Part shown: positions 1 to 64,000 of the stretch, piece after piece
Layout of the letters: each line of letters starts with the position of its first letter
How positions within the stretch are numbered: position 1 is the stretch's first letter
IMG/VR virus record: IMGVR_UViG_3300026484_000087
Coordinates: 124,001-188,000 of that record
Length of the DNA stretch: 64,000 nucleotides
Direction: 5' to 3' (one strand)
Program-made: the position numbers and the translations under genes
Notes under the pieces: generated by a model
The model's input: the letters and a program-made list of their open reading frames with translations, nothing else
Database searches by the model: none
What the model was told of the DNA's origin: nothing

Positions 1-6
1 AAGACT

Positions 7-735
7 ATGAATAGTACTGATAAGTTATCACTTGCTAAAAATGCTTTAAAGACATTGGATAAGAATAAATCAGTACTTGGTGGTAGTATTGGGTCTAAAA
101 ATATGACGGATGCTATATTCGGAGATTGTCCAGATATGCATGGTGCGTTCGGTCCAGATTCAGCATTCTTTGAAAGTTTATTCTTAGGTTTAAGTTTGGA
201 TATGGAATGTTCTGATGGACTTATAAGTGATTTATTGTCTGCTACAAATATTGGCGAGGTTACATCAGCTATAACTGGTGCATTAAGTAAGGTTGTTGGC
301 AATAGTAAAACTGGTTTAAAAGCTACAAATATGTTAAGCGAAGTTGGAGGAAAGGGTTTAAAATTTGGTTCTAATAATACAAGTATAGTTAGTGGTTTAA
401 TTTCTAAAACAGATTTGAATTCTAGTAAGAAACCAAAAGATGCATTCGGCTTAATAGATACTGCAGTGGGTAATACTGATAGTTATAACTTTAAAAATAA
501 TAAAGTAGCAACTGATGTGGCTGTAAAGAATTCATTGTCTAAAACTCCTGATGTAAATTTGGGAAGTAAACCATCTGAACCAAGTAAAAGCGATGTGCTT
601 AGCTCATATAGTAAAAATCCAGGTACTGGTCCAACGGTTGATGAGTATTGTAAAATGGGATGGTTCGGAAGAAAAACATCTGGTGCGACAAAATGCGTTA
701 AAGATGCTTGTGATGATATTGAAGAATTTGGATAA
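7..735 (+). CDS. hypothetical phage protein (possibly 5'-incomplete, at window edge)
   Basis: 242-aa ORF ending at a palindrome shared with the convergent gene. Confidence 0.6.
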   Translation: MNSTDKLSLAKNALKTLDKNKSVLGGSIGSKNMTDAIFGDCPDMHGAFGPDSAFFESLFLGLSLDMECSDGLISDLLSATNIGEVTSAITGALSKVVGNSKTGLKATNMLSEVGGKGLKFGSNNTSIVSGLISKTDLNSSKKPKDAFGLIDTAVGNTDSYNFKNNKVATDVAVKNSLSKTPDVNLGSKPSEPSKSDVLSSYSKNPGTGPTVDEYCKMGWFGRKTSGATKCVKDACDDIEEFG

Positions 736-760
736 TGGTATTAATAATCGTATGTAAATA

Positions 761-798
761 CTACTACACTGTATCATATATATGATACAGTGTAGTAG
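761..798. terminator. perfect 38-bp palindrome, probable bidirectional terminator
   Basis: CTACTACACTGTATCATAT|ATATGATACAGTGTAGTAG between convergent genes. Confidence 0.65.
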
Positions 799-810
799 CT
801 AATAAAAATC

Positions 811-2883
811 TTAATTTCTATCAGCTAGTGCTAATGAATGATCTGCAAGAAATCCACCAACATATCCCATAGAAAAATTACCTGTTCTAAATCCCCAATA
901 TGCAGGTGACATAACGCTATCAACACCATATTTTAATTTAGATAATCTCATTTTAGCTTTAGGAAGCGTATACATATCCGTTAAGAGGTCTCTAGAGGCT
1001 AAGGTAGATATATATCTACCAAATACACTATCATCGTCTATACCACTCTTAAAAGCCCCAAAAAGACTAGCGTCCACAGGAGCGACCATTAACTGGCTAA
1101 AATCAGTAATAGAAAATGATACATCCAACGCCAACGCTCTCTTTTGTTTATTAAAAGCTAGATTTGATGTCCCTCTAGTTATGCTTAGGTCTGTAATCAT
1201 ACCTAATTTAACATTATGTACTCCTTTAAGAAAAGCTTTACAGATAAATGGGGAAGTATATGAAGCTTTACCTGCAGCTAGTGGCAATGTTCCAGCCATA
1301 ATCATTGCTAATGGTATATAGATGTTCTGTATTTGAGATATAGTATTACCATATGGCGATATAAGTTTCATATTGTAAGTTAGTTTTGGCAAAGATGCTG
1401 AACTGTCTTCCCACATCTTTGGTATATCTATATAGGCTCCACCGAATAATGTCGGTATGATATTGCTTAATCCAAAAGACAAACTATCTAATGCTCCTGC
1501 TGCTAAATCTTTAGCTGCATTAACAACATTACCAACTCCATCAGCAACATTACCTCCTGCGAATGAGAAACTAGCCTGTCTTGCCCCCTTAGCTATGCTT
1601 TTAATCTTATCCCCAGCTGGTACATCTGTAACGCTATTACTAAAACTTTCAGTAACACTACCTACGTACTCTACTTTGAATATAGCATGACCACCACCAC
1701 CTTTTACCGCACTTTTAAAATATTCAGTGGCATTTGGTATCGGAGCATTCTTCTGTTCAGTTGCAGTTGTTTTATATGTACCATCTCTTAAGGCTTGTAG
1801 TTCTTTTGGGTCCTGTTTAGTTGCTGGTGTAGGATCATCTTCTTTACCTTTCTTTTCATCACCATTAAATAAATCCCCAGCACTTGTAAGAACATCCTGT
1901 AACCATGATGTAAAATCATTATCTGGTTCTTTTATTATTGGACCAGTAACAGCCTGATGAAAACTTTCTTCATCGCTAAATGACTCATGTGCTAAACGTT
2001 GTAATTCTAATTGTCTATTAGCCATTAATTGTGCTCTTGTAGCTATAGCAAAAACATCTATGTAATTATCATCACCTATTATGTCTGGCATTAGTTTATG
2101 CATCTCAGCCATATCAGCCTGGTTTATTCTAACAGGAACACCTATTTGTCCCTCACCGCCACCTGGCATAAATTCTGGTATTAAAACTCCCAATTCCGTG
2201 GCCATACTACTTACAATAGTATTAACCGTTGCCCAATAAGTATGCATTGTTGGATTTAAATAATAAAAGTTAAAAGAGTCGTCACCAAGTATTACATTCT
2301 TTAATCCTTTTAACATCCAGATGCTAACACTAATTACAGGTAACATTAAGAAAACAGCAACATTTCCAACTACTTTACCGAGATCATACCATATCGGACT
2401 TCTACCAGTAGAAGCAACAATTGTTGTTTTATAATCCATACTTCTTGTAAAGAATGTAAATAAACTATTAAATTTGGGAACGCCAAATTCTAGATAAAGA
2501 TTTTGTTCATTATCATCTATAGCTTCTGAGTAATATCTACCCATCCCTATGTTTCCTTTGGTAGGTAAAGTAACCTCATTTCTATCCATACGCCTACCCT
2601 GTACTCTAATATCGGCATATCTTGTAAACTGCGGTTTACTATTTATTCCTATATTACCACCCATGCTTGTATCTGTAAATTTTATATCAGCACTACTAAA
2701 GTATCTATTCTTAGCATGTAATGGATCCAGATCAGCCCCTGAAATCATGAATACAGATTTAATCCATGATCTATCTATTTTATCAACTTTATCATTAATA
2801 TTTTTATTAGCAGTATTATTTTTAAATATAACCTTATCTTCCAGGGTTATTAATTTTGAATATTCAATTGGTTTTTTTGCCAT
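811..2883 (-). CDS. virion structural protein (phiKZ gp174-like)
   Basis: 690 aa; DTSMGGN..IN..PQFTRYADIR, GMGRYYSEAIDD and IDIPKMW motifs; adjacent to the prohead protease. Confidence 0.7.
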   Translation of the reverse strand: MAKKPIEYSKLITLEDKVIFKNNTANKNINDKVDKIDRSWIKSVFMISGADLDPLHAKNRYFSSADIKFTDTSMGGNIGINSKPQFTRYADIRVQGRRMDRNEVTLPTKGNIGMGRYYSEAIDDNEQNLYLEFGVPKFNSLFTFFTRSMDYKTTIVASTGRSPIWYDLGKVVGNVAVFLMLPVISVSIWMLKGLKNVILGDDSFNFYYLNPTMHTYWATVNTIVSSMATELGVLIPEFMPGGGEGQIGVPVRINQADMAEMHKLMPDIIGDDNYIDVFAIATRAQLMANRQLELQRLAHESFSDEESFHQAVTGPIIKEPDNDFTSWLQDVLTSAGDLFNGDEKKGKEDDPTPATKQDPKELQALRDGTYKTTATEQKNAPIPNATEYFKSAVKGGGGHAIFKVEYVGSVTESFSNSVTDVPAGDKIKSIAKGARQASFSFAGGNVADGVGNVVNAAKDLAAGALDSLSFGLSNIIPTLFGGAYIDIPKMWEDSSASLPKLTYNMKLISPYGNTISQIQNIYIPLAMIMAGTLPLAAGKASYTSPFICKAFLKGVHNVKLGMITDLSITRGTSNLAFNKQKRALALDVSFSITDFSQLMVAPVDASLFGAFKSGIDDDSVFGRYISTLASRDLLTDMYTLPKAKMRLSKLKYGVDSVMSPAYWGFRTGNFSMGYVGGFLADHSLALADRN

Positions 2884-2925
2884 AGTAAATCCTTATTTTA
2901 TGGTATATCAATTAAATGTAGCTAT

Positions 2926-2957
2926 CATAACTACTGGTATTTAAACCAGTAGTTATG
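2926..2957. terminator. 13-bp-stem hairpin
   Basis: CATAACTACTGGT-ATTTAA-ACCAGTAGTTATG directly after the protease stop codon. Confidence 0.6.
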
Positions 2958-3728
2958 TTACCAATTATGCAGTATACAGCTATTGTCTTTTTTACAATCA
3001 AATAGATCTATAACTGATTGTAACATTTCTCTACTGTCTTCAGTAGCAACATTTTCATCCTCTTTTAAACTCTCACTTATCTCATTCTTTGTTTGGTTAT
3101 CATCTAAATCAATAGATAATAAATCAAGGGATTCAATACTCAAGGTTTTATATTTAGTAGCATGTTTTATGCCAGGTTCTATAACAAAATCCCATGTAAC
3201 CACTTGACTAAGGGTTTTAACCACTACACCATTTATAATAACATCTTTAGTTAAAGATCTTATAGAGAATGCAACATTAGCATCACTGTCCTCAAGTAGT
3301 TCTTTTAAGAACTCAGCTTTAGGACCATTAGGTTTTACTTTGCCCTTTATAAGAACTAAATTCTCATTACTACCTGGTTCTTTCTCATTAGTTTCTTCTA
3401 ACCAGATTTCTTTTATGTGTGCACATACGTTCTCTGGATTTATAGTTAAGATTCTAGTCATATAATCATTCATCGTCATAGATGGCTGCTTCTTAGGATG
3501 ACCTACTTCAGCTTTTAAAAAACCATTCTTAATTCTACGCATAAGTATAGAACTGCTTTCAAATAATTGTCTGGCACCATCTAATTTGTAGAAAGCCCCA
3601 GCGGAGTTAAAAGTATTTAACGCCCCAAGGTTAATTGTATAGTAACCATCAGCATCTACTTCTAAATCTTTATTCTTTATATTTTTAGTAGTTTTGATAC
3701 TACTAAAAACTATTTTATTATTACCCAT
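2958..3728 (-). CDS. prohead protease (phiKZ gp175-like)
   Basis: GYYTINLGALN, EVGHP (His), AFSIRSLT (Ser) and TWDFVIEPGI motifs; C-terminal SIE/ATE candidate autocleavage sites. Confidence 0.85.
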   Translation of the reverse strand: MGNNKIVFSSIKTTKNIKNKDLEVDADGYYTINLGALNTFNSAGAFYKLDGARQLFESSSILMRRIKNGFLKAEVGHPKKQPSMTMNDYMTRILTINPENVCAHIKEIWLEETNEKEPGSNENLVLIKGKVKPNGPKAEFLKELLEDSDANVAFSIRSLTKDVIINGVVVKTLSQVVTWDFVIEPGIKHATKYKTLSIESLDLLSIDLDDNQTKNEISESLKEDENVATEDSREMLQSVIDLFDCKKDNSCILHNW

Positions 3729-3737
3729 ATCAGCTCC

Positions 3738-4469
3738 TTAAGCTTTTATCATGTCTTCAACAGCATTTGATTCTGTTTCTTTATTAACTAGTGCACTAGT
3801 TATACCATCTTTAAAATAACTACCAGATAACTTGGACATTGTACTAGTAAAACTATAGTAAATGTTAAGTAATGCGATATATGCAGGCATATTCTTTTTC
3901 ATAGCATTTATATCTTTAGATAGTTTTCTATATAGCATAGTTTTATCATCTTTGTTTCTAGCTACAATAGAAGCTAATAGTTCCATACCTAATGGATTGT
4001 CTCCTATGCTTGTACCAGCATATTTGCTAGATAGTTTAAATAGATTAGAAACATCTTCATAATTTAAGAACCATGGTATATTACCATGTATTAAAAATTC
4101 ATCGAATAAATCATAAATATTACCATTACGAATTATAAGATTAACATTATGTGTAAAGATATCACCTTTTGAAAACTCTAATACTATATACTCTTTTCCA
4201 TCAATAAGAACTTCATCGGTCATGTTTGGACTAAGCTCTATACTTACAGGAGCGTTAACAACAGCATAGTTATTATTTTCATCAATTATAGCATATATAG
4301 ATAATACTGTTACAGTATCACCCATAATAGCTAATTTTTTATTTATGTATCTAGATGGAAACATAACTATTATATTTTCTTTTGTAACCATACCGCCATT
4401 AGTTTCTTTAAAATAAGATCTAACAATATCAGGTTTTCTTTTTAAATTTTTAGTTATGTATGTGTTCAT
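3738..4469 (-). CDS. conserved virion-associated protein (phiKZ gp176-like)
   Basis: 243 aa; GNIPWF motif; lies between the protease and the RNAP gene. Confidence 0.6.
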   Translation of the reverse strand: MNTYITKNLKRKPDIVRSYFKETNGGMVTKENIIVMFPSRYINKKLAIMGDTVTVLSIYAIIDENNNYAVVNAPVSIELSPNMTDEVLIDGKEYIVLEFSKGDIFTHNVNLIIRNGNIYDLFDEFLIHGNIPWFLNYEDVSNLFKLSSKYAGTSIGDNPLGMELLASIVARNKDDKTMLYRKLSKDINAMKKNMPAYIALLNIYYSFTSTMSKLSGSYFKDGITSALVNKETESNAVEDMIKA

Positions 4470-4477
4470 AGACCAAC

Positions 4478-5800
4478 CTAGATTATTTCTATCTGAGTTA
4501 ACAAATAATCTACTAGTAGATCAACACTTGCATACTTAGCAGCTTTCTCTGGAGTCAATGATGGATCCATTTTAGAGTAGCTTTTCATATATCCAATAAA
4601 ACTTGAAGCATTTGTTTCATGATACATAACATCACATACAAATTCCTCTACAATAGCGTTAACATCAAAAAGATCCATATAGTTCTTTTCATTCATGAAC
4701 TCAATTATAATCATGCCAATATTGTCTAGCAGTGTCTCATTAACTTTAGATTTACTAGCCGTATCCATAAAGTTAGTAACTACATTTTGAATACCTAATC
4801 TATAAGCCATTCTGTATTGTTCTAAAGTGGCCATTTTGTTTTTCATTGTTTCTGCACTAACATATTTGTTCCACTCTTTAAGATAAGTTTCTTTATTGTT
4901 GGTAAGAGTAGTCATTCCTGCTGTTTTAGCACCAGCTAATACTGCACCATATATAACTTCAGGTTCTCCACCATTATTAAGGAATTTATCATAAGCTTCT
5001 TTAACTACAACTATAGTTTTTAAAGTATCTGCTTTAAGGATAACTTTCCCTATTTTAGCATTTGAGTTTATAAGTTTAACTAGATTACTAATCTTAGCAT
5101 CTAAAACGATGTTTAAGGTACCTATAACGTCATTATACATACCAGCAGTAGCTCTAACGCCTGTAGGCATTTCATGTATAAGATTCTTAGCTATGATAGA
5201 AAGAACAAAAAGATCTAAAGCATATCTCCCATCAGTTACTTTTGTACCAAGACCAATATAACTTGTATTGTCTGCAGTTATTCTATTTAAATATGTAGTC
5301 CATATTCTTTTAAGATCTGCATCAGAGATAGTCATAGCAAAATCTTTAACCATTTTATCCATTTGACCACCACCAGCTTTAATGTATGATCTAATAACTT
5401 CTACTTCAGGAGTAGGCAAAAGAACAGCATTATTACTAAGCTTAGTATTCATAACGCCATTTATATTAATGATGTTTCTACTAATAAGTTCCTCAATAAC
5501 TTCAGGAACTTCAGCAGTAATAATATTGATATCTGTAAATAAAGATTTGTTTATTTTATCACCAAGAATAGTGTTTACCTCTTTACCAAACTCTTTCATA
5601 ACTGGAATGATAGAATCTTTAATATAACTAACTTCATTTCCAAGTACGTTAGCAAGTTTAACATCTATACCCTGAAAATCGCTTCCTTGTATACCATAAA
5701 CAGGATTTATGCTACTAAGAATACTACCAGCATATACATTTATCGTTTGATTATTTTTTGTAAGCTCAGCAGCTACGTTTTTAATAATTTCATTACCCAT
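4478..5800 (-). CDS. conserved protein (phiKZ gp177-like by synteny)
   Basis: 440-aa ORF with RBS; assignment rests on position. Confidence 0.55.
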   Translation of the reverse strand: MGNEIIKNVAAELTKNNQTINVYAGSILSSINPVYGIQGSDFQGIDVKLANVLGNEVSYIKDSIIPVMKEFGKEVNTILGDKINKSLFTDINIITAEVPEVIEELISRNIININGVMNTKLSNNAVLLPTPEVEVIRSYIKAGGGQMDKMVKDFAMTISDADLKRIWTTYLNRITADNTSYIGLGTKVTDGRYALDLFVLSIIAKNLIHEMPTGVRATAGMYNDVIGTLNIVLDAKISNLVKLINSNAKIGKVILKADTLKTIVVVKEAYDKFLNNGGEPEVIYGAVLAGAKTAGMTTLTNNKETYLKEWNKYVSAETMKNKMATLEQYRMAYRLGIQNVVTNFMDTASKSKVNETLLDNIGMIIIEFMNEKNYMDLFDVNAIVEEFVCDVMYHETNASSFIGYMKSYSKMDPSLTPEKAAKYASVDLLVDYLLTQIEII

Positions 5801-5819
5801 AATTTAAAATCCTTATTTT

Positions 5820-6032
5820 TTAGTTTTGTACTAAACTATTTTTTAGTTTAAGTGCAACTATATTGCTTATAGTGCTAGTATTTTCCTCAAGTTCAGATAT
5901 ATTTGTTGGATTGTGAAATATATCGCTTCTATCAGAAGACATTTTATTAACAGTACTTGTAGCGATGGCATGTATCGCCTTTAACATAACTTCATTTTTT
6001 GTGCCGTGAGCACTAACCTTTGATACAGTCAT
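5820..6032 (-). CDS. small hypothetical protein
   Basis: 70 aa; AAGGA RBS upstream. Confidence 0.6.
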   Translation of the reverse strand: MTVSKVSAHGTKNEVMLKAIHAIATSTVNKMSSDRSDIFHNPTNISELEENTSTISNIVALKLKNSLVQN

Positions 6033-6104
6033 TTATTATCCTTTTTTTAATAGCATTTCAATAAAATGCGTAAGCTAGGGCAGTAAGCCCCAACTAAGTT
6101 AGTA

Positions 6105-9100
6105 TTATTTAAAATACATCTCAACAGCCCTATCTCTAAGGAGATCTAAGACGGTATTAGTGGTACCAATAATATTTGGGCTATTCACTATTCTGGCAGC
6201 GATGCTTCTTGTGCTGAATAAAGCCTCTACATCCCTACCACTTTCAGTTTTGATATCGTAATCATAAACATCACCTACTGTAGATTTCAATTGATTTGCT
6301 ATAACGGCTTTATCACCTATGCCCATACCAACATTATCTTTAATGCTTATTTTTATTTCTACGTTACCTTCAGTTAATGGTTTACCTTTTATAGAGTAAC
6401 TACTATTTACTTTACCAGTTAAAGAGCTGTTAAGGTTATCTTTACCTAAATCTTTATCAGTCTTATCGGTTATCTCTTTTATACTTTTACTCATATCTTC
6501 TTTTTCGCAATTATAATAAACAACTATCTTAGTTATAACTCCTCTCATTTTAGCTTTAGGACTTCTGTTCTTTATATTTTGTAATATAGATAAAGATTCT
6601 TTATCTAATTTAGAATCAGTTCCTGGAACTAGATTATCAGATATTGTAAATAATAAATCATTTGGTTCTACTTTATCACCGATATTAAGTAAGTTTATGA
6701 TATTATCACTAGCTTTAACTATAAAACTTTTTGATTTAATTATAGACGTACCCAATTTATCGGATATTTTTTTGGAGATAGTACATGAATCTTCATATGT
6801 TTCAGTATTCTCCATCAAAGCTACTTTAATAGTATTACCTGTTTTATAGATAACTCTTGTCTTATCGAAGATATCTGGTTCGAAGAAATGTTTATCGTAA
6901 GATATGGTATTACCTTTTTTAAACTTATCACCTTTATCTAAATCAGTTATAAGTATATGTTCATAAGATACTCCTGCCTCTTCTTTAGTAAACCAAGATC
7001 CAAGTTTAACTGTTTTCTTCTTACCATTTTTAAAGATAATTTTTATATTACTTTTACTAACAGATTCTACTACTCCATCATCTTCGGCCATGTAACAGTA
7101 GTTCTCATCTAGTCTATACGGCAATACAGCTTCATAACCTGTTCTAACTGGTGGAACTCTCATTTCATTTATAGCTATACTATGGCTGTTTTGAATATTA
7201 ACAAAGTTAAGTCTTTTAGGATCGTCACTTGTACTAGCTGGTGCTAATAAGCCACTTGTGCTTAAGTAGTTATCAGGTTTAAGATCCTTCTTTTCAGTAT
7301 CAACCATACCTCTAACAGTTTTTATCTTTGGATTAGCAGACATATATGCAGAAACACCAACATCACCACTGTCCTTAACTCCTTCAGATATAACACCTAT
7401 CTCACTGCTGTGTATAACCCTTGTATCCATAGACATTGATTCTTTAGATCTACCTCCAGAACCAAGGTAAGTAACATCCTCATTTTGTTTAAGACTAGCT
7501 ATTGGATTAAGATTATCTACTAGTGCAGAAGTACTATCATTATTTATATCTCTCCATACTGCATAAGGATCCATAATCAACTTTGATTTAGAGAAAACAT
7601 TTTTATTTTCATATTCTCTAATGCTCTTAACTAATTCAGTATATAACATACCAGAAACTCTTTCATAACCTTTTATAAGCATACCATTAGCGTTATTTGG
7701 ATCTATATAGTTGTTGTCTAGTAATAATTCAGATGCTTTTATAAGTAATCCTTTAAAAGTTTCTGGTTCCTTCATTGTGTTAAGTATAGACTTGGTTACA
7801 GGATCTACGAACATGTTTTCCATAAGTTTAATTTCAGTAACATATAGAGGAGGGAGGTTCATACTGTTAAACAGCACTGGAAAGTACTCTCTTTTATTTA
7901 AAAGAACTAACTCTATATCCTTAGTATAGTTTCTTAAACCAGCAATACCTGCCAATATCATTGTAGCTAGTTTATCACTCTTATTTAAAATAACCTTTTT
8001 ATCTTTAAAGGTTAACATATATTCATCATCGGTTAACTGATAACGTTTAGTTCTATCCATTATAACATGTTTTGCTTTTAATAGTTTTAATAAATTGGTA
8101 AAACCAATATAATAAGATAAAAGTATTGCAACCGGTATTCTCTTTTTAAAGATCTTTATAAATGCCGCTTCTATAGGCATATTGTTTTTATTTATGTTAA
8201 GTTGTGTATAAATATCATCCATAGGTTTCTTTTTACTTCCACTACCTATATAAAGGTTATTATCGAAATCCATATAGATTAACTCCATACTATTTTCAAC
8301 TCTACCAACTAGTACATATTTATCTTTTTCTTCAAGAATACTAAGTAGGGTTTTTATATCCGACTTAAGTTCAGCTCTATTCTTATAATCAAAACTATAT
8401 TTTATATTTCCAAGTTTAAACATTTTAACATATCTACTTATCTCAGAATATAAATTAGGTAATTTAAAATCCATTAATTTAACTGGCATTAGAACAACAT
8501 TTTTTATTTTTTTATTTGTTTCACTAGCTTCTATAAGTTTCTTTCTAAACCAAAAACCAACATCATCTTTTTTCATATCAGCTTTAGTAACGAATGATTT
8601 ACCAAAATAAGATGTAAGTGCCACTTTATTGTAGTCTATTTTTCTTATTGGTTTATCTGTACGTTGTTTTCTAAGCTTATACGTATTGCCGGATACAGTA
8701 AACTCACCATTTTCTTTTATAACTGGTAGGTTAAAGAATATTTTAGATGGCTTACCAGATAAGGGTTTAACCATTATAGTATGTGTTTCAACCCCACCTA
8801 GAATAGATTCAGTTGTTTCAACAGTATGGTCTTTTATAACAATATCATTGTTTTGTATACTATAGATAGTTGCAAGTATATCCTTCTTATAAACAGTATT
8901 TATATAATGTTTATCCATAGCTTTAATTGGGTCTTTAAGCATATCTTTATTTTCTATAATATTTATATCTGGTATATCTCCAAGATCCTTAGGTACCTCT
9001 AAATCTGCTTCAGTTATGCTAAGCATCTCCTTCAATGTAGCTTCATTGCCATATGGGGACTTAGCTGTTTCCTGATAATTTAATGCATCATCTATATCGT

Positions 9101-10292
9101 CTTTTTCTTTTTTAGTTATAAGTTTACTTTCTTTTAGTTTTTCAGCCCTTTCTCTAAGAGTTTTATTGCTGTCCATTTTTTCATTTATAACATCATTTAT
9201 GCTTTTATAAGTGCTTTCTATGTCATCCATTAATTCATTAGATTCATCATCATCCATAAGATTATCAGATAACTTATCATAATTGATATCTTTGTCTCCT
9301 TCTAAATCATCAAGAACCTCATTAACATCTACTTTCTTAATATCACTATCATCATTATCTGTTAGTTTTGTAATATCTATTGTATTTATAACATTCTTAC
9401 TGTTTCTAAGTTCACCTATAGACATTGCACCATTTACCATAATGCTTTTAATATATATTAGAAATAGTTTTCTAATTGTTTTACTGTCATTATCTTGTAT
9501 GTTTGTTTTTACATCATATTCCTTAACAGTAGACATTAAAGTCTTAAGATTTAATAAAGTTAACTTATTATTAAAAGAAAATATAAATGTTATGTTTTCT
9601 AATGTTGAATTCTTTATACTCCCAAAAAGGCTATCTTTAAATAACCTAGGTGTAAGCAATTTATAAAACTCTAATATTGTTAAGTGTTTATACGTTGGAA
9701 AGTAGTCTAAAACTTTGTGGTTCTCTATACTGCTATATGTTTCAAATTTACTTCTAGTCGGTAAGTTAGATGGCAACTCTATTAGAACATATGTATGTCT
9801 ACCATTATGTGCTAGATTATTAAAACTATCAGTCATTGTTTTAAACGCATTTCTCCATTTATAATATTCTACCATAGGATTAGCTACATATTTATTAACA
9901 GCAGTTATTACCCCATAGTTATATATAACTAATGTGTTCTTAGGAACTTTAAGACTTCTAACCCCTACAGGTATAAACTTAACATCAGTATTCTTCTTTT
10001 TCATTTTATTTATAATTTGCTTAACTAAACTATGCTTAGCATTTATTTTACCAATAGGCGAACTATATTCAAATTTGGTAACTACCGCTGGTTTCTTAAC
10101 ATTGGATAGATATCCTATACTAGTATTTGGACTAATAGCTAAATCACTAAGTTTAAACCATAATAGTTCAGAACCTTTTGGAAAGAACATTTCTGTATCC
10201 ATTACTATATTTGGATTTAAGAATTGATTAATCTTACGTAACCCAATGTCTTTATATAATTGATCATGGTTCATGATTATATTCCTTTTCAT
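6105..10292 (-). CDS. virion RNA polymerase beta-like subunit (phiKZ gp178-like)
   Basis: 1395 aa; G.GGRS, DSGDVG, SDDPKRLNFVNIQNSH, ETYEDS and GIGDK..IANQLKS beta-subunit motifs. Confidence 0.92.
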   Translation of the reverse strand: MKRNIIMNHDQLYKDIGLRKINQFLNPNIVMDTEMFFPKGSELLWFKLSDLAISPNTSIGYLSNVKKPAVVTKFEYSSPIGKINAKHSLVKQIINKMKKKNTDVKFIPVGVRSLKVPKNTLVIYNYGVITAVNKYVANPMVEYYKWRNAFKTMTDSFNNLAHNGRHTYVLIELPSNLPTRSKFETYSSIENHKVLDYFPTYKHLTILEFYKLLTPRLFKDSLFGSIKNSTLENITFIFSFNNKLTLLNLKTLMSTVKEYDVKTNIQDNDSKTIRKLFLIYIKSIMVNGAMSIGELRNSKNVINTIDITKLTDNDDSDIKKVDVNEVLDDLEGDKDINYDKLSDNLMDDDESNELMDDIESTYKSINDVINEKMDSNKTLRERAEKLKESKLITKKEKDDIDDALNYQETAKSPYGNEATLKEMLSITEADLEVPKDLGDIPDINIIENKDMLKDPIKAMDKHYINTVYKKDILATIYSIQNNDIVIKDHTVETTESILGGVETHTIMVKPLSGKPSKIFFNLPVIKENGEFTVSGNTYKLRKQRTDKPIRKIDYNKVALTSYFGKSFVTKADMKKDDVGFWFRKKLIEASETNKKIKNVVLMPVKLMDFKLPNLYSEISRYVKMFKLGNIKYSFDYKNRAELKSDIKTLLSILEEKDKYVLVGRVENSMELIYMDFDNNLYIGSGSKKKPMDDIYTQLNINKNNMPIEAAFIKIFKKRIPVAILLSYYIGFTNLLKLLKAKHVIMDRTKRYQLTDDEYMLTFKDKKVILNKSDKLATMILAGIAGLRNYTKDIELVLLNKREYFPVLFNSMNLPPLYVTEIKLMENMFVDPVTKSILNTMKEPETFKGLLIKASELLLDNNYIDPNNANGMLIKGYERVSGMLYTELVKSIREYENKNVFSKSKLIMDPYAVWRDINNDSTSALVDNLNPIASLKQNEDVTYLGSGGRSKESMSMDTRVIHSSEIGVISEGVKDSGDVGVSAYMSANPKIKTVRGMVDTEKKDLKPDNYLSTSGLLAPASTSDDPKRLNFVNIQNSHSIAINEMRVPPVRTGYEAVLPYRLDENYCYMAEDDGVVESVSKSNIKIIFKNGKKKTVKLGSWFTKEEAGVSYEHILITDLDKGDKFKKGNTISYDKHFFEPDIFDKTRVIYKTGNTIKVALMENTETYEDSCTISKKISDKLGTSIIKSKSFIVKASDNIINLLNIGDKVEPNDLLFTISDNLVPGTDSKLDKESLSILQNIKNRSPKAKMRGVITKIVVYYNCEKEDMSKSIKEITDKTDKDLGKDNLNSSLTGKVNSSYSIKGKPLTEGNVEIKISIKDNVGMGIGDKAVIANQLKSTVGDVYDYDIKTESGRDVEALFSTRSIAARIVNSPNIIGTTNTVLDLLRDRAVEMYFK

Positions 10293-10427
10293 TATATTAA
10301 TATTTTCAATTAAATCACAGTAGTATAACCTTTATTTAAATAAAAAATAAAAAAGAGTACATTAGGTGAAATAAATACTTTTGGTTTATAAATAAAATAT
10401 AAACGGGTTCACTATGCGATTAATTCG

Positions 10428-10560
10428 TAGCTTTTCTCAATTGTAGTACAAATCCTTTTAAATAAGGAAGCCTATACTAAGACCAATGACTTTTTCATTG
10501 GAGGTAGGTAACTGTAGCGACGGTAGGAGATAGAGTGTGTACTATAATGAGTTATAGCTA
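10428..10560 (+). ncRNA. candidate structured non-coding RNA
   Basis: Closing stem TTGTAGTACA/TGTACTATAA encloses three hairpins; the wobble pairs read G-U only on the + strand; no ORF. Confidence 0.4.
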
Positions 10561-10672
10561 ATAGAAGAAAGAAAATATTAATTATATGTATAAGGGGGGC
10601 GTTAGCCCCTAATAATAGAAAAAAATATAATTTCTATCTTAGTTATATCAATGATAAAAAAATAAGGATAGA

Positions 10673-11986
10673 ATGATGAACAAAACATTTAAAAGAATAA
10701 AATCAGTTAATGGTAACTATAACTTTAATCTATTAGCTTTACCAGATACAAAAGCATTTAAGATAGAAGTGGTTTTTGATTATGGAGCTAACCTAGAAAG
10801 ACATTACTATAATAAATATGGTAAAAAGGTTTATGGTATAAGTCATTTAACAGAACACTTGTGTTTTAAATCTCCAGTAGGATACAGTAGTGATGCATTA
10901 TTGGCTGAACTTAAGAAAAAAGGTAATCGTAATGCTAGTACAGGCAGTACACATATTAATTATTTCTTTAAATCTATAATGGAGAACATGGAGTTTGGTA
11001 TAGATGCTGTTGTTAAAATAGCATTTAATGATTTTAGTAGAATTACCGATGAGGAATTTGAATCTGAAAAGAATGTTGTTATTTCTGAGGTAGGTAGATA
11101 TTGGGATGATAAGCAAACTATGTTTTCTTTAAATACTAAGAATACTTTATTAGGGTTAGATAAAGATGATAATATTCTTGGTAGTGTGGATATACTTAAA
11201 GAAGTAACTCTTGATGACTGTAAAAAAATAAGAGCATTAACATTACAAGAAGCTAAAGTATGGTTTAATATTACTTATGATCCTTTAGAACATGTTGATG
11301 AAGATGATATAATTGAATGCATAGAAAGAACATTAGATGATATTAACTTAGTAAAGCAAGACGTTAATATAGGTAGATATGAATATTATAAACCCTTAAA
11401 ATTAATAAAAGAACCGTTAACTATCCCATCTGAAGCAGATAGAACTATTATAAATATGATATTTGAAACGGATACGAATATATTTGTTAGAGGATTAATA
11501 AACAATTATATAGCTAGTCTTGCCAATGAAACATCTTTATATAATATTATAAGAGATAAACATGGACTTACATATGGTGTAACCTTTGGTAAAGATGATA
11601 TAATGAATATTGATCACACCAGACTAATTGTTGATGTTGAACCAGATAAGGTAGATCTTACATTAGAACTTATAGAGGAATCTATAGTTAAGAGTACAGA
11701 GAAGTTTACCAGAGAAATATTTAATGATCTTTTAGACAATAGACATCTAATGACTACTATGACTAGATGCGATCCAAGAACTTATGAGTATCTTTACGGT
11801 GTTGAAATAGACCATGAAGAGTTACTTAAACCGTTTGATGATGTTTTGGAAGATAATATTTCATCAATAGATGAGATTTTAGATATGAAATATCTTACGT
11901 ATGAGGCAGCTAAAGAATATCTCGTGGATTTATCTAATATTATTATAGATAAAACATATTCTGTGGTTATGAGTGAGAAAAAATAA
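10673..11986 (+). CDS. M16 family (insulinase-like) zinc peptidase
   Basis: GISHLTEHLCF (HxxEH), NASTG, EKNVVISE and IRDKHGLTYGV motifs. Confidence 0.9.
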   Translation: MMNKTFKRIKSVNGNYNFNLLALPDTKAFKIEVVFDYGANLERHYYNKYGKKVYGISHLTEHLCFKSPVGYSSDALLAELKKKGNRNASTGSTHINYFFKSIMENMEFGIDAVVKIAFNDFSRITDEEFESEKNVVISEVGRYWDDKQTMFSLNTKNTLLGLDKDDNILGSVDILKEVTLDDCKKIRALTLQEAKVWFNITYDPLEHVDEDDIIECIERTLDDINLVKQDVNIGRYEYYKPLKLIKEPLTIPSEADRTIINMIFETDTNIFVRGLINNYIASLANETSLYNIIRDKHGLTYGVTFGKDDIMNIDHTRLIVDVEPDKVDLTLELIEESIVKSTEKFTREIFNDLLDNRHLMTTMTRCDPRTYEYLYGVEIDHEELLKPFDDVLEDNISSIDEILDMKYLTYEAAKEYLVDLSNIIIDKTYSVVMSEKK

Positions 11987-11990
11987 AAAA

Positions 11991-12026
11991 AAGTATATAG
12001 TATAGCGAGAGCTATACTATATACTT
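11991..12026. terminator. hairpin between convergent genes
   Basis: AAGTATATAGTATAGC-GAGA-GCTATACTATATACTT. Confidence 0.7.
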
Positions 12027-12558
12027 AACATATGCCAAGTAAAGTATTTAACTCTACCTCGTTTGATTCCACACTTACAATATAATGTAATTGTCTTGGG
12101 TTAACATCTTTATTTTCCTCATAGAACTTAACTATAGCCTTATGCAAATCAGTTGTACCTTTTAGCTCATCTAAACTATTAGTATAATCATTCTGCTCAC
12201 CAGTTAAGGGTAGTTGTCTATACTTTTTAGTATATGCACAATCATCTACAATATTTACTACATTTGTTTCCCCTCTACGCATAACTTTGCCCTTTTCGGT
12301 AGTCATCTTATGCCAATCAGGTCCCTGAATCTTAACATTAGTTAAAGTTTCCATTTCTGAATTGTCCAATTTAAAAGGTTTCTTACTTTCAACGATAGCA
12401 ACAATTAAGTCATAATCTATGTTCTTATGTAATCTGATCATAGAATTATCAGATAGTTTAGAAGCTATTTCTTCACTATCGATATTTTCTAAAGGATAAC
12501 CATTAAAATTAATACCTAAGTTTTCATGATGTATAATTAGTTCTTTTAGTCCTGCCAT
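12025..12558 (-). CDS. hypothetical protein
   Basis: 177-aa ORF with RBS in a tightly packed operon. Confidence 0.7.
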   Translation of the reverse strand: MAGLKELIIHHENLGINFNGYPLENIDSEEIASKLSDNSMIRLHKNIDYDLIVAIVESKKPFKLDNSEMETLTNVKIQGPDWHKMTTEKGKVMRRGETNVVNIVDDCAYTKKYRQLPLTGEQNDYTNSLDELKGTTDLHKAIVKFYEENKDVNPRQLHYIVSVESNEVELNTLLGIC

Positions 12559-12561
12559 ACT

Positions 12562-12993
12562 TTACTCCTCATCTTCGCAATTATAACCTTCATTTACAAT
12601 ATGAAATTTCATATTACCATCAGCAACACCCCATTCTTCATTGATAGGTCTGCTATCGGTACAACCTGCATCAATGGTTCTGTATTGATTATATAATCCA
12701 AACTCATGATAGTATTTATTATTATCCTTATCTACAAGTATTACTCCTGTTTCTAATACTTCTGCCATTTCATCCGCATCTTTTAAAATTATTTCATCTT
12801 TAACTTCCATCTCTTTTACAGTATTATAGATATTACTGTCCTTAGGTAAATAGTCTAAGATAATATCTTTTTCTAAAGCTACTATTTCAGGATTTGTTCT
12901 CATTACATATTCTTCAACCAGTTCAGAATCATGATACTCTGCATTATTATATCTTTCTAAGATATCCATTTTTAAATCTTCTCTAACACTCAT
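12562..12993 (-). CDS. hypothetical acidic protein
   Basis: 143-aa ORF, AAGGA RBS. Confidence 0.7.
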   Translation of the reverse strand: MSVREDLKMDILERYNNAEYHDSELVEEYVMRTNPEIVALEKDIILDYLPKDSNIYNTVKEMEVKDEIILKDADEMAEVLETGVILVDKDNNKYYHEFGLYNQYRTIDAGCTDSRPINEEWGVADGNMKFHIVNEGYNCEDEE

Positions 12994-13026
12994 TTTAATC
13001 CTTTATATATACATGATTGAGAATCC

Positions 13027-13515
13027 TCAGTCTGTTCTCCAATTAGTTATGAAAGATGAAAACATTCCACCATTTGCTACAATGATATCCAACATACGTT
13101 TTATTTCAATAACAATTGTACATTTTTTCATTATATCCTTTCTATAGCCAATTGAATAATCTGTTACAATAGTATCCTGCATTAATGCTTGATTGTATAT
13201 TGGAGCCTGTACGGACGCTGCATGTACGTACAATTCAAATGGTGTTGCTTTACATACGTCTATTAAGAATCTTTCACCACCATTGCCATTTTTATCTTTC
13301 TTATATTCTTCCTTTAATTTATAGTTATTGTCAAAGATTCTACTTAATTTATTATCAGAAGCAATAAAATCTTTAACTTCCTCTAGATCTATAAAATCAA
13401 CTACAGTTCTACCACAACAATTGCATTTAATAAATGATTCAGTACTAATAGGGTTATTGATGCCCTCTTCACTTATATCATCACTACAACATACTGGACA
13501 TACTAAATATTTCAT
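13027..13515 (-). CDS. hypothetical protein with N-terminal Zn ribbon
   Basis: CPVC...CNCC; AAGGA RBS. Confidence 0.65.
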   Translation of the reverse strand: MKYLVCPVCCSDDISEEGINNPISTESFIKCNCCGRTVVDFIDLEEVKDFIASDNKLSRIFDNNYKLKEEYKKDKNGNGGERFLIDVCKATPFELYVHAASVQAPIYNQALMQDTIVTDYSIGYRKDIMKKCTIVIEIKRMLDIIVANGGMFSSFITNWRTD

Positions 13516-13517
13516 GT

Positions 13518-13574
13518 TTATTTCCTTGCTTTTGCTAATTTTTTCTTAAACTTACGTTTACCAATAAGTCCCAT
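13518..13574 (-). CDS. 18-aa basic micropeptide MGLIGKRKFKKKLAKARK
   Basis: GGAG RBS; fills the gap between neighbouring genes; not in the ORF track. Confidence 0.45.
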   Translation of the reverse strand: MGLIGKRKFKKKLAKARK

Positions 13575-13579
13575 TATAA

Positions 13580-13939
13580 CTACTCTCCTTTTTCAATAGA
13601 CAAATTCTTTTTTGATTTTGTAGTAGGTCCCTTTTTAGAAAACATATATAAATTAGGTTTTGATCTTAGTGTTCTAATTTCACTTTTAGTATACCATACT
13701 GTATTGTAAAAATAACTCCAATTCATTTCTACCCACTTTATTTTCTTCTTAGTACTATAACCGCCTAATAAACCTTTCTTTTTACTTAGTTTAATTGGAA
13801 CTATCTTAGAGTCAATCTGATATAATGTTTTACCGTTTAGTAAACGTTTAAGATTCTTAAAAATTCTTTCATTTTCAGTTAAGACGGATGGTACTCTAAC
13901 TGCTGATCTATCTATCTCTGTTATAAGTATCTTAGACAT
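13580..13939 (-). CDS. hypothetical basic protein
   Basis: 119 aa; start overlaps the upstream stop codon. Confidence 0.65.
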   Translation of the reverse strand: MSKILITEIDRSAVRVPSVLTENERIFKNLKRLLNGKTLYQIDSKIVPIKLSKKKGLLGGYSTKKKIKWVEMNWSYFYNTVWYTKSEIRTLRSKPNLYMFSKKGPTTKSKKNLSIEKGE

Positions 13940-14481
13940 TACGAACTCAATCCATCATGACTATCATAAACTATATCTTTAAATTCTGGATCAGTTGCTA
14001 TCTGTACGTGTCGATCATCTTCAATCTGACATGGTTCTAATTCTATTTTAATCTTGCTATCAGAATTAATTTCATTATCCAATTTAAGAATGTCTAATTG
14101 TACAAGCAATGCTTCAGTATTCTTAACGTACGTTATGTCATCACCATGTATGAACATACTGGTGTTTTTAACATCATGACCTAATACAAAGATCTTCTTC
14201 AACTTACCTTGTCTTAATCTTGCAGTAGCATATCCTAATTCATAGAACATCCCAACGCCTCTAATGTCGTTATAGAACATAATAAATACATCACTATTAT
14301 CGATGGCTTCAATATCTTCCATAGCTTGTTTCTTACAAACTTCAGCATGTTCGCTAAATGGTTTACAGCCTAAATGTTTAGTCCAATCAATACTGCATTC
14401 ATGACCATTCTCTTCTAATGTTTCTTTCAAGACATGAAATACTGATGTGTCCTGAAACTTAGTTGCTAAATAAAACTTCAT
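13939..14481 (-). CDS. nucleoside 2-deoxyribosyltransferase-like protein
   Basis: KFYLA, DIEAIDNSDVFI and GMFYELGYA motifs. Confidence 0.75.
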   Translation of the reverse strand: MKFYLATKFQDTSVFHVLKETLEENGHECSIDWTKHLGCKPFSEHAEVCKKQAMEDIEAIDNSDVFIMFYNDIRGVGMFYELGYATARLRQGKLKKIFVLGHDVKNTSMFIHGDDITYVKNTEALLVQLDILKLDNEINSDSKIKIELEPCQIEDDRHVQIATDPEFKDIVYDSHDGLSS

Positions 14482-14504
14482 CTTCTTTTCCTTAAATGTT
14501 ATTT

Positions 14505-14556
14505 GATACTACCAAGTATCTAATTAAATAATATATAATTAAATAAAAATAGAAAG
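14505..14556 (-). promoter_or_regulatory. putative early promoter plus 5' hairpin
   Basis: TATATATTATTTAATTA-GATAC-TTGGTA-GTATC; recurs at 34189, 43516 and 51333. Confidence 0.6.
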
Positions 14557-14575
14557 TCAGTAAGGAAATTAATCC

Positions 14576-14742
14576 TTACCAACTTAATGTCTTTGTAACC
14601 ACATCAATAACTGTATTACTACATGAATATGTTAAGGTACCCTCTGGGGTTATATAGAAACTTCTTTTACCTAGAGCTTCATTTATTTCCTTTATAGATT
14701 CTTCTGTATATAAAACAGTATAACTACATTTATCTCCATCAA
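14576..14742 (-). CDS. virion RNAP beta'-like subunit, exon 2 (FDGDKCSYTVLY...KTLSW)
   Basis: Joining 15409 to 14742 gives GCA GAT T|TT GAT GGA GAT = ADFDGD; 55 codons in frame to TAA. Confidence 0.92.
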
Positions 14743-15408
14743 CGTTGCCTTCACATAGGTCGTTACTCTATGCAGTTCTCTTATGAACTTCCCCAGCTTC
14801 CACTGGGAGACGAGACTATATCATGTTCTTCTGACACCATATCAGTAAGAACCAAACCACTTCGATTTAAGCACTAGGTACGTGCACCCACTTGGGCCCT
14901 ACTCCCCGCTACAGGATAGTCGTTGAACATTACCCATATTATATATATATATATAGTAACTTAGGGTCTTAGCTGCTAAAGGGAACCTTAGGTTCCACGG
15001 TTGCCTATTATACTATTATAGTGCTGATATTTATAAACGTTTAGTTGGTTACTCTAAACTGAAATATCGAGGCTATATTAATATTGATCACTTAAGATCA
15101 TCCATACAAGATACATTATTATATCCCAGTAGTTTTGCAACTACTCTTGTTAAACCGTCATAGACTAGTTTCCTGTCTATTGTGGTGGTACAGCTTTAAG
15201 GTTTTCCAGCAATTCAATTTGTTATTCGACATGCTTCTCAGCATGAAGGATCAATTTATTTTTTAACTTAAATTTAACAACATCTTTTGGCCTTTTCTAT
15301 AAAGGCGTTAGTTTTTGTTGTTTTTATTTTAAATCCTATTAGTTTATATGTATAATTAATATATGTTTACTATCTATTTCATCCTAATAGTACCAGTAAA
15401 AAAAAATT
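14743..15408 (-). mobile_element. group I self-splicing intron (IA2-like), 666 nt, no intact ORF
   Basis: Exon ends in U and intron ends in G; P AATTGCTGGAAA (~15203-15214), Q TAGCAGCTAAG, R GTTCAACGACTA (14917-14928), S TGATATAGTC (14814-14823); P1 has a U-G pair at the splice site; P8 and P9 hairpins present. Confidence 0.93.
15274..15327 (-). pseudogene. probable relic of a homing-endonuclease gene in the intron P1 loop
   Basis: AGGA RBS, then ATA in place of ATG, then KTTKTNAFIEKAKRCC*. Confidence 0.4.
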
Positions 15409-16858
15409 AATCTGCTCCTAATCTATCCAGTTTTGAAAAATGGGGACTTAAGGAATTGAAATATGCCTCCGTTAATATAGGATACTCATATACTTTATCT
15501 TCTTCCTCCCAATCAAAACCAAGGATACTAACTGTTCTGGCTTTAACTGTCGTTTTAAGATAAGGTATGCTTGGATATATACCACCTAAACCAGCAACGG
15601 GGTATCTAGTTAAGAAACCAGGATATTTTTTAACATCTTTATATATTGCTAGATATATAAGCTCAGCATATGTTATTGGTCTAAGGTATCTTTTATCTAC
15701 ATCGTCTGGTATATCTAAAGTATTCTTTATAAGTTTTACTTTTTTACCATCATCATAGATAAGGGCAAGATAATAACCCTCAACTTCTATAGGTTCAGAT
15801 CTAAGTTCATCTTGTGCTAATTTATTTATAACACTATTAAGACCTTCATCAGATGTCCACATATCCTTAGTTTTTGGTTTTATATCAACGTTAACAGTTG
15901 TTAAGGTTTTCTTATCAACTAATCTGGCAGTATTGCTATGGATATCAAATACGTCACCAAGTATCTTTAAATTTAATTGGTACTTAGTTATAGGGTTAAT
16001 AGCCTTAGAATATTGGTATAAACCTATAACGGTATTATTAAAAGATATTCTATTCTCACTGTTAGTTAAATCATGTATTACCGATGGTATTGGCGTAATT
16101 ACATTTCTAGTAGAATCTCTTATTGCCCTTTTAGTCCATTTGTTCTGTATGAACTTTTTCTTTCCATCCATCAAAGATATAAAATGATCATATATTTCAG
16201 TTATGATAGTTTGTATTCTAAATCTTATAGGATCTAATATCGTAGCATCATTAGATGATGTAGATATATTCTCAAGAGCATTTGTTGTAGTTAGTAGCTT
16301 TCTATAGATAGCGTTAACTTCATCTTCACTTGGTTTACCTGCATCATCTACTATATAATCTCTCAAACCAGCTGGAAGTACTAAAAATCTATCTATTAAA
16401 ATATCTTGACTTTTATATTTCTTAATAAGTTTAATTTTAAATTCCCTAGCATCACTATTTCTAGTTTCTAATTTAAGTTTATCATATTTAGACATAAAGA
16501 ATTCAAAACCTGTTTCACCGTCATTAGCATTTGAGAGAACAAAATCAGAACTTTTACTATCCCACTTGGCAAAAGCTTTGCCTGACATAATGTCTGAGTA
16601 TAGTTTTTTTAAGCTAGCTATATGTTTATATATTAAAGGGTGTAATACTTTTATATGTAAATTTACATAACCGAATCTTTTATTTCTTTCTTCACTTCCA
16701 ACTCTACCAAATATTTCAGTAGAGAATAATCCATCTGGATTGAAGTTTTTACTAGATGATTCGAAGATGCTAAGATCTTTAACTTCACCTATCATTTTTA
16801 TTTGGTCTCTATTAAGTATTAATAAATCTATATTAAAAGGTTCCATTTTTTCTAACAT
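15409..16858 (-). CDS. virion RNAP beta'-like subunit (phiKZ gp180-like), exon 1; spliced product 538 aa
   Basis: PDGLFSTEIFG, VLPAGLRD, TRNVIT and TRYPV motifs; ORF stops at RLGAD inside the catalytic motif. Confidence 0.93.
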
Positions 16859-16933
16859 CGCTTTTCCTTTGATAAATATTTTGAATGTTCAATTAAACTA
16901 CAAGAGTATAATAAATTATATAAAGGATAAACT

Positions 16934-19900
16934 ATGGCTGATGATACAGAAATCGACTTAGATGACGATATAGGATTAGATGACGATGATATGGATTTCG
17001 GTTTCGAGGATCCTTTTTCTGAGCCCCCTCCTCCTAAGGATACTAGAGAAGCTGTTAGTAGAAGCATAAGTAAAGTTGGTAGTAGCTTCATGGATGAATT
17101 TACCGATGATAAAGTTGAAGTTGCTTCTGAAATGGTTAAAGCAAGTATTCCTAAAAGATTATCTACAGAAGCTAGCGGGTATGGATCAGTTGTAGACTCT
17201 TTTAAAAAGGATTTAAATACATCTGGTACAGAGATAAAGAATGCTGCTATACCTATGATAAAAGCAGTAGAATCATTTGTTCCAGAAGGAGGTCGTTTAG
17301 AATCGTTTATGAACCTAGCTAAAGAAAAGTTAGGTATGAATGAAGAAGAACGTACAAGTGAAGATATTGCAGCTGATGCAGCTGCTAGGGCTGCTGGTTC
17401 GGTAGCAGAAGTACTTGGAGAATTTCAGGATAAAGAAACGGCTAAGGATGCTATCAATTCCGTAATACAAAATAAGAAAGATCTTTCTAATATAGAACTA
17501 CAAGCTGGAATGGCCGGGCATCTTGAAGCAATGTCTAATTTTAACATAGATGTAACTAATGCATATTATAGAAAATCTTTAGAGTTACAATATAGACATT
17601 TATTTACTGCTAATGAGCAATTGGATATAACTAAACAAGGTTTTGAAACATTTAAGAACCAATTAGAATCTATTGTTGCTAATAGTGCTTTACCGGATTT
17701 AGTTAAAACTAAAAATTCTGAGTTTATGAAGCACAGACTATTAGAAAGAGCTGGAGAGAGTCTATTTGCTAGAACAGGGGTATTTGATAGTCTTAAAAAG
17801 AAATTAAGTGCTGAAGTACAAGGTGTAACTAGTATCATAGCTAATGGTATGACCGGTTTAGGTGATGCTGCAGATATGGTTAAATCTACTGCCGAAATGT
17901 CTGAGATGGCTGGGGGTAAAGAGGGCATGCTTGGTAGCCTTATGGCTGGTGGAGTTAAGGGCTTTGTTGGTAATAAGATAGGCGACATATTCGGTAAAAC
18001 TGCTATAGGCAAAAAAGGTATAGATTTAGTTAAAGATTTAACTATGGATATGTCCGGTACTTTTGACAATTTAGCAGAAAATAGAGAAGACGGATTGCTT
18101 AAGAATATATTTAGTGGTCTAAGTAGCTTTACATCTAATGAAGATGAAGAGCGTTCGTTTGGTATAAATAAAATAGATAGAGATGGAGTTGCATTATTTG
18201 ATGGTAAAGTACATACGTCTATAACTAAAATAATACCATCTTTATTATCTAAGATACTTAAAGAAGTAAGTTCTAGTAGATCAGGTAATGAGGAAGAAGA
18301 ACTTAGATTTGATTATGATACAGGTTCTTTTAAAACAAAATCAGATATATCTGATAACTTAACAACAAAGCTGGATAATAAGCTTTTGGATTCTGGTACA
18401 ACATTTAGTATCGATAGAATATTAAACGATATAGATAAAGAAATAAAACTTAATCTATCTGAAGAAGAATTAGCAGACATTAAAGAAAATATTTTAATGT
18501 ATACTATAAATGGTAAATCTTTAAATCCTAAAACTCTAGAGAAAAATGGTTTTTACGACGATCTTAATCCAGAGTTGGCAGATAAATTCAAAACAGCTAT
18601 AGATAAATACCTAAATGTTGAGGACGATAAATTAAGAGATACTAGGGTTAGTTTCCTTAATAAAGAATTAAATAACATTAAAACAAATGCTCCAAGTCCA
18701 CAAGATATACTTGAAAGCTATGATTCATCTGGAAGTATGGATGTTCTGGTAGATAAAGGCTTTGTTAAACTTGATGAGAAAACAGGTGACTATAAATTAG
18801 ATAAGGATAATTATAGAGAGTTACTTGGTAAGTCTGTTAGAAACATTAAGGATAAAGAAGAAGTAAAAGATAAAGAGTATAAATCTTTTGCTGAAAAGTT
18901 ACTAGCTGATAAAATGAAGAAAGCTGGAATATCTAAGGACGAAGAATCTGTTACAAATGAACCATCTAGTAATACAGGTAAGTTCTTTAAGGGTATTGCC
19001 ACAAGTGTAAAAGGGTTTAGTACAAATCTTGAACAAAATGCTATAGATCTAGTAGATGGCAAAAAAGATATAAGTGGTAAAATATCTGAATTAGGTAAGG
19101 GTACAAAAGAGTACATCACTGGCAAAAAAGATTTATCAAATCTTAGTTTTAGTACAGAAGCCAGCGATGACTTTAATCCATTAGCACCTATAAAAGTTAA
19201 GAGGTCTTTACTTACCGATTTTAAAACTGGTAAGGATTTTGTTAGTGGAATACATTCTATATCTGATGTTAAAAATATACTGGAATCTACTGATAAATAT
19301 AAAACAATAGAAAGTAAAATAAAAGCTGTTAAGAAATTGGCAGAAGAATCGGAAAATCCTAAAGAGTTTGTAGAATCTTTTAGGAAAACTGATGAATATA
19401 AAAAACTATCAACTAGCGGTAAAGCAGCGATAGATAAAGTTAGTGGTACTATAAGTACTGTTGGAAAAGCCATTAAGGAAGATGTAGAAAATACAAAAAC
19501 TTTTAAAACAGCTGAAACGGCAGTTACTAGAGGTAAGAAATTAGCATCTGATGTTGTTAATAGTAAGCCAATTAAAAAGATAACTGAATCTAAGATAGTT
19601 ACAAATGCTATTGAAGACTTAGATGGAATAAAAACTAAAGTTACTAATTTAGCTAATCTATCAGATATGTCTACAGTTGTAGAAGAGTTATGGGTAAAAG
19701 TTGAAAGTAAAATAGAAGAGCTAGAAGCATTAGATAAAAATGATGTTATAAATAAAAGAATAGAAGCTCTTAGAAATTTATCTTCAGATATAGAAAAATT
19801 TGAAGTAGATGAAAATAATATAAATGAAAGTAGAAAAACAGTATTAGGTTTTATAAGTACTTTAAGTAAATTACTATCAACAGCTATTGCCACGGATGTT

Positions 19901-22900
19901 AAAGATACTATAGTTAGTAAAGTATCTCCTATTAGTAAGAAGATAAGTCATGTTACTAATAAGTATACATTTAAGAAACCTACAATCGATGAAAAAGATA
20001 CTAATGCGGAAGAAGTTAGTAAGAAAGTAGAAAAGAAAACTACTAAACAAACTTATAAACCAAAACCGAGTAGAAAATATATTAAGAAAGAAGCAGGTGA
20101 AGTAATACCTGGTAAACCTACTATTATAGCTGGTAAGGCTTCTAGTTATAAATCTGCAGTAGTTCCTGATAGAAAACCTACATTTGATTTCAGCGATAAC
20201 AATGCTAAACAGGCTATAATTGATAAATTGAAGTTTACTAAAGGTGGACAGTATAAGTTCAGTTCTTCAGCGGATGTAGAGCAATTAAAAGATATACTTA
20301 AGTTACCGGCTATACCTGTTAAAATAGTTAGATTGTTATTAGATTTTAATTTTATAGGAACAATAGGTTCTGATAGCACAATGCCAGCATCATTTAGTGC
20401 AGCATTCGTAAAAGAGGTACCTGGTCTAAAAGATGACTATCTATTCTTAATAACTAAACAAACTTTAGATATGGCAGAGGCTAATCCAGAAGTACTTATA
20501 GAAATGATATCTCATGAACATGAGCATTTGGTTCAAACTACTGATGGTAGATTAAGATTTCCTCAACAGGATGAAAGTATAGCTGGTCACTACTACAGTG
20601 AAATAGATTTTGATAAAGATAAATTCAAAACAGCTACACATTTAATACCGTTTAAACATTACTTAGATTCTCCATGGGAAACAGAAGCATATAGAGAAGG
20701 TTACTCTAATGTATATGATTACTATATAGAGAATGGTATAATACCTGAAAAGACGACTAGAGAAGAGTTTATAAAACAAGCTCAAGACACTAACTTCAAA
20801 CAGATAAGAGACCAGAACAAAGTAATACTTAAACAATATGAGGATTTATTTAAACAGAATAATGCTCCATGGTATTATGATAAAGAAGGAGATATCGATT
20901 ATGATAAAATACCTTCTTTAAAAGCTATGCAAGAAACGCCTACAAGTTTCACATACGAAAGTCCAAATGGGCCAGATGACGGTGTAGTAGATGTTAATGC
21001 GGAACAGATTGATATTGGAGGCGATCCAAAAGTTGCTGCCGGTATAAAAACTGATAGAAAAGAAACCTTAAAAGATAAGCTATCTAGACAAAAAGATAAA
21101 CTTGTAAATACTGGAAAAGATATAAGTAAAAAGGTTACTGCTAATAAAACAGTAGATAAACTATTACATAAAAATAAAGATCTTACTAAGATGTCTTTTA
21201 GTACTGAAGATAATAGCTTTAATAAGTTAGCTCCGGTTAAAAGAGAAAATAGAATAGATAGTTTTATACAAAGTACTAAGGATACTGTTAAGGATACAAA
21301 GGATACTGTTGTAAACAGTAAACTATATAAAGACAGCATTGAAAAAATAAAATATATAGAAACATTCTTATCTAATAAAGTAGATAAAATAGTAACTCCA
21401 GATATTAAGAGAACAGTTATAGATAAAATAGATTCTTATGTTCTTGATAAAATGACAGCTCTTGGTAAGATAGATACTGATGATAAACGTAAAACATATG
21501 ATGGATTACAGAGTGCTAGGGATAAACTAAAAGCTATAGATGTAAATAAAAATACAACTAAGGATTTTATAAATAGTACAAAATCGGTATATTCAGATAT
21601 AAATAAATTTGGTCCGAATGAATTTAAAGAACTGGTATCTGATATAAAAACTAAATCTATAGATAAGCTTACTGAATTTAAAGGTAGGGTTGAAGATAAC
21701 GTTGCTATAAACAATATAAAAGATGATGTTATTGAAAGAGCTACTGACGTTAAAGAGTTTGTAGACAATAATGAAACAGTTAAAAACATAAAAAACTCTG
21801 TTAGTAATGTTGTTAAAGTTAATGATATAAAAGATAGTAAAGCTGGTAAGTTAATTAAAAAACATATTCCTAAAAGTTTTACTGATAGTATAGCCAACAT
21901 TAAATCTACTGTATTTGATGCTCCTAAGGATGAGAGAGTACATGAGTTCGATGTTAATGAAGAAGATAAAACTGAACAACAGGAACTAAAAGATATTCTG
22001 TTTAAGATAACTGATAGTTCTGATTCAGATAGTCTTAGATTAAATCTAAAAATATATTTGGAAAAAGTAAATAAAGAGATAGATAAAGTAAGTGACTTCA
22101 TTTCTAAAGATAAAGAAAGAGAACTTAAGTTTAGAGGAAGAGTAGATAAGTTAAAGAACATTAGTGAAAAACTATTTAATATAGACATTAATGAAAGTTC
22201 TACTATAAAAGATCTATCTAAAGAACTTAATGAGGGATTAGGTACTCTTATATCTGACGTTACGCCATCTAAGTTTAAAACTAGTAGCGGTCCAACGAAA
22301 GAAGAAGAGGATAAAGCTAAAGAAGAAAGTAAAGAAGATTCATTATTAGATATACTTGATTCTGATAATCCTATAGATGCATTACAAAGTAAAATTAAGA
22401 ATGCCGTTAAGTCTAAAATAAAAGGCTTATTAAAATCTGGAGTTAAAGGTGCTTTTAACTTAGGTAAAGGTATTATTCAGAGAGATATTGAACGTGGTAA
22501 AAAACTTAGAGCGTTCCTTAAAAAGAAACTATTTGATAAAAAGGATGGTTCACCTGGATTTGTTAAAACTAAACTAAATAAAGGTTTAAACTTTGCTGGT
22601 AAGGTTTTAAGAAAAGGTAAAGATCTAGCATCTGATATAAATGATAAAAGCATAAATGTAGTTAAAGCTGATATCAGAAATGGTGAACGTCTTAGAGGCA
22701 TGCTCTTTAAAAGTAAATCTAAAGATAATGAAACAAAACATGAAGAAGCTAAAACTACAGTAGAACCTATTGTCAAGATATCTAGTGCTACAAAAGATGA
22801 AAAAGTAAAAGAGATATCCGATAATGCTAAGGGTACAGTCAAAAAGAAAAAACCTATTAAATCTAAGAAATCTCATAAACAAAAAAGAGGAATAATAGAT

Positions 22901-25864
22901 CCTTCTACTATTATATATACTAGAGGAGAACATGGACAACGTGTACTTAAGAAAACTAGTATAGCTGGAAGTTCTAATAAACTTAGTACTAGTGCTGACA
23001 GAGATGGTGATGGTAGACGTGATGGTTCTTGGTTGGATAAGGTCTCTAAAACAAAAGATGATAAGGTAAAAGCATCTAAGAAAACAAAACAAGTAAAAGG
23101 TATATCTGGTAGTGCCAATGTAGTTAAATCTGCTTTCGATAGAGATGGTAGCGGTAGACGTGATGGTTCTTGGTTGGATAGACTTAAAAAGAAAAAAGAT
23201 ACTGCGATAAATAGTGGAAAGAACATATTAGCTAAGGCTAAAGAAAAAGGTTTTTCATGGTTGCCTATGTTAATTGGTGCTTTTGGTTTCTTAAAACCAT
23301 TGTTGGGCAAATTAATTGGTGGCGTAAGTAGTTTAGGTAAATTTATAGTAAATGGTGTTGGAAGTGCTTTTAAATCTGTTGGTAGTTTCTTATTAAATGG
23401 AATTAAAGGAATCTTCGGATCATTGGGTAAAATGTTATCTGGTCCATTAGAGGCTGTTAAGGGTTTTGTTTCTAATGGTATAGACAAAGCCAAGGCTGTT
23501 GCTGGAAAAGCTCTTGATGCTGCTAAGAATGCCGGTAGTAAGGTATTAGAAGTAGCTAAGAATTCTAAAGCTGGCAAAATTGTTGCTAACGTTGCAAGTA
23601 AGGCAAAAAATGCCATTGTATCAGGTGGATCTAAATTATTAAACGGAGTTAAGAATTCTAAGGTGGGTGGTGTAGTTGCTAAAGTAGCTAAGAAGATACC
23701 TACTGATGGAATACTTAAACTTCTTAAATCTTTTAAAGGTTTAATATTTAAGAAACTAGGTAAAAAAGCAGGGGCCACAGTTGCTGCTAAATTGGCTGGT
23801 AAAGTTGCATCTAGAATTGTTCCATTTGCCGGAGCAGCATTACTTGCTTATGATGCTGCTAAAATAGGTTATGATGTCTTCCATAATGGTACTAGTCTTA
23901 AGAGTGCCATATCTAAACAGATTCTTGGATTTGATTTATTTAGTAAAGACGATGTACCTAAAGATGAGGATGGTAATCCTATAAAACCAGATGAGCAAAC
24001 CTCGGAAGCTTCTAAAGGTAAAAAAGATAATTCAGCTAAAGTAGAAGCAGTTGTTAAAAAGAAAGTTAAACAAGCTGGATTCATAGATGTTGACGGTAAG
24101 AAAGTAAGGGTTTCTACTAAACAAATGGCTATGATAAAGGATTTAATGGATAAGGGTGAAAGTCAAAAAGCCTTAATGTTATTAAATACTTTAAAAGAAC
24201 AACAATATAAAGATAAAGATAATGATGCTAAAAATAAAGCGTTAGAAGAAGAGAATAATAAAATAGACGAATTTAATTCTAAGATAGATGAAAATAAAAC
24301 ACAATCTAAAAAAGTAATCAAAAAGAAAAGTAAAAAACTTAATAAAGTTATTTCTATTCTTAATGGCGATAAAAAGAAAATAAGCAAGAAAATAGATAAA
24401 GTATTTGAAGATAAGAATATTAATATAAAAGAAAAAAGAAAAAGAATAAGTAAATTAACGTATATAATAAACAGCATAAATACGATAATTCATGAATTAA
24501 AAAATAGTTACGATATAAATGATCCTGAGGATATTGAAGAACTTGTTAGTTTATATGGTAAAGGCTATAAATATGCTTTAAGTAAATCATTATTAGATAC
24601 TCTTAATGGCATAGATAAAAATACAAAAGATATAAATACAAAGGTAAAAAGTAAATATTTAAAAGATCTTAAAGAAGATAAGGATAACAATATAGAAAAA
24701 CCTAAGGAAGAAAAAGGTTTACTTAGTAGAGCTGCAGATAGCATAAAGAATTTCTTTGGATTTAGTAGTAAGAGAGAAGAACCTACTACAATGACCCCTA
24801 GTATTAATAGTGCCAGTACAAACAGTGGCGGTAAGATAGCAAAACTTAAACCTATGACCGCTACTGATAGTGATCTTATCTCGGACCTTAAACGTGATGA
24901 GGGAGTTGTATTACATACATATAAAGATCATCTAGGTTATAAAACCATAGGCACAGGACATCTTACTGATGAACGTAAAGGAGGCATTCCATTACGTAAA
25001 ATAATTGGTGAAGATAAAGATAATATCACTATGGATGAAAATGATACTATATTGAAATATGATATAGATAGAACATCTAAAGAGGTAGAATCTAAAATAC
25101 CATGGTTAAAGAAAAAACCAGAACCGGTTAAAAAATCTATTATTAACATGGCGTTTAACTTAGGTACTAATGGATTACTTAAATTCAAAAATACTTTAAA
25201 ACATGTTAAGAATGATGAGTACAATGAGGCTGCTCATGGCATGCTTAATAGTAAATGGGCAAGACAAGTTGGTAATCGTGCTACAAGAATAGCTAGTACC
25301 GTTGCTTCTGTAGATTATGCTACAGCAAAACAACATGATAATAAAGTTACTGAAAAGCCTTCTGTATTTAATACAGATAAAGCTATAAGTAATAGTAGAA
25401 AAGTTGTTCCAGTAGCTAATAATGTTACCTATAAACCAAGACCTAAAACTGAAGTTAAATCAGTTGCTAAAGTTGAAAGTGTAGCAGCTCCTGTTAGTAC
25501 TACAAATACTAGTATAGGTAAAACTATAACTAAGAATACTACCAAAATAAAAGATCCAGCTAAAACTTTAGCGGTTGAAAGTAATAAAAAACTATCTGCT
25601 GTTGGAGAAGTTAGCGATAAATCATTAAGCGAATTAAAAACACTTAATAAGACAATGACTGATTCTCTAGATATACAGAGACAAACATTAGAAGCAATGA
25701 CTCAAATGTTAAATTTGAATCACGACATGCATAATAGAAGTTTAAGTATGGATAAAGATATAGTGGATGTAGAGGTATCTAAAACAAAAAAAATAGCTCC
25801 TCCGCAAATGCAATCTATGCCTAAACCAGCTATGGGACTTGAAAAAAGAAGTTTCGCAAGTTAA
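16934..25864 (+). CDS. giant tail-associated protein (phiKZ gp181-like) with C-terminal T4-type lysozyme and internal HExxH domain
   Basis: 2976 aa, divergent from the RNAP gene; YYRKSLELQY, N.ALPDLVK and ITKIIPSLL motifs; two DRDG.GRRDGSWLD repeats; DEG...YKD.LG..TIG lysozyme motif. Confidence 0.88.
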   Translation: MADDTEIDLDDDIGLDDDDMDFGFEDPFSEPPPPKDTREAVSRSISKVGSSFMDEFTDDKVEVASEMVKASIPKRLSTEASGYGSVVDSFKKDLNTSGTEIKNAAIPMIKAVESFVPEGGRLESFMNLAKEKLGMNEEERTSEDIAADAAARAAGSVAEVLGEFQDKETAKDAINSVIQNKKDLSNIELQAGMAGHLEAMSNFNIDVTNAYYRKSLELQYRHLFTANEQLDITKQGFETFKNQLESIVANSALPDLVKTKNSEFMKHRLLERAGESLFARTGVFDSLKKKLSAEVQGVTSIIANGMTGLGDAADMVKSTAEMSEMAGGKEGMLGSLMAGGVKGFVGNKIGDIFGKTAIGKKGIDLVKDLTMDMSGTFDNLAENREDGLLKNIFSGLSSFTSNEDEERSFGINKIDRDGVALFDGKVHTSITKIIPSLLSKILKEVSSSRSGNEEEELRFDYDTGSFKTKSDISDNLTTKLDNKLLDSGTTFSIDRILNDIDKEIKLNLSEEELADIKENILMYTINGKSLNPKTLEKNGFYDDLNPELADKFKTAIDKYLNVEDDKLRDTRVSFLNKELNNIKTNAPSPQDILESYDSSGSMDVLVDKGFVKLDEKTGDYKLDKDNYRELLGKSVRNIKDKEEVKDKEYKSFAEKLLADKMKKAGISKDEESVTNEPSSNTGKFFKGIATSVKGFSTNLEQNAIDLVDGKKDISGKISELGKGTKEYITGKKDLSNLSFSTEASDDFNPLAPIKVKRSLLTDFKTGKDFVSGIHSISDVKNILESTDKYKTIESKIKAVKKLAEESENPKEFVESFRKTDEYKKLSTSGKAAIDKVSGTISTVGKAIKEDVENTKTFKTAETAVTRGKKLASDVVNSKPIKKITESKIVTNAIEDLDGIKTKVTNLANLSDMSTVVEELWVKVESKIEELEALDKNDVINKRIEALRNLSSDIEKFEVDENNINESRKTVLGFISTLSKLLSTAIATDVKDTIVSKVSPISKKISHVTNKYTFKKPTIDEKDTNAEEVSKKVEKKTTKQTYKPKPSRKYIKKEAGEVIPGKPTIIAGKASSYKSAVVPDRKPTFDFSDNNAKQAIIDKLKFTKGGQYKFSSSADVEQLKDILKLPAIPVKIVRLLLDFNFIGTIGSDSTMPASFSAAFVKEVPGLKDDYLFLITKQTLDMAEANPEVLIEMISHEHEHLVQTTDGRLRFPQQDESIAGHYYSEIDFDKDKFKTATHLIPFKHYLDSPWETEAYREGYSNVYDYYIENGIIPEKTTREEFIKQAQDTNFKQIRDQNKVILKQYEDLFKQNNAPWYYDKEGDIDYDKIPSLKAMQETPTSFTYESPNGPDDGVVDVNAEQIDIGGDPKVAAGIKTDRKETLKDKLSRQKDKLVNTGKDISKKVTANKTVDKLLHKNKDLTKMSFSTEDNSFNKLAPVKRENRIDSFIQSTKDTVKDTKDTVVNSKLYKDSIEKIKYIETFLSNKVDKIVTPDIKRTVIDKIDSYVLDKMTALGKIDTDDKRKTYDGLQSARDKLKAIDVNKNTTKDFINSTKSVYSDINKFGPNEFKELVSDIKTKSIDKLTEFKGRVEDNVAINNIKDDVIERATDVKEFVDNNETVKNIKNSVSNVVKVNDIKDSKAGKLIKKHIPKSFTDSIANIKSTVFDAPKDERVHEFDVNEEDKTEQQELKDILFKITDSSDSDSLRLNLKIYLEKVNKEIDKVSDFISKDKERELKFRGRVDKLKNISEKLFNIDINESSTIKDLSKELNEGLGTLISDVTPSKFKTSSGPTKEEEDKAKEESKEDSLLDILDSDNPIDALQSKIKNAVKSKIKGLLKSGVKGAFNLGKGIIQRDIERGKKLRAFLKKKLFDKKDGSPGFVKTKLNKGLNFAGKVLRKGKDLASDINDKSINVVKADIRNGERLRGMLFKSKSKDNETKHEEAKTTVEPIVKISSATKDEKVKEISDNAKGTVKKKKPIKSKKSHKQKRGIIDPSTIIYTRGEHGQRVLKKTSIAGSSNKLSTSADRDGDGRRDGSWLDKVSKTKDDKVKASKKTKQVKGISGSANVVKSAFDRDGSGRRDGSWLDRLKKKKDTAINSGKNILAKAKEKGFSWLPMLIGAFGFLKPLLGKLIGGVSSLGKFIVNGVGSAFKSVGSFLLNGIKGIFGSLGKMLSGPLEAVKGFVSNGIDKAKAVAGKALDAAKNAGSKVLEVAKNSKAGKIVANVASKAKNAIVSGGSKLLNGVKNSKVGGVVAKVAKKIPTDGILKLLKSFKGLIFKKLGKKAGATVAAKLAGKVASRIVPFAGAALLAYDAAKIGYDVFHNGTSLKSAISKQILGFDLFSKDDVPKDEDGNPIKPDEQTSEASKGKKDNSAKVEAVVKKKVKQAGFIDVDGKKVRVSTKQMAMIKDLMDKGESQKALMLLNTLKEQQYKDKDNDAKNKALEEENNKIDEFNSKIDENKTQSKKVIKKKSKKLNKVISILNGDKKKISKKIDKVFEDKNINIKEKRKRISKLTYIINSINTIIHELKNSYDINDPEDIEELVSLYGKGYKYALSKSLLDTLNGIDKNTKDINTKVKSKYLKDLKEDKDNNIEKPKEEKGLLSRAADSIKNFFGFSSKREEPTTMTPSINSASTNSGGKIAKLKPMTATDSDLISDLKRDEGVVLHTYKDHLGYKTIGTGHLTDERKGGIPLRKIIGEDKDNITMDENDTILKYDIDRTSKEVESKIPWLKKKPEPVKKSIINMAFNLGTNGLLKFKNTLKHVKNDEYNEAAHGMLNSKWARQVGNRATRIASTVASVDYATAKQHDNKVTEKPSVFNTDKAISNSRKVVPVANNVTYKPRPKTEVKSVAKVESVAAPVSTTNTSIGKTITKNTTKIKDPAKTLAVESNKKLSAVGEVSDKSLSELKTLNKTMTDSLDIQRQTLEAMTQMLNLNHDMHNRSLSMDKDIVDVEVSKTKKIAPPQMQSMPKPAMGLEKRSFAS
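22997..23180 (+). repeat. two intragenic DRDG(D/S)GRRDGSWLD repeats
   Basis: GGTAGACGTGATGGTTCTTGGTTGGATA occurs twice, 141 bp apart. Confidence 0.85.
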
Positions 25865-25871
25865 AACATAT

Positions 25872-25906
25872 CATATAGTACATAGGTTAAACCTATGTAC
25901 TATATG
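25872..25906. terminator. hairpin between convergent genes
   Basis: CATATAGTACATAGGT-TAA-ACCTATGTACTATATG. Confidence 0.7.
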
Positions 25907-25907
25907 T

Positions 25908-26513
25908 TTATATGTCTTTTATTTCTATTTCAAACGGTACGCCATCAAACATAGATTTATTTTTATCCACTTTGGACTCTTTTATTAAATCCAATATTAG
26001 GTCATCCCATTTGCTTTTGTCATTATTTCTTATAATATTATATACATCATTAATTATGCTAACATAACTAGTAGCTGATGTATTGTAATCGGTAACAGTG
26101 GATTCTAATCCGCATGAACTAAATTTACTTATATTAAAAGATGTAAATTTTATATCTCTATCTAATTCTAAAAGATCTTTTAATAAAGTTTTATCACCAA
26201 TGATTCTACTGTAAGCTAAATGGATAACTATCGACCAGTAGTTTATAACACTTGCTTTCTTACCTTTAGGTATCTTAGCTATATCCTTTGGAGATAGTTT
26301 GTTTTTGCTAATAAACTTTTTAGGATAATCCGGAATGAGAATATAATCCATTGCAGTTCTTAAACAGCTAATTTTACCGATTAAAGTCATAACGGGGTTA
26401 AATGTAGCAGTATATGCTAAACGTCTACCTATCTTACTTGCAGTCTGTGAACTAACGTTAATGTAGTTTATTTCTTCTACATCTTCTGGTTTTACTTTAT
26501 ATAGTTTACGCAT
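25908..26513 (-). CDS. hypothetical protein
   Basis: 201-aa ORF with RBS. Confidence 0.7.
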   Translation of the reverse strand: MRKLYKVKPEDVEEINYINVSSQTASKIGRRLAYTATFNPVMTLIGKISCLRTAMDYILIPDYPKKFISKNKLSPKDIAKIPKGKKASVINYWSIVIHLAYSRIIGDKTLLKDLLELDRDIKFTSFNISKFSSCGLESTVTDYNTSATSYVSIINDVYNIIRNNDKSKWDDLILDLIKESKVDKNKSMFDGVPFEIEIKDI

Positions 26514-26528
26514 AAATATCCTTTAATA

Positions 26529-26954
26529 TTATAAATCTTTTGTTACATCATAAGCATATAGTTTAATTATAAACATTATACCCATACTACTATTAAGTTC
26601 ATCTTTATCTGGTTCAACTAGATCTTTGAAACTACTTGGCATATGTAAACTGTCCACAGTTGCATTTAAAGATGTAAATAGTTCTTCAGCTAAGTCATCT
26701 ACATATAGTTCATTTACTATAAGTTTCAATTTAAGATTTAGAATAAATTCTAATTTTAAATCCTGATCATCCTTACTCTTCTTTATGTTATCCATAATGG
26801 TATCGATACCACTCTTATTAAAGAACATAATAATATTAACTTTAGATAAGAAGTTTATAAAATCCAGTATTGTTCTAGTATCCTTGTCGCAAGTACAGAC
26901 GTCCCTAATAACGCTTTTCATAGTTCTAACTATGATATCTTGTCTATTTTCCAT
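26529..26954 (-). CDS. hypothetical protein
   Basis: 141-aa ORF overlapping the upstream gene end. Confidence 0.65.
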   Translation of the reverse strand: MENRQDIIVRTMKSVIRDVCTCDKDTRTILDFINFLSKVNIIMFFNKSGIDTIMDNIKKSKDDQDLKLEFILNLKLKLIVNELYVDDLAEELFTSLNATVDSLHMPSSFKDLVEPDKDELNSSMGIMFIIKLYAYDVTKDL

Positions 26955-27624
26955 TGTCTAAATCCTTCAAAACAGTTATCTCATGCTGGCTTTCTCTATT
27001 GCTAGCATGTTTTATATCTGTTACTAATCTTAACTTTGTTACATTTAATAAGTTAAATATAACATCCACAAAGACACTCCATGTTATTTCTTTGGCGTTT
27101 ATATTGCCATTCATAGATGATTTTGTCTTTTTCTTTATACCTTTGTCAGATTTTATATATTCGTCTAACAATTTCTTTCTAGAATCTTTATCGTCAAGTT
27201 TTAAATCCACTAACACTTTTTTTAATAGTTTAGCTAACAATCCATCCATATCTTTAACGGATGATTTTTTATTTACGGTAACAGAATGTAATGTCGTTAC
27301 TTGTTCTTCAGATTCGCTAGGTTTTCTAGTTATCTGTATGGATAAAACAAGTTCCTTTATATTAAGCAGGTTAAATAGAATATAAATAAATGTCTTCCAC
27401 GTAATTTCATCAGCAGTGATGTTATTAAACATAGTTGACCTAGTTATGGTTCTATCTACATTAGTCTTATTATACTTGTTAATTCTAACGTACCTATCTA
27501 CTAAATAGGTAATGCTTTTTATTAAGTTTAACTCCATAAACATTTTATGTAGTAATTTAGCTAAAACAGAATTTTCTTTATTGTTAGAAGATTTATCTGT
27601 GATCTTCTTTAACTTGTTCTTCAT
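26944..27624 (-). CDS. hypothetical protein with a tandemly duplicated domain
   Basis: LAKLL...EITW..F....FNLLN occurs twice; AGGA RBS favours the start at 27624. Confidence 0.7.
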   Translation of the reverse strand: MKNKLKKITDKSSNNKENSVLAKLLHKMFMELNLIKSITYLVDRYVRINKYNKTNVDRTITRSTMFNNITADEITWKTFIYILFNLLNIKELVLSIQITRKPSESEEQVTTLHSVTVNKKSSVKDMDGLLAKLLKKVLVDLKLDDKDSRKKLLDEYIKSDKGIKKKTKSSMNGNINAKEITWSVFVDVIFNLLNVTKLRLVTDIKHASNRESQHEITVLKDLDNGK

Positions 27625-27709
27625 TTGTTTTTTCCTTATCATATCTCTTATTTTTAAGATATCAGTTGCCTACCCGTTGTTTGAACATCCATTATTTTTT
27701 ACATGTTTT

Positions 27710-28189
27710 TTATTCCTCCTTAACTTGGTTATTAATTATACCATCAATGATATTTTCTATATTAATAATATATGGCTGTATCTTCATCGATATCCAGTAT
27801 TTCTTTGTATCTTCAATGTTACTGTGGTAGTTATTGTATAATGTAACAAATTCTATTGCTATTGTTAGAAAGTCCAACCATTTCTTGTTACCATCTTCAT
27901 AAATTACATTATCCTTATTTGTATACCACATACTAAAACGCTTATTTTTTAATTTATTTTCTGTAATGTTATTAGCGTTAAATTCATCTATCTCTATATC
28001 ATTTATCATATTTGTTATAAGATCTATATACTCACCTATCGTGGGTTCTAAAGAATTTATTATAATGCTAGAGTTTGTTTTATATGGGTCCACTTTTACA
28101 TACTTATGTACACATATTAATTTTTTTATTAATGTTTTGCAGTTATAGCATTCTTTATTATAGAAAATCTTTTTAAATATATTTAACAT
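27710..28189 (-). CDS. hypothetical protein
   Basis: 159-aa ORF, AAGGA RBS. Confidence 0.65.
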   Translation of the reverse strand: MLNIFKKIFYNKECYNCKTLIKKLICVHKYVKVDPYKTNSSIIINSLEPTIGEYIDLITNMINDIEIDEFNANNITENKLKNKRFSMWYTNKDNVIYEDGNKKWLDFLTIAIEFVTLYNNYHSNIEDTKKYWISMKIQPYIINIENIIDGIINNQVKEE

Positions 28190-28276
28190 ATATAATCCTT
28201 ATTTATCTTTTCTCATCTATTAGTATGTCGTATAAATGATATTTTAATGAAGAATACAAGTTTATAAGGATTTGAT

Positions 28277-28684
28277 ATGGAAAATAATGAAGCAGGTCTA
28301 TTAAGTCAAGAAGACTTAGATCTATTAAGAGAAACCAGAAAGGTAAGAATGGATCTTATAAAAGATATGACCGTTGATGGAGTACCTACAAGAAGTGGCG
28401 ATATTAGAGTACTAAATGAAACTTTAGATGCCACTGATAGACAAGTTATGGAGTTAGCTAAATTAAAAGCTAAACAACAAGAGAATGATACTAATAATGC
28501 TGCAGTTGGTCTTGTTGTAGAGATACTTAATAAAGTTGGTGCTAGTGGACATAAGCAATTAACAAATGTTGAGGTGGAGCTACCAGATGACTTTATACCA
28601 GTTGATATAGTTCCAGGTGAAACGGATATAAACGCAGAAGAATTAGATTTAAGTAATTTTATAAGAGGTGGAGACGATGAATAG
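28277..28684 (+). CDS. hypothetical protein
   Basis: 135-aa ORF, AAGGA RBS. Confidence 0.7.
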   Translation: MENNEAGLLSQEDLDLLRETRKVRMDLIKDMTVDGVPTRSGDIRVLNETLDATDRQVMELAKLKAKQQENDTNNAAVGLVVEILNKVGASGHKQLTNVEVELPDDFIPVDIVPGETDINAEELDLSNFIRGGDDE

Positions 28685-29504
28685 TACAGTAAAGACTATA
28701 TATAATATTGATTTGTCGCTAGCTAATTTTAAAAGAAAGGATTATAAGCCATTACCAAATACTACGCTAAATGAAAAATTCAATGTTTTAATGGATGTAG
28801 ATAGTATGAATGTTGACAATCCAATACTTAAGGGTTATTGTTTAGGTAATGGCAATATAAAAACAATAGGTCAGGATTCTAAAACTTTTCTTCATTATGG
28901 CAATCATAGATCTATAGATGGTGCATTATATTCGCATATACCATTTTTGATTAGAGAGTTAGATAAAGATCTTGGTGTTACTGATAAAATGAAATATCGT
29001 TTAAGAAAAGAGATTCGCATTGATAATATTGATTATGTTGTTTACTATATGAAGGTTATAGAGGATGTTTCTGTGACTAATCAGATTTTGAACATAACGT
29101 CTAAAGATGGTACTTTGCCTAAATTAAGCGTATTTAATAGTAATGATGTGAGTATATTAAATCCAACTCCTAAAGAATATACTGATACCGTAACATCTAT
29201 AAAAGATGAATATGTTACAGTATCTGATCAAATAGCTTTAATACTAACTATGGATGAACTTAATGAAATAAAGAATGCTATGAGTATAATGGGTTTAGAT
29301 TCGGTAAGTACTAAAATAAATGAGTTAGCTATTTGTAGTGGAGTTGATGTTGTTAATCCAGAAGATATGACTATAGAATCTGCTTACAGTCAAGTTATGA
29401 TGTTTGTTGATTTGGATTATGATATTGAATTAGCCATTAATGAAAATAAAGGTTTTTATCGTGAGATAGAAATAGGTGGTATGGAGCCAATAAGTTTAAG
29501 GTAG
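28677..29504 (+). CDS. conserved phiKZ-like virion structural protein
   Basis: NTTLNEKF, LGNG, H...DGALY..IPF.IR and KYRLR motifs; GGAG RBS favours ATG 28677. Confidence 0.65.
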   Translation: MNSTVKTIYNIDLSLANFKRKDYKPLPNTTLNEKFNVLMDVDSMNVDNPILKGYCLGNGNIKTIGQDSKTFLHYGNHRSIDGALYSHIPFLIRELDKDLGVTDKMKYRLRKEIRIDNIDYVVYYMKVIEDVSVTNQILNITSKDGTLPKLSVFNSNDVSILNPTPKEYTDTVTSIKDEYVTVSDQIALILTMDELNEIKNAMSIMGLDSVSTKINELAICSGVDVVNPEDMTIESAYSQVMMFVDLDYDIELAINENKGFYREIEIGGMEPISLR

Positions 29505-29605
29505 TTTAAGTATCTGATATGGAGGCGACTTTTTTGGTTGTCTTCATATGTTATATAAATACATATAAACGTATTTTAATGATAATAAAGCATAAGGTTT
29601 AAAAA

Positions 29606-30166
29606 ATGAATAACAATACTATAAATATTCTGGCTATAGATCCAGGAACAACAACTATAGGTGTTTCAATATTTACTATTAATGTAATAGATTATAGTAT
29701 CGTAGCAATAGAAACCATTTTAGTTGATACCAGTATACGTTTAGTGTCATCAGATACAGCATCAGATCTTTTATTAAGATTAGAACGATTATACCATCGT
29801 GTTGTAGAGCTTATAAATTATTATAAACCATATATAGTTAGTTTAGAGAATGGTTTTATAAATAGATTACGACCAGCAGCATATGGGCCATTATCACAAT
29901 CAATAATGGCAATAGAGTTAGCTGTTAGAAATACTAATCCATATATAAAGATTTTTAAATTTGCACCTAAAACTATAAAGAAGGTTACTACTACAGCTGG
30001 TACAGCAGGTAAAAATGATATGTTAGCTGGTATAAAGACCATACCAGAGATATCTAATAAGATCAATCCAGATCTTATAAGTGAACATGAGGTTGATAGC
30101 TTAGGTGTTAATTACACTATGCTTGAATATATAAGAGAGAACCCAATAATTCTCTTAATGATATAA
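29606..30166 (+). CDS. ruvC: RuvC-like Holliday junction resolvase
   Basis: ILAIDPG, VSLE, P..IKK and HEVDSL catalytic motifs. Confidence 0.85.
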   Translation: MNNNTINILAIDPGTTTIGVSIFTINVIDYSIVAIETILVDTSIRLVSSDTASDLLLRLERLYHRVVELINYYKPYIVSLENGFINRLRPAAYGPLSQSIMAIELAVRNTNPYIKIFKFAPKTIKKVTTTAGTAGKNDMLAGIKTIPEISNKINPDLISEHEVDSLGVNYTMLEYIRENPIILLMI

Positions 30167-30178
30167 AAGGAAAAACAA

Positions 30179-30703
30179 ATGATTAATTTAGCAATATTTA
30201 GAAATAAATATGTTTTAGCTGGAGCTATAGCTTTAGTTATTGGTTTAATTATAGCTATCGGTTATACAGTTACATCTATAAAAGATTTATTTAATCCAAA
30301 TAACGATCAACAGATCATACAAGCCTCTAAAGCTAGAAAAGTTATAACTGATCAAGTCATAGATACAAATGAAAAACTTAAAACTGCTATAGAAGATAAA
30401 ACTAAAAGTAATAAAGTTGACAATCAAGTTGTTGTTGCATATATTAAGAAAGAAACTAAATCTAATAATAAAATAAACAGTATTGTTAATGATTTAACAG
30501 TTAAACAAAGTAAAATAAAAATTAAGATTGATAAGATAAAAGATGATACTATAAGTTCTATAACTGATAGGAATGAAACGTCTGATTGTTCTTATGTTAT
30601 TGATGCCATAGAAATGCAATATGATGCAGAGACTAAATCAGCTGAAGCAAATATAGATGCTTTGTTTGGAGTATATAATGAAGTAAGTAAGGAAGTAAAA
30701 TGA
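30179..30703 (+). CDS. putative i-spanin (Rz-like)
   Basis: Single N-terminal TM helix plus coiled coil; overlaps a lipoprotein gene. Confidence 0.6.
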   Translation: MINLAIFRNKYVLAGAIALVIGLIIAIGYTVTSIKDLFNPNNDQQIIQASKARKVITDQVIDTNEKLKTAIEDKTKSNKVDNQVVVAYIKKETKSNNKINSIVNDLTVKQSKIKIKIDKIKDDTISSITDRNETSDCSYVIDAIEMQYDAETKSAEANIDALFGVYNEVSKEVK

Positions 30704-31020
30704 TTAAATATGTACTAATGGCAGTCATAGCGTTCATGTTTAGTGGTTGTTTTAGATGTCAACCAGTTATAGAAACAAAGGTAGTTTATAAAGATAAAGT
30801 TATTCTTGTAGCTCCTCCGAAAGAAGTACTTAACGATATCAGTATCCCAAGACCACCAGATAGGGAGTTATTTATTCAGTCTAGTTCCATAGATAGATTA
30901 AATATGCTTACCAATTATAGCATAGATTTGATGAAAAGACTTAACTCGTCTAATAATAGATTCAGAAGTCTTAGAGAATGGGTTGATAAACAAAAGAAAA
31001 TATATAAGGAAGATAAGTAG
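30700..31020 (+). CDS. putative o-spanin lipoprotein (Rz1-like)
   Basis: Signal peptide with lipobox FSG-C; Pro-rich; ATGA overlap with the upstream gene. Confidence 0.7.
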   Translation: MIKYVLMAVIAFMFSGCFRCQPVIETKVVYKDKVILVAPPKEVLNDISIPRPPDRELFIQSSSIDRLNMLTNYSIDLMKRLNSSNNRFRSLREWVDKQKKIYKEDK

Positions 31021-31044
31021 TTAGAGGCAATACCTCTAACTACT
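31017..31044. terminator. hairpin between convergent genes
   Basis: GTAGTTAGAGG-CAATA-CCTCTAACTAC. Confidence 0.65.
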
Positions 31045-31856
31045 TATTTGTATGCCTCTAATCTGCTCTTTATTCTGGCATATGCTATTTTGGTATCGTT
31101 GTTTGGATCTGATGTAGTGCCATTAGGTGTTATATAAACCGATTCGTCCAAAACTTTTAATAGATCGGTTAATACCGACAATAGGTTTTCTGTACCATTA
31201 TTGATGTTAAAATGTGAAGCGTTCAGTGTTACTGAGTTGCTTGCTGTCATTGTAAGATCACTAGCTTCTAAATTAAATGACTTAGTTTTCAACTTTATAT
31301 CGTTATTAAATACCATACTAAGTAATTCAGCAGCACTGTCAAACCCAATTTTATTACCTTTATCATCAAATATTTCAAATAGACCTACTTTAGTATCTAT
31401 TTTCATATCCCATGTAGTTTCTTCTCCATCATTCTTGGCAGTATGTAAGCTTACCAACTTTTCAATATTGTCAAATAGCATACTATATGAATTATCATTG
31501 GTTAATTCTTTTGCTTCATCGTCATTACTAAATCTAAAATAATGAGTACCTTTTGTATGTATCGCAGATTTATCTAATGTGCTAAATACAAAGAACCAAT
31601 AATAAACACCAGTATCTCGATGTCTAAATATAATTACCTCTTTACCAGCATTTAACGGTGGTACCTCATCATGAATATTCTCTAATAAACCCAGCCATGT
31701 AGCGTTTAGATTTTGTGGCGGTGCTTCATCTGCAGGAAAGAATATCTTTATGTCTTCGTTGTCTATTCTAATACATTTTACCGTATCGTTTCCAACAGAA
31801 GTATCTTCAGTAAGTCTGTATAATCCTATAGTCTTTAATCTAGTTAACGGTTTCAT
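31044..31856 (-). CDS. baseplate spike-like protein, paralogue without HxH tip
   Basis: Aligns by eye with 31866-32735 (A.WL, V..FR, ND.E.TT.D..I.TK.G, D.KGN). Confidence 0.6.
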   Translation of the reverse strand: MKPLTRLKTIGLYRLTEDTSVGNDTVKCIRIDNEDIKIFFPADEAPPQNLNATWLGLLENIHDEVPPLNAGKEVIIFRHRDTGVYYWFFVFSTLDKSAIHTKGTHYFRFSNDDEAKELTNDNSYSMLFDNIEKLVSLHTAKNDGEETTWDMKIDTKVGLFEIFDDKGNKIGFDSAAELLSMVFNNDIKLKTKSFNLEASDLTMTASNSVTLNASHFNINNGTENLLSVLTDLLKVLDESVYITPNGTTSDPNNDTKIAYARIKSRLEAYK

Positions 31857-31865
31857 TTATTCTCC

Positions 31866-32735
31866 TTATCCACATTTAGGTGGTGATGTATCTATTCCTA
31901 AGTTACCACAATGTACGTGAGTTTTATCAATACAGATATCGTCATGGGTAATTGTACCACCAAGATATTTAACGCTACCAATGTTATGAGTATTATCGCT
32001 ACTCGTAGTAGTCCATTTATTTGCGTTCATTGTTAGGTTTGGTGTAGTTATTGTCATTTTGTTTGTAGCATTATATTCTATGATTTTAGTATTGAATACT
32101 ATTTTATCAATTATGTTAGCAGTGAGAGTATTTATAGAACTATCAAATAATAATTCATTGCCTTTACCATCTATAATCGAAATAACGCCCTTTTTAGTAT
32201 TTATCATAATATCATATGTCGTATGTTCTCCATCGTTATCTGATGTATGTATACTTACTTCTTTATTAATTGTATCTACTTTAGTCCAATAGGTATTATC
32301 ATCATGTAGATTTTCCATGAAAACATCTGTATTACTATAATAATGTATTACCTTCTCTTTTCTTCTAAGATCAAATTCATTATACATTGTCATCCAATAA
32401 AATTCATCTTCATTGGCATATCTAAATAACATTACTTGTTCACCTTTTTTAACCATAGGTGCAGTTTTACGGTTACTGTGTCCAAGTGCTAACCATTTAG
32501 CTTTTATAGTAACGCTTTTATTTAAAACTATTACTTCGGCTTCATTATCTATATCTTCGTTAGATACAGTTATGCCTTCTACATAAGCTATATCGCCATC
32601 AACATGTGTCATGTTTTCTATTGGAAAACATTCTACAATAAAACCATCTTCCTCAATATCCTTGGCTACTATAGCCACTGAGTACATGTGAAATCTACTA
32701 ATATCATTAAGACGATTATTATTATTCATCACCAT
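31866..32735 (-). CDS. baseplate central spike (phiKZ gp164/gpV-like)
   Basis: AKWL, APMVKKGEQV, beta-rich C-terminus ending in THVH; next to SbcC. Confidence 0.7.
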   Translation of the reverse strand: MVMNNNNRLNDISRFHMYSVAIVAKDIEEDGFIVECFPIENMTHVDGDIAYVEGITVSNEDIDNEAEVIVLNKSVTIKAKWLALGHSNRKTAPMVKKGEQVMLFRYANEDEFYWMTMYNEFDLRRKEKVIHYYSNTDVFMENLHDDNTYWTKVDTINKEVSIHTSDNDGEHTTYDIMINTKKGVISIIDGKGNELLFDSSINTLTANIIDKIVFNTKIIEYNATNKMTITTPNLTMNANKWTTTSSDNTHNIGSVKYLGGTITHDDICIDKTHVHCGNLGIDTSPPKCG

Positions 32736-32795
32736 TCCTTTCTTTATCTTTAATCAGATAAATGTTATGGGTAAGAAAAAGAAATAGACTTTATC

Positions 32796-32825
32796 TTACA
32801 TATGATACCATGGTATCATATGTAA
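32796..32825. terminator. perfect 30-bp palindrome
   Basis: TTACATATGATACCA|TGGTATCATATGTAA. Confidence 0.6.
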
Positions 32826-32837
32826 ATATTATTTAAA

Positions 32838-34133
32838 TTATAATAAAAGATTAATAATATATGAGTACTCTTCCACTAAGTTATCAAAATTGTTTTCACT
32901 AATCAATATTGAACTATAAGTACTGGTACCAAAAGTGGGAAGTTTATAAGCAATATATTCGCCATCATCAATACCTATACTAAAAATACTTTCACCGAGT
33001 AAATTCATTTTGATTTTTGCTTTAACTCTAACATAATTGTTATTAGTTATACTTGGTATAATAATAGATTTAAGCATTAATAATAACTCATCTACATGAT
33101 ATAAATCACCAAAGAAACCTTTTATGTTATTAAGCGTTATAGCATGGTCTCTAGTATCAAAATCAATATCTAATGATCTAATCGATGTCTCAAACATTAA
33201 ACTTTGTAACGTTTCATTTAAGGCATATGCTATTTTACTATTTTTACTACCATCTTTTAAAGTTGAGAAGGAACCATGAAATAATGGAGCAACATCAATT
33301 ATTTCAACTATATCTTTAATATCAGTGTTTATGTTATTTAGTAAATCTAAAGTTAATGTGTTTACTATTATTGTTCCACTTAATATGCCTAAGGTATTTA
33401 GAAAATGATTTTCAAAGATCTGTCCCTCTACTAAACTACATATAGCTGTATTTAAATTATCTATTGAACCCATACTTATTTTATTCATTTCATAATCAAG
33501 TATAATGGCATTTAATAACTCAGACGTACTGTGTGATAATATGTTATTCCTAAATTTAGAATTTATTGGAATAATGCTAGAATCGTTTCTTATATCGGTA
33601 TAGTCTGCAGTAAATGTGTTTTTAGCATTTATAGCTCTTATGATATCTTCTGGTCTACATGTTTTTAATTTTGTTTCTTTATCTGAACTACTTATTATCT
33701 GATAATTCTTCATATTGCGAACATGTGTGGGTTCTTTAAAATTATCTACAGTATACTCTGCCACGCTATTTATGTATAGTAATGTTCTATCATTTATTGT
33801 GTTGTCATCAGTAAACCCTAATACTATTGTAACTATGTTAATACCATTGTGCGAATGTTCAGTTTTAATCATAAAGCTGTAACGTTCACTTTCCCAGCCA
33901 TTGTCAATGACTGCATCTCTAGTCTCTTCAGAATACCTAAGTACATCAGGGTTTATTTTACTTACGCAAAATGGTTCAACCAGTGTACCTTTATTTATAA
34001 TTGTATCTATTTTGTCTATGTTTTCATATGATATATTTCCTACTACATCCCTACTACATATGTCACTGTAACTGTTCATCTTAAAGAATTTTATTTCCTT
34101 TATTATAGGACTATTTTCTGGAATTTTAAACAT
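32838..34133 (-). CDS. divergent homologue of a phiKZ-like core protein (tentatively gp69/PicA/Imp1 family)
   Basis: 431 aa from the AAGGAG-preceded ATG 34133; I.NGW...R..FM, GFTD, YINSV, RPEDI and PTF motifs; family recalled from memory. Confidence 0.45.
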   Translation of the reverse strand: MFKIPENSPIIKEIKFFKMNSYSDICSRDVVGNISYENIDKIDTIINKGTLVEPFCVSKINPDVLRYSEETRDAVIDNGWESERYSFMIKTEHSHNGINIVTIVLGFTDDNTINDRTLLYINSVAEYTVDNFKEPTHVRNMKNYQIISSSDKETKLKTCRPEDIIRAINAKNTFTADYTDIRNDSSIIPINSKFRNNILSHSTSELLNAIILDYEMNKISMGSIDNLNTAICSLVEGQIFENHFLNTLGILSGTIIVNTLTLDLLNNINTDIKDIVEIIDVAPLFHGSFSTLKDGSKNSKIAYALNETLQSLMFETSIRSLDIDFDTRDHAITLNNIKGFFGDLYHVDELLLMLKSIIIPSITNNNYVRVKAKIKMNLLGESIFSIGIDDGEYIAYKLPTFGTSTYSSILISENNFDNLVEEYSYIINLLL

Positions 34134-34188
34134 TATGTACTCCTTATTGTTAGAGGTATCATCTAGGATACTTAACCGACATAACTTT

Positions 34189-34240
34189 GATACTGCCACG
34201 TATCTACATATATTATATATGGTTGAAAATAAGTGGAAAG
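34189..34240 (-). promoter_or_regulatory. putative early promoter plus 5' hairpin
   Basis: TTTCAACCATATATAATATATGTA-GATAC-GTGGCA-GTATC. Confidence 0.6.
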
Positions 34241-34296
34241 TTAGATGTATAATTATTAAACGCAATATAAATAATTGAATAATTAAAGGATATGAT

Positions 34297-36747
34297 ATGT
34301 ATATAGAAAATTTAACACTTAGCAGATATAAAAGATTATTTTTGGCATATATAAATAAATTGGAATATACCCCAGAAAAAAGAATAAATATAATTGTTGG
34401 TAAAAATGGATCTGGTAAGTCCTCCACTTTAAAAGAACTTACTCCGTTGCCAGCTAATTTAACTAAAGACTATGATGAAGATGGTTATAAAAAAATAACT
34501 ATAAAACATAAGGGTAGTAAATATGTGTTGACTTCTGGCATAGTAGGTAAGAATAAACATAGTTTCATGGTAGATAATGAAGAGCTTAATCCAGCTGGTA
34601 CAAGAAAAGTACAACTTATGTTAGTTAAAGAACACTTTAATTTAACACAAGATATACACGATACTCTTATAGGACTAAAGAACTTTACATCTATGTCAAC
34701 CGTAGAAAGAAAAAATTGGTTTACAAATATATCAACAGTAGACTACACTTATGCTATAGGCGTATATAATAAGATAAAGCAAAGACATAGGGATATAGTG
34801 GGAGCATTAAAGATATCTCAAACAGAATTAACCAAAGGTAGCGATAGTATTAAAACCGAAGAGGAAATAAATTCTATAAAGGGTGAAATAAAAATACTTA
34901 AAGAGATATTGGATCTGGCTATGTCTTCTAAAGAACAATTTAGATCACCAGTAGATATTGATGAAACCAAACTTATGATGCTTGTTGATATGGGTTATAA
35001 AGTATTGTCAGAACTCAATAAACCAGATCTAGATGTAGATATAGATGTTGCTATTGGATCTATTAGTAATGAAATTACTCTTTTAAAGAATGAGATAGAA
35101 AAACAAAATAAAATATTGAAAGATCTAATGTTTATGGAAGATACTAAAGATAGTTCTGATGCCAAACTTATAGATGAAACAATACTTGAGTTGCAAAAAA
35201 AGATAAGTACACTAGAAGATTCATTTATAGTGAAAATACCAAGAGATGATCTTCCTGAATTTATAAACTCTTTTAATTATAGATATCAAGACATCATAGT
35301 TATATTAAATGAAATTTCTATTAGGAATGATGCTGATTATGATATAGACCTATATAAAAAGAATTTAACAGATATTGATGTTATAAATGCAAATATAAAT
35401 ACATTTGTAAATCTTAGAGAGACTTTATTTAAAACGAAGGATTCTATGGAACATAATAGAGATCATAATGAAGTTGAATGTGTTAAGTGTGGTAATATTT
35501 GGTCTATAGGTTATGACGAAAAAGAGTATAAGATAGTTATTGATAAGATAGATAAATTAAGTGTTAAAATAGAGAAACTTAAAAAAAGACTTGATGAACT
35601 TAATGAAGTAGTAAGTACTTTTAAAGAGAAAATAACCTATACTAAACAGTTGTTATCTATTAAAGACAATGAAACTAATTTATACAATAAACAGGTTTTA
35701 GAACATGTTCTTGATAAATACAATGTTCTTACCGAAAGCAAAGCTATTATAGACTATATGTATAAAGTTAAGAATAATGTAGCAGAGCTTGAAAAGATAC
35801 CTATTTATGTAAAAGAATATGAAATGCATCTTAAAGATAAAGAGATATTAGAAGTAAAACGTAAAATGGAGGTTGAATACTTCAATACTAATAAGGATAA
35901 CATAGAAGAAGAGTTAAGTAACAACAAGGTCAGATTAAAAGAACTTGATAATAAGTTAAACTCTGTTAAATCCTATAAATCCAATTTATCTATACTTACA
36001 AAGATATCTGATACTCTTATAGATAGTATTAAGAAATTGAACTCTAATAAACAAGTAGAGATATCTATGGCCAGAAATAATAGTCTTAACGAATCCATTA
36101 AAGTTATAAATCTTGAGATAAGTAAATTAGAATCTATAATATCAGATTCTTTATATAACTCTAAACTTATAGAGAATAACAAAGAGAAAGTTATAGAGTT
36201 GGATAAAAGAAAGAAAGCCACCGCTTTATTATTGGAAGTAATGTCTCCTAATAACGGTTTAATAGCTAAATCGATAACACAATTTCTTGATATGTTCATA
36301 AACGATATGAATTCTATAATAAATAAGGTATGGAATTATAGTATAGATGTTCTTCCTTGTAAGATAGATGATGGAGTTGATTTAGATTATAAGTTTGAGG
36401 TTAGGGTAGATGGTAGAAACGTTATGGAGGATGTTAGTAAGACTAGTTCATCTATGAAGGAGATAATTAATTTAGCTTTTAAAATAGTGAGTATGAAATA
36501 TCTTAATATGGAAGATTATCCATTATACTTAGATGAGTATGCTGCATCATTTGACGCACATCATGCTATAAAAGCATATGACGGTATAGAGACGTTAGCT
36601 TCATCCAGCTTTAATCAAATTTTCATGATATCGCATTATGAAAGTACATACACCAGGTTCAGTGATTGTGATATATCTGTATTAGATGCAGAGAATATAT
36701 TGCTTAATGGAGATATGGAAATAAATAGAGTATTAAAACTTAGTTAG
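34297..36747 (+). CDS. sbcC: SbcC/Rad50-like ATPase
   Basis: Walker A GKNGSGKS, coiled coils, CVKC zinc hook, SSSMK signature, LYLDE Walker B, ISH motif. Confidence 0.9.
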   Translation: MYIENLTLSRYKRLFLAYINKLEYTPEKRINIIVGKNGSGKSSTLKELTPLPANLTKDYDEDGYKKITIKHKGSKYVLTSGIVGKNKHSFMVDNEELNPAGTRKVQLMLVKEHFNLTQDIHDTLIGLKNFTSMSTVERKNWFTNISTVDYTYAIGVYNKIKQRHRDIVGALKISQTELTKGSDSIKTEEEINSIKGEIKILKEILDLAMSSKEQFRSPVDIDETKLMMLVDMGYKVLSELNKPDLDVDIDVAIGSISNEITLLKNEIEKQNKILKDLMFMEDTKDSSDAKLIDETILELQKKISTLEDSFIVKIPRDDLPEFINSFNYRYQDIIVILNEISIRNDADYDIDLYKKNLTDIDVINANINTFVNLRETLFKTKDSMEHNRDHNEVECVKCGNIWSIGYDEKEYKIVIDKIDKLSVKIEKLKKRLDELNEVVSTFKEKITYTKQLLSIKDNETNLYNKQVLEHVLDKYNVLTESKAIIDYMYKVKNNVAELEKIPIYVKEYEMHLKDKEILEVKRKMEVEYFNTNKDNIEEELSNNKVRLKELDNKLNSVKSYKSNLSILTKISDTLIDSIKKLNSNKQVEISMARNNSLNESIKVINLEISKLESIISDSLYNSKLIENNKEKVIELDKRKKATALLLEVMSPNNGLIAKSITQFLDMFINDMNSIINKVWNYSIDVLPCKIDDGVDLDYKFEVRVDGRNVMEDVSKTSSSMKEIINLAFKIVSMKYLNMEDYPLYLDEYAASFDAHHAIKAYDGIETLASSSFNQIFMISHYESTYTRFSDCDISVLDAENILLNGDMEINRVLKLS

Positions 36748-36770
36748 TATAACCATATGGTTATACTAAC
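36743..36770. terminator. perfect 28-bp palindrome between convergent genes
   Basis: GTTAGTATAACCAT|ATGGTTATACTAAC. Confidence 0.65.
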
Positions 36771-37380
36771 AGTTACATTTTATTTTTTTTATATAAGATT
36801 CTAGGTTTCTTATATGGGTATCTTTTTTATCTAATAGCGTTAATGTTTCTTGGTATCTAGTTCTAAAACTTTTCTTAACAGATGATTTGTTCTCTCTAAG
36901 TAATTCCATTTGCTTACTTGTAGTATCATCTAACAATACTTTAGCAGAGGTAGGGATCTCTTTTAAGGCAGCTTCTACTCCGAGATTGTCGTATATAACA
37001 TTAATCAAATCATCTTTCAACGTTGTAAGATCTAAATCCAATGGTAATAAGCCTAATGAAATAGCCAGCATCCTTTCTTGATGTTGTTTACCAACTATAA
37101 CAGGTATACTTAATATTTTATTAGCTGGTACATAAAGATATTCGTTACCAGTACTTAATAGAACTACTATAGGTACTTTATTTTCAAGATCTCTTGCTAG
37201 GTCTTCTTCAGTAAGACCTACTGGTTTATAGATATTGTCAAGAGGTTTATCTGTAGCAAGTTCATCTAGACTACGTATAGCTGTAACAAGGTATTCTTCT
37301 AAACTACTTAATACATTATCAAATGGGGCTGCTAACACAAACTTACCTTTTGAATTTATTGGTGGTACTGTATATTCCAT
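36766..37380 (-). CDS. hypothetical phage protein
   Basis: 204-aa ORF, AAGGA RBS. Confidence 0.7.
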   Translation of the reverse strand: MEYTVPPINSKGKFVLAAPFDNVLSSLEEYLVTAIRSLDELATDKPLDNIYKPVGLTEEDLARDLENKVPIVVLLSTGNEYLYVPANKILSIPVIVGKQHQERMLAISLGLLPLDLDLTTLKDDLINVIYDNLGVEAALKEIPTSAKVLLDDTTSKQMELLRENKSSVKKSFRTRYQETLTLLDKKDTHIRNLESYIKKIKCNC

Positions 37381-37450
37381 TATTATTCCTTTATTTATTT
37401 AATCAATAAAATGTTATGGGTAATAATTGAAAAAAAAAATAAACATGATA

Positions 37451-37735
37451 TTAGATATCATGCTCATCCAGATCAACTGACAGTCTGATCTTATTTGGTG
37501 TCATAGACACAACTTTAATGTTGAATTTTGTGTAGATATTAACAAGATCATTGAAATTATCAATAATATCAGTATAACAAAATCCACCACATACTAGTTC
37601 ATCGAACTCTCCAGAGCTTGAAGCTATTGGAAATGTTCTTTCCAACAACTCTTTATGTACTGTATCAAATCTTACGATAACTACCATAGTTCTTGGATCT
37701 ATATTTTCTAGTTGTTCTTCAGTTAGTTTTTTCAT
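37451..37735 (-). CDS. hypothetical protein
   Basis: 94-aa ORF, GGAG RBS. Confidence 0.65.
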   Translation of the reverse strand: MKKLTEEQLENIDPRTMVVIVRFDTVHKELLERTFPIASSSGEFDELVCGGFCYTDIIDNFNDLVNIYTKFNIKVVSMTPNKIRLSVDLDEHDI

Positions 37736-38117
37736 TGTCTTCTCCTATTTCCTTAATATAGTCTTTGAATCTATTTAGCTCATTAAGACTCATATTACAT
37801 TCGAACTCTTCAGTCCATTCTAATGTACAAAGCTCAGCGATGCTTTTACCAGCATCTTTATAATCCTGAACAGTTCCAGGACTAACTTGATCTTTTAATA
37901 CATCAACCACTATTTTGTTATTATCATTGTATTCAACAACAACTCTAACTGTTCCTACGTATATAAGATCTACTTCTCTTTTATTGTCTTGTCTTATTCT
38001 ACTAGCGAAAGCCATACTATCTTTTGGATAGTTTCCTCTATTGTCAAAGTTTCTTGTTAGAGGACTAACCCCAGTAGTAGTAAAATTATTAGAAAAGTTT
38101 TGTGGATTAAATGACAT
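37719..38117 (-). CDS. hypothetical protein
   Basis: 132-aa ORF, AAGGAG RBS. Confidence 0.7.
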   Translation of the reverse strand: MSFNPQNFSNNFTTTGVSPLTRNFDNRGNYPKDSMAFASRIRQDNKREVDLIYVGTVRVVVEYNDNNKIVVDVLKDQVSPGTVQDYKDAGKSIAELCTLEWTEEFECNMSLNELNRFKDYIKEIGEDNEKTN

Positions 38118-38221
38118 AATGTCTCCTTCCGTAATAGACCATTGATTATAGGTTCTAACTTTTGTTAGATTATTTTAAATTACCCATAATAAAAGAATCA
38201 TTAGCTATTTGATTCTTCCCC

Positions 38222-38263
38222 TATTACTACTTTTATTATATATGGTTGAAATATATTCGAAAC
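38222..38263 (-). promoter_or_regulatory. putative early promoter
   Basis: TTTCAACCATATATAATA core shared with copies at ~34211 and ~41746. Confidence 0.55.
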
Positions 38264-38322
38264 TCAATTTTAACAGTTTTTATAGACTAAGTAATTTTAT
38301 GATAAAATATAAGGAAATTAAT

Positions 38323-39762
38323 ATGTTAGATAATGAAAAACAATATGCTGCTTGTGTGTATACTGATGGTAGTGCTAATAATATGTTGAAGATATGGGGA
38401 TGGGGTTCTCACGGTTATATATATGACATTAATGAAAAGCCTAAGGTTACTAAAAATAAGCCAGTTAATATGGTAGTTACTGACATAGGATATTTAGAAC
38501 CAGGAGAGTTGAAGATCAAACCAAATGAATTAGTTAATCCAGTAGTTTATTTAGATTGGTATGGATCTTACCGTAGAGCTGGTACAAATAATGTTGGAGA
38601 ATTATTAGCTATAATAGAAACAGTAAAAAAATTACTAGAACATAATGTTACTAAGATAACTTTATTCTCAGATTCTACATATGCTATTGGTGTATTTAAA
38701 TCTAGCAAAACTAAAACAAAAGAATCTATAATTAAAAACGTAGAAGCTAATCAGGACTTATGGTTACTTGCTAAAGATATAAATGATACTGTAGAAAAAA
38801 GTAATATAGAGTTAACTATAGAAAAGATAAAAGCACATAATGGACATCTTGGTAATCATACGGCAGATGATATGGCTATGCTTGGTAGATACAATTCTAC
38901 TAAAATAATGAATGATGAAGAGATTGATTTTACATTAAGGGAACCACAAGGTTATTGGAAGCCTAAAAATGAAAGACATCCTTTCTTAACAGCTAAACAA
39001 ATATTCTTTACCAATAACGATAAGAATCCAAATGAGTATTCTTTATTAGGTTATAAGGAAGAAAACGAGATAGGTAAAAAAATGCATATAGCCAACTTTG
39101 GTTTAGTTGTTTTAAAAGATAAAGATGAGACTATAGACCTTATTAAGAATACATATAATGAGTTACTGGGAGAACACTCAGTAGTGTCTACTGTTAGAAT
39201 GGATCTTTTATTTAAACCAGATAACTTTAAATATGTAGAAAGATATGGTAAGAAATGTTTAATGCCTTTAAATAAAAATAGAAGGGGTATAAGTATACTA
39301 GAAAAAGAAATAGTGGCTAACTCTATAAATCCTCCAGCGTTAGCTTATACAGCCTTAAATAACCTAGACAACCTAAGAGTTGTATTAAATGATTTTAACG
39401 CTCTGAAGGCAGATAAAGGCTATATAACAGGCAAAGAATTTATTGACATTACAGATATGTATTATACTACTAATGATAAAGGTAAAAATGTATTTAGACA
39501 GGAATTAGGTAATGATATTAAAAGTTTAAAATATGTCTATGAAGTAGATGATAAAAAAGCAGATCTTATAATTCAATTTGGTAAAGACATACTTGCTAGA
39601 AATCCTATGAAGAAACTAGAAAAATTAGAACCTAAAGTATATTTAGTTATAGTAAATAGTAACAATGTAAAGTTGGACTATTATACCATAGTTGATATAG
39701 AAAGTACAGGCGATCAATCTGTATGGAGTAATTTTTATGCAAAGACAGTTTTTATAAAGTAA
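38323..39762 (+). CDS. rnhA: RNase HI with C-terminal extension (phiKZ gp155-like)
   Basis: YTDGS, TNNVGEL, SDS.Y and KAHNGH.GN..AD motifs; AAGGA RBS favours ATG 38323. Confidence 0.9.
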   Translation: MLDNEKQYAACVYTDGSANNMLKIWGWGSHGYIYDINEKPKVTKNKPVNMVVTDIGYLEPGELKIKPNELVNPVVYLDWYGSYRRAGTNNVGELLAIIETVKKLLEHNVTKITLFSDSTYAIGVFKSSKTKTKESIIKNVEANQDLWLLAKDINDTVEKSNIELTIEKIKAHNGHLGNHTADDMAMLGRYNSTKIMNDEEIDFTLREPQGYWKPKNERHPFLTAKQIFFTNNDKNPNEYSLLGYKEENEIGKKMHIANFGLVVLKDKDETIDLIKNTYNELLGEHSVVSTVRMDLLFKPDNFKYVERYGKKCLMPLNKNRRGISILEKEIVANSINPPALAYTALNNLDNLRVVLNDFNALKADKGYITGKEFIDITDMYYTTNDKGKNVFRQELGNDIKSLKYVYEVDDKKADLIIQFGKDILARNPMKKLEKLEPKVYLVIVNSNNVKLDYYTIVDIESTGDQSVWSNFYAKTVFIK

Positions 39763-39791
39763 GAGTAGTATAGCATATGCTATACTACTCT
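39762..39791. terminator. perfect 30-bp palindrome between convergent genes
   Basis: AGAGTAGTATAGCAT|ATGCTATACTACTCT. Confidence 0.65.
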
Positions 39792-40052
39792 ATACCTCAT
39801 ATTTAACATATGAATGTTATCTGCTATATTTTTAAAAAGATTAAATTCTCTTGGATCTTTTTTACGATTAACTAAATTTTTTCTATAACCTTCATAATTC
39901 AGTTTTATTAAATGTTTGGCATAAGAATCAATATCTTTAAAATCTATAATGTTATAGTTTAAGTTATATAATTCAACAATGTCTAATAATAAATTATCTA
40001 GATCATCCTTAGTGAATGTTATTTCACCAAATTCAATTTTATCTGTTGTCAT
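39780..40052 (-). CDS. hypothetical protein
   Basis: 90-aa ORF, AAGGAG RBS. Confidence 0.65.
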   Translation of the reverse strand: MTTDKIEFGEITFTKDDLDNLLLDIVELYNLNYNIIDFKDIDSYAKHLIKLNYEGYRKNLVNRKKDPREFNLFKNIADNIHMLNMRYRVV

Positions 40053-40122
40053 ATTTTCTCTCCTTTAATCAGATAAATGTTATGGGTAAAAAAATAAATA
40101 GAGTAGAAACTACTCTATCTTA

Positions 40123-40719
40123 CTATCTAAGGTACTTGAACCAAAGATAGTAGTCATACATATTTTGTATAACGTTTAATATTAACATAACCATGGTAAA
40201 TTGTATAATATCTATATGTAGAACTGATATAGATACTACTGCTATACCTGAACCAATAGCTCCACCAATAGTTATAGTTAAGTCAGCTGCTTTTCTAATT
40301 AACTTAAGTGCTTTGTTTCCAGAATCTGTATTAAATTCTTTTTGCTCATAGGCTCTAGATGTTTCCCCAGTTATTTTTCTAATAATAGCAGATCCTATAA
40401 TAACGCCATATACGATATAACCAGCAGTGGCTAAATCACTCGTATATATAAGACTTATATATAATGCTATTAAGAAGATGGTTTCCTGTGTTATAGATGC
40501 TAACTGTCCACCTTTTAATGTAACCCAATTAGTATGGGCTACTTTGATTCCTACTAGAGCAGTTATAAATATAAGCATCTCAAAGATAGGTATCACATCA
40601 TTACCCATTGCATTCTTAGCCATAATCATGAATGTAGTTAAAGCCATCCATGTTGTAGTTCCTAATAAATCACTTAGTATCATTGCTCTTGACCATTTTA
40701 TATAATTTGTTCTTTTCAT
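40123..40719 (-). CDS. multi-pass membrane protein
   Basis: 198 aa with about six hydrophobic helices; AAGGAG RBS. Confidence 0.7.
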   Translation of the reverse strand: MKRTNYIKWSRAMILSDLLGTTTWMALTTFMIMAKNAMGNDVIPIFEMLIFITALVGIKVAHTNWVTLKGGQLASITQETIFLIALYISLIYTSDLATAGYIVYGVIIGSAIIRKITGETSRAYEQKEFNTDSGNKALKLIRKAADLTITIGGAIGSGIAVVSISVLHIDIIQFTMVMLILNVIQNMYDYYLWFKYLR

Positions 40720-40798
40720 TATGTTCTCCTTAAATTACCCATAATATATTTTGTTACTTAAAACTAAAAAATAACAGATACCAAATTGGTACCTATTA

Positions 40799-41050
40799 TT
40801 AAAGATACTTAGACAATCTGTCTAACTCTTTTCTATATGACTCGATCTTAGCTGCTTTCTCTCTAGCGTCTTCAATAACCCTTTCCATATTTATGCCAAC
40901 TATATGTTTGGCTGACAATAATGATTGAGTATTTATTGAAAATATCTCAAACATATATTCACTATTTATCCTAGAATAAATTCTAGAATATACATATTTG
41001 CGTCTATCTTTTTTATTTAATCTAACTCTTTTATTTAATTTAAGCATCAT
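40799..41050 (-). CDS. hypothetical protein
   Basis: 83 aa; overlaps the upstream stop codon. Confidence 0.6.
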   Translation of the reverse strand: MMLKLNKRVRLNKKDRRKYVYSRIYSRINSEYMFEIFSINTQSLLSAKHIVGINMERVIEDAREKAAKIESYRKELDRLSKYL

Positions 41051-41262
41051 AATACCTCATTAGCTTTTACAATACACTCGATATTATTTCTAATATCAGT
41101 TGCTTGTATTGGTTCATCTTCATAGTTGAATACTATTTCACCAATATTAAAACCCATACCGTTAAAATGCGTGCTAGCCATTCTAGCATGATCAGTTAAT
41201 AGCGTTAATGTTTCTAGATTAAACACTGTATCTTCTTCCACGTCCATTCTGATATTATACAT
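41047..41262 (-). CDS. hypothetical protein
   Basis: 71 aa; translationally coupled to the upstream gene. Confidence 0.6.
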   Translation of the reverse strand: MYNIRMDVEEDTVFNLETLTLLTDHARMASTHFNGMGFNIGEIVFNYEDEPIQATDIRNNIECIVKANEVL

Positions 41263-41444
41263 TATCTTTCCTCCACTTTAACTATAATGTTACTGCATTC
41301 GGTATTTGACCATATTGTAACTGAACCATTCTTTACTTCCCAACAATGACCTGTTCTTGTTTTACTTAAAGGCATTATTTCATATGCCCAACCATTACAA
41401 ACCTCTACCATTTTCTCACATCCGTCTACTGTTATAACTTGCAT
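41262..41444 (-). CDS. hypothetical protein
   Basis: 60 aa; AAGGA RBS. Confidence 0.6.
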   Translation of the reverse strand: MQVITVDGCEKMVEVCNGWAYEIMPLSKTRTGHCWEVKNGSVTIWSNTECSNIIVKVEER

Positions 41445-41477
41445 TTTAGTTCCTTATTTATTTTTTAATAATTACCA

Positions 41478-41567
41478 TTAATTGATATAGGAAATTATTT
41501 CTTTTAGAATATCTTTTAATAAAGATATCAACACAGTTCTTAAAAGAGATATTAAAAACTTTCTCAT
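41478..41567 (-). CDS. 29-aa amphipathic peptide MRKFLISLLRTVLISLLKDILKEIISYIN
   Basis: AGGA RBS 6 nt before ATG; not in the ORF track. Confidence 0.45.
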   Translation of the reverse strand: MRKFLISLLRTVLISLLKDILKEIISYIN

Positions 41568-41587
41568 GTGGATTCCTAGTCAAATTT

Positions 41588-41740
41588 TACAGTATGGTAC
41601 CGTCAGTACCATACTGTAGTCATTTGTTTATTTCTAGTTAATCCATCGAACTAAATCGATCCACCATATTAAATGGTCCATTCACTAACGATACGTATAC
41701 CGTAAATGATGGTTCACAGTAATTACAACTGCAAACTCTA
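41588..41740 (-). ncRNA. candidate small RNA (~150 nt)
   Basis: Bounded by the promoter motif and a 13-bp-stem hairpin; four internal hairpins; no credible ORF. Confidence 0.5.
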
Positions 41741-41774
41741 ATTATATTATATATGGTTGAAAAAAAATGGAAAC
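41734..41774 (-). promoter_or_regulatory. putative early promoter
   Basis: TTTCAACCATATATAATATAATTAG. Confidence 0.55.
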
Positions 41775-41775
41775 T

Positions 41776-41804
41776 CAACTTAGAGCATTTAATGCTCTAA
41801 GTTG
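41776..41804. terminator. hairpin after the 41810-42475 gene
   Basis: CAACTTAGAGCATT-T-AATGCTCTAAGTTG. Confidence 0.6.
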
Positions 41805-41809
41805 TTAAA

Positions 41810-42475
41810 TTACCTTTTTTTCTCTGTACCAGATAACAAAGCCACAGAATTAAATTTAAAATCCAATAAAAGTTTATCTTGTCTATGGTAGTAGTATTCT
41901 GTTTTCTTAACAGCTAATATGTTACTTTCACGACTAAAATGATCTTCATTGAAATCTACACCTAGATACTCTGCTCGATTTTTCTCAACTTCCATGTTTA
42001 AGAAATATATTTTTCTATAGATTTCGTACCTAGTCAATTTTGGTTGTTTATAGTAGATGCTGTTTGATTTAGATCTGGTCCATATAATATCCATTTCATT
42101 GTTGGTTTTTATACTTGGGTAGATATCTACGAACCTTTCAGCCAATTTACCAAAATTATCTAAATGAATCTCTGGCATATCTATATAGAATCTACAGTTA
42201 TTCTCTAGAATAAAACTATTTATTATCTTAACTATGTCATCTTTTGATCTGGCTTCAAGCACAGTATAATTTACATTTTTAAGCTTACCAAATGTTCTTA
42301 TATCATCAGCTTTGGCACATGCTTGCTTTATGGCTTCTGCTGTTTCCTCACATGTTATGAAGATGGAGTTATAACTTGTACCACTGGTTTGTTCTGTTAT
42401 AAATAACCTAATAAGCTCGGTTGTTTTACCGCTTCTTGCTTTACCTACTATACATTTTATTTTATTCTTTTCCAT
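41810..42475 (-). CDS. small P-loop NTPase-like protein
   Basis: GKARSGKT Walker A, IFITCEE, FYID. Confidence 0.6.
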   Translation of the reverse strand: MEKNKIKCIVGKARSGKTTELIRLFITEQTSGTSYNSIFITCEETAEAIKQACAKADDIRTFGKLKNVNYTVLEARSKDDIVKIINSFILENNCRFYIDMPEIHLDNFGKLAERFVDIYPSIKTNNEMDIIWTRSKSNSIYYKQPKLTRYEIYRKIYFLNMEVEKNRAEYLGVDFNEDHFSRESNILAVKKTEYYYHRQDKLLLDFKFNSVALLSGTEKKR

Positions 42476-42493
42476 AGTATTTCCTTTTATATT

Positions 42494-43087
42494 TTAAATT
42501 TCTACCATTAATGCTTTATCTGTATCTTTAAAATACACTTCAGCTCCATTAAACCACTTATCTATTAGATCTATTTCTTCACATATATCATCATATGTTA
42601 ATATAAGATCTTTATCACTAAACATATTAGTTTTATATAGCCCAATATCATTCATGAAGAATGTATCACCTCTAGCGTTAATAACCTTAGCATAGATTTT
42701 ATCATTCTTTCTAAGGTAAGACTCTGAATAATAATAGATTCCATAGATGTTAAATTCATTTACATTTCTGGTTTGAGGTTTAACCTTAATGTATATGTTA
42801 TCAAAACTGGTTTTAGTAATGGATGCTATGCTACATTTAACTTTAGCCAAATTACTACCACCACTACCTATGACATGTTTTATTTCAATAGTAGGTACAT
42901 AAATAGTAAAATTCAACTTAGGTCTGCCAATAAACTTTGTTGGTAAAAATACATAACCATCAAATTGTGCCAAATGTACTTTAAATGCTCTAAGTTCCTT
43001 TTCAGCCAACTCAAGGTTTCTATCCTCATGGACAGGATACGAATTAAACATTCGTATATCGTCTTTATCTTTTAAAATGTTGGACAT
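42494..43087 (-). CDS. KH-domain protein
   Basis: VP..EIKHVIGSGGSNLAKVK matches the KH GxxG loop. Confidence 0.55.
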   Translation of the reverse strand: MSNILKDKDDIRMFNSYPVHEDRNLELAEKELRAFKVHLAQFDGYVFLPTKFIGRPKLNFTIYVPTIEIKHVIGSGGSNLAKVKCSIASITKTSFDNIYIKVKPQTRNVNEFNIYGIYYYSESYLRKNDKIYAKVINARGDTFFMNDIGLYKTNMFSDKDLILTYDDICEEIDLIDKWFNGAEVYFKDTDKALMVEI

Positions 43088-43491
43088 TATAAGTACTCCA
43101 TCTTTGTATTTTCAGATATAGTTATGCCTTTATGCTCATATATGTTTTCTAATGTATCTGTAAAATCTGTATCAATATATGCTAAGTTATCGATATGCGA
43201 TTCCTTAAGTTCAGCAACAACATCTGCATCTAGAACGATGATCTTTTTATCCTCATCAACTTTATATGTAATATCATGGTTCTTAAAGTATTTAATAAAC
43301 CATACAAATATACTTTCACTTTCTTTAACATAAAGTTCGCCTAATTCATTCTCTATTTCTTCTAATCGCTCATCGATATCATCAAGTCCATTTACATGAC
43401 TCTCATCTATGTCTAAACCTTTACATCTGATAACTTCAGCTTGTGCAAGTAACTCTTCTTCTTCTTTTCTTAAACTTTCTATTCTAGTCAT
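43087..43491 (-). CDS. hypothetical acidic protein
   Basis: 134-aa ORF, AAGGAG RBS. Confidence 0.7.
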   Translation of the reverse strand: MTRIESLRKEEEELLAQAEVIRCKGLDIDESHVNGLDDIDERLEEIENELGELYVKESESIFVWFIKYFKNHDITYKVDEDKKIIVLDADVVAELKESHIDNLAYIDTDFTDTLENIYEHKGITISENTKMEYL

Positions 43492-43515
43492 AACGACTCC
43501 TTTATATTTATATCT

Positions 43516-43560
43516 GATACTGCCATGTATCTATATTAATAATATATAAGTAAAAAAAAT
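43516..43560 (-). promoter_or_regulatory. putative early promoter plus 5' hairpin
   Basis: TTATATATTATTAATATA-GATAC-ATGGCA-GTATC. Confidence 0.6.
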
Positions 43561-43564
43561 TAGA

Positions 43565-43596
43565 TAACTACTTAGGACATATGTCCTAAGTAGTTA
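43565..43596. terminator. perfect 32-bp palindrome
   Basis: TAACTACTTAGGACAT|ATGTCCTAAGTAGTTA. Confidence 0.6.
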
Positions 43597-45075
43597 CATC
43601 TTAACGATTTTTATAAGGTTATTAACCATGCCTATTTGATGGTTTATTAAACTATAATTAGTCATTGCTATAGATATCAAACTAGCATTATTATCTAGAC
43701 CAGTAGATAATGCATGTAATGTAGATTTAGTTATTTCAAACTTATTATCTTTACTAACAATATGTTCATGTAGCATATTAGTTTTTTCAGCTATCTCTTT
43801 AACTAAGCTATCTATTTTACTAAAATTAACCTTACCAAGTTTATTTCCTAGAATGGCAGTATCTTCAGCAAGCTTAGGCAATGAAGTTAAATTTGGTACA
43901 AGTTTACCAACTGGCATTCTATCGTTGTTAGAGTTAACATCTATAACCCCAGATAGATTATTTTTTATCTCATAAGCAACTTCTTCGGTTTTTTCAAAAA
44001 GTGTTTTCTTAGGTTTAAAAGATTTTCTGTAATCTTCATCAGACATTATCTTACTTAAGATGACATTTAACTCACTAAGAGAATCTATAATTAAAGAACC
44101 TAACATATGTTCATTTTTACTAAGTTTATTTTCAAGTTCTATTAGGTTAGTGTTTAAACCAATAACGACTGGGGTTTCTCTAGATTCTATACTAGCATAA
44201 CTTTTATTCTTAATAATTCTCTTAAGAGAACTAATATCACTTCTAAGTTGTCTAAGTTCTTTATTGCTTTCACCAGATATACCACTTATGGTTTCTGTAA
44301 CACCAGAGAATAATTCGCTAATAGAATTTAATCTATTTAAAACAAAGTTATTTATATTACTAATTAAACCATTTTCATTACTAAGCATATTAACCGCTTC
44401 ATCTACTGATTCAAAACTAAGAGTTTCTTCTAACGTTACTAACTGATTAACTTTTTCCATATTCTTTTTCCTTTTATCCCATACATCTTGTATGTTCTGT
44501 GATTGACTACCCCATTTAAGATTGGTAGCATTACAATTCTCTTTATTATCGTCCTTATGCATAACGACAAAACCTTTTGGACCAACTCCATGAAATGCAG
44601 TACAAACCAATATATGTACATACTCCATTTTACTTTTGGTGCTACCATCTTTAAAAATAGATACTTTAAGATAGTGTCCAGCACTAACACCTTTAGTAAA
44701 ATTACCTGTTTTCAATGTAAGTATTTCTCCAAGGTTACTCGCCAGATACTTACTAAATCCAGGTATAGGTTTCCATATTCTATCCATAGCATTTAATGGG
44801 ACAGGTATCCTATTTGATACATCTACATTAACTGGCAACTCAATTGGTATTATGTTTTTATGTATATAAGGAGCTTCCTCATCTACATATAGGCCATCAT
44901 CTGATAGACTAAATACTTTATAGTACCATCCATCAAGTTTTCTATGTTTTTTCTTAATAGCTTTAACAAGGTCTTTTAATGTCTTATACATTTTTATATA
45001 ACCAGTGCTATTTACCTTAATTTCTATTTTTTTATTAAGTATATCTGTTTTATAAATTGGTAAATATAATACCAC
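43594..45075 (-). CDS. NUMOD4/HNH endonuclease fused to a putative virion head protein; internal start at 44460
   Basis: WKPIPGFSKYLASNLG (NUMOD4) and VHILV..AF, VMHKDDNKENCNATNLKW (HNH); helical C-terminal part with SFE/SNE sites and its own AAGGA RBS. Confidence 0.8.
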   Translation of the reverse strand: MVLYLPIYKTDILNKKIEIKVNSTGYIKMYKTLKDLVKAIKKKHRKLDGWYYKVFSLSDDGLYVDEEAPYIHKNIIPIELPVNVDVSNRIPVPLNAMDRIWKPIPGFSKYLASNLGEILTLKTGNFTKGVSAGHYLKVSIFKDGSTKSKMEYVHILVCTAFHGVGPKGFVVMHKDDNKENCNATNLKWGSQSQNIQDVWDKRKKNMEKVNQLVTLEETLSFESVDEAVNMLSNENGLISNINNFVLNRLNSISELFSGVTETISGISGESNKELRQLRSDISSLKRIIKNKSYASIESRETPVVIGLNTNLIELENKLSKNEHMLGSLIIDSLSELNVILSKIMSDEDYRKSFKPKKTLFEKTEEVAYEIKNNLSGVIDVNSNNDRMPVGKLVPNLTSLPKLAEDTAILGNKLGKVNFSKIDSLVKEIAEKTNMLHEHIVSKDNKFEITKSTLHALSTGLDNNASLISIAMTNYSLINHQIGMVNNLIKIVKM

Positions 45076-45139
45076 TAATTACTCCTTATAATACATTATT
45101 TCATATAAATGTTAGGTGGTAAAAGAAAAATACCATTAG

Positions 45140-45165
45140 GTTAGATGTGCCATGGCACATCTAAC
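45140..45165. terminator. perfect 26-bp palindrome
   Basis: GTTAGATGTGCCA|TGGCACATCTAAC. Confidence 0.55.
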
Positions 45166-45246
45166 ATTATTTCTTAAGTTAATAAATATTGCATGACAAT
45201 AGTGTATTGCTATCATTATCAATTTGATATTTAAGCTTATACTTTA

Positions 45247-45900
45247 TTAGACACCCACATTTTCATCTTCCTTCCTAATCATATGCAAGGTTAAGTTTTT
45301 ATTATCTACTTTAAAATACTTAAAAGGATTACTTTCTTCAGTTACATAGCCAGTAACTACATGTGGTCGATACCCCTTTCTAACAAAGATACCAACATTC
45401 TCCATAGAGGCTAAGTACTCTTGACCATCATACTGATCTAAATTATTTAATTTAGTTATGATATTAATTACATTAGCATTACTTAAACCTTCATTCATGT
45501 CTATCATAACAACATTTTCTTTTGGTATCTTATTGCATTTGTTACCACAGATATCGTCAATTTCATCATCTATAACTATATATGTTTCCACATTGTGTCC
45601 AAATTCAAACAGGTAATCCAATATCTGTTCGCCTCTAAGATTCTTCTTCCTAGGAGTTGAACCAATTATGCGATCTAGATATTTAAATCTCTGTTTCTCT
45701 AATTTTCTTTTAAGTTGATTTTCAAACCATGATGACGAAATAACTATTTTTAAATCAGGCACTCTTTCAAGTATAAATTCTAATCTTACCATAAGATGAT
45801 GTTCAATTGGATCATTTCCAATATTATTAAAGCCATGACTGTAGTAACTTGGACCCATGATATTAAGTACACCATCTACATCTAAGAATAATATTTTCAT
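45247..45900 (-). CDS. HAD-superfamily phosphatase (HAD_SAK type)
   Basis: ILFLDVDGVLN, IVISSSW, RGEQI and YIVIDD motifs. Confidence 0.8.
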   Translation of the reverse strand: MKILFLDVDGVLNIMGPSYYSHGFNNIGNDPIEHHLMVRLEFILERVPDLKIVISSSWFENQLKRKLEKQRFKYLDRIIGSTPRKKNLRGEQILDYLFEFGHNVETYIVIDDEIDDICGNKCNKIPKENVVMIDMNEGLSNANVINIITKLNNLDQYDGQEYLASMENVGIFVRKGYRPHVVTGYVTEESNPFKYFKVDNKNLTLHMIRKEDENVGV

Positions 45901-46103
45901 TACTGACCACCAATATAAAAAACAATGGTACCATCATCTAAATTTTTTAAACCGTGCTTAGTATTAGTAAAGCGAGCTGGGTGTTCATGTAAGCTTCCAT
46001 CAAGATCTTGTTGTACGAACCCCTTTCTATCAACAATAATAATATTACTAGTAGTTCTAGATATTGGTTCGAGAAACGACTTTTCAATATTGTAATTCTC
46101 CAT
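45900..46103 (-). CDS. hypothetical protein
   Basis: 67 aa; stop overlaps the next start. Confidence 0.55.
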   Translation of the reverse strand: MENYNIEKSFLEPISRTTSNIIIVDRKGFVQQDLDGSLHEHPARFTNTKHGLKNLDDGTIVFYIGGQ

Positions 46104-46114
46104 AATAATCCCCT

Positions 46115-46885
46115 TTATTCCATTACAGATTCACCAGTAGACTTAAAATACTTTAAGTCTACTGTAGCATCGTGTTCTAAATACTTAGCTGTATTATAAA
46201 CACACATTGTTTTATCTATTTTATGTTTTACGTTCATGCTACTTAGTAAAATAGAATGTCCTTTAACACATTGATTATAGTATTCACCAAATAAAGTTAT
46301 CTCAGTATCCTCACCAATTTCAATATGTTTGTAAAAATGTTCTGCAAACTTATTTACATATGGAATGCTACCATGACTAAATTGCATAATATTTATATTA
46401 TTAATCTCTAAAGATTTAAATTTATTCATATGCTGTTCGAACTTATCCATAAAACTATAATCGCCATCAAATAGAATTCCAGAGAACTCTGTAGCCATTA
46501 AATCTTCTATATGTTTACTCCTAAATAATTTATTTAAACGATGTTCTAAATTAAATTTTCCTAACGCAATATTATTTTTATATCTTTTAGGAGTTTTTAT
46601 CTTAGTTGTTAACATATCTAAGAAAATCTTTATACCTTGTTTACGAATAGGACATGCTATGCCATCTACAATAAACTCTTTACCATATAGGTAATACTTA
46701 ATAATATCACTACTAAACGCTTTAATATATATTAAACGTAGTTTAATGTCAACGGTACATTGGTATATAATAACTGTATCAAAACGTTTAATGTATTCTA
46801 TATATTCATCCATCATCTTAGCATTATTGTTGTTGCCAATAGTGGACCATCCTGGATGAACCAGGATACCTACTTTAGTTTTCAT
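46115..46885 (-). CDS. hypothetical protein, weak cysteine-hydrolase-like motifs
   Basis: ILVHP and ITLFGEYYNQCV; function uncertain. Confidence 0.5.
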   Translation of the reverse strand: MKTKVGILVHPGWSTIGNNNNAKMMDEYIEYIKRFDTVIIYQCTVDIKLRLIYIKAFSSDIIKYYLYGKEFIVDGIACPIRKQGIKIFLDMLTTKIKTPKRYKNNIALGKFNLEHRLNKLFRSKHIEDLMATEFSGILFDGDYSFMDKFEQHMNKFKSLEINNINIMQFSHGSIPYVNKFAEHFYKHIEIGEDTEITLFGEYYNQCVKGHSILLSSMNVKHKIDKTMCVYNTAKYLEHDATVDLKYFKSTGESVME

Positions 46886-47184
46886 TGTTCCTCCTCAATA
46901 GGATCCAGATTATACTTAGGTATGGAATATGCTTTCTTTTCTTCTTTTATTTTGTCAAGTGTTCTTTGCGTTTTTCTAACCTTTTCTAATAATGTCCTGT
47001 CTAGAGGCGTTTGTATCGCATCTTGTAAATCAACAATACTTACTTCAAACCCATCAGTACCCGTGGTTGAAGCTATGGCACTTTTAAGTTCTTCCATAAA
47101 TTCATCTGGAGTTTGTTTAGATTGTGAAACTATCTTTATATCACCAACTATCTTCTGTTTAAAGTTGTCCATGACTAATTCCAT
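46882..47184 (-). CDS. hypothetical protein
   Basis: 100-aa ORF in an overlapping operon. Confidence 0.6.
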   Translation of the reverse strand: MELVMDNFKQKIVGDIKIVSQSKQTPDEFMEELKSAIASTTGTDGFEVSIVDLQDAIQTPLDRTLLEKVRKTQRTLDKIKEEKKAYSIPKYNLDPIEEEQ

Positions 47185-47954
47185 GCATAAAGATGATCAC
47201 TAACATACCCGCATGTAGCAATAATCTCTTTTTCCATAACCGCTCTACCAGCTATCATCTCAAGACTTGTTGCATCTACATACATATCGTTCTCTTCAGC
47301 AAATTCCATAAGGTCATCTGGTAAAGGTATATGGTCTATCCAACCATCGAACCCTTCAAGTATCTCAACTTTACGATCTGGATGAACTACATATAGCCTA
47401 TACCATTTACATGTATTTTCTATAGTGATAACTGGTTTATCAGCTTTAGTATGTCTATATACTAATGGTACGTTTCCTTTAGTACTATAGTATGTAGTAT
47501 AGTCATCATCTATAATAGTTAAACCAATTAACAAATCTAAAGCTTTGAATATATTGAATTTAATATCGTCTGTAGCATCTTTAACTGCTTCAGGGATGCT
47601 GCAATCTAATGGTGTTAGCATGTGTAGGTTAGAGAAATCATTTATAACTTCACCAGTACTTATATTAACTACTTTATAACACCTATATTCAGGAGATTCA
47701 TTCTCAAATCTAAAGTATCCTGGTTTTATGACTACAATCATATCGCCATAGTAAGGCATGCTGTTGTGCTTATCTTGCTTATAAACTACATGGCCGAATT
47801 TAATAACTTCCCCATTAGCATCTAGATGACTTAAACATTTTTTACCATCGTAATATAAATATCCATCTCTTATTTCAATATTTGATTTTTTCACAATATC
47901 TCCTTTTATTAAATATTGCCTGTCTGAATTAACTCTATTTGCCCAGTACCCCAA
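47175..47954 (-). CDS. hypothetical protein
   Basis: 259-aa ORF; start uncertain. Confidence 0.6.
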   Translation of the reverse strand: MGYWANRVNSDRQYLIKGDIVKKSNIEIRDGYLYYDGKKCLSHLDANGEVIKFGHVVYKQDKHNSMPYYGDMIVVIKPGYFRFENESPEYRCYKVVNISTGEVINDFSNLHMLTPLDCSIPEAVKDATDDIKFNIFKALDLLIGLTIIDDDYTTYYSTKGNVPLVYRHTKADKPVITIENTCKWYRLYVVHPDRKVEILEGFDGWIDHIPLPDDLMEFAEENDMYVDATSLEMIAGRAVMEKEIIATCGYVSDHLYAWN

Positions 47955-48214
47955 TCTTTATTAATGTCATGTATTTCTGGATTAAAACGGATCCTACCGT
48001 CAGCTTCTGGTAAACCAAGAGCGTATGAGTTTTTACCATTATCCTCATTCGGATAGTATTTTTCATGATTTCCATTTTTCTTAAGAAATTCAATCGTTTC
48101 CGATAAAGGAATGTTATTATTTCCAACATTTATTTTATGTTCAATACCATATATAGAAACTATGTTGTTAGCAGTATCTACAATATGAATATTGGGTTTA
48201 ATCATTTTATTCAT
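47909..48214 (-). CDS. hypothetical protein
   Basis: 101-aa ORF, GGAG RBS. Confidence 0.55.
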   Translation of the reverse strand: MNKMIKPNIHIVDTANNIVSIYGIEHKINVGNNNIPLSETIEFLKKNGNHEKYYPNEDNGKNSYALGLPEADGRIRFNPEIHDINKDWGTGQIELIQTGNI

Positions 48215-48550
48215 TTATTCTCCTTTTTCAATTTTGGTTGTTAATATTTTACATATTTCATCCGTATTTAAATTCGGACCTATAAGCAAGTCACCTGTTT
48301 CAATTGTCTTTTCTACATTTACATAATCCGTAGCCCATATTTCGATACCAAGAATTCTTGATATCATAGTCATAACTTTTGTTCTACGTTCGTTTGTAAG
48401 TAGTTCCGATATTGGTTTAAAGCTATTAAACTCAACTCTTCTCCGTGTTGTACGTCCAAGCATACCCTTTTGTTCTATGTGGACATCTACATTATCTCTT
48501 ATTAGAGTAGTTATAATATCAGCAATCATTATACTTGTTTCTAATTTCAT
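48215..48550 (-). CDS. hypothetical protein
   Basis: 111-aa ORF, AGGAG RBS. Confidence 0.65.
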   Translation of the reverse strand: MKLETSIMIADIITTLIRDNVDVHIEQKGMLGRTTRRRVEFNSFKPISELLTNERRTKVMTMISRILGIEIWATDYVNVEKTIETGDLLIGPNLNTDEICKILTTKIEKGE

Positions 48551-48558
48551 TCTATCTC

Positions 48559-48831
48559 CTATTTACTAAATGTCAATGGTCCTAGATTAATAGGATTATT
48601 AAAACCATCTATTATATGGTTATGTCCATGTATAATAATTTGATCTTTTAGATCATGATGATCGCTTCTCACTAGATTCATATCACCAATGTGTCCATCT
48701 ATTATATCTGCGATTTCATCGTTGCAGTATATAGTATAATCAGCACTATAATTAGTAGTATCAAATTTCTTTTTTAAACCTTGGTCTATCTTTTTAAGAA
48801 GGGTAAACAGAGTTTCAGATTTATTTGTCAT
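48559..48831 (-). CDS. hypothetical protein
   Basis: GGGAG RBS favours the MTNKSE start. Confidence 0.6.
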   Translation of the reverse strand: MTNKSETLFTLLKKIDQGLKKKFDTTNYSADYTIYCNDEIADIIDGHIGDMNLVRSDHHDLKDQIIIHGHNHIIDGFNNPINLGPLTFSK

Positions 48832-49483
48832 TATTTTTTCTCCCAAACATACTAGATAAAACCTCATGTAATAGTTTAGTATCATCTACACAGAAACTCA
48901 TCATTTCATCGGTAGATATATTAAAACAATCTTCAGGTTTACCGACATATTTAATTGTTTTACCTAATTCAGCCTTAGCCATATCATTTAATGTAAAAGC
49001 ATGTTCTTTTTTCTTATTGTTGTTATAGAAAGTAACCATGTCTAAGAATTTAAAGTTAATAGGCAATTCAACTGTATAAGTATACTTCCATACATCCAAT
49101 GGTTTTATTTTATCACCATCCATAGTTGTTCTTTCTACAACTATATTGACATTCTTATCAGGATACTTATTATCAGGGTCCACAAGTTCTCTTAAAGGAA
49201 CTCCTAAAGCTTCAGCACGATGACTGATGAGACTTAAGAATGTATCTAAGAAACTTATTAAAACATAGTCATAATTAAGAGAATCTAAACTTCTAAAAAA
49301 ACATTGTATCATTGATTTCTCATCTGGAAAATCGCTAATATTAAATGTGAGCGTGCTACCGCATGGGTTGTTATCTTTTACGATAACAAACCCAAACATT
49401 GGACCATAGCCCATATTTTCTTTTAAAAATGAATACTCAAAATCTATAACAGCTATTTTACTGTGTCGATTTACATTATACAT
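48821..49483 (-). CDS. degenerate PolB-type 3'-5' exonuclease-like protein
   Basis: IDFE, DEKSMI, FLDM..FY, FTLNDMAKAELG and FCVDD resemble Exo I-III regions. Confidence 0.55.
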   Translation of the reverse strand: MYNVNRHSKIAVIDFEYSFLKENMGYGPMFGFVIVKDNNPCGSTLTFNISDFPDEKSMIQCFFRSLDSLNYDYVLISFLDTFLSLISHRAEALGVPLRELVDPDNKYPDKNVNIVVERTTMDGDKIKPLDVWKYTYTVELPINFKFLDMVTFYNNNKKKEHAFTLNDMAKAELGKTIKYVGKPEDCFNISTDEMMSFCVDDTKLLHEVLSSMFGRKNNDK

Positions 49484-49676
49484 GGTTAAACCCTATAAAA
49501 CAATTAGGCATTTGATACTCTGGAAATTCCTTAACGAATTTATCTTTAAGGCGTCTAAACGTATCTACATCATCATCTTCAAACGATACCAACATTAACT
49601 CAAGACCATCAGCTATTGCTTTCTTGTCTAACTCTCTTAATTCAGCAATGTCCGCTCTTAAATCATCTACGCTCAT
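49476..49676 (-). CDS. hypothetical protein
   Basis: 66 aa, AGGAG RBS. Confidence 0.65.
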   Translation of the reverse strand: MSVDDLRADIAELRELDKKAIADGLELMLVSFEDDDVDTFRRLKDKFVKEFPEYQMPNCFIGFNHV

Positions 49677-49722
49677 TTTCTACTCCTATTTTTTTATTTA
49701 CATTATACATAATACATTATCT

Positions 49723-50127
49723 TTATTCTATAATGAATGCATCATCTAATGATTTGAACTCCATCTCACTAATTTCTGAACGGATGCTATTACTATTGCC
49801 AGATAATGAGATACATGAAAACGACCCATCAGTTTCATGTACTGATACGTTATAATTGTCACATTTTATATCCTTAACAGTTTTACCAGAAATCCATTTT
49901 TCAAAGAATATATCATTATCCATATCAGGATCTTTATCCACGTGTAATGTTAGAACATAAAGATTACCATGACAAAGCACCCATATCTCTTGTTCAGTTA
50001 TAACCATTTTATCTACATCAGTAGCACTGCCAATAAAAGTCTTATTACCATCAATAACTGTAAAGTTAACTGAATATTTAGTCTTTTCTACTTTTACTTT
50101 AAAACCATTTTTATTAAATTCTTGCAT
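49723..50127 (-). CDS. hypothetical protein
   Basis: GGAG RBS before MQEF. Confidence 0.65.
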   Translation of the reverse strand: MQEFNKNGFKVKVEKTKYSVNFTVIDGNKTFIGSATDVDKMVITEQEIWVLCHGNLYVLTLHVDKDPDMDNDIFFEKWISGKTVKDIKCDNYNVSVHETDGSFSCISLSGNSNSIRSEISEMEFKSLDDAFIIE

Positions 50128-50238
50128 CTTATATCTCCATTTCATTTATTTAAATACTGCTTATTGTCAGTATGTCTTATTTTACGCCAAGTTTACTATT
50201 ATACCAATGATTGTCATTTTTTTATTTTTCACTAGATA

Positions 50239-51300
50239 TTATAGTTCCTTATTTAAAATCTTAGTTACAATATTAGAACCAACCTCACCTTTTTTATCAT
50301 ATACTGATCTAGTAAACACATCACCAACTGTTTCAGCCTGTAAGTAATCATTAGTTAAAATAAGACTGCCTGCATGTTTAATCTTTTTTATATCACCAGT
50401 AAAGTAAACTGTCTTCTTATCCTTATGAAATAAAGCATACGTTGCAACAGATACCCATGCATGAGACCTATATTTAGGTATGTATATAATTACCACTTTA
50501 GCATTGTCTACTTTAGCAAGTATATCATTCTTAATCTTTTCTGAACTATCAAGATCATATGTTAACAATCTACGCTCCATTTGAAGTTTAGAATTGTATG
50601 TATATTTAGCCATGAAGTCTTTCTTATCATCAAGACGTTCTTGCATCTCTTTTCTAATAGCTAAGACTTTACCACATGCTTTCATAAACATATTATTAAC
50701 AGATACTTTACCTTCTAAATCAGCTCTCTTAATCTCAGCTTCAAGTTCTTCCATTCTAGAAACAGTACTATTTCTAATTGACGTTTGGCCATAGTAGAAT
50801 ATAATGGCATCTTTAAGTTCTTTCTTTCTAAGAACCTCATCACGCTGTTGATTTAGTTTAATAGCAAAAGCATCTACGCCCGCATTACTAATAATACTCT
50901 TAGCTCTAAATGTCAATACCGTACCATGACTATTGCTTAATCCAGTTGGCATCATACCAGTTACTAAATAATTCATTCCATAATATCCCTCAATAAGCAA
51001 TATTATTTCAAAATCTGATGGTTTTGTTTCAGGTTTAAGTGGTACATTGAAAGTTTCATATAGCTTAGTATATGCATCTATAAACTCAGTACCGCCAGGC
51101 AATGTCATTAGATCTGTGTAATCTAAATCTAAATGTACGGAACCAATCATTTTTTTAATATTATCAAATGTAACCCCACCACTAACTAATGAATCGCCTA
51201 TCTTAATAACATTAACTAAACATCTACCCGTGATCTCTTCCATACGTCTATTGCTATGCGTAGGTACCATAAAGTAATTTTCTGTTAAATCTAGTTCCAT
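50239..51300 (-). CDS. hypothetical protein
   Basis: 353 aa, AAGGAG RBS; first gene after the promoter-hairpin element. Confidence 0.75.
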   Translation of the reverse strand: MELDLTENYFMVPTHSNRRMEEITGRCLVNVIKIGDSLVSGGVTFDNIKKMIGSVHLDLDYTDLMTLPGGTEFIDAYTKLYETFNVPLKPETKPSDFEIILLIEGYYGMNYLVTGMMPTGLSNSHGTVLTFRAKSIISNAGVDAFAIKLNQQRDEVLRKKELKDAIIFYYGQTSIRNSTVSRMEELEAEIKRADLEGKVSVNNMFMKACGKVLAIRKEMQERLDDKKDFMAKYTYNSKLQMERRLLTYDLDSSEKIKNDILAKVDNAKVVIIYIPKYRSHAWVSVATYALFHKDKKTVYFTGDIKKIKHAGSLILTNDYLQAETVGDVFTRSVYDKKGEVGSNIVTKILNKEL

Positions 51301-51332
51301 AATGAACTCCTTGTTTATTGTTATATTTATTC

Positions 51333-51384
51333 GATACTGCCTAGTATCTATTTTAATAATATATAACTATAATAATGTTGAAAA
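51333..51384 (-). promoter_or_regulatory. putative early promoter plus 5' hairpin
   Basis: TTATATATTATTAAAATA-GATAC-TAGGCA-GTATC. Confidence 0.6.
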
Positions 51385-51458
51385 TAAAACTTTAACAGTT
51401 AGCATATGTTTGATAATAAACATCTATAAAGATATGATGATAAACAAAGGATAAAATA

Positions 51459-52901
51459 ATGGCTATTAAATTTAATGTACCAAAGCCTAGACAGGCTAGA
51501 ATATTAATAAACATCGGTGCCTCATTTGACATCCCTACAGGTTTCCCTGTAACTGGTGCAAAAGGTGAAACAATATGGAATGGTGGTATTGGTTTAACTA
51601 CAGGTATCATTGGTAGAAGCAATAACTTTAAATCTTCTATTATGCATTATATGATGTTATCTGCAGCAGATAAGATAGCATATACTCATGAAACATCTAT
51701 GCATCTTTATGATACAGAGGTTACAGCTATACCTGAAAGATTGGATGCTTTAGGTAATCAATTCGAACATCTTGGTAAGGATGTAGCTACTAGGGAAGAT
51801 CCATCTTTAGTCATAACTGATAAATCGCAATACGCTGCTGATGAATGGGGTAGTCTTTTAAAAGCGTTTCTATCTGAAAAAGAAAATGATAAGAATTCTA
51901 TTATTGATTATACTGCATTCAGAGATCCAAATACTAAAGGTATGCTTAGAACACAGGTTCCCACATTTGTAGAGATAGATTCATTATCTGAATTTGAAGC
52001 AGGTACTACTATAGAGATGCTTAATAAGAGTAAGTTAGATGATGGTTCTACAAATACTTTATTCATGAGACAAGGTTTATACAAATCTAAATTCTTAGCA
52101 GAACTACCTAGACTTACCACAAACAGTAATACATTCTTTTTTATGTCGGCTCATCTTGGCGAGGAGATAGCTATGGGTTCTAGTCCTTATTCTCCTGGAC
52201 CAACTAAGAAATTACAATTTTTAAAAGTCGGCGATAAGATTAAGGGCGTATCTGATAAGTTTTTATTCTTAATGTCTAATGCATGGTATGCTAGTGGAGT
52301 ATCTGTACTCAAAAATCAAACAACTAGACAAGCTGAATATCCACTAGATAATAAAGCTGATTCTGCAGAAACTGAGTTGCAGGTAGTTAGATTAACGCAA
52401 CTAAGAAGTAAGTCTGGTATATCTGGATATACATTAGATATAGTTGTTTCTCAAAATGAAGGCGTTCTACCGACACTTACAGAGTTCCACCAAATAAAAA
52501 CAAATGGTAAATTTGGTATATCTGGAAGTAACCTAAGTTATAACTTAGATCTTTTACCAGATGTTAAACTTAGTAGAACTACGGTTAGAACTAAAATAAA
52601 TACAGATCCTAAACTTAGAAGAGCTATAAATATCACTAGTGAGCTAGCACAAATGTATAAGTTCCATCCGAAGTTAAATGAAGATGGCTTATTATGTAGT
52701 CCAATGGAATTATATGAAGATATAACTAAAATGGGTTATGATTGGGATTTATTATTAAATACAAGAGGTTGGTGGACTCCTAATAACTATGAAACTGAAA
52801 TACCGTTTCTAAGTACTATGGATTTACTTAAAATGAGAAAAGGTTTATATAAACCATTCTGGTATCCAAAAGATAAATTAAAAGATATAAAGGAATTATA
52901 A
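51459..52901 (+). CDS. uvsX: RecA/UvsX-like recombinase (phiKZ gp152-like)
   Basis: N.GA.FDIPTG, GRSNNFKS Walker A, YDTE, EIDSLS Walker B, LRSKSG. Confidence 0.85.
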   Translation: MAIKFNVPKPRQARILINIGASFDIPTGFPVTGAKGETIWNGGIGLTTGIIGRSNNFKSSIMHYMMLSAADKIAYTHETSMHLYDTEVTAIPERLDALGNQFEHLGKDVATREDPSLVITDKSQYAADEWGSLLKAFLSEKENDKNSIIDYTAFRDPNTKGMLRTQVPTFVEIDSLSEFEAGTTIEMLNKSKLDDGSTNTLFMRQGLYKSKFLAELPRLTTNSNTFFFMSAHLGEEIAMGSSPYSPGPTKKLQFLKVGDKIKGVSDKFLFLMSNAWYASGVSVLKNQTTRQAEYPLDNKADSAETELQVVRLTQLRSKSGISGYTLDIVVSQNEGVLPTLTEFHQIKTNGKFGISGSNLSYNLDLLPDVKLSRTTVRTKINTDPKLRRAINITSELAQMYKFHPKLNEDGLLCSPMELYEDITKMGYDWDLLLNTRGWWTPNNYETEIPFLSTMDLLKMRKGLYKPFWYPKDKLKDIKEL

Positions 52902-52902
52902 A

Positions 52903-53322
52903 ATGGCAATCGGACATAACTTTGGGACAGCAGACTTATCTGCTGGCAATGTAAAAAATACTGAAAAGAAGATCTCTGCATTAGAGATGTTTAATACTAA
53001 AAGAGTTGCAGGTGAACCTGATTTAGTAGCGATAGTAGCTAGAGATATAGCTACTACTTATGGTGATGTAGCATCTGCTATGTTCTTAAATGATAGTGAA
53101 ATTAGTAGTGTTAAAGAGCTTAATCCTGTTAGTCAGAGAATAATCATTAATAAATGGTTTACTAGTAGTTTGTTAATCTACAGATCACATACTGACAATA
53201 AAGATGTTGCTGAGATCATGATGCATGTTATTAATGATGGTACAGTAGATCAATGGTTTGAACATCTTAGGGATGTAGTTATTTTATTCTTTAAAAAGAA
53301 TAACGTTCTTGGTATAGCATAA
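52903..53322 (+). CDS. hypothetical protein
   Basis: 139 aa, AAGGA RBS. Confidence 0.7.
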   Translation: MAIGHNFGTADLSAGNVKNTEKKISALEMFNTKRVAGEPDLVAIVARDIATTYGDVASAMFLNDSEISSVKELNPVSQRIIINKWFTSSLLIYRSHTDNKDVAEIMMHVINDGTVDQWFEHLRDVVILFFKKNNVLGIA

Positions 53323-53359
53323 GCTATTTACTTTGATAATTAAATAAAAGGAAACAGAT

Positions 53360-54181
53360 ATGAAAGAATCTACATTCGAGATGAGATATGCTAAAGTTCT
53401 TAATAATGAAGATGATAAAGAATGCAATAATAGAAGAGTAGCCATAAACATTATAGGTACTCTTCCTATTTTAGCTGGTACATTTATGGATAGAATAAGT
53501 GGTGATGATGGTGCTAGTTATGGTCTTATAGATAGCATTACTACGGATACTCCGCATGGAAAGAAAGACAACAAGAATTTCTTGTATGACGATGAAAAAG
53601 ATACCGATGGTAATCTAGTTAACCCTGATAGATATGTATTCTTAGGAAATGCACAAAGTATGGTTAGCAAATTATTTGCTTCTATATATTACGATGCGTT
53701 ATTTAATGACATTATAGTTATCCCTGATATTTATTCTTTAGGTATTGAAGATGAAAATATAGATTTCTATAAGGACAATGAGATGACCTTAAATGCATAT
53801 AGTGTTGGTAGAGGTCAGTTCAAGGATAGACCTTTTAAAGAACTTACTATACCTATAGATCAAATAGATAGCGACGGTATGCCGCAACCGGATAAGTTTG
53901 ATAAGACTAAAACATTATTAGTTACTACATATGGTTTAGCTATAAATTCACTATGTACATCGAATACTACAGTTGTTAACGATGGTGGTGAAACAAGCTA
54001 TATCGGTGCTGATAAAGTTGTGCCTTTACAATATATTCAGTTTCCAGATAATTCTGATATTTATGATGAAGTACCACCATTAAATACCCATAATCTAATA
54101 CAGCAAACACATGCTGGATTGTCTGTAGATTTCGTTGGTAAAAGACTCATTACTAAAATGATGATTCCTTTAAACTTCTAA
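53360..54181 (+). CDS. hypothetical protein
   Basis: 273 aa, AAGGA RBS. Confidence 0.7.
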   Translation: MKESTFEMRYAKVLNNEDDKECNNRRVAINIIGTLPILAGTFMDRISGDDGASYGLIDSITTDTPHGKKDNKNFLYDDEKDTDGNLVNPDRYVFLGNAQSMVSKLFASIYYDALFNDIIVIPDIYSLGIEDENIDFYKDNEMTLNAYSVGRGQFKDRPFKELTIPIDQIDSDGMPQPDKFDKTKTLLVTTYGLAINSLCTSNTTVVNDGGETSYIGADKVVPLQYIQFPDNSDIYDEVPPLNTHNLIQQTHAGLSVDFVGKRLITKMMIPLNF

Positions 54182-54190
54182 GGATAAGTT

Positions 54191-54880
54191 ATGGATAAAA
54201 AAAGAAAAGAAGTTCAAGATTTTATCCTTAAGTATGTAGACAAAATAGCTCCTGGTGGATATAACCATGGGCTATATGTCGATCTATTTAAGAAAATGTC
54301 AGATAAAGATTTTAAAGAGTTTATGATAAAGCTTAGAGATAAAGATTTAACCATATCTATAATAGCTCCTGTTAGCGGTAAAGTAAAATTAGATACTAAA
54401 CGTAACTTTAAGATAGGTAAAGAATTAGGCTACGATTTCTTTCAACCTCTTATTATAGGTCCAAAAGGTAATAAAAAAGATGGTACTTATATACCTAAGT
54501 TTAAAACTAATATAAAATATCTTACATACGATCTTCCTATTAGAAGAACTGCACAGTTACTTATGAAAGGTGTTTCTGTTGGTACGGATAATAAAGTTAT
54601 AGATTTAACTACTGGACAAGTTACTGGTGATTCTAAATCTGCTAAACTAACAAAACCTGAGCTTGAATTATTAGTTGGTATGGGATTAGATAAAAGTATA
54701 AAAGAGCTAATGAAAGTTAGGGGTGGTGATTTAGGTTCAGCAAGAGCAGCTGAAGCTTCTATAAGTAGAACAGGACAAGTTAGTCAAGACGCTATAGAAC
54801 CGTACGGCACTGGAGTTGTATCTACTAAAACATTAAATACTATGTTCAATGCAGCACATTTAAAAACGACATTAAAATAA
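54191..54880 (+). CDS. virion RNA polymerase beta C-terminal subunit (phiKZ gp149-like)
   Basis: LPIRR..Q...K, D.TTGQVTG.SK, PE..LL and K.RGGD motifs. Confidence 0.85.
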   Translation: MDKKRKEVQDFILKYVDKIAPGGYNHGLYVDLFKKMSDKDFKEFMIKLRDKDLTISIIAPVSGKVKLDTKRNFKIGKELGYDFFQPLIIGPKGNKKDGTYIPKFKTNIKYLTYDLPIRRTAQLLMKGVSVGTDNKVIDLTTGQVTGDSKSAKLTKPELELLVGMGLDKSIKELMKVRGGDLGSARAAEASISRTGQVSQDAIEPYGTGVVSTKTLNTMFNAAHLKTTLK

Positions 54881-54881
54881 C

Positions 54882-54915
54882 TACTATAGATGATGGAAAT
54901 CCATCATCTATAGTA
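54882..54915. terminator. hairpin between convergent genes
   Basis: TACTATAGATGATGG-AAAT-CCATCATCTATAGTA. Confidence 0.7.
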
Positions 54916-54921
54916 TTGCCG

Positions 54922-57900
54922 TTATTTTATCTCAGTAGTATCTTTAGTAACCACATTAGGTTTATCTACAGTTTCATCTTCATAAACTATAGTTTTTAGT
55001 TCATTTATATTAACTAAACCATTTATATCTATTTCATTATTTATAGAAATAGTATCTTTTGTTTTATCTAAACTACCTTTAAGTTTAGGACTATACATAT
55101 CTACAGGAGTTCTATTATCGCCTATCACATTAGGTTTACTAGATTTATCTCTATCCATATCATACATAATTGTTCTTGTTGTACTAACATTTATTTCACC
55201 TATTACTACATCCGTATTTATATTAGATGTTTTATTTGTTTCAATATCTTTTGTTCTACTTAACTTAGGTTTAAACATTCCTACATCTACTTTACCATCA
55301 GTAGCTATTAAAGCTGGTGTACTATCTACCCCATCCTCATTACTATATATAATAGTATTTAACTCGCTACTTATAGCAAGACCAGTAAGATCATTAACAT
55401 TTATAACTTCAGTATCCTCTAATTCTAAAGTTTCTGTTTTTGGCATAACTGGAACAAACATGTTGTCTAATTCATTATCTATAGAACCAACAAGTTCAGG
55501 TACTATAGTTTTAGCCAAATTGTTTTCCTCTACCCTACCAATACCAGTAACATCCTTTTTGGTTTTACTACCTTTAATTGTATTGTCAACAACATATTCA
55601 GTATCTTTGAAAACAATCTCTACTGATTTATTTATTTTAGGTTTAAACATATCTACATTAGAACTCATATCACCTATTAATTCAGCATCATTGTTTGTAT
55701 TTAAATCTTTACTATATAATAGGGCTTTAACAAACTTGCGATTATATGTACCAGTGAATGTATCTGTAGTTAAAGTATATGTTTCATTTAACTTATATCC
55801 TTTAGCTGTACTAGTTGGACTAAACATATCATCTAGATCACTATTTACAGAACCATATAGTACGGGGTTAAGGTCTCCCGCTATAACTGGTGACATATTA
55901 AGAAGTATACCATTGGTAGTTTTAACTCTTTTACTACCAACAATAGTCTCAGTAATTATGCCATCTATATCATCGGCTCTATTGCTAATAACGTCTGTTA
56001 CTAAAGGTTTGAATAGGTTAAGTGCAACATCATTGTTTCCTATTAAAGATCCAACTTCATATTCACTTATCTCACCATTTTCACCATACATTATTATTTT
56101 ATTTATATCTTGTAGAACGTTACCTTTATAATTTATACCTTTAGGTATAGAATCAAGGATATCCTTTTCATCTACAGAACCTGTTTTAAAATCAGGTTTA
56201 AATAATGTTAATGTTGATAAATTAGTATTAAATTTACCTATAGGAGCAACATCTACCCATATATCTTTACTATTTATATCCATAGTAATTTTATTGGCAT
56301 CACTTCTACTTGTACCAGAGACAGTACTCGTATTAATTGTAGTATCCAAACCATCAACTTGTTCATTGGAGTTAACTCTAAACTTAGGATGATACATCTC
56401 TATTATGTTCTTAGTAGTATTGAAGTAAACATTAGGTTCTATATCACCATCTATAACATTACTTGTATTATAGAACATCATTTCATTCTTACCAGTAACA
56501 CTACCCATAGGAACATAGTTTTCACTGTAAGGATTTCTTACAACTTCATCTATACCGTAAGTTATACCGTCAACTTTTGGAGAGAACATATCTATGGTTT
56601 TATAGTTTCTACTACCTCTAAGTACTGGCTTGCTTCCATCATTAGGTCTATTATCTATATCTTCTAATAATACTTCCATATGATTATTGATATATCTACC
56701 TTTACTAGTATCAAAGCTGCCAGCCACTATTCTATATGATTCATTTATACTAAATACTTCAGATCTAGGCTTATAAAGTTTAGTATCAGCTTTTCTAACA
56801 GAACCGTATACGTTTGGTTTATTAGAGCTTTCTATATCCATTGTTTCATTAAACATAGTAAGTACATTATGATCATTATTTAAAGAACCATTGTATCCAT
56901 AATTATTTTTCATTGGAACAAGATCTTCTGCTAATGGGTTATAGATATTTGAAACATTTGGTTTAAAGTAATCCAAAACTCTCATACCAGTATCTATGAT
57001 AGCAGTTGGTTTATTATTTTCTAAAATATCATCTGTATACATTCTAAGTTTGGTTGTATTTATTTGTACTCTACCAAAACCTTTGGTAAAGTTACTTACG
57101 AATGCTAATGTAGTATCCTCTACACTAGTATTTAAAGCTACAATAGGATTAAACATATTTATAATACTATTATTAGTAGATACCTTAAATGTAGAAATTT
57201 CACTAGACCACAATTCTTTACTAATAACAGACATACTCACCATATTTCTATGGTTATTAGTTTTACCCATAACAACCGTTTTGGATGCTGAATAATTTAT
57301 ACTAGATACTTCATCATTAGTTATGCCGCTAACTATAGGACTAAACCAATTAAGTACGTCTTTATTAACGTGTCCTAGAACATTAGGTATGGTACTAAAA
57401 TCCTCATATAGTTTAACATCCGTAACGCCTTTACCAAGATTACCATACATACTTACTCTATATTCTATTTCAGAATTAAGTACTTCCCTTTCTTTCTTAT
57501 CCATGCTAATATTAGGAGAATACATATTCACTGTACCAAATTCACTAACAAAAGATAATACTGGAAGGGTGCTGTTTTCAAGATCATGATGTAATTGCAT
57601 ATCCATTTTAACAGGAGTATTTAAAACAGTACCTGATAATTTATTTACGGTATTTATACCATCTATAAACGTTCTATCAAAACCACCATTGGATAACAGG
57701 ATAGGACTATACATTGTTATAGAGGCTTTTTTGCTCCTACTTATCATAGTTGTCTGTTCTACAATAATATCAGTTTTATCAACATGCATTGTAATAATAT
57801 TATCATCAGTTCTAGATGAACCATGAATAAACTCATTTTCTGTTTTATCTATAACATCTACAATATCATTTATGTTTCCACTAACTATAGGAGAGAACCA

Positions 57901-60900
57901 TTTAAGTAGTCTCTTACTTGTATTCATCACTAATGTAGGCATAGCATTATCGGTATTTAATCCAGTTTCCCCACTAACTATAAGTTTGGTTTCACCTCTT
58001 TTTATGTTAACGTTACTATTAAACTTATTACTTATGAATTTTAAATCAAGAGTAATATTTAAAGTATCTGTTGTAAATGTTGGTTTAAAGAAATCAATGC
58101 CTTTTAAAGGAACATTGGCTATAAGAGTACTTGTCTCTTGATACATTTCAGAATCATAGTTCTCGATTCTTGTTTTTAAAGTATGGTCTTTAGCTATACC
58201 TTTAATATATGTATCTTTAAAATACTCAGTACTTTCTTTATTGTTTTTATCTATAAACGATCCTATTTTAGGAGAGTACATATTTAAACTAGACTCTATG
58301 TTTCTTATAAGATTAATAGAAGTCTCTCCAGTTATAGAATGTATTCCATCAGACATAAGTAATTTAACCTTAGCCTTTTGTTTACCATAAGGAATCATGC
58401 TAGCGTTAAATACGTTGTCTATTGTTTTATAATAATCTTCATCATTTTTACCACTATCTAAGCTAGGTCTAAACATATCTGGTATACCACCAATACTATA
58501 AGTAATATTAGGCATACTATAATTGAAAATACCTAAAGGCGTTTCCATAGTTATGTTTATACTATCTTGTTTAATGTAACCTGTTTGACCTCTATCTATA
58601 GTTAAAGAATCACTTTTGTTCATGGTCTTATCTGACATAGATTTAACTGTAGGTTTATACCAATCTAATAGTCTTCTGTTTGTACTCATAACCATTTCTG
58701 GTTTGCCATTTACTTCAACATTACTTGATATATCATAAAGCTTAAATTTGGTAACATCATTTATAAAATTACCATAACTTAAGTTAAATGAATTAGAACC
58801 TATGGTCTGAATTATATTATCAGACTTACTGTTAACTATCGGACTAAATAGTCTAAAAGACAATGGTCCAGCAGTTGTGGTAATCGTAGGTGTATTAGAA
58901 TAATCCAATTCTTTACTATACCACTCCATAGCAGTTTGGATGTATCTTTTAACAACTCTACCAACTTTACTAGTCTCACTACTAGCTAATTGGATAATAT
59001 CTTTCATATCATTTATTTTAGTACCTATATAAGGTCTAAACATAGTTAGATATGATTTATTGCTAAATACAACATCAGGCATTTCATTTTTAACATGTAG
59101 TACATTGGTTAACGCTAAACGTTCTTCAGGTTCGTATAACATTAATTTAGGAGGATTTATTCTGGTATAACCTCTTGGTATCATCAATTCTATATCAGAC
59201 TTTAAGAAGCATCCATAAGGAGCATCTCTGGCGGCCATATAACCATAAAAGTCTTCAAGTGCTCTAAATGTACCTTCATGAATATCAATGATACCAGGAG
59301 TACTTATTGACATATTTGTATTATATCTAGTAGACATAACATCTAAACTATTTGTACTATTCATAAACTGTATTGTGCTAGAAGATAAGTTTTTAACTAT
59401 CTTAATATATTTGTCAACCATTTCATTAACATCATCTTTATCAAAATAGAATCCAGTAAATGCATAAAGAACCTTATTTAATGTTTCTTTATAATCATAT
59501 ACGTCTGTAAAATAGAAATCCACAAATTGGTTAGCCATTAGTTCGTCTATAGTACTATCTCCTTGATTGAAGATAATAGTCTCTTTCATATGTAAACGTT
59601 TATACATTGTTTTTATAGAATTGTTTATGAGCATATCGTTAGAGTTTGTTGCTATATTCCAAATTACTGAATTAAAACTATTCAAGTCTTTTAAATATTG
59701 ATTAAATATATCTCTATCTAAGTATGTTAGTCTATCTGGTCTTAATTCTATAAGTTTTTTAGCTATGTCATATGTTATAGTAGGGTTTATCATGTTATAA
59801 TTAAGGGCATCCACTGTTATAACGCTATTTAAAAGTTTATTTGCAGTATAAGATGGAATCTTTGGATTAACATTGCCACTAATAACTGCTAGTAACTTAA
59901 GAATTAAGAAAGCTGCTTGCTTAGCATCTAAGTCATAAGTAAATCCAGTATTATTATCTATAAATGTTATTGATGTTTTATAAATATCTCTAAATGCCAT
60001 TTGTATAAAGTTATCTAGAACCATTTTTAGTTCTATCTTATTCTCAACTACATAAGATCTATTCACTTTTATCTTAAATGTTTTAGTTTTTTGTTTATTG
60101 AATTTATTTTTATCCAATTTATATTCTAAGGTATTGTCGTAAAAATTCGTATCTTTTATAACCATATCGTTATCTACAAATGCTTTACTAAATTGTCTAA
60201 GCAATAAAGCCTTACCACTTGTATCATCATTATCATCTATTAGATAATAATCATTTCTTCTTTTAGATATGAACCTATTCTCTTTTTTATCATATATTGG
60301 CTTAGTTATATCTGTTAAATTCAATAAGTCTTCATCTGGTAAACCGTTTAGAAGTTCTACCTCAGCTACGCCTATACCATTTTCAGTAAGTATCTTTTCT
60401 ATAAGTATATCAAGAGTTTTGTTTTTACCTATATTATTCTTGATATATCTAAGATTCTTATATAACCAAAACCTAGTTTCTTTACTAAGAACCTTAACAT
60501 CTACATCTATACCATAATTAGATCTAAAAAATTCATAGATATGAAAACTGTGTGCTTCAGATGTAAAGATATAATCCTGTCTTATATTCAATGTTTTTAA
60601 AACCATTTTAGTATAGAGTGTTGCTAATAGTGACGGTATATAAAGATCATCAATTATGCCATAATCTCTAATATGCCAACGTAGAAAATAGTTCTTAGAG
60701 AACTCATTAAGTCTATGTATTAAATTGGTTTCCTGCTCTTCAACTAGATAAGGACTATGTGCAACTAATTCTCCATTAGTGCAGTTAATGACATCGTTTA
60801 TATCAAGTCCATATATAATACCCTTTATAAGCAATTCATCTTCAGGATACTCTGCTACTAAATCATTATAGTATGTATCAAATTTCTTTAATTCATTTCT

Positions 60901-61179
60901 AGTAGTCTTATATTTATCAAGGAGTTCTTTAGTTAGTTTTTGAACAGAACCATCTTCAATGATAGTTATATTTATTCGATGGTCTAATTTATGATATTCT
61001 CCAGATATGTTCATAAAGTATTTCCAGGTAGTACGATCCTCTGGTTCATCTCCTAGAATACTTGTGCCGTATATTTTAACAAGTTCATTGTTAATTTGTA
61101 TTGCTGTATCTATACTGAGAATGATTAAACTTTTAATCAATCTTACAGTATCTTCAATATATTTTGTAGTTGTAATCAT
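54922..61179 (-). CDS. virion structural protein (phiKZ gp128-like) with long repetitive C-terminus
   Basis: TWKYFMNISGEYH, AHSFHI and WLYKNLRYI..NIGK motifs; divergent from the portal gene. Confidence 0.75.
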   Translation of the reverse strand: MITTTKYIEDTVRLIKSLIILSIDTAIQINNELVKIYGTSILGDEPEDRTTWKYFMNISGEYHKLDHRINITIIEDGSVQKLTKELLDKYKTTRNELKKFDTYYNDLVAEYPEDELLIKGIIYGLDINDVINCTNGELVAHSPYLVEEQETNLIHRLNEFSKNYFLRWHIRDYGIIDDLYIPSLLATLYTKMVLKTLNIRQDYIFTSEAHSFHIYEFFRSNYGIDVDVKVLSKETRFWLYKNLRYIKNNIGKNKTLDILIEKILTENGIGVAEVELLNGLPDEDLLNLTDITKPIYDKKENRFISKRRNDYYLIDDNDDTSGKALLLRQFSKAFVDNDMVIKDTNFYDNTLEYKLDKNKFNKQKTKTFKIKVNRSYVVENKIELKMVLDNFIQMAFRDIYKTSITFIDNNTGFTYDLDAKQAAFLILKLLAVISGNVNPKIPSYTANKLLNSVITVDALNYNMINPTITYDIAKKLIELRPDRLTYLDRDIFNQYLKDLNSFNSVIWNIATNSNDMLINNSIKTMYKRLHMKETIIFNQGDSTIDELMANQFVDFYFTDVYDYKETLNKVLYAFTGFYFDKDDVNEMVDKYIKIVKNLSSSTIQFMNSTNSLDVMSTRYNTNMSISTPGIIDIHEGTFRALEDFYGYMAARDAPYGCFLKSDIELMIPRGYTRINPPKLMLYEPEERLALTNVLHVKNEMPDVVFSNKSYLTMFRPYIGTKINDMKDIIQLASSETSKVGRVVKRYIQTAMEWYSKELDYSNTPTITTTAGPLSFRLFSPIVNSKSDNIIQTIGSNSFNLSYGNFINDVTKFKLYDISSNVEVNGKPEMVMSTNRRLLDWYKPTVKSMSDKTMNKSDSLTIDRGQTGYIKQDSINITMETPLGIFNYSMPNITYSIGGIPDMFRPSLDSGKNDEDYYKTIDNVFNASMIPYGKQKAKVKLLMSDGIHSITGETSINLIRNIESSLNMYSPKIGSFIDKNNKESTEYFKDTYIKGIAKDHTLKTRIENYDSEMYQETSTLIANVPLKGIDFFKPTFTTDTLNITLDLKFISNKFNSNVNIKRGETKLIVSGETGLNTDNAMPTLVMNTSKRLLKWFSPIVSGNINDIVDVIDKTENEFIHGSSRTDDNIITMHVDKTDIIVEQTTMISRSKKASITMYSPILLSNGGFDRTFIDGINTVNKLSGTVLNTPVKMDMQLHHDLENSTLPVLSFVSEFGTVNMYSPNISMDKKEREVLNSEIEYRVSMYGNLGKGVTDVKLYEDFSTIPNVLGHVNKDVLNWFSPIVSGITNDEVSSINYSASKTVVMGKTNNHRNMVSMSVISKELWSSEISTFKVSTNNSIINMFNPIVALNTSVEDTTLAFVSNFTKGFGRVQINTTKLRMYTDDILENNKPTAIIDTGMRVLDYFKPNVSNIYNPLAEDLVPMKNNYGYNGSLNNDHNVLTMFNETMDIESSNKPNVYGSVRKADTKLYKPRSEVFSINESYRIVAGSFDTSKGRYINNHMEVLLEDIDNRPNDGSKPVLRGSRNYKTIDMFSPKVDGITYGIDEVVRNPYSENYVPMGSVTGKNEMMFYNTSNVIDGDIEPNVYFNTTKNIIEMYHPKFRVNSNEQVDGLDTTINTSTVSGTSRSDANKITMDINSKDIWVDVAPIGKFNTNLSTLTLFKPDFKTGSVDEKDILDSIPKGINYKGNVLQDINKIIMYGENGEISEYEVGSLIGNNDVALNLFKPLVTDVISNRADDIDGIITETIVGSKRVKTTNGILLNMSPVIAGDLNPVLYGSVNSDLDDMFSPTSTAKGYKLNETYTLTTDTFTGTYNRKFVKALLYSKDLNTNNDAELIGDMSSNVDMFKPKINKSVEIVFKDTEYVVDNTIKGSKTKKDVTGIGRVEENNLAKTIVPELVGSIDNELDNMFVPVMPKTETLELEDTEVINVNDLTGLAISSELNTIIYSNEDGVDSTPALIATDGKVDVGMFKPKLSRTKDIETNKTSNINTDVVIGEINVSTTRTIMYDMDRDKSSKPNVIGDNRTPVDMYSPKLKGSLDKTKDTISINNEIDINGLVNINELKTIVYEDETVDKPNVVTKDTTEIK
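54925..59200 (-). repeat. about 22 degenerate ~62-aa protein repeats
   Basis: Periodic [M/W/L/F/Y][F/Y]xP motif, e.g. MFRP, WYKP, WFSP, MYSP, LFKP. Confidence 0.75.
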
Positions 61180-61230
61180 TGTTTTTCCTCAATATGTAAA
61201 CTGAAATAAAATAAGTAAAAGGACTTTATT

Positions 61231-63882
61231 ATGTCAAAGAAAACAGAAGCTAAGATTCCATCTGTCATTAACGAAAATAAAAATCTGGCAGCAGTAGTTA
61301 GTAAGCTAAATACTGACGATAGAACTAGTGCTCCTAAGCAATTAAAGACTGCTAATCTACCAGACATATCTGAATCTATAAAAGATAAAATAACAAACAA
61401 TGAAACCATAGTTAGATTATTTCCAGATATAGAGCTTAGCATACAGATAATGGTGTCGTCTATCTTATCACCTAATGATATGTCTAGTACCAGCATCATC
61501 TATGGAATAGATGGTTTAGAGTTACCAACAGACGTTAAGGTAGGGTTATTAGAGAACATTAAATCTTATGTATCAAATAACTACAAGCTGGAAGATAAAT
61601 TGTCAACTATTATAAGAGAAGCCTTATTTACTAAAGGGGCATACATAGAAACAATTATACCCGAATCATCTGTTGATGCTATGATAAATGGTAATGGTGA
61701 AGTAACAAGTTTAGAAACATTTGTTAATGATAATTTAAGGACTTCTAAACTAAAGATACTTGGTGATAATGAAAAAAGCGTAACTACATTTTCTTTAGAA
61801 GATATGGATTTAAGCTTATCTAAAGATAAAACTGTAAAATCACCGATATCCGTAGAAATATCGGATGAAGATTTAGGTATTGATATAACTGATAATTATT
61901 CTATATTGGCAGCAACTAGTCAAATGTCTAAAATAGTAAGTAACAAGATAAGTACTGAAATGTATAAAGAAGATACGGTTACTGATGATGATGATGACTT
62001 CTTTAATAACTTATTTAAGCCAACTACAGTTAATAATAAAAGTGGTTCAGTTACAGTTCTTACTGAAGATGAAACTAATAGAGAAAGCATTGGTATGCCT
62101 TTAACTATGAAATTACCAGTAGAATCAACCATACCCGTTTATGTTAGTGGTGATGTTACTAATCATTTGGGTTACTTTGTATTGTTAGATGATAAAGGGG
62201 TTCCTATTACTAATAGTTCTGACTTTACTGTATCTAACGATGACTTTAAAAATAACTCTAATATAAAAGCCAAGTCTATTATAGATAAAGCATCTACTGC
62301 GATCAATGGTTATTCTAAAGCCGTTCCTAAAGTTGAGAATATAGAGGAGATCTATAGTTATGTAGTTAATCAAAAACTAAAGAATAAACTTAAAAACGGC
62401 TTACTAGGTGATTTAGCAGATTTTAGTAAAGACAATAGTGAAATATATAGAACTATGCTTAGTAGAGTTTTATCTAAACAAAAAACCAAAATACTATTTG
62501 TTCCAAAAGAACTGGTTGCATTTTATGCTTTTAAATTTAGAGATAATGGTACTGGTGAATCTTTATTAGAAACCATATCAGTATTGTCTAGTATTAGAGC
62601 TATTCTCTTATTCTCTAGAATAATGGCAAATATTAAGAATTCAATAACTACAACTGAAGTATCTGCTACATTAGATGAAAATGATTTGGATCCATCTAAA
62701 ACCATGGATAAAATAGTATCTGAAGTTATGCGTAGTAGAAGCACACAAATGCCTATTGGTGTTACTAGAGTAGAAGATCTTGTTGACTGGACCAAGAAAG
62801 TAGGTTATAAATTTAATTTTAAACATGATAGTTTACCAGATATGGAAATAAACACTAGTGAAGAAAATACGAGTAAGGTAATTCCTGATTCAGATCTAGA
62901 TGAAGAAATAAGAAAACAAATACTTATGTCTTTTTCTTTGCCACCAAAAGCAGTTGAAGATGGTTACGACAGTGATTTTGCAACTACTATTGTACAGAAC
63001 AATGTTTTATTTACCAAACGTGTTATGGTGCATCAAGACATACTAGCACCTTTAGTTGCTAACCATATTAAGATTATTCTTAAAAATGATATGGTTATTT
63101 TTAATGAAATTAAAGATACTATTAGTAAAAACATAACTGCTATTATTAGAGAACTTAAAAAAGAAAAAAATGATCTTGTGTCTAGTAAAGATATAGATAA
63201 AGACAAACTTACTATATGGCTTACAAATGCATATATAGATAAAATAACAATAAGTTTTCCTAGAATAGAAGAACATGAAACTGATAATATGAAAGAATCT
63301 TTTGATAATTATAAAGATAGCCTTGATGATTATATAGAAACATTCTTTAGTACAGATGCTTTACCAGACGAGTTAGCTGGTCAATTAGTAGATAAAATGG
63401 ATGACTTTAAGTTGGCTATACAAAATAGTTTACTTAGAAAATGGATGAGTGATAATAATTACTTACCAGAACTACTAAATGCTACTACTGTTGATAAAGA
63501 TGGGAAACCTATTTATGATGTTCTTGGCGAATACGAGACTTATCTTAAAACTCTTAGTGAGATTATTGTTCCATTTATGAAACAAAATAATAGTGACGTA
63601 GAAAAAATAGATGCTAAAGTTGATAAAGCAGAAGGAAACGATGAAGAAGAGGAAGAAGATATGGATAACGATGAAACATCTACTGATGATACAGGAAACA
63701 CTGATGTAGATAATGATGACAACACTGAAGGCGGTGATGATACAGAAGAAGCAGATGATGCTGAAACCAATGATGGTGATCCAACAGATGATCTTGAGCC
63801 AAATAGTGGAGACACTGATGGTGATGATGATAACAATGAAACAGATGATGGTACTGAACCACCTGAACCAAGTTTTGATTAA
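61231..63882 (+). CDS. portal protein (phiKZ gp129-like) with acidic tail
   Basis: LFPDIEL..QI.VSSILSP.D, IIPES, GYFVLLD..G.P and D.FATT motifs; D/E-rich last ~80 aa. Confidence 0.8.
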   Translation: MSKKTEAKIPSVINENKNLAAVVSKLNTDDRTSAPKQLKTANLPDISESIKDKITNNETIVRLFPDIELSIQIMVSSILSPNDMSSTSIIYGIDGLELPTDVKVGLLENIKSYVSNNYKLEDKLSTIIREALFTKGAYIETIIPESSVDAMINGNGEVTSLETFVNDNLRTSKLKILGDNEKSVTTFSLEDMDLSLSKDKTVKSPISVEISDEDLGIDITDNYSILAATSQMSKIVSNKISTEMYKEDTVTDDDDDFFNNLFKPTTVNNKSGSVTVLTEDETNRESIGMPLTMKLPVESTIPVYVSGDVTNHLGYFVLLDDKGVPITNSSDFTVSNDDFKNNSNIKAKSIIDKASTAINGYSKAVPKVENIEEIYSYVVNQKLKNKLKNGLLGDLADFSKDNSEIYRTMLSRVLSKQKTKILFVPKELVAFYAFKFRDNGTGESLLETISVLSSIRAILLFSRIMANIKNSITTTEVSATLDENDLDPSKTMDKIVSEVMRSRSTQMPIGVTRVEDLVDWTKKVGYKFNFKHDSLPDMEINTSEENTSKVIPDSDLDEEIRKQILMSFSLPPKAVEDGYDSDFATTIVQNNVLFTKRVMVHQDILAPLVANHIKIILKNDMVIFNEIKDTISKNITAIIRELKKEKNDLVSSKDIDKDKLTIWLTNAYIDKITISFPRIEEHETDNMKESFDNYKDSLDDYIETFFSTDALPDELAGQLVDKMDDFKLAIQNSLLRKWMSDNNYLPELLNATTVDKDGKPIYDVLGEYETYLKTLSEIIVPFMKQNNSDVEKIDAKVDKAEGNDEEEEEDMDNDETSTDDTGNTDVDNDDNTEGGDDTEEADDAETNDGDPTDDLEPNSGDTDGDDDNNETDDGTEPPEPSFD

Positions 63883-63897
63883 AAGAAAAAAGTACAG

Positions 63898-63930
63898 TAT
63901 ATACTATATAGCATAACGCTATATAGTATA
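63898..63930. terminator. hairpin after the portal gene
   Basis: TATACTATATAGC-ATAAC-GCTATATAGTATA. Confidence 0.6.
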
Positions 63931-64000
63931 TGTATTTAAATTTGCTCTATAGTATAGCTGTTAGTTAATTTAGATTTAATTAATCTAAATATATCACCTT

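What the first reader, a model, noticed from the sequence alone, without database searches (positions are those of the whole stretch)
14505..51384. Conserved promoter motif plus GATAC-N6-GTATC leader hairpin heading accessory operons
Seen: six minus-strand sites share YATATATWAT-N4-5-TAG (near 14530, 34215, 38235, 41748, 43540, 51360). Four continue into TA-GATAC-[TTGGTA/GTGGCA/ATGGCA/TAGGCA]-GTATC, with an invariant stem and a GGYA loop. Established: phiKZ early promoters have a TATATTA-like core read by the virion RNAP. Inference: the hairpin is a sequence-specific mRNA 5' tag (stability, antitermination, export or translation) or a promoter element.
Basis: partly seen in the sequence, partly recalled or inferred. 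Interest (0 to 1): 0.6.

Follow-up and report, generated by a model that had tools for sequence, protein, structure and literature searches.

The report
Jumbo-phage early promoters with 5′ hairpin
An uncultured hydrothermal-vent jumbo phage starts each of its predicted early messages from one sharply defined promoter, and every such message would begin with a small RNA hairpin, a combination not found in the searchable literature on this phage group.

Summary
GATAC-N6-GTATC occurs 4 times in the window (0.06 expected). The wider motif ATATATWAT-N5-TAG occurs 27 times in the 206-kb phage record, always on the minus strand, and 25 sites are intergenic. The core is nearly identical to the mapped virion-RNA-polymerase early promoter of phage AR9. 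The genome encodes a virion-RNAP subunit. A non-virion RNAP subunit gene sits directly behind one site.

By the AR9 rule, transcription starts at the A/G of TAG, so the hairpin lies at the very 5′ end of the RNA. Seventeen sites carry the canonical hairpin. The eight other intergenic sites carry unrelated but stable hairpins at the same position.

Several facts point to an RNA structure rather than a DNA operator:
- Stem changes are only G·U-compatible.
- Loop length varies from 4 to 6 nt.
- Orthologous non-canonical hairpins keep pairing through compensatory changes.

The loop GGYA is fixed in sister phages while its first two bases drift, so something also reads the loop.

AR9 has no such hairpin, so the feature is specific to this lineage. 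The most likely role is protection of the 5′ end, possibly with a protein-binding function. No RNA data exist, so the start site and the function are inferred.

The parts
14520..14557 (-). Early promoter: -35-like ACTTTCTA (14550-14557), core ATATATTAT (14528-14536), TAG start box (14520-14522)
14505..14520 (-). Canonical 5' hairpin GATAC-TTGGTA-GTATC; heads a five-gene unit whose first gene is 13939-14481 (nucleoside 2-deoxyribosyltransferase-like)
   Evidence: -6.1 kcal/mol, z -2.2
27757..27794 (-). Seventh site (core 27765-27773, TAG 27757-27759), inside ORF 27710-28189 and 115 nt upstream of ORF 26944-27642. It has no 5' hairpin here, but the site is conserved in relatives G001 and G002, so it may be an internal promoter.
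34204..34241 (-). Early promoter: ACTTTCCA (34234-34241), core ATATATAAT (34212-34220), TAG (34204-34206)
34189..34204 (-). Canonical 5' hairpin GATAC-GTGGCA-GTATC. It is followed in the 72-nt leader by an inverse hairpin GTATC-N6-GATAC and a CUCU/GGAG helix over the Shine-Dalgarno sequence. The gene is 32838-34133.
38227..38264 (-). Early promoter: AGTTTCGA (38257-38264), core ATATATAAT (38235-38243), TAG (38227-38229)
38186..38224 (-). Non-canonical 5'-proximal hairpin (14 pairs, -9.3 kcal/mol). Its ortholog in G001 keeps it with 2 compensatory changes and 1 one-sided change.
41738..41775 (-). Early promoter: AGTTTCCA (41768-41775), core ATATATAAT (41746-41754), TAG (41738-41740)
41712..41736 (-). 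Non-canonical 5'-proximal hairpin (9 pairs, -8.9 kcal/mol). Its ortholog in G001 keeps it with 3 pair-preserving changes.
43531..43568 (-). Early promoter: GTTATCTA (43561-43568), core ATATATTAT (43539-43547), TAG (43531-43533)
43516..43531 (-). Canonical 5' hairpin GATAC-ATGGCA-GTATC; heads genes 43087-43491, 42494-43087 and 41810-42475
51348..51385 (-). Early promoter: ATTTTCAA (51378-51385), core ATATATTAT (51356-51364), TAG (51348-51350)
51333..51348 (-). Canonical 5' hairpin GATAC-TAGGCA-GTATC. Orthologous sites in four related contigs keep the stem and GGYA while the first two loop bases vary.
   Evidence: z -2.9
43564..43597 (-). Terminator-like perfect palindrome (15 pairs) that ends the upstream unit just before promoter 43547
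41776..41804 (-). Terminator-like palindrome (13 pairs) just before promoter 41754
15407..16858 (-). Virion RNA-polymerase subunit gene (homolog of 201phi2-1 gp275 / phiKZ gp180), the presumed reader of the promoters. It has no early motif of its own and lies back to back with the 2976-aa virion protein gene.

Best explanation
These sites are the early promoters of a phiKZ/AR9-type jumbo phage. They are read by the virion-packaged multisubunit RNA polymerase. Each promoter has a GTTTCYA-like element near -35, the core ATATATWAT at -16 to -8, and a start at the A/G of TAG. Because transcription starts there, the GATAC-NNGGYA-GTATC sequence forms a stem-loop at the extreme 5' end of each early mRNA, with 0-1 unpaired nucleotides before it. 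About 10 A-rich nucleotides, the Shine-Dalgarno sequence and the start codon follow. The hairpin acts as RNA. Its most likely role is to shield the 5' end from 5'-end-dependent decay (RppH plus RNase E or RNase J). The 5' arm GAUAC probably doubles as the polymerase's preferred initial sequence, which would explain why the stem sequence is frozen. The fixed GGYA loop suggests that a protein also reads it. Shown here: the motif, its genome-wide strand-locked distribution, its conservation, and the structural signature. Inferred: the start site, the polymerase, and the function.
For: Promoter:
- There are 27 perfect sites, all on the minus strand, and 25 are intergenic, mostly 37-48 nt upstream of a start codon.
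- Only 2 intergenic one-mismatch near-misses exist in the genome.
- The core equals the AR9 early promoter, whose mapped G+1 lies 6 nt downstream. Here the G lies 7 nt downstream.
- A virion RNAP gene is present and lacks the motif.
- The nvRNAP beta' homolog (201phi2-1 gp107 / phiKZ gp55) sits directly behind the site at G000 62255.

RNA structure:
- All 25 intergenic sites have a hairpin whose first paired nucleotide is at position 4 or earlier. In 24 of 25 the energy is -4 kcal/mol or lower, against 26% of random windows.
- All 8 non-canonical sites are at -7.2 kcal/mol or lower, against 13.5% of random windows at -6 or lower.
- Orthologous non-canonical hairpins in the sister phages show 8 one-sided pair-keeping changes, 3 compensatory changes and 0 broken pairs.
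- Among 27 canonical hairpins in 6 contigs, the only stem changes are A2>G (5 cases) and C16>U (3 cases). All give G·U pairs. Their mirror-image changes, which would give A·C in RNA, never occur.
- The loop is 4, 5 or 6 nt long.

Loop selection:
- Loop positions 3-6 are G, G, Y, A in 21-22 of 22 six-nt loops, while positions 1-2 vary freely.

Protective logic:
- B. subtilis RppH needs at least 2 unpaired 5' nucleotides (PMC3997798).
Against: - No RNA data exist for this phage. Only DNA runs from vent metagenomes hold it, so the start site rests on analogy, with a 1-nt spacing difference from AR9.
- The canonical hairpin is only moderately stable (-3.3 to -5.9 kcal/mol for the 32-nt 5' segments). 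Individual z-scores run from -0.4 to -2.9.
- The canonical stem shows no true covariation, because its sequence is conserved.
- The consensus structures were derived from the same sequences they are scored on, which biases them toward pairing.
- Many canonical sites may share ancestry through duplication of the cassette, so counts are not independent.
- Simple protection does not explain the conserved GGYA loop.
- The promoter also resembles a sigma-70 layout (TTTCCA-16-TATAAT), so reading by the host RNAP is not excluded by sequence alone.
Confidence: 0.6

Rival explanations
1. The hairpin is a specific RNA tag. The GGYA loop on a GAUAC/GUAUC stem is bound by a phage protein (delivered in the virion or made early) that marks virion-RNAP transcripts for antitermination, translation control, timed shut-off or transport. 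This reading is compatible with 5' protection and is not exclusive of it.
For: - Loop positions 3-6 are fixed in 21-22 of 22 six-nt loops across six contigs, while loop positions 1-2 and the flanks vary.
- The canonical hairpin is weaker than the non-canonical ones (about -5 against -7 to -10 kcal/mol), as if it were helped by a partner.
- The full motif never occurs away from a promoter.
Against: - No candidate binding protein was identified.
- Eight promoters do without the canonical sequence.
- No Rfam family matches.
- Terminator-like palindromes close the units, which gives no sign of programmed read-through.
Confidence: 0.25
2. The palindrome is a DNA operator. A dimeric phage repressor binds GATAC/GTATC half-sites over +1 to +16 and shuts off early promoters.
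For: - The half-sites are perfect 5-bp inverted repeats spaced about one helical turn apart, exactly over the inferred start.
- The sequence, and not only the structure, is conserved in the sister phages.
Against: - The spacing between half-sites varies (4, 5 or 6 nt), which would rotate the half-sites relative to each other.
- Substitutions are strand-asymmetric and limited to G·U-compatible changes.
- The spacer carries an asymmetric conserved GGYA, always in one orientation relative to the promoter.
- Promoters without the palindrome carry other hairpins at the same place.
Confidence: 0.08
3. The sequence is only a downstream promoter or initially-transcribed element for the virion RNAP, with no role for RNA folding.
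For: - AR9 early transcripts mostly start GA(U): GA in 21 of 26, GAT in 14 of 26. This resembles the GAUAC here, so part of the 5' arm is probably a start-site preference.
Against: - AR9, with the same core, has no complementary 3' arm. Its mean folding energy is -1.4 kcal/mol, the same as the control.
- Non-canonical promoters differ after TAG yet all fold.
- Compensatory changes occur in orthologs.
Confidence: 0.07

Closest known systems
AR9 (Bacillus jumbo phage) early promoters read by the virion RNAP: AAATATATATTAT-(6N)-G+1 (PMC5312081)
   Same: - The core is almost identical (TATATATTAT).
- There is a fixed short distance to a purine start.
- Tolerance for core mismatches is extremely low.
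- Sites lie in front of early units.
- The genome encodes split multisubunit RNAPs.
   Different: - The start box is TAG, 7 rather than 6 nt after the core.
- A GTTTCYA element lies near -35.
- All sites are on one strand.
- Every transcript would begin with a hairpin, which AR9 lacks.
phiKZ / 201phi2-1 early promoters (PMC8244752, PMC11512511)
   Same: They have an AT-rich extended -10 plus conserved upstream positions (-20/-30, T-rich), a single dominant strand, and nvRNAP genes among their targets.
   Different: The sequence differs. The published motif searches covered only -50 to -1, so no downstream element is described. Proteins are about 30-40% identical to this phage. These phages were not tested here for 5' hairpins.
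5'-terminal stem-loop mRNA stabilisers (E. coli ompA and papA; references in PMC3997798; T7 gene 10 leader, from memory)
   Same: A short hairpin with almost no unpaired 5' nucleotides lies upstream of an unstructured leader and the ribosome-binding site. Structure matters more than sequence, as the non-canonical sites here show.
   Different: Here one sequence-defined hairpin with a conserved loop is reused on 17 units and is fused to a phage-polymerase promoter. Stabilisation has not been measured.
Lambda nut boxB / HK022 put antitermination RNAs (from memory)
   Same: A small hairpin with a sequence-specific loop lies in the nascent RNA at the head of early operons.
   Different: It lies at +1 rather than tens to hundreds of nucleotides downstream. 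No boxA-like partner or N-like protein was found. The operons end in strong terminator-like palindromes.
Phage N4 virion-RNAP hairpin promoters (from memory)
   Same: An injected phage polymerase is paired with a short conserved hairpin-forming sequence at early promoters.
   Different: The N4 hairpin is DNA and lies upstream of +1. Here the hairpin is downstream of the start, and its G·U pairs would be C·A mismatches on the template strand.

Membership tests
Jumbo-phage (phiKZ/AR9-type) virion-RNAP early promoter | Highly conserved ~10-nt AT-rich core centred near -10 | tested here: met
   ATATATWAT lies at -16 to -8 relative to the G of TAG in 27 sites. It matches the AR9 consensus and the review's rule.
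Jumbo-phage (phiKZ/AR9-type) virion-RNAP early promoter | Genome encodes a virion-packaged multisubunit RNAP | tested here: met
   Window 15407-16858 is a homolog of 201phi2-1 gp275 / phiKZ gp180, which was detected in virions by mass spectrometry.
Jumbo-phage (phiKZ/AR9-type) virion-RNAP early promoter | Sits in front of early units, including non-virion RNAP genes, and not in front of virion genes | tested here: met
   25 of 27 sites are intergenic and upstream of minus-strand genes. The nvRNAP beta' homolog lies behind site 62255, and a split RNAP beta gene lies behind site 12974. The vRNAP subunit gene and the 2976-aa lysozyme-domain ORF (homolog of virion protein 201phi2-1 gp276) have no site in the 75-bp gap between them, and no site lies on the plus strand.
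Jumbo-phage (phiKZ/AR9-type) virion-RNAP early promoter | Transcription starts a fixed 6-7 nt downstream, early, without host RNAP or new protein synthesis | not testable with these tools
   No RNA run holds this phage. The start is inferred from AR9 spacing and from the hairpins all beginning at nucleotides 1-4.
5'-terminal stem-loop mRNA stabiliser | Hairpin begins within about 0-2 nt of the RNA 5' end | tested here: inconclusive
   This holds for all 17 canonical sites if the start is the A or G of TAG, but the start is inferred.
5'-terminal stem-loop mRNA stabiliser | Structure, not sequence, is what is required | tested here: met
   Eight non-canonical sites have unrelated hairpins of -7.2 to -9.9 kcal/mol. 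Pairing is preserved in orthologs. Stem changes are G·U only.
5'-terminal stem-loop mRNA stabiliser | Lengthens mRNA half-life | not testable with these tools
   This needs half-life measurements.
Palindromic operator for a dimeric DNA-binding protein | Fixed half-site spacing and symmetric tolerance of substitutions | tested here: not met
   Spacers of 4, 5 and 6 nt occur. All 8 stem substitutions fall on the G·U-compatible side and none on the mirror side.
N4-type DNA hairpin promoter | Hairpin upstream of +1, formed by DNA | tested here: not met
   The hairpin lies at +1 to +16 (inferred start). Its G·U pairs would be C·A on the template strand.
Any curated RNA family (Rfam 15) | Covariance-model match | tested here: not met
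   No match at gathering score in the whole window. Only a chance-level hit (E = 7.4) appeared around site 14536.

The most novel reading that the evidence does not exclude
The canonical GAUAC-NNGGYA-GUAUC hairpin is a dedicated recognition tag that marks every transcript made by the injected virion polymerase. It would be bound by a phage protein that decides the fate of early mRNA, for example release from the early infection compartment, ribosome loading, or timed destruction at the early-to-late switch. In that case the clade would have an addressable 'early-mRNA label', which has not been described for nucleus-forming jumbo phages.
Probability: 0.25. Interest if true: 0.75.

Novelty: new variant of a known kind. 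Interest (0 to 1): 0.5.

Why it matters
How jumbo phages with their own polymerases handle early mRNA after it is made is largely unknown. This covers its stability, translation, shut-off and passage out of the early infection compartment. Published promoter analyses looked only upstream of start sites.

This phage offers a compact cassette of about 75 nt: promoter, 5' hairpin, A-rich linker and ribosome site. It is reused on at least 17 units. It carries a structural signature that can be tested by simple stem and loop mutants, and it offers a natural contrast (AR9: same promoter core, no hairpin). If the loop is read by a protein, it would be the first sequence tag specific to virion-polymerase transcripts. 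Even if it is only a stabiliser, it is a ready-made part for expression systems based on these polymerases.

Tried and rejected
- Exact hairpin in IMG/VR: 51 single matches, all in unrelated coding contexts without the promoter. These are chance matches.
- Relaxed promoter-plus-stem pattern: recovered only the sister contigs (G001, G003) and one more distant relative (G002).
- Distant relatives at 43-52% protein identity from the metagenome scan: none has this core. Their intergenic regions show other motifs. I did not derive their promoters, so the age of the hairpin habit is unknown.
- RNA evidence: only three DNA runs hold the sequence. Read laying was therefore not used, because contigs of DNA runs cannot show a start.
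- Generic sigma-70 scan: 113 hits against 107.6 expected, so it is uninformative.
- Rfam: nothing.
- A remembered resemblance of UAG-stem-NNGGYA-G to the tRNA D-arm was considered. There is no support from Rfam or ARAGORN, and it was dropped.
- phiKZ itself was not tested for 5' hairpins, because no explicit motif sequence was found in the papers read.
- Literature searches for a described early-promoter hairpin in jumbo phages found none.
Full report
**What is in the sequence**

The pattern GATAC-N6-GTATC occurs four times in the window, at 14505, 34189, 43516 and 51333. Only 0.06 matches are expected, and no shuffle out of 100 reached four. A seventh copy of the motif lies at 27765-27773 inside an ORF.

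**Genome-wide picture**

The window is bases 124001-188000 of a 206,244-bp virus record that is 30% G+C and estimated 77% complete. It comes from a hydrothermal-vent metagenome.

In the whole record, ATATATWAT-N5-TAG occurs 27 times on the minus strand and never on the plus strand. By a simple ORF call, 57 of 227 ORFs are on the plus strand. Twenty-five sites are intergenic and point into minus-strand genes, typically 37-48 nt upstream of the start codon. Only two one-mismatch cores lie in intergenic DNA, so the motif is extremely sharp.

An alignment of the 25 intergenic sites shows a further conserved element, GTTTCYA, at about -37 to -30. Several sites are immediately preceded by long perfect palindromes that score as terminators. 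There are 12 such palindromes in 36-52 kb against 3.6 expected, and two of them lie directly upstream of promoters 41754 and 43547. The layout is therefore terminator, promoter, leader, genes.

**What kind of promoter**

The phage belongs to the phiKZ/AR9 group with split multisubunit RNA polymerases.

- The ORF at 15407-16858 is about 40% identical over its full length to the RNAP subunit of more than 300 cultured jumbo phages.
- It corresponds to 201phi2-1 gp275 / phiKZ gp180, a virion protein. As in that phage, it lies back to back with the giant virion protein gene.
- The early promoters of AR9, mapped by dRNA-seq and primer extension and active without protein synthesis, have the consensus AAATATATATTAT-(6N)-G+1 (PMC5312081). 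The core here is the same.
- A review states that every RNAP-encoding jumbo phage has such an AT-rich ~10-nt motif near -10 in front of early operons (PMC7598289).
- The phiKZ and 201phi2-1 early promoters also have conserved upstream positions (PMC8244752; PMC11512511).

The targets fit this reading. The gene directly behind the site at G000 62255 is the homolog of 201phi2-1 gp107 / phiKZ gp55, a non-virion RNAP beta' subunit. The site at G000 12974 heads a split RNAP beta gene and has the same 45-nt leader. The virion RNAP gene has no such site.

I therefore read the motif as the early promoter of the virion RNAP. By the AR9 spacing, the start is at the A or G of TAG. This is an inference. 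No RNA run holds this phage.

**The hairpin acts as RNA at the 5' end**

With that start, the canonical hairpin occupies nucleotides 1/2 to 16/17 of the transcript. Seventeen of the 27 sites carry it. The other eight intergenic sites have unrelated sequences after TAG, yet all fold into a hairpin that begins within the first four nucleotides, with energies of -7.2 to -9.9 kcal/mol. Only 13.5% of random 45-nt windows reach -6 under the same rule. Overall, 24 of the 25 intergenic sites reach -4 against 26% of controls. The two intragenic sites score 0 and -2.9.

Relatives give the same answer. I found a sister phage in the same metagenome (G001, 110 kb, 79% identity in the RNAP subunit) and four shorter contigs (G003, plus L094 at 97%, L095 at 86% and L096 at 77% identity in the RecA-like protein). 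They keep the promoter and the canonical hairpin at orthologous and other sites.

Among 27 canonical hairpins in six contigs:

- The only stem changes are A2>G (5 cases) and C16>U (3 cases), both giving G·U pairs.
- The mirror-image changes, which a symmetric DNA-binding dimer would tolerate equally but which give A·C in RNA, never occur.
- The loop is 4, 5 or 6 nt long.
- Loop positions 3-6 are G, G, Y, A in 21-22 of 22 six-nt loops, while positions 1-2 vary freely.

Orthologous non-canonical hairpins differ between G000 and G001/G003 by 8 one-sided pair-keeping changes and 3 compensatory changes, with no broken pair in the consensus helices. One caveat applies: the consensus was derived from the same pairs of sequences it scores.

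The complete motif never occurs away from a promoter. It occurs in no other IMG/VR phage in a promoter context. No Rfam family matches.

**A natural control**

AR9 has the same promoter core and experimentally mapped starts. The first 32 nt of 26 AR9 early transcripts fold no better than random AR9 windows (mean -1.4 against -1.7 kcal/mol; 8% at -5 or lower in both sets). The polymerase family therefore does not need the hairpin, and it is a trait of this vent lineage. AR9 transcripts mostly start GA(U). This suggests that the 5' arm GAUAC is partly fixed by start-site preference. The 3' arm would then be fixed by the need to pair, which explains a frozen stem sequence without invoking DNA recognition of the palindrome.

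**Most likely mechanism**

A stem-loop with zero or one unpaired 5' nucleotide is the classical way to block 5'-end-dependent decay. B. subtilis RppH needs at least two unpaired nucleotides, and 5'-terminal stem-loops stabilise E. coli mRNAs (PMC3997798 and references therein).

The regular spacing fits a standard expression cassette. The hairpin ends at +16, about 10 A-rich nucleotides follow, then the Shine-Dalgarno sequence, and the ATG lies near +39/40 in 9 of 17 canonical sites. The hairpin thus sits just outside the ribosome-binding region.

I give about 0.85 to the promoter assignment, about 0.8 to an RNA-level 5' structure under selection, and about 0.45 to protection as the main function. 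The fixed GGYA loop is not explained by protection alone. A protein that reads the loop is the main rival or complement (0.25). A DNA operator (0.08) and a pure promoter element (0.07) are disfavoured for the reasons above.

**Limits**

- No start site is measured.
- The host is unknown.
- Gene calls are from a simple ORF rule.
- Canonical sites may be related by duplication, so counts are not independent events.
- The canonical hairpin is only moderately stable, with individual z-scores from -0.4 to -2.9.
- More distant relatives (43-57% identity) were not resolved.
- phiKZ itself was not tested.

The large protein searches were not needed.

Noticed in passing
window 32736-32837, 37381-37450, 40053-40122 (also G000 25.6 kb and 19.5 kb): A second recurrent upstream motif, TTACCCATAAC followed by T(T/A)ATTGAT about 25-45 nt before the start codon, occurs in front of genes without the early motif, including the baseplate gene 31866-32735. 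ACCCATAA occurs 6 times against 0.5 expected, and TTAATTGA 6 times against 0.2. It is a candidate middle or late (non-virion RNAP) promoter.
   Followed up: partly
window 34133-34205 (-); G000 113260-113334; G001 62484-62563: The leader of the phrog_3141-family gene and its paralog has three conserved helices: the canonical hairpin, an inverse hairpin GUAUC-N6-GAUAC whose arms could pair with those of the first, and a CUCU/GGAG helix that covers the Shine-Dalgarno sequence. It looks like a translational switch.
   Followed up: partly
window 41445-41738 (-): Promoter 41754 is followed by a leader of about 295 nt without a convincing ORF. The leader contains a 14-bp perfect hairpin at 41587-41619. 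This may be an early non-coding RNA. The G001 ortholog has a short leader instead.
   Followed up: partly
window 36743-36770, 39762-39791, 40096-40120, 40770-40800, 41776-41804, 43564-43597, 45140-45165: Long perfect palindromes (11-15 bp stems, 3-5 nt loops) act as terminator-like unit boundaries. Some are symmetric and could work in both directions.
   Followed up: no
G000 9899-12919 (outside the window; L134): The RNAP beta gene (phrog_3295) is split into 414-aa and 314-aa ORFs by about 670 bp that carry an endonuclease-like 83-aa ORF. This looks like an intron or homing insertion, as described for 201phi2-1 gp273/274. A 65-aa ORF overlaps its start.
   Followed up: partly
G000 62199-62255 and 12919-12974 (outside the window): Two RNAP subunit genes share an identical leader of about 45 nt, including the GGUAC wobble variant of the hairpin. 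This suggests matched expression of the subunits.
   Followed up: no
window 27757-27794: The intragenic copy of the promoter is conserved in G001 (site at 58023) and even in the distant G002 (site at 5111), where a 7-bp hairpin follows it. It may be a real internal promoter for ORF 26944-27642.
   Followed up: partly
window 16934-25864 (+), 54922-61179 (-), 6105-10292 (-): There are three giant ORFs of 2976, 2085 and 1395 aa. The first carries a phage lysozyme domain near residue 2700 and is the neighbour of the virion RNAP gene, like the cell-puncturing virion protein of 201phi2-1.
   Followed up: no
window 13939-14481 (-) and 43594-45075 (-): The first gene of the early unit at 14536 is nucleoside 2-deoxyribosyltransferase-like, with a weak match below the Pfam cut-off. 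A 493-aa HNH endonuclease lies just upstream of promoter 43547.
   Followed up: no
whole record; L093-L097: G000 and the sister phage G001 (79% identity in the RNAP subunit) come from the same vent metagenome. Further variants at 77-97% identity occur in neighbouring samples of that project. No cultured phage is closer than about 40% protein identity.
   Followed up: partly

What the first reader, a model, noticed from the sequence alone, without database searches (positions are those of the whole stretch)
14576..16858. Group I intron splits the DFDGD active site of the virion RNAP
Seen: the ORF ends at RLGAD*, but removing 14743-15408 restores ADFDGD and adds 55 residues (538 aa). The U/G boundaries, the P, Q, R and S elements and a P1 helix (exon GAUU with intron GAUC near 15249-15252) are all present. 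Established: group I introns occur in RNAP genes of phiKZ-like and AR9 phages. Inference: splicing is essential to make an active enzyme and could time its production.
Basis: partly seen in the sequence, partly recalled or inferred. Interest (0 to 1): 0.75.

Follow-up and report, generated by a model that had tools for sequence, protein, structure and literature searches.

The report
Group I intron in phage RNA polymerase
A 666-base self-splicing (group I) intron that has lost its homing-endonuclease gene interrupts the catalytic DFDGD motif of a giant phage's virion RNA polymerase gene, as is already known for phage phiKZ and its relatives.

Summary
On the minus strand, an ORF (16858..15407) ends RLGAD plus stop. 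Removing 15408..14743 (666 nt) joins it in frame to 14742..14576, giving a 538-aa protein that reads ADFDGDK.

- **Gene identity.** The two pieces map end to end on PHROG 2986, at profile positions 3-484 and 486-537. The protein is a phiKZ gp180-type virion RNAP beta' N-terminal subunit: 38% identity, and the same divergent neighbour, a giant lysozyme protein.
- **Group I intron.** Rfam RF00028 matches over the full model at 34 bits, E 1e-6, below the 50-bit cutoff. The 5' exon ends in U, paired with G in a 9-bp P1, and the intron ends in G. P2-P9.2 are supported by many compensatory changes.
- **Boundaries.** A related vent-metagenome contig lacks exactly these 666 nt and reads GAC TTC GAT.
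- **Endonuclease lost.** Relatives carry a roughly 1.3-1.4 kb homing-endonuclease gene in the P1 loop. Here only its start (ATG now ATA) and C-terminal remnant remain.
- **Recurrence.** phiKZ has a group I intron one nucleotide upstream. 59 of the 120 closest homologues are broken within the motif, at five or more insertion points.

This is a new member of a known kind.

The parts
15409..16858 (-). Exon 1 of the vRNAP beta' N-terminal subunit gene (gp180-like). It encodes residues 1-483 plus the first base of the Phe codon, and as an ORF it ends at the TAA 15409-15407.
   Evidence: ORF list. PHROG 2986, E 1.3e-166, profile positions 3-484 of 539. 38% identity to phiKZ gp180, E 2.9e-113, with no hit to the non-virion gp55.
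14743..15408 (-). Group I intron, 666 nt, with no ORF. It begins AAUUU... and ends ...GGCAACG, the last G being the omega G (14743).
   Evidence: Rfam RF00028, 34 bits, E 1e-6, full model. Model R1 covariation. An intron-less allele lacks exactly these bases. No minus-strand ORF of 40 aa or more lies inside.
15404..15412 (-). P1 5' strand: exon GAUU plus intron AAUUU. The 5' splice site lies after U15409, and an in-frame UAA spans the site.
   Evidence: Sequence. Paired with 15249-15257 in the MFE and centroid folds. Relative L102 shows a compensatory change: exon GACU with guide GGUC.
15249..15257 (-). Internal guide sequence (P1 3' strand, AAAUUGAUC). G15252 forms the U-G wobble with U15409.
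   Evidence: (Rfam places its P1 3' strand here).
15258..15403 (-). P1 loop (146 nt, AT-rich) holding the scar of a deleted homing-endonuclease gene. Bases 15404-15312 are homologous to the start of the relative's intron, including the ORF start (ATG there, ATA at 15327-15325 here). About 1.36 kb is missing.
   Evidence: Alignments with L006. A metagenome contig carries 1288 extra letters here.
15225..15344 (-). Degenerate remnant of the endonuclease C-terminus (residues 445-482 of the L006 protein, 74% identity, 4 stops). It overlaps the guide sequence and P2.
   Evidence: the genome search in the window's own record.
15230..15245 (-). P2 hairpin with a GAGA tetraloop.
   Evidence: In L102 the stem sequence is entirely different while the GAGA loop is kept.
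15215..15221 (-). P3 5' strand (CAAAUUG), pairing with 14853-14859. This is the pseudoknot that closes the core.
   Evidence: Rfam alignment. L102 has UAUUUU with GGAAUA: three double compensatory changes, read by eye.
15003..15210 (-). P4 5' strand (15205-15210, pairing with 14975-14980), P5 (15199-15202 with 15003-15006) and a roughly 200-nt multi-hairpin P5 extension that includes a GAAA-tetraloop hairpin (15160-15180).
   Evidence: RNAalifold on window, L006 and L102. The exact P5 pairing is uncertain: Rfam's version is not supported by L102.
14926..14998 (-). Hairpin 14981-14998, P4 3' strand (14975-14980), and P6/P6a/P6b with a (TA)n loop at about 14941-14957.
   Evidence: The loop length varies in relatives.
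14814..14921 (-). P7 (14917-14921 with 14814-14818) enclosing P7.1, P7.2-type hairpins (14871-14916), the P3 3' strand (14853-14859) and P8 (14825-14852).
   Evidence: Model R1 and covariation over 60 distinct phage introns: 94% of cells paired, score 0.47 against 0.117 for shuffles. P8 shows U-A changing to C-G in L006.
14753..14810 (-). P9 (GGAA tetraloop), P9.1 and P9.2.
   Evidence: Compensatory changes in L006 and L102. Metagenome variants at 14792/14807 and 14794/14805 always change together.
14576..14742 (-). Exon 2: the last two bases of the Phe codon, then DGDK... to the stop at 14578-14576 (55 residues counting Phe).
   Evidence: PHROG 2986, profile positions 486-537 of 539, E 1.6e-9. 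Colinear with the uninterrupted Bacillus phage AgentSmith gp80.
16934..25864 (+). Context: a divergently transcribed 2976-aa protein with a phage lysozyme domain. It is the positional counterpart of phiKZ gp181.
   Evidence: The same arrangement is seen in L099-L102 and AgentSmith.

Best explanation
The gene for the N-terminal half of the beta' subunit of a phiKZ-type virion RNA polymerase is interrupted by a 666-nt group I intron of the IA type, which has extra hairpins between P7 and P3. The intron sits after the first base of the Phe codon of the Mg-binding motif NADFDGD.

How it most likely works (inferred):
- The pre-mRNA folds into the ribozyme.
- The guide sequence at 15257-15249 pairs with the exon end GAUU and the first five intron bases.
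- An external guanosine attacks after U15409.
- The freed exon end then attacks after G14743.
- The exons are ligated to give GAU-UUU-GAU, and the mRNA encodes a 538-aa subunit with an intact DFDGD.

Unspliced RNA can only give a 483-aa product, which stops at the UAA that spans the splice site and holds one of the three catalytic Asp residues.

The intron is a decayed mobile element. Its relatives carry a zinc-ribbon (DUF723) plus DUF559-like nuclease homing-endonuclease gene in the P1 loop. Here that gene has been deleted, leaving its start and C-terminal remnant. Intron-less and endonuclease-carrying alleles coexist in hydrothermal-vent phage populations.

Shown: the anatomy, the boundaries, the homology and the polymorphism. 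Inferred: that the RNA actually splices, and that the enzyme is packaged in virions.
For: - **Reading frame.** Removal of the 666 nt restores the frame exactly, and the two pieces are contiguous on PHROG 2986.
- **Rfam.** RF00028 matches over the full model, E 1e-6, and is the only hit in the 206-kb record.
- **Splice-site features.** U-G wobble, omega G and a 9-bp P1, which free folding also finds.
- **Compensatory changes.** Seen in P1, P2, P3, P8, P9, P9.1 and P9.2 against L006 and L102. RNAalifold finds 39 of 143 pairs with double changes. The P7-P9 model covaries over 60 introns.
- **Natural alleles.** A contig in run X3 joins 15411 to 14740 with 4 letters between, a net loss of 666 nt, and reads ADFDGD. 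A contig in run X2 has 1288 extra letters in the P1 loop.
- **Endonuclease.** L006 carries a 482-aa endonuclease ORF at the same place. Remnants of it lie in the window.
- **phiKZ.** gp180 also ends LGAD and is followed by the HNH protein gp179, then a group I core scoring 92 bits, then an FDGD exon.
- **Uninterrupted homologues.** 238 of 278 phage records are uninterrupted across the motif.
- **Sequence conservation.** The intron core is 92% identical between the window and L006, against 74-76% for the exons.
Against: - No spliced RNA was seen. The one metatranscriptome that holds related sequence has a contig crossing the 3' splice site unspliced, and it may contain DNA.
- The Rfam score is below the curated cutoff (34 against 50 bits), because of the 146-nt P1 loop and the roughly 200-nt P5 insertion.
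- No convincing P10 pairing with the 3' exon can be drawn.
- The P5 pairing is uncertain.
- For the analogous phiKZ intron, a long-read transcriptome study reported no spliced reads (PMC10914365).
- Virion packaging is inferred only from homology and gene order.
Confidence: 0.9

Rival explanations
1. The insertion is a dead intron relic that no longer splices. The gene would then be a pseudogene, or the phage would make a truncated, inactive subunit.
For: The endonuclease gene has decayed. The Rfam score is sub-threshold. No spliced RNA was seen. The record is an uncultivated metagenome assembly.
Against: All core helices are intact, and they are kept by compensatory changes in relatives at 52-79% host-protein identity. 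The core is far more conserved than the exons. Both exons keep open frames and a strong profile match. vRNAP is needed to start infection in phiKZ-type phages (established knowledge, e.g. PMC10612078).
Confidence: 0.05
2. The gene is truly split into two separately translated polypeptides that assemble without RNA splicing, as the jumbo-phage beta and beta' subunits are already split elsewhere.
For: Jumbo-phage RNAP subunits are naturally split (PMC7598289). Annotators routinely call the first piece as a complete protein (phiKZ gp180).
Against: In frame, exon 2 has no ATG, GTG or TTG between the upstream TAG (14770-14768) and FDGD. The break falls inside a five-residue catalytic loop. 238 of 278 phage homologues and 61 of 120 metagenomic homologue clusters are continuous. 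The spacer is a ribozyme, not a spacer with translation signals.
Confidence: 0.02
3. The intron has been kept because splicing regulates when or how much vRNAP subunit is made.
For: There is no evidence from this sequence. In general, T4 intron splicing depends on translation and growth state (Sandegren and Sjoberg 2007, cited in PMC10914365). A stop codon sits exactly at the 5' splice site in all four introns examined at the first-Asp sites, namely the window, L006, phiKZ and Yong XC31.
Against: Closely related phages do without the intron, as do about half of all relatives. The insertion point varies by lineage. This pattern fits selfish mobile elements better than a conserved regulatory device.
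Confidence: 0.1

Closest known systems
phiKZ gp180/gp179 group I intron (virion RNAP beta' N-terminal subunit gene)
   Same: - Same host gene family, with the same neighbour (gp181-type lysozyme protein).
- Same motif: the annotated gp180 also ends LGAD and stop, with an FDGD... exon downstream.
- A group I core lies just before exon 2 (Rfam 92 bits).
- The endonuclease ORF lies between the 5' splice site and the core.
- An in-frame stop sits at the splice site.
- The 3' half shows detectable nucleotide similarity (nhmmer E 3.8e-8; R1 53.6 bits).
   Different: - Its insertion point is 1 nt upstream, between the Asp and Phe codons.
- It carries an HNH endonuclease, whereas this lineage's relatives carry a DUF723 zinc-ribbon plus DUF559-like nuclease.
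- The window's copy has no endonuclease at all.
- The window's intron has a roughly 200-nt P5 extension.
Endonuclease-carrying sister introns in uncultivated relatives (L006 = IMGVR_UViG_3300026484_000105; L102)
   Same: Identical insertion point and phase. The core is 92-94% identical in L006 and clearly homologous in L102. The peripheral helices are the same.
   Different: They keep a 421-482-aa homing-endonuclease ORF in the P1 loop. L102 has a shorter P5 extension and a 5-bp P10 that the window lacks.
PhiPA3 gp210 intron in the vRNAP beta subunit gene (Birkholz et al. 2024, PMC11620839)
   Same: A mobile group I intron sitting next to catalytic Asp residues of a jumbo-phage virion RNAP gene. 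It illustrates what such elements can do in phage-phage competition.
   Different: It is in a different subunit (beta, the gp178 homologue), it has an active HNH nicking endonuclease, and it has been studied experimentally. No competition role can be claimed for the endonuclease-less copy here.
Intron in the non-virion RNAP beta' gene of Vibrio phage vB_pir03
   Same: The break is at NAD|FDGD of the paralogous polymerase. The last 75 or so nt of the intron (P9.1-P9.2 to the 3' splice site) are about 90% identical to the window's.
   Different: The host gene is the paralogue (gp55-like). The exon ends in C rather than U. The rest of the intron is not alignable by blastn.

Membership tests
Group I intron (Rfam RF00028) | Conserved catalytic core: P3-P8 with the P4 (P/Q) and P7 (R/S) pairings | tested here: met
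   Full-length alignment to RF00028 at E 1e-6, though at 34 bits it is below the 50-bit gathering score. The P7 sequence GACUA/UAGUC matches 57-60 of 60 distinct family members at each position.
Group I intron (Rfam RF00028) | 5' exon ends in U, paired with G of an internal guide sequence (P1) | tested here: met
   U15409 pairs with G15252 inside a 9-bp helix. L102 shows a compensatory exon and guide change.
Group I intron (Rfam RF00028) | Intron ends in G (omega G), and excision restores the host reading frame | tested here: met
   The last intron base is G14743. The 538-aa product is colinear with uninterrupted homologues. The intron-less allele differs by exactly 666 nt.
Group I intron (Rfam RF00028) | Helices maintained by covariation | tested here: met
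   94% of cells paired, covariation score 0.47 against 0.117 for shuffles and 0.084 or less for slid partners. That alignment was fitted to the model. Independent MAFFT plus RNAalifold gives 39 of 143 pairs with double changes.
Group I intron (Rfam RF00028) | Guanosine-dependent self-splicing | not testable with these tools
   The only RNA run with related sequence shows no spliced contig.
Subgroup IA group I introns | Extra hairpins (P7.1/P7.2) between P7 and the P3 3' strand | tested here: met
   Hairpins at 14903-14916, 14886-14897 and 14871-14885, with covariation. A finer assignment (IA1, IA2 or IA3) was not tested.
Mobile group I intron with homing endonuclease | An intact endonuclease ORF inside the intron | tested here: not met
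   No ORF of 40 aa or more on the intron strand. Only remnants remain, and there is no other copy in the 206-kb record. Relatives L006 and L102 and the X2 contig do carry it.
phiKZ-type virion RNAP beta' N-terminal subunit (gp180 family, PHROG 2986) | Sequence homology, including the NADFDGD Mg-binding loop | tested here: met
   PHROG 2986 E 1.3e-166. phiKZ gp180 38% identity, no hit to gp55. The motif is present only after the intron is removed.
phiKZ-type virion RNAP beta' N-terminal subunit (gp180 family, PHROG 2986) | Conserved position next to the giant tail-associated lysozyme gene | tested here: met
   Window 16934-25864 (lysozyme domain) compared with phiKZ gp181, and the same arrangement in five relatives.
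phiKZ-type virion RNAP beta' N-terminal subunit (gp180 family, PHROG 2986) | Protein is packaged in the virion | not testable with these tools
   Known for phiKZ Gp180 (PMC10612078). Inferred here.
Group II intron | Domain V/VI RNA and, usually, a reverse-transcriptase ORF | tested here: not met
   No Rfam group II match even at E up to 10 in the region, and no ORF.
Intein | In-frame protein insertion without stop codons | tested here: not met
   A stop codon lies at the first intron codon, with many stops in all frames.

The most novel reading that the evidence does not exclude
The 15 nucleotides that encode D-F-D-G-D in jumbo-phage RNAP beta' genes may be an unusually dense battleground for mobile group I introns.

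- At least five distinct insertion points occur, all with U at -1 and G at omega.
- About half of the 120 closest vRNAP homologue clusters are occupied.
- At least two unrelated endonuclease families are involved: HNH, and DUF723 with a DUF559-like nuclease.
- Related intron modules occur in both the virion and the non-virion paralogue, and in phages from vents, Vibrio and Pseudomonas.
- All stages of the homing cycle coexist in one vent population: empty site, endonuclease-plus, endonuclease-deleted.

If so, these elements could act as weapons or barriers between co-infecting jumbo phages, as shown for PhiPA3 gp210. The endonuclease-less copy here would be a protected, 'immune' allele.
Probability: 0.35. 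Interest if true: 0.5.

Novelty: new member of a known kind. Interest (0 to 1): 0.3.

Why it matters
For annotation, the true product is a 538-aa catalytic subunit, not the 483-aa ORF that gene callers report. phiKZ gp180 itself, and about half of the metagenomic homologues, are annotated truncated in the same way.

For biology, it adds a clean natural example of the homing cycle in an uncultivated hydrothermal-vent jumbo phage: an empty site, an endonuclease-carrying intron and an endonuclease-deleted intron in one population. It also shows that the Mg-binding loop of jumbo-phage RNA polymerases is a recurrent intron target.

It does not change what is known about group I introns or about these polymerases.

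Tried and rejected
- **Default Rfam scan of the window:** nothing at gathering score. The hit appears only with the E-value threshold.
- **Megablast of the locus against GenBank phages:** no match. The phage has no close cultivated relative.
- **PDB sequence searches** with exon 1 and with the L006 endonuclease: nothing useful.
- **RNA evidence:** only one metatranscriptome held related words. It gave an unspliced contig over the 3' splice site and no junction.
- **P5 pairing:** my first version, taken from the Rfam alignment (15197-15203 with 14984-14990), was dropped because L102 does not keep it. L102 instead supports a local hairpin at 14981-14998 and a short P5 at 15199-15202 with 15003-15006.
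- **P10:** no convincing pairing in the window, although L102 has one.
- **Co-conversion tract:** I looked for exon flanks more similar than the rest between the window and L006. None was found.
- **Other explanations considered and rejected:** group II intron, intein, translational bypass (666 nt is far too long), and assembly error (the same structure appears in independent assemblies L006, X1 and X2).
- **Ceyssens 2014 (PMC4178840):** could not be read, as it is not held.
Full report
**Observation.** The gene lies on the minus strand. The ORF 16858..15407 (483 aa) ends ...SKLDRLGAD with a TAA at 15409-15407. Joining 16858..15409 to 14742..14576 gives 1617 nt, which is 538 codons plus a stop, reading ...RLGAD-FDGDKCSY...TLSW. 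Only this junction gives Phe. U15409 supplies the first base of the codon and U14742-U14741 the other two.

**What the gene is.**
- Exon 1 matches PHROG 2986 ('RNA polymerase beta subunit') at E 1.3e-166 over profile positions 3-484 of 539. The 54 residues of exon 2 match positions 486-537 at E 1.6e-9. The two pieces are therefore adjacent parts of one protein, with one residue (the split Phe) between them.
- Pfam gives only a weak Rpb1 domain 1 hit.
- tblastn finds 314 phage records, all jumbo phages of the phiKZ type, at 40% identity or less.
- The spliced product aligns to phiKZ gp180 (38%, E 2.9e-113). It also aligns end to end with the uninterrupted 542-aa protein of Bacillus phage AgentSmith (39.8%, residues 7-538), which reads RLGADFDGDT. 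There is no hit to the non-virion paralogue gp55.
- phiKZ gp180 is annotated as a structural head protein and lies divergently next to gp181, the giant tail-associated endolysin. The window has the same arrangement, with a 2976-aa protein carrying a lysozyme domain at 16934-25864. So do all relatives examined.
- 'Virion RNAP beta' N-terminal subunit' is thus well supported by homology and gene order. Packaging itself is inferred.

**Evidence that the insert is a group I intron.**
- A default Rfam scan finds nothing. With an E-value threshold, RF00028 aligns over its whole length to 15274..14791 at 34 bits, E 1e-6. It is the only hit in the 206-kb virus record that holds the window.
- The low score is explained by two large insertions: 146 nt in the P1 loop and about 200 nt in P5.
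- P1 is exon GAUU plus intron AAUUU (15412-15404) pairing with AAAUUGAUC (15257-15249), with the U15409-G15252 wobble. An unconstrained fold of the 678-nt RNA finds the same long-range helix in both the MFE and the centroid structure (z -4.5).
- A 79%-identical homologue from another virus record (L006) has the same break (LLGAD plus stop) and an intron core that MAFFT aligns at 94% mean column identity, or 92% over the ungapped core columns. The few differences are compensatory: P8 U-A to C-G, two P9 pairs C-G to U-A with the GNRA loop kept, and five pairs of P9.2.
- A more distant host (L102, 52% protein identity) carries the same intron lineage at the same nucleotide. It gives many more double changes: P2 is entirely different with the same GAGA loop; P3 is CAAAUU/GGUUUG against UAUUUU/GGAAUA; and P1 is exon GAUU with guide GAUC against exon GACU with guide GGUC. 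RNAalifold on the three sequences predicts 143 pairs, 39 of them with double changes.
- A covariance model of P7-P9 built from the window and L006 finds 62 matches among phage loci that were fetched with a loose R...S pattern. On that alignment 94% of cells pair and the covariation score is 0.47, against 0.117 for shuffles and 0.084 or less for slid partners. That alignment is fitted to the model, so it leans towards the structure.
- The hairpins between P7 and the P3 3' strand place the intron in subgroup IA.

**Independent check of the boundaries.** Logan contigs of hydrothermal-vent metagenomes were laid on the locus.
- In run X3, an 817-nt contig at the same depth as its 14-kb neighbour contig joins 15411 to 14740 with four letters between. 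On the coding strand it reads GCA GAC TTC GAT GGA GAT. This is an intron-less allele that is about 96% identical in exon 1, lacks exactly 666 nt net, and has synonymous differences at the insertion site.
- In run X2, a 10.9-kb contig has 1288 extra letters replacing 15295-15425. This is an endonuclease-carrying version.
- Variant contigs change 14792 together with 14807, and 14794 together with 14805. Those are the two sides of two P9 pairs.
- The single RNA run (X6) gives a 255-nt contig that runs unspliced across the 3' splice site, and no junction. Splicing in vivo is therefore not shown.

**State of the intron.**
- In L006 a 482-aa ORF lies between the 5' splice site and the guide sequence. 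It has repeated DUF723 zinc-ribbon modules and a weak DUF559-type nuclease match, and it matches endonuclease PHROGs 559, 681 and 9084. L102 has a homologue at 36% identity.
- The window keeps the first 93 or so nt of that region, including the ORF start (ATG in L006, ATA at 15327-15325 here). It lacks about 1.36 kb. It keeps the last 38 or so codons, now with four stops, where they overlap the guide sequence and P2.
- No other copy of the endonuclease is in the record, and no other intron of this family.
- Exons are 74-76% identical between the window and L006, against 92% for the intron core, with no visible co-conversion tract. This fits lateral spread of the intron, strong constraint on it, or both. 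That reading is inference.

**Comparison with what is known.**
- phiKZ gp180 as annotated also ends ...APLGAD plus stop. The HNH protein gp179 follows, then a group I core (Rfam 92.2 bits), then an unannotated exon FDGDTVSF....
- Its junction must be GAU|UUC, which is 1 nt upstream of the window's. Vibrio phage Yong XC31 is like phiKZ.
- The literature already lists gp179 as a predicted intron endonuclease, and lists introns in the phiKZ RNAP subunit genes gp55 and gp180 (PMC10914365, PMC11512511). It states that mature Gp180 contains DFDGD (PMC10612078).
- One long-read study saw no spliced phiKZ reads (PMC10914365).
- AR9 and Staphylococcus jumbo phages have intron-split RNAP genes (bioRxiv 10.1101/2020.12.14.422802). 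PhiPA3 has a studied intron endonuclease in the beta subunit gene (PMC11620839).

**How common the interruption is.**
- Among GenBank phages, 238 of 278 records are continuous across the motif.
- Among the 120 closest protein clusters from metagenomes (45-99% identity), 59 stop or diverge within the motif: 29 after the first Asp, 2 after DF, 3 after DFD, 15 after DFDG and 10 after DFDGD. The other 61 are continuous.
- DNA was checked for four of them. L099 is broken after the third Asp codon (HNH ORF, Rfam 82 bits). L100 is broken after the Gly codon (HNH ORF; no Rfam hit at E up to 0.01, but 66.7 bits with my model). L101 is broken after the second Asp codon (no ORF, 70.8 bits). L102 has the same site as the window. 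Every one has U before the 5' site and G before the 3' site.
- The non-virion beta' gene of Vibrio phage vB_pir03 is split at NAD|FDGD by an intron whose last 75 or so nt are about 90% identical to the window's.
- The motif is therefore a recurrent target of several intron lineages.

**Verdict.** The feature is a new member of a known kind. The timing idea has no support. The closest relatives that lack the intron, and the varying insertion points, fit selfish mobile elements better than a regulatory device. Interest is modest; the hotspot pattern is the most reusable by-product.

Noticed in passing
window 16934-25864 (+): A 2976-aa Lys/Glu-rich protein with a T4-type phage lysozyme domain at residues 2654-2781. 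It is the positional counterpart of phiKZ gp181 (tail-associated endolysin). Relatives have VanY, SLT or Peptidase_S74 domains instead, so the lytic domain appears to be swapped between lineages.
   Followed up: partly
window 14941-14957 (minus strand, P6b loop): A (TA)n run in an intron loop. Its length is polymorphic: 7 nt shorter in L006, with single-base 'left out' calls in contigs from runs X1 and X2.
   Followed up: partly
window 15135-15266 (+): A 43-aa plus-strand ORF antisense to the intron is also 'conserved' in L006 (6933-7064). This is a by-product of the conserved ribozyme sequence, not a gene.
   Followed up: yes
window 13939-14481 (-): The gene just downstream of exon 2 has a sub-threshold match to nucleoside 2-deoxyribosyltransferase (PF05014, 27.2 bits against a cutoff of 28.8).
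   Followed up: no
L009, L010, L056, L072 (all IMGVR_UViG_3300025000_000053, 250 kb): One uncultivated jumbo-phage contig carries at least six introns related to the window's (R1 scores 37-73 bits). It is a heavily intron-laden genome.
   Followed up: no
L104 (Vibrio phage vB_pir03, MT811961.1 80416-83265): The non-virion RNAP beta' gene (gp55-like) is annotated as two CDS split at NAD|FDGD. The intron's 3' end is about 90% identical to the window's. The exon appears to end in C rather than the usual U.
   Followed up: partly
proteins P0022, P0029, P0050, P0055, P0066, P0088, P0089, P0098, P0105: Nine homologue clusters are full-length beta' N subunits of 684-710 aa with a C-terminal extension fused in frame. 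In seven of the nine the extension carries an HNH_3 domain. This suggests endonuclease genes abutting or fused to the end of the target gene.
   Followed up: no
run X6 (biofilm metatranscriptome), contig of 1549 nt at depth 93: A highly covered RNA contig matches only the P9 region (14770-14822). It is probably another member of this intron family, expressed in that sample.
   Followed up: no
L004 14343-14160 (phiKZ NC_004629, about 186160-186343, minus strand): The second exon of phiKZ gp180 (FDGDTVSF...GEPKQRD) is not annotated in the RefSeq record. The gp180 CDS stops at LGAD.
   Followed up: yes
HQ630627.1 116680-116846 (PhiPA3, under 'gp133 putative endonuclease'): Two blastn pieces at 84% identity match parts of the window's P4/P5-extension and P6-P7 region. 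This is another related intron in PhiPA3, at a different locus.
   Followed up: no
window 1-64000: There are no tRNA genes in the window. Background GC is about 26-34%, rising to 43% over the ribozyme core (14700-15000).
   Followed up: yes

What the first reader, a model, noticed from the sequence alone, without database searches (positions are those of the whole stretch)
19124..21240. HExxH protease-like domain embedded in the giant tail protein between duplicated SFSTE motifs
Seen: an aromatic-rich globular segment (MISHEHEHLVQ at aa 1194; YLDSPWETEAY) interrupts low-complexity Lys-rich sequence. It lies between KKDLSNLSFSTE..FNPLAPIK and NKDLTKMSFSTE..FNKLAPVK. Established: HExxH plus a downstream Glu marks zincins, and the phiKZ head protease cleaves after S/A/G-x-E. 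Inference: a peptidase cargo that may be excised and delivered on infection. The flanks could also just reflect an internal duplication.
Basis: partly seen in the sequence, partly recalled or inferred. Interest (0 to 1): 0.65.

Follow-up and report, generated by a model that had tools for sequence, protein, structure and literature searches.

The report
Minimal zincin domain inside giant tail protein
A giant tail protein of a phiKZ-like jumbo phage carries a small zinc-protease-like domain that otherwise occurs as a free-standing, unnamed phage protein; the fusion is rare, and the repeated SFSTE motifs around it are a recent duplication, not a conserved excision signal.

Summary
All the named motifs sit at the stated positions in one 2976-aa ORF (window 16934-25864, +). 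This ORF is a phiKZ gp181-type tail protein with a C-terminal lysozyme domain.

The aromatic-rich block, aa ~1095-1345, is a conserved domain. Its HExxHxxQ and Y-x-D-S-P-W-E-x-E-A-Y motifs are invariant in the only four giant proteins that carry it, which are 29-93% identical. An exhaustive HMMER search of 1.84 billion proteins found no other carrier. No gp181 homologue among 50,697 phage records has it.

Its core is homologous (hhalign 97%, E 2e-10) to a widespread, unannotated family of 133-179-aa standalone phage proteins, phrog_10499/16532. Two members whose surroundings were read lie among replication/early-type genes of T4-like phages. Profiles of that family hit only zincins in the PDB (selecase, Spartan, M48). 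The AlphaFold model shows the zincin order of elements and resembles SprT-like phage proteins, but no solved zincin matched by structure.

The SFSTE flanks belong to a ~95-aa internal duplication found only in this lineage. The second copy has no counterpart in the two more distant carriers, and [SAG]-x-E is not enriched.

Best reading: a captured minimal zincin peptidase carried in the tail core. This makes a polyvalent-type virion protein. Its substrate is unknown.

The parts
16934..25864 (+). Giant ORF (P0001, 2976 aa), a phiKZ gp181-type tail / tape-measure / cell-puncturing protein
   Evidence: The N-terminus matches phrog_3201 at E 4.8e-57 and the C-terminus matches Phage_lysozyme PF00959. 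It lies next to virion-RNAP beta-subunit genes, as in phiKZ-like phages. The N-terminus has homologues in 169 jumbo-phage records.
16946..19069 (+). Conserved gp181-family N-terminal region (aa 5-712)
   Evidence: phrog_3201, profile positions 8-742 of 2408, E 4.8e-57. It is 47% and 40% identical to P0003 and P0004.
19049..19333 (+). Repeat copy R1 (aa 706-800), containing SFSTE-1 (nt 19145-19159) and FNPLAPIK
   Evidence: Aligns with R2 at 33% identity over 94-95 aa, E ~1e-7. Conserved in P0003 (E 1.6e-6, FGTE at the site) and only weakly in P0004 (E 0.086, no S/A/G-x-E).
19334..20215 (+). Lys-rich, aromatic-poor linker (aa 801-1094) between R1 and the domain
   Evidence: Composition. No credible Pfam match. 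Most of it is missing in P0003. It is partly shared with P0004 (ESDNPKEF... block).
20216..20968 (+). Conserved globular domain (aa 1095-1345): zincin-like core plus N- and C-terminal extensions found only in the giant proteins
   Evidence: Alignments A2 and A3. Only P0001, P0002, P0003 and P0004 carry it. It is 46% and 29% identical to P0003 and P0004, against 47% and 40% for the N-terminal region.
20339..20719 (+). Minimal zincin-like core (aa 1136-1262), homologous to standalone phage proteins of phrog_10499/16532
   Evidence: hhalign of A3 against A6: 96.9%, E 2e-10. The A6 HMM hits the whole 206-kb genome only at window 20477-20704, E 7e-7. phrog_10499/16532 match 3 of 4 giant domains. 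AF2 model: pLDDT 69, pTM 0.73.
20513..20536 (+). HExxHxxQ (aa 1194-1201), the putative Zn-binding and catalytic helix
   Evidence: H, E, H and Q are invariant in all 36 aligned sequences. The motif lies in predicted helix 62-80 of the model.
20660..20692 (+). Y-L-D-S-P-W-E-T-E-A-Y (aa 1243-1253), the putative 'glutamate helix' with the third metal ligand
   Evidence: Y, P, W, E, E and A are invariant and D is >=90% conserved in 36 sequences. The motif opens predicted helix 124-143.
21101..21361 (+). Repeat copy R2 (aa 1390-1476), containing SFSTE-2 (nt 21194-21208) and FNKLAPVK
   Evidence: P0002 has SFSAE here. No counterpart of R2 is detectable in P0003 or P0004, and neither shows an internal duplication.
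24893..25276 (+). Phage_lysozyme domain (aa 2654-2781)
   Evidence: PF00959, E 2.3e-10, 41.3 bits against a cut-off of 22.3.

Best explanation
Shown: aa ~1095-1345 of the gp181-type giant tail protein is a conserved domain. Its core (aa ~1136-1262) is homologous to a widespread family of ~135-180-aa standalone phage proteins that carry the signature HExxHxxQ ... Y-x-D-[QS]-P-W-E-x-E-A. That family has the sequence hallmarks of a minimal zincin metallopeptidase of the SprT/WLM/minigluzincin kind. These are two His and the catalytic Glu on one helix, and an invariant Glu pair on a later helix. Inferred: an ancestor of a small clade of AT-rich phiKZ-like phages captured such a gene into the variable middle of its tail-core protein. 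This gives a polyvalent-type virion protein, with a gp181 N-terminal module, the zincin, a hydrophobic Gly/Ala-rich region and a murein hydrolase. The peptidase is therefore pre-made and physically tied to the part of the virion that is thought to be expelled through the host envelope at infection. The two standalone relatives whose surroundings were read sit among replication/early-type genes. So the most likely role is proteolysis inside the infected cell or envelope from the first moments of infection. It could act in trans on a host or phage protein, or in cis to cut the giant protein into working pieces, as proposed for MPTase domains of polyvalent proteins. The SFSTE-bearing flanks are a lineage-specific ~95-aa duplication, not part of the domain's conserved make-up.
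For: All motifs are present and non-random. The domain occurs in four syntenic giant proteins with the catalytic-type residues invariant at 29% identity. It is conserved at 46% and 29%, against 47% and 40% for the N-terminal module. Bridge sequence P0005: hhalign 95%, E 2.7e-8. Family profile A6 against the domain: 96.9%, E 2e-10. The reciprocal HMM search of the genome hits only aa 1182-1257. At least 216 relatives of the small family exist in viral contigs. Family members repeatedly give sub-threshold hits to zincin Pfams: M91 in 18/32, DUF6782 in 14/32, SprT-like in 13/32. All 7 (A6) and 14 (A7) PDB sequence hits at E<=10 are zincins: selecase 7.5e-4, Spartan 4.3e-3, M48/BepA, projannalysin and snake-venom metalloproteinases. 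The AF2 model has the order helix, three strands, helices, HExxH helix, insert, Glu helix. This is the zincin MPTase core as described in PMC5512222. BFVD Foldseek returns SprT-like phage proteins at probability 1.0, E 1.5e-3 to 6e-3, TM 0.44-0.56. The Atlas feature and shape searches point to SprT-like/DUF3920 phage clusters. One depositor calls a family member a 'WLM protease domain protein'. Standalone members lie next to DNA pol B, UvsX and a DnaB-like helicase, or near gp32/gp33-type genes. MPTase fused to lysozyme in large virion proteins is a described theme (PMC5512222).
Against: There is no Pfam hit for the giant-protein domain itself, even at E<=10. No solved zincin matched the model by structure: Foldseek against PDB found nothing at E<=0.001, and the best VIA-align Z was 5.3 to an unrelated protein. 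The beta-sheet part of the model has pLDDT <50. The PDB sequence hits are marginal in E-value and cover the part up to the HExxH helix only. Metal binding, activity, substrate, ejection into the host and any self-cleavage are all untested. The domain could act at assembly rather than at infection.
Confidence: 0.6

Rival explanations
1. Excisable cargo. A phiKZ-type prohead protease, or the domain itself, cuts after S-T-E at the two SFSTE sites. This releases aa ~743-1423, including the peptidase, for delivery.
For: Both sites fit S/A/G-x-E and sit in paired repeats that bracket the domain. P0002 keeps S-A-E at site 2, and P0003 keeps G-T-E at site 1.
Against: R2 has no counterpart in P0003 or P0004, and P0004 lacks a fitting motif at site 1. 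All still keep the domain. [SAG]-x-E occurs 31 times against 42 expected, so a match means little. The homologous protein in SPN3US is assigned to the tail, and that study assayed cleavage only in head proteins (PMC10052503).
Confidence: 0.1
2. Cell-wall peptidase. The zincin cuts peptidoglycan peptide stems or an envelope protein, helping the lysozyme domain to open the wall during tail penetration.
For: It shares a polypeptide with a murein hydrolase in a wall-crossing tail protein. P0004 swaps the lysozyme for a VgrG3-like hydrolase, and P0003 has no recorded Pfam domain there, yet both keep the zincin. From my own knowledge, tape-measure proteins often carry muralytic domains.
Against: The two standalone relatives read in context lie among replication/early-type genes, which suggests a cytoplasmic role. 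The nearest known zincins (SprT/WLM, selecase, M48) are protein peptidases and are not known murein peptidases.
Confidence: 0.12
3. Assembly-time maturation. The domain trims the giant protein, or neighbouring tail proteins, during tail assembly, as tape-measure proteins of other phages are trimmed. It has no role in the host.
For: The MPTase of P1 DdrB is proposed to process its own protein before packaging (PMC5512222). phiKZ-like phages show extensive virion proteolysis (PMC7824862).
Against: Nearly all other gp181-type proteins assemble without such a domain. Standalone relatives are not in structural gene modules.
Confidence: 0.13
4. Inactive structural remnant. This would be a zincin-derived fold kept only as a spacer or interaction module.
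For: Activity is untested, there is no Pfam match, and part of the model has low confidence.
Against: H, E, H, Q and P-W-E-x-E-A are invariant across 36 sequences down to ~14-29% identity. Decaying active sites normally lose such residues first.
Confidence: 0.05

Closest known systems
PHROG families phrog_10499 and phrog_16532 (small phage proteins, function unknown)
   Same: They share the core and the signature HExxHxxQ ... Y-x-D-[QS]-P-W-E-x-E-A. Direct hmmscan E-values are 6e-5 to 1e-4, profile-profile probability is 97%, and the reciprocal genome hit is E 7e-7.
   Different: They are standalone proteins of 133-179 aa. The two read in context lie among replication/early-type genes of T4-like phages, and other members occur in T4-like and some jumbo phages. 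Here the core is embedded at aa ~1136-1262 of a 2976-aa tail protein. It has a longer insert between the two motifs (52 against 32-50 residues) and extra conserved N- and C-terminal extensions.
SprT-like / WLM (Wss1, Spartan) and minigluzincins (selecase MJ1213, projannalysin)
   Same: They have a minimal zincin layout with HExxH. They give the best PDB sequence hits of the family profile (selecase 7.5e-4, Spartan 4.3e-3) and the best predicted-structure hits (SprT-like phage proteins in BFVD).
   Different: Matches are below Pfam's gathering score, and the giant-protein domain gets no hit at all. There is no conserved third His after HExxH; instead a Gln follows at +3 and an invariant E-x-E-A lies ~50 residues downstream. 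There was no significant structural match to solved members.
Zincin MPTase domains of polyvalent proteins of phages and conjugative elements (Iyer et al. 2017, PMC5512222)
   Same: In both, a zincin peptidase is embedded in a very large virion-associated protein together with a lysozyme-type domain. The described core of helix, three strands, HExxH helix and Glu helix matches the model.
   Different: No match to Pfam MPTase-PolyVal was seen. The carrier is a phiKZ gp181-type tail-core protein; that paper never uses the term 'tape measure' (0 occurrences). The domain derives from a different, SprT-like small-protein family.
phiKZ gp181 / SPN3US gp239 (structural peptidoglycan hydrolase, tail tape measure)
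   Same: It has a homologous N-terminal ~700 aa, giant size, a C-terminal muralytic domain and a position beside virion-RNAP genes (PMC5380687; PMC10052503).
   Different: None of the 169 phage records with a gp181-like N-terminus encodes the zincin domain.

Membership tests
Zincin (clan MA) metallopeptidase superfamily | HExxH motif on an alpha-helix | tested here: met
   HEHEH is at aa 1194-1198. H, E and H are invariant in 36 sequences. The motif lies in predicted helix 62-80 of the model, in blocks with mean pLDDT 85 and 83.
Zincin (clan MA) metallopeptidase superfamily | Third metal ligand (Glu, His or Asp) on a following helix | tested here: inconclusive
   An invariant W-E-x-E-A opens predicted helix 124-143, in blocks with mean pLDDT 88 and 93. 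Which Glu binds metal, and the geometry, could not be read because no coordinates were available.
Zincin (clan MA) metallopeptidase superfamily | N-terminal helix plus three-stranded sheet before the HExxH helix | tested here: inconclusive
   The model has H6-13, E15-21, E31-36 and E47-49 in the right order, but residues 16-47 have pLDDT <50.
Zincin (clan MA) metallopeptidase superfamily | Significant similarity to solved zincin structures | tested here: inconclusive
   By sequence profile, all PDB hits at E<=10 are zincins, best 7.5e-4. By structure there was no match: Foldseek PDB gave none at E<=0.001, and the best VIA-align Z was 5.3 to an unrelated protein.
SprT-like (PF10263) / WLM (PF08325) | Score at or above Pfam's gathering threshold | tested here: not met
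   The giant-protein domain gets no hit at E<=10. Standalone relatives get hits in 13 of 32 members, with best E 5.1e-5. The two whose scores were shown (12.4 and 13.2 bits) lie below the 25.6-bit cut-off.
SprT-like (PF10263) / WLM (PF08325) | Third zinc ligand is a His shortly after HExxH (from my own knowledge of Spartan/Wss1) | tested here: not met
   No conserved His follows HExxH. The invariant residues are Q at +3 and the distant P-W-E-x-E-A.
phrog_10499 / phrog_16532 | Significant profile match over the core | tested here: met
   hmmscan E 5.9e-5 and 6.8e-5 in 3 of 4 giant domains. hhalign 96.9%, E 2e-10. Reciprocal single hit in the genome, E 7e-7.
phiKZ gp181-type giant tail protein | Homologous N-terminal module, muralytic C-terminal domain and synteny with virion RNAP genes | tested here: met
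   phrog_3201 E 4.8e-57; PF00959 at 41.3 bits; RNAP beta-subunit genes at 6105-10292 and 15407-16858.
Polyvalent proteins (Iyer et al. 2017) | Several unrelated effector domains in one protein that is delivered with the DNA, typically with a zincin MPTase | not testable with these tools
   The architecture fits, with a zincin-like domain plus a lysozyme. Delivery into the host cannot be shown from sequence.
Substrates of the phiKZ-type prohead protease (cleavage after S/A/G-x-E) | A conserved, used cleavage motif in a head-located protein | tested here: not met
   The motif is not conserved among carriers and is not enriched, with 31 against 42 expected. The homologue is assigned to the tail in SPN3US. 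Actual cleavage is untested.

The most novel reading that the evidence does not exclude
In a small clade of phiKZ-like jumbo phages, the tail-core protein injects a ready-made SprT/Wss1-like protease together with the genome. The protease would either cut itself free or cut a host (possibly DNA-bound or defence) protein before any phage gene is expressed. The whole unannotated phrog_10499/16532 family would then be an early-acting phage protease against a host target.
Probability: 0.25. Interest if true: 0.65.

Novelty: new variant of a known kind. Interest (0 to 1): 0.42.

Why it matters
It names and gives a testable active site to an unannotated but widespread family of small phage proteins. 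At least 216 relatives were found in viral contigs. In isolated phages the family occurs mainly in T4-like cyanophages, in other T4-like phages and in some jumbo phages. It also shows a rare natural experiment in which that enzyme is welded into the expelled tail core of a phiKZ-like phage. If the domain is active, the fusion argues that the family acts very early in infection. It also extends the 'polyvalent protein' strategy to gp181-type tail proteins of phiKZ-like (Chimalliviridae-type) phages. For annotation, the SFSTE pairing should not be read as a processing signal.

Tried and rejected
- Pfam scans of the domain and of all four carriers at E<=10 gave nothing relevant.
- phmmer and a profile of the giant-protein domain against PDB sequences gave only chance-level rows, such as I-SceI at 0.12.
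- blastn and tblastn of the domain against 50,697 phage records found no match at 1e-3. At E<=10 the only useful row was the cyanophage bridge protein.
- The word-index protein search for standalone relatives with the 241-aa domain and with the 4-sequence core profile found nothing.
- The first AlphaFold run, on a 3-sequence alignment, was unusable at pLDDT 48.
- Structure searches of the better model against solved structures gave no zincin. I report this as inconclusive, not as evidence of a new fold.
- Scans of IMG/VR for further carriers, using the domain profile or the N-terminal module, found none beyond the window's own record. One metagenome scan found only the window's contig and a 92%-identical one.
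- tblastn of aa 600-830 (repeat R1) against phages found no match, so R1 is not a general gp181 feature.
- A self-BLASTP of the whole protein reported only the diagonal. The repeat showed up only when the pieces were compared separately.
- Not used: complex prediction, because I make no binding claim; the read-mapping tools; and alternative genetic codes, for which there was no sign of need.


Full report
**Setting.** The window is part of a 206-kb IMG/VR virus contig with about 29% G+C. The finding lies inside one ORF, 16934-25864 on the + strand, encoding 2976 aa (P0001).
- Its first ~710 residues match phrog_3201 at E 4.8e-57.
- Residues 2654-2781 match Pfam Phage_lysozyme at 41.3 bits, against a cut-off of 22.3.
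- The neighbouring genes on the opposite strand are virion-type RNA polymerase beta-subunit genes.
- tblastn of the N-terminus finds 169 jumbo-phage records at 20-26% identity, infecting Pseudomonas, Erwinia, Ralstonia, Serratia and others. The hits fall in genes annotated as tail fibre protein, transglycosylase or hypothetical protein.
- So this is the counterpart of phiKZ gp181, the structural peptidoglycan hydrolase at the tail tip (PMC5380687). In SPN3US the counterpart, gp239, is called the tail tape measure protein (PMC10052503).

**The observation.**
- HExxH would be expected 0.018 times by chance in this His-poor protein.
- The 200 residues around it are aromatic-rich and Lys-poor compared with both flanks.
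- The two SFSTE motifs belong to a longer internal duplication. Residues 706-800 and 1390-1476 align at 33% identity, E about 1e-7.

**The domain and who has it.**
- A word-index search restricted to the domain region found two other giant proteins. P0002 (2987 aa) is 93% identical in the domain. P0003 (2281 aa) is 46% identical.
- An exhaustive HMMER profile search of 1.84 billion representative proteins found only P0001, P0003 and a third carrier, P0004 (2464 aa, 29% identical).
- P0003 and P0004 lie in the same gene order. The upstream polymerase gene of the P0004 contig is 65% identical to that of the window.
- Across these proteins, H-E-x-x-H-x-x-Q and D-S-P-W-E-x-E-A-Y are invariant.
- The domain is 46% and 29% identical to P0003 and P0004. 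The N-terminal module is 47% and 40% identical.
- No isolated phage with a gp181-like gene has the domain. The refutation condition 'the domain is common in homologues' therefore fails. The domain is a rare insertion.

**What the domain is related to.**
- Pfam gives nothing for the domain. Two PHROGs of unknown function, phrog_10499 and phrog_16532, match three of the four carriers at about 1e-4, across both motifs.
- A permissive tblastn turned up a 162-aa hypothetical protein of cyanophage C48C1, P0005. It has the same HExxHxxQxxxGRL and Y-I-D-Q-P-W-E-N-E-A-Y. It matches those PHROGs at 1e-9 and aligns to the giant-protein profile with hhalign probability 95%, E 2.7e-8.
- Scanning IMG/VR with the two shared motifs gave at least 216 confirmed relatives. 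All 77 ORFs that I extracted are small, 85-179 aa, with 32-50 residues between the motifs; the giant proteins have 52.
- A non-redundant alignment of 32 of them (A6) matches the giant-protein alignment at 96.9%, E 2e-10.
- An HMM of A6, searched against all six frames of the 206-kb genome, hits only window 20477-20704, which is aa 1182-1257, at E 7e-7. Homology therefore holds in both directions, and the phage has no standalone copy on this contig.
- In the 36-sequence alignment the invariant columns are exactly H, E, H, Q, Y, P, W, E, E and A.

**Is it a zincin?**

Evidence for:
- Family members repeatedly give sub-threshold Pfam hits, and these go mainly to metallopeptidase families. Peptidase_M91 is hit by 18 of 32 members, DUF6782 by 14, SprT-like by 13. 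Peptidase_M30 is hit by 2. M78, BSP, WLM, PhageMetallopep, Peptidase_M1 and Tox-MPTase2 are each hit once, and single chance-level rows go to unrelated families.
- Profiles A6 and A7 searched against PDB sequences return 7 and 14 rows at E<=10, and every row is a zincin. They are selecase MJ1213 (7.5e-4), Spartan (4.3e-3), M48/BepA, projannalysin and snake-venom metalloproteinases.
- With the 36-sequence alignment, AlphaFold gives pLDDT 69 and pTM 0.73. The order of elements is helix, three strands, helices, the HExxH helix, a hairpin insert, then a helix opening with W-E-x-E-A. This is the zincin MPTase core as described in PMC5512222.
- Foldseek against predicted viral structures puts SprT-like phage proteins on top, at probability 1.0, E 1.5e-3 to 6e-3 and TM 0.44-0.56.
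- The ESM Atlas feature and shape searches point the same way.
- One GenBank record annotates a family member as a WLM protease domain protein.

Evidence against or missing:
- The sheet region of the model is of low confidence.
- Neither Foldseek nor VIA-align found a solved zincin.
- The family lacks the third His of SprT/WLM. It should be filed as a distinct minimal zincin family with a probable Glu ligand, not as a member of PF10263.

**The flanks.**
- P0002 has SFSAE at the second site.
- P0003 keeps repeat R1 (E 1.6e-6), with FGTE at the site. At the second position it has no Glu and no detectable R2.
- P0004 has only a weak R1 (E 0.086) with no fitting motif, and no R2.
- Neither P0003 nor P0004 shows an internal duplication.
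- [SAG]-x-E occurs 31 times in P0001 against 42 expected.
- The duplication is therefore younger than the domain capture, and the STE match carries no weight.
- In SPN3US the homologous protein is assigned to the tail, and that study assayed prohead-protease cleavage only in head proteins.

**Mechanism.**
- The two standalone relatives read in context sit among replication or early-type genes. One lies next to DNA polymerase B, UvsX and a DnaB-like helicase. The other lies near gp33- and gp32-type genes. I take this to mean that the family acts on proteins inside the infected cell.
- Fusing it into the variable middle of the tail-core protein makes it available without new synthesis. That protein also carries a hydrophobic Gly/Ala-rich region and a murein hydrolase.
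- This is the logic proposed for zincin MPTase domains of polyvalent proteins. There the peptidase either frees the other modules or attacks host targets (PMC5512222).
- Standalone SprT-like peptidases in jumbo phages have been suggested to target host proteins (PMC7824862).
- Which substrate is cut, when, and whether the domain leaves the tail are inferences only.

**Comparison and novelty.** Zincin domains inside giant virion proteins are a known theme, so this is not a new kind of system. Three things appear new:
- the zincin family itself, which PHROGs lists as function unknown, which Pfam lacks, and which the sources mostly call 'hypothetical protein' where they name it at all;
- its signature, HExxHxxQ plus P-W-E-x-E-A;
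- its capture by a gp181-type tail protein. My literature searches found no description of this.

**Verdict.** The excision-at-STE reading is not supported. Interest is moderate.

Noticed in passing
window 22997-23032 and 23138-23173 (aa 2022-2033 and 2069-2080 of the giant protein): A twin motif, D-R-D-G-x-G-R-R-D-G-S-W, occurs about 47 residues apart. It is conserved twice in P0002 and P0003, and once in a diverged form in P0004. It looks like an acidic, possibly metal-binding loop. Its function is unknown.
   Followed up: partly
window ~23230-23920 (aa ~2100-2330): A long Gly/Ala/Lys/Val-rich stretch follows the twin motif. It contains one strongly hydrophobic 19-residue segment, aa 2110-2128. 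This is a candidate membrane-inserting part of the expelled tail-core protein.
   Followed up: partly
C-termini of P0001 (window 24893-25276), P0004 (L086:4684-12078) and P0003 (L091:2767-9612): The muralytic end is swapped between close relatives. P0001 has Phage_lysozyme and P0004 has T6SS_VgrG3-like_C (PF21277). P0003 has no recorded Pfam domain but has a G-G-Y-T-G...V-H-x-x-E-x-V motif. From memory, I associate that motif with tape-measure proteins.
   Followed up: partly
loci L005-L084 (IMG/VR), L088-L090; phage records such as P-SSM2, P-HM1, S-SM2, Cr30, DLP_6, XacN1: The standalone HExxHxxQ / P-W-E-x-E-A family is widespread and almost entirely annotated as hypothetical. Some genomes, such as XacN1 and DLP_6, show two matching places.
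   Followed up: partly
window 6105-10292 (-), 15407-16858 (-), 29606-30166 (+): There are virion-type multisubunit RNA polymerase beta-subunit genes (phrog_3148, phrog_2986) and a RuvC-like resolvase gene. These confirm a phiKZ-like gene order around the giant gene.
   Followed up: no
window 17566-24477, - strand: Several long antisense ORFs of 104-360 aa lie inside the giant gene, for example 18811-19893. They are most likely by-products of the skewed composition of the coding strand. They were not examined.
   Followed up: no

What the first reader, a model, noticed from the sequence alone, without database searches (positions are those of the whole stretch)
32838..34133. Stand-alone, shortened homologue of a core protein, possibly nuclear-import factor PicA/Imp1
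Seen: a 431-aa monocistronic gene with its own promoter-hairpin and palindrome, between the spike and sbcC genes. Its motif series (NGW..R..FM, GFTD, YINSV, RPEDI, PTF) matches my recollection of the core gene next to the nvRNAP gp68 gene, which I believe is gp69 (PicA/Imp1). That block is not here. Inference: a relocated gene or second copy that could alter import selectivity or act as a decoy.
Basis: inference. Interest (0 to 1): 0.6.

Follow-up and report, generated by a model that had tools for sequence, protein, structure and literature searches.

The report
Second, divergent Imp1/PicA import-factor gene
This nucleus-forming jumbo phage from a hydrothermal-vent metagenome has the usual gene for the protein that licenses import into the phage nucleus, plus a second, very divergent stand-alone copy, which is rare and could show how import selectivity evolves.

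Summary
Window 32838-34133 (- strand) is an intact 431-aa gene with its own ribosome-binding site, a promoter-like motif with a hairpin upstream, and a perfect 30-nt palindrome downstream.

The protein belongs to the phiKZ gp69 (Imp1/PicA) family. It matches phrog_3141 at E 3.6e-28. A confident model (pLDDT 94) superposes on 15 gp69-family models at TM 0.77-0.90. It keeps 14 of the 15 near-invariant family residues.

It is a second copy. The canonical 489-aa gene lies 140 kb away in the conserved SbcD-gp66-Imp6-gp68-Imp1-gp70-gp71 block, and the genome also encodes chimallin.

The extra copy sits in the normally about 64-bp gap between the gp164 (baseplate) and gp165 (SbcC) homologues. Its branch is 8-10 times longer than the canonical copy's, and it has lost second-tier family motifs (DPNM, TNxT).

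Ten cultured chimalliviruses and 10 of 11 related IMG/VR contigs have one copy. One unrelated contig has an independent second copy. I found no orthologue among 1.84 billion protein representatives.

The most likely function is a second cargo-licensing import factor with changed specificity. This is inferred, not shown. Decoy, decaying-duplicate and repurposed-fold readings remain open.

The parts
32838..34133 (-). Coding sequence of the extra Imp1/PicA-family paralogue (431 aa plus stop; protein P0002)
   Evidence: ORF and translation. phrog_3141 E 3.6e-28 over residues 11-423. 25% identity end to end with the canonical copy, E 4e-33. Model pLDDT 94.4, with TM 0.77-0.90 to gp69-family models.
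34140..34145 (-). Ribosome-binding site AAGGAG, 6 nt before the ATG
   Evidence: Read directly from the sequence. AAGGAG-type words are enriched upstream of this genome's genes.
34131..34176 (-). 5' leader plus start codon, 46 nt, identical to the leader and ATG of an unrelated 306-aa orphan gene (G000 112340-113260). It contains a short inverted repeat, GTATC-N6-GATAC.
   Evidence: Pairwise alignments. Logan's graph gives this stretch as a separate 46-nt unitig at twice the flanking depth (record 2).
34189..34220 (-). Promoter-like motif: AT-rich box (34209-34220, one mismatch to the core ATATATTAT) and hairpin GATAC-GTGGCA-GTATC (34189-34204). It belongs to the class found before the nvRNAP subunit operons and the gp68-Imp1-gp70 operon.
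   Evidence: 13 strict copies, all on the - strand and all intergenic. Genes behind them include RNAP subunits phrog_3015 and phrog_2987 and the gp68 homologue. The box resembles the experimentally defined AR9 virion-RNAP early consensus AAATATATATTAT-(6N)-G (PMC5312081).
32796..32825 (.). Perfect 30-nt palindrome 12 nt after the stop codon; terminator-like hairpin that closes the one-gene unit
   Evidence: One of about 50 such hairpins at gene ends genome-wide.
31866..32735 (-). Left flank (context): homologue of phiKZ gp164, a baseplate assembly protein
   Evidence: phrog_3216 E 6e-51. blastp to phiKZ gp164 E 8e-25.
34297..36747 (+). Right flank (context): SbcC-like ATPase, homologue of phiKZ gp165, transcribed divergently
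   Evidence: phrog_77 E 3e-54. blastp to phiKZ gp165 E 2e-61.

Best explanation
The gene encodes an intact, fast-evolved paralogue of Imp1/PicA, the chimallivirus nuclear import factor. It was inserted as a self-contained one-gene cassette (early-type promoter with 5' hairpin, borrowed leader and ribosome-binding site, ORF, terminator hairpin) into the normally about 64-bp divergent gap between the gp164 and gp165 (SbcC) homologues. The canonical Imp1 gene stays in its conserved block with Imp6 and the nvRNAP subunit genes.

Shown: family membership by profile and fold; second-copy status; the insertion site; the shared promoter class; loss of second-tier family motifs.

Inferred: the protein is made early, along with chimallin, nvRNAP and the canonical Imp1. 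It sits at the chimallin shell and offers a second set of cargo-licensing surfaces. In phiKZ, distinct Imp1 surfaces license distinct cargos. On this reading the phage imports a cargo set that the canonical copy handles poorly, or keeps two import specificities apart. Because the paralogue lost the DPNM and TNxT motifs that canonical copies keep, it probably no longer uses one of the canonical partner interfaces.
For: Family membership.
- phrog_3141 E 3.6e-28.
- Own-genome paralogue at E 1e-28 to 4e-33, aligned end to end.
- That paralogue equals PHIKZ069 / PhiPA3 gp063 by tblastn and lies in a complete gp65-gp73 syntenic block.
- Model pLDDT 94.4, pTM 0.92. Foldseek TMq 0.77-0.90 to 15 gp69-family models, E down to 3e-31.
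- 14 of 15 columns conserved at 90% or more are retained.

Genome context.
- Chimallin homologue phrog_4795 E 2.8e-40.
- Only this core gene is duplicated, so the contig is not a mix of two phages.
- An 18,950-bp independent contig joins the gene to the baseplate side with no differences.
- gp164|gp165 are adjacent in 6 of 8 other genomes, with 63-64 bp spacers in phiKZ and RSF1.

Expression signals.
- The promoter class is shared with the nvRNAP operons and the gp68-Imp1-gp70 operon.
- The AT box matches the AR9 virion-RNAP early consensus.
- PicA is an early gene in model phages.

Mechanistic background.
- Distinct Imp1 surfaces license distinct cargos, and lineage-specific add-on factors exist.

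Independent recurrence.
- An unrelated 285-kb phage has its own second copy.
- The two extra copies share 8 losses among 43 conserved columns, where 4.6 would be expected (hypergeometric p 0.02).
Against: - No orthologue exists among 1.84 billion representatives or in the word-indexed database, so selection on the gene cannot be measured.
- It keeps only 58% of columns conserved at 70% or more (family median 86%). It is the lowest in the family at the 60% level. This is also what relaxed constraint would produce.
- Its AT box deviates from the core at one position. In AR9 a single deviation silenced a predicted early promoter.
- No RNA data exist; the sequence is in a single DNA run.
- The complex prediction with the Imp6 homologue gave no verdict.
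- The high pLDDT leans on an alignment of canonical homologues.
- The join to sbcC crosses a 46-nt repeat at which Logan's k=31 graph breaks, so that adjacency rests on the original assembly and on synteny.
Confidence: 0.5

Rival explanations
1. Decaying duplicate. The copy arose by duplication, escaped constraint and is drifting. It is still open and foldable but has no role.
For: The terminal branch is 2.6-3.2 substitutions per site, against 0.33-0.35 for the canonical copy. Retention of second-tier conserved positions is the lowest in the family. No orthologue is known. The nearest complete relative, G004, has one copy. The promoter box is off consensus.
Against: The 431-codon frame is intact. 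14 of 15 near-invariant residues are kept. All deletions fall in loops and tails, and the aligned core runs end to end. A complete expression cassette is present, with a consensus ribosome-binding site and a terminator. The 46-nt leader is identical to that of another gene, which implies recent maintenance or exchange. Phage genomes usually delete dead genes quickly (general knowledge).
Confidence: 0.17
2. Decoy or interference factor. The paralogue does not import the phage's own cargo. Instead it titrates or blocks something, for example a competing chimallivirus's cargo or import partners, or a host factor, or it acts as a dominant-negative gate.
For: Import selectivity differs sharply between related phages and is proposed to be shaped by inter-phage competition. 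Dominant imp1 alleles exist in phiKZ. The paralogue has lost motifs that every canonical copy keeps, as expected if one canonical interaction was dropped.
Against: There is no direct evidence. Expressing a dominant-negative form of an essential factor at the same time as that factor would harm the phage itself unless it is tightly partitioned. Nothing nearby suggests an exclusion module.
Confidence: 0.12
3. Repurposed fold. The Imp1 fold is used for a job unrelated to nuclear import, for example a structural or assembly role, given its position beside baseplate genes.
For: It lies directly upstream of two gp164-like baseplate genes on the same strand. The fold has no solved relatives that would tie it to one activity.
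Against: It is separated from the baseplate genes by a terminator hairpin. It has the promoter class of the nvRNAP and Imp1 operons, not a shared late unit. In six other genomes gp164 abuts sbcC with nothing between them, so the position reflects an insertion, not module membership.
Confidence: 0.08
4. Assembly artefact. The second copy belongs to another co-occurring phage and was joined in by mis-assembly.
For: This is a metagenome contig from a single run. Logan's graph breaks at the repeated leader and promoter.
Against: The gene is on one 18,950-bp contig with this phage's baseplate genes, with no differences, and the depth is the same on both sides (17 and 18.6). It carries this genome's own promoter motif and leader. 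Its GC (27.5%) is within about 1 SD of the gene mean. No other core gene is duplicated.
Confidence: 0.03

Closest known systems
phiKZ gp69 = Imp1 / PicA (PhiPA3 gp63, 201phi2-1 gp125); PHROG 3141
   Same: Same profile family and same predicted fold. Same near-invariant residues and motif series: NGW..R..F, G[YF]TD, YINS, RPxD, PTF. The genome also encodes chimallin and both phage RNA polymerases.
   Different: 431 aa against 557 aa. It lacks the N-terminal tail, four surface loops and the long C-terminal tail. It is not between gp68 and gp70 and not near Imp6. It is a second copy of a gene that is single-copy in 10 of 10 cultured genomes tested by HMM. It has lost the DPNM, TNxT and PTFaDsL..P second-tier motifs. 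Direct BLAST to gp69 is only E 1e-4 to 3e-3 over the N-terminal 150 residues.
The canonical Imp1 homologue of the same genome (G000 16409-17878, 489 aa)
   Same: The two align end to end (11-429 against 26-485) at 25% identity, E 4e-33. Both follow the same promoter class, the canonical copy through its gp68-led operon. A sister relationship is not rejected (AU p 0.32).
   Different: The canonical copy has relatives at 52% identity and a short branch (0.33). The window copy has none above about 31% and a branch of 2.6-3.2. The canonical copy keeps 88% of the columns conserved at 70% or more; the window copy keeps 58%.
Second Imp1-family gene of IMG/VR contig IMGVR_UViG_3300046516_001816 (G010, 224706-226019; 470 aa)
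   Same: It is also an extra, divergent, stand-alone copy in a genome that keeps a canonical copy in the gp68/gp70 context. It has lost the same DPNM and TNxT positions.
   Different: It is not orthologous: 20% identity, E 5e-7. The genome differs (285 kb, 56% GC). It lies among orphan genes, not at the gp164|gp165 junction, which is intact there.
Lineage-specific import add-ons of phiKZ (Imp2, Imp4, Imp5, Imp7)
   Same: A functional analogy only. These are non-core factors that widen or tune what the Imp1 pathway imports, for example Imp7 for nvRNAP.
   Different: They are unrelated in sequence and much smaller. They act as adaptors or enhancers of Imp1 rather than as copies of it. No Imp7 homologue was found here.

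Membership tests
Imp1/PicA (phiKZ gp69 family, PHROG 3141) | Significant full-length match to the family profile | tested here: met
   phrog_3141 E 3.6e-28, residues 11-423 on profile positions 6-479 of 510. Genome-level scan E 7.5e-29. 247 family hits in the exhaustive search.
Imp1/PicA (phiKZ gp69 family, PHROG 3141) | Family fold (no solved relatives; known from AlphaFold models) | tested here: met
   Model pLDDT 94.4. TMq 0.77-0.90 to 15 chimallivirus gp69-family models in BFVD. No PDB match, as reported for PicA.
Imp1/PicA (phiKZ gp69 family, PHROG 3141) | Near-invariant residues (R28, I76, G79, W80, R84, F87, G106, N122, R160, P161, D163, L265, A302, P399 in window numbering) | tested here: met
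   14 of 15 columns conserved at 90% or more are retained.
Imp1/PicA (phiKZ gp69 family, PHROG 3141) | Second-tier conserved motifs (G.iDPNM loop, TNxT..G, PTFaDsL..P) | tested here: not met
   Only 58% of columns conserved at 70% or more are retained, against a family median of 86% and a 5th percentile of 72%. The DPNM, TN.G and D/L/P positions after PTF are replaced or deleted.
Imp1/PicA (phiKZ gp69 family, PHROG 3141) | Position in the conserved block between the nvRNAP gp68 homologue and the gp70 homologue, near Imp6 (gp67) | tested here: not met
   That position is filled by the 489-aa canonical copy. The window gene lies between the gp164 and gp165 homologues.
Imp1/PicA (phiKZ gp69 family, PHROG 3141) | Encoded by a chimallin-encoding (nucleus-forming) phage | tested here: met
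   Chimallin homologue at G000 62738-64651: phrog_4795 E 2.8e-40, blastp to gp54 E 3e-13, next to the gp55 homologue.
Imp1/PicA (phiKZ gp69 family, PHROG 3141) | Early expression | tested here: inconclusive
   It has the promoter class of the nvRNAP and gp68-Imp1-gp70 operons, which resembles the AR9 virion-RNAP early consensus. However, its AT box has one core mismatch, and no RNA run holds the sequence.
Imp1/PicA (phiKZ gp69 family, PHROG 3141) | Binds Imp6 (gp67), needs Imp3, forms puncta on the nuclear shell, licenses cargo import | not testable with these tools
   The complex prediction with the Imp6 homologue (phrog_3284 E 2.5e-17) gave no verdict. Localisation and import need experiments.

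The most novel reading that the evidence does not exclude
Some nucleus-forming phages run two Imp1-type licensing proteins in parallel. The second copy, freed from one canonical partner interface (the DPNM/TNxT surface), forms a separate import route or gate with its own cargo list. This solution has arisen independently at least twice in uncultured chimalliviruses.
Probability: 0.3. Interest if true: 0.75.

Novelty: new variant of a known kind. Interest (0 to 1): 0.55.

Why it matters
Imp1/PicA is the one essential, universally conserved selectivity factor known for protein entry into the phage nucleus. How it recognises cargo and couples to the chimallin lattice is still open. In every cultured chimallivirus examined it is a single-copy core gene, and I found no report of a paralogue in the papers searched.

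A natural duplicate keeps the fold core but has replaced its surfaces and dropped specific conserved motifs. That amounts to a ready-made dissection. The positions kept in both copies point to what the fold needs. The positions lost in two independent paralogues point to an interface that only the canonical copy needs (a candidate Imp6, Imp3 or shell contact). The diverged surfaces point to cargo choice.

The finding also shows that the import system can be expanded by duplication, not only by unrelated adaptors such as Imp2 or Imp7.

Tried and rejected
- Pfam: nothing above threshold for the protein, its canonical paralogue or the neighbours.
- PDB by sequence, by Foldseek and by VIA-align over 48,161 chains (best Z 6.3, within the stated noise): no solved relative.
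- tblastn of the window protein against 50,697 phage records: no hit at E 1e-3.
- Word-indexed search: only the protein itself.
- Single-sequence scans of IMG/VR with the protein, its canonical paralogue and SbcC: nothing.
- A 47-sequence alignment was too diverse for the locus scan. A 10-sequence one worked.
- Complex prediction of the paralogue with the Imp6 homologue: score 0.01, no verdict. This counts neither for nor against binding.
- The 57-row careful tree did not finish in two runs. I replaced it with a 25-row careful tree from which the other long-branch rows were left out.
- Long-branch hits P0042 and P0006, and the top hits P0003 and P0004, were checked as possible paralogues elsewhere. 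All sit in canonical gp68/gp70 context. P0007's contig is too short to tell.
- RNA fold of the leader: z -0.66, not distinguishable from shuffles.
- phiKZ Imp7 (gp166), Imp2 and Imp4: no homologue by BLAST. Imp3 (gp59) gave only a weak hit (E 0.049) to window 27710-28189, which no PHROG supports.
- No alternative genetic code was used.

Full report
**What is in the sequence**

The window is bases 124001-188000 of a 206,244-bp IMG/VR virus record (77% complete by CheckV, about 30% GC).

PHROG scans of the window show a phiKZ-like jumbo phage. They find multisubunit RNA polymerase pieces, an SbcC-like ATPase, an RNase H-like protein, a UvsX-like recombinase, baseplate proteins and virion proteins.

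The finding's coordinates hold a - strand frame ending at 32838. The ATG at 34133, six bases after AAGGAG, gives 431 aa. The longer GTG-started frame would read through the promoter region and overlap sbcC.

**Which family**

Pfam has nothing. PHROGs gives one full-length hit, phrog_3141, an 'unknown function' family, at E 3.6e-28.

A search of the phage's own genome finds a second member at 16409-17878 (489 aa), with 26% identity and E 2e-28. The two align end to end at E 4e-33.

That second gene hits phrog_3141 at E 7.8e-62. By tblastn it matches PHIKZ069 (E 3e-13) and PhiPA3 gene 063 (E 2e-15), along with 133 chimallivirus records in total.

phiKZ gp69 is Imp1 (Kokontis et al.) and PicA (Morgan et al.). 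It is an essential, shell-associated protein whose separate surfaces license the import of separate cargos.

BLAST of phiKZ gp63-gp73 against the genome's ORFs recovers the whole block in order: SbcD (gp65), gp66, Imp6 (gp67), gp68, gp69, gp70, gp71 and gp73. A chimallin homologue lies next to the gp55 homologue.

So the canonical Imp1 gene is in its usual place, and the window gene is an additional copy.

**Fold**

I built a 116-sequence alignment from the exhaustive HMMER search. With it, AlphaFold2 gave a model with pLDDT 94.4 and pTM 0.92.

Foldseek against BFVD returned 15 chimallivirus models at TMq 0.77-0.90, with E down to 3e-31. They come from phages (RSF1, MadMel and others) whose gp69 homologue the canonical copy also hit.

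Nothing in the PDB matches, whether by sequence, Foldseek or an all-against-representatives structural scan. This agrees with the published statement that PicA has no structural homologues.

**How it differs from canonical copies**

Relative to its genomic sister and to phiKZ gp69, it lacks about 15 N-terminal residues, four loops and the long phiKZ C-terminal tail. No domain is missing.

It keeps 14 of the 15 columns conserved at 90% or more. It keeps only 58% of those conserved at 70% or more, against a family median of 86% and a 5th percentile of 72%. At the 60% level it is the lowest in the family. The losses include the DPNM loop after GYTD, the TNxT..G block, and the D, L and P positions after PTF.

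The phiKZ positions where cargo-specific escape mutations map are variable across the whole family. They therefore say nothing about which cargos this copy recognises.

In trees its terminal branch is 2.6-3.2 substitutions per site, against 0.33-0.35 for the canonical copy. It falls inside the non-phiKZ clade (support 99/98) but is otherwise unresolved. An AU test does not reject it as sister of the canonical copy (p 0.32).

The data therefore allow either an in-lineage duplication followed by rapid change or an older origin. GC content gives no sign of foreign origin: 27.5%, against a gene mean of 30.1 ± 2.4%.

**How unusual is a second copy**

- The exhaustive search of 1.84 billion representatives found 247 family members but none closer than 31% identity. 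I used this search because the claim rests on the absence of relatives.
- The best hits, and the other long-branch hits whose contigs I could read, are canonical copies flanked by gp68-like and gp70-like genes.
- The phrog_3141 profile finds exactly one copy in ten complete cultured genomes: phiKZ, PhiPA3, RAY, Noxifer, SA002, LucasX, RSF1, FLC9, Vibrio Yong MS32 and Bacillus AgentSmith.
- It finds one copy in 10 of 11 related IMG/VR contigs.
- The exception is a complete 285-kb, 56% GC contig. It has a canonical copy plus a 470-aa second copy among orphan genes.
- That copy is not orthologous to the window gene (20% identity, E 5e-7). It has nevertheless lost eight of the same conserved positions, where 4.6 would be expected (p 0.02; the positions are clustered, so treat this as suggestive only).
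- The full-text searches I ran found no paper that mentions an Imp1/PicA paralogue.

**Where it sits**

The left neighbour is the homologue of phiKZ gp164 (baseplate assembly protein). The right neighbour is the homologue of gp165 (SbcC-like).

These two genes are adjacent and divergent in phiKZ and RSF1, with 63-64 bp between them. They are also adjacent in FLC9, Yong MS32 and two IMG/VR genomes. They are not adjacent in AgentSmith, nor in the rearranged nearest relative G004.

Here the gap is 1,561 bp and holds exactly this gene with its signals. It is an insertion into a conserved junction.

**Signals**

*Promoter class.* Upstream lies a 32-nt motif: an AT-rich box followed by a GATAC-N6-GTATC hairpin. 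It has 13 strict copies in the record, all intergenic and all on the - strand.
- The genes behind them include the nvRNAP subunit homologues (gp55, gp71, gp74 type) and the gp68-Imp1-gp70 operon.
- The chimallin gene has the AT box without the hairpin.
- The box (ATATATTAT, then about 6-7 bases, then G) resembles the experimentally mapped AR9 virion-RNAP early consensus. That paper states that vRNAP promoters of phiKZ-related phages are extended AT-rich conserved sequences.
- I therefore read this as the early promoter class. This is inference.

*This gene's copy of the box.* It has one mismatch in the core. In AR9 one mismatch sufficed to silence a predicted early promoter, so the strength of expression is uncertain.

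*Shared leader.* The last 46 nt up to and including the ATG are identical to those of an unrelated 306-aa orphan gene at G000 112340-113260, and similarity continues about 130 nt upstream. The expression cassette is thus a recent copy or is being homogenised, in contrast to the very old-looking coding sequence.

*Terminator.* Downstream is a perfect 30-nt palindrome. It is one of about 50 long perfect hairpins at gene ends.

**Is the assembly sound**

The sequence is held by one DNA run from a hydrothermal-vent metagenome, probably the source. There is no RNA run.

Logan's independent contigs of that run include an 18,950-bp piece that covers the baseplate genes and the whole paralogue with no differences, at depth 17. 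The sbcC side has depth 18.6. The graph breaks only at the repeated leader and promoter, where a 46-nt unitig has double depth.

An all-against-all comparison of the genome's proteins shows no other duplicated core gene. A chimera of two phages is therefore unlikely. The join to sbcC rests on the original assembly and on conserved synteny.

**Most likely mechanism**

Shown: an intact, foldable Imp1-family protein, encoded as an autonomous unit with the promoter class of the early nucleus-building genes, in a phage that also has chimallin, Imp6 and a canonical Imp1.

Inferred: it is a second licensing factor at the nuclear shell with different cargo surfaces, and it has probably lost one canonical partner interface. 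I put this at about 0.5.

Rivals:
- a decaying duplicate (0.17);
- a decoy or interference factor in competition between phages (0.12);
- a repurposed fold (0.08);
- an assembly artefact (0.03).

The complex prediction with the Imp6 homologue gave no verdict and is not used as evidence either way.

**Verdict**

The function is open. The feature is a new variant of a known kind. It is of moderate interest to people who work on the phage nucleus, because it offers a natural contrast for mapping Imp1 interfaces.

Noticed in passing
window 34189-34220; also 43516-43547 and 51333-51364; ten further strict copies elsewhere in G000 (for example 7731-7762, 19465-19495, 62224-62255): A conserved promoter-like motif: an AT-rich box (core ATATATTAT) followed by TAGrTAC-N(2-3)-GGCAGTATC, which forms a 5-bp hairpin. 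There are 13 strict copies, all on the - strand and all intergenic. About 25 AT boxes occur in total, including one upstream of chimallin. The box matches the AR9 virion-RNAP early consensus, which suggests the early regulon of this phage can be read from sequence.
   Followed up: partly
window 34131-34176 and G000 113258-113303 (L016): A 46-nt leader plus ATG is identical between the Imp1 paralogue and an unrelated 306-aa orphan gene with no PHROG or Pfam family. Similarity extends about 130 nt upstream. These two genes have a leader about 30 nt longer than other genes with this promoter. The extra stretch holds a second short inverted repeat (GTATC-N6-GATAC). It could be a shared regulatory element or the result of recent recombination.
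   Followed up: partly
window 761-798, 11991-12026, 25872-25906, 36743-36770, 39762-39791, 43565-43596, 54882-54915, 63899-63931, and about 40 more in G000: Long perfect hairpins (13-19 bp stems, AT-rich with a GC-containing centre) sit at the ends of genes or operons throughout the genome. One lies right after the gp68-Imp1-gp70 operon (G000 14920-14953). They are probably this phage's terminators and differ from the GC-rich phiKZ terminator motif.
   Followed up: partly
IMG/VR contig IMGVR_UViG_3300046516_001816 (G010) 224706-226019; L039:4698-6110:+: An unrelated, complete 285-kb, 56% GC chimallivirus carries its own second, divergent Imp1-family gene (470 aa, phrog_3141 E 2e-39) among orphan genes, besides a canonical copy at 80446-81894.
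   Followed up: partly
window 31044-31856 and 31866-32735 (- strand): Two tandem paralogues of the gp164-like baseplate assembly protein (33% identity over 212 aa; both phrog_3216). The nearest relative G004 appears to have one.
   Followed up: no
window 27710-28189 (- strand): A 159-aa ORF gives a weak BLAST hit (E 0.049) to phiKZ gp59 (Imp3). No PHROG supports it. It is unresolved whether this is the Imp3 homologue.
   Followed up: partly
window 43594-45075 (- strand): A 493-aa ORF hits many HNH endonuclease PHROGs (best E 2e-35). It may be a homing endonuclease and was not examined.
   Followed up: no
window 16934-25864 (+) and 54922-61179 (-): Two giant ORFs of 2,976 and 2,085 aa were not analysed.
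   Followed up: no
G004 (IMGVR_UViG_3300036715_000626) 70000-82000 and 99000-106000; L041, L042: The nearest near-complete relative (205 kb, terminal repeats, 33.5% GC) is rearranged. Its sbcC lies beside chimallin, and its gp164-like gene lies beside the DNA polymerase. The gp164|gp165 junction is therefore not universal.
   Followed up: partly
whole record G000: The only public run that holds the sequence is labelled as a hydrothermal-vent metagenome. A roughly 30% GC chimallivirus from that setting has no close cultured relative (best protein identities to cultured phages are about 23-38%).
   Followed up: no
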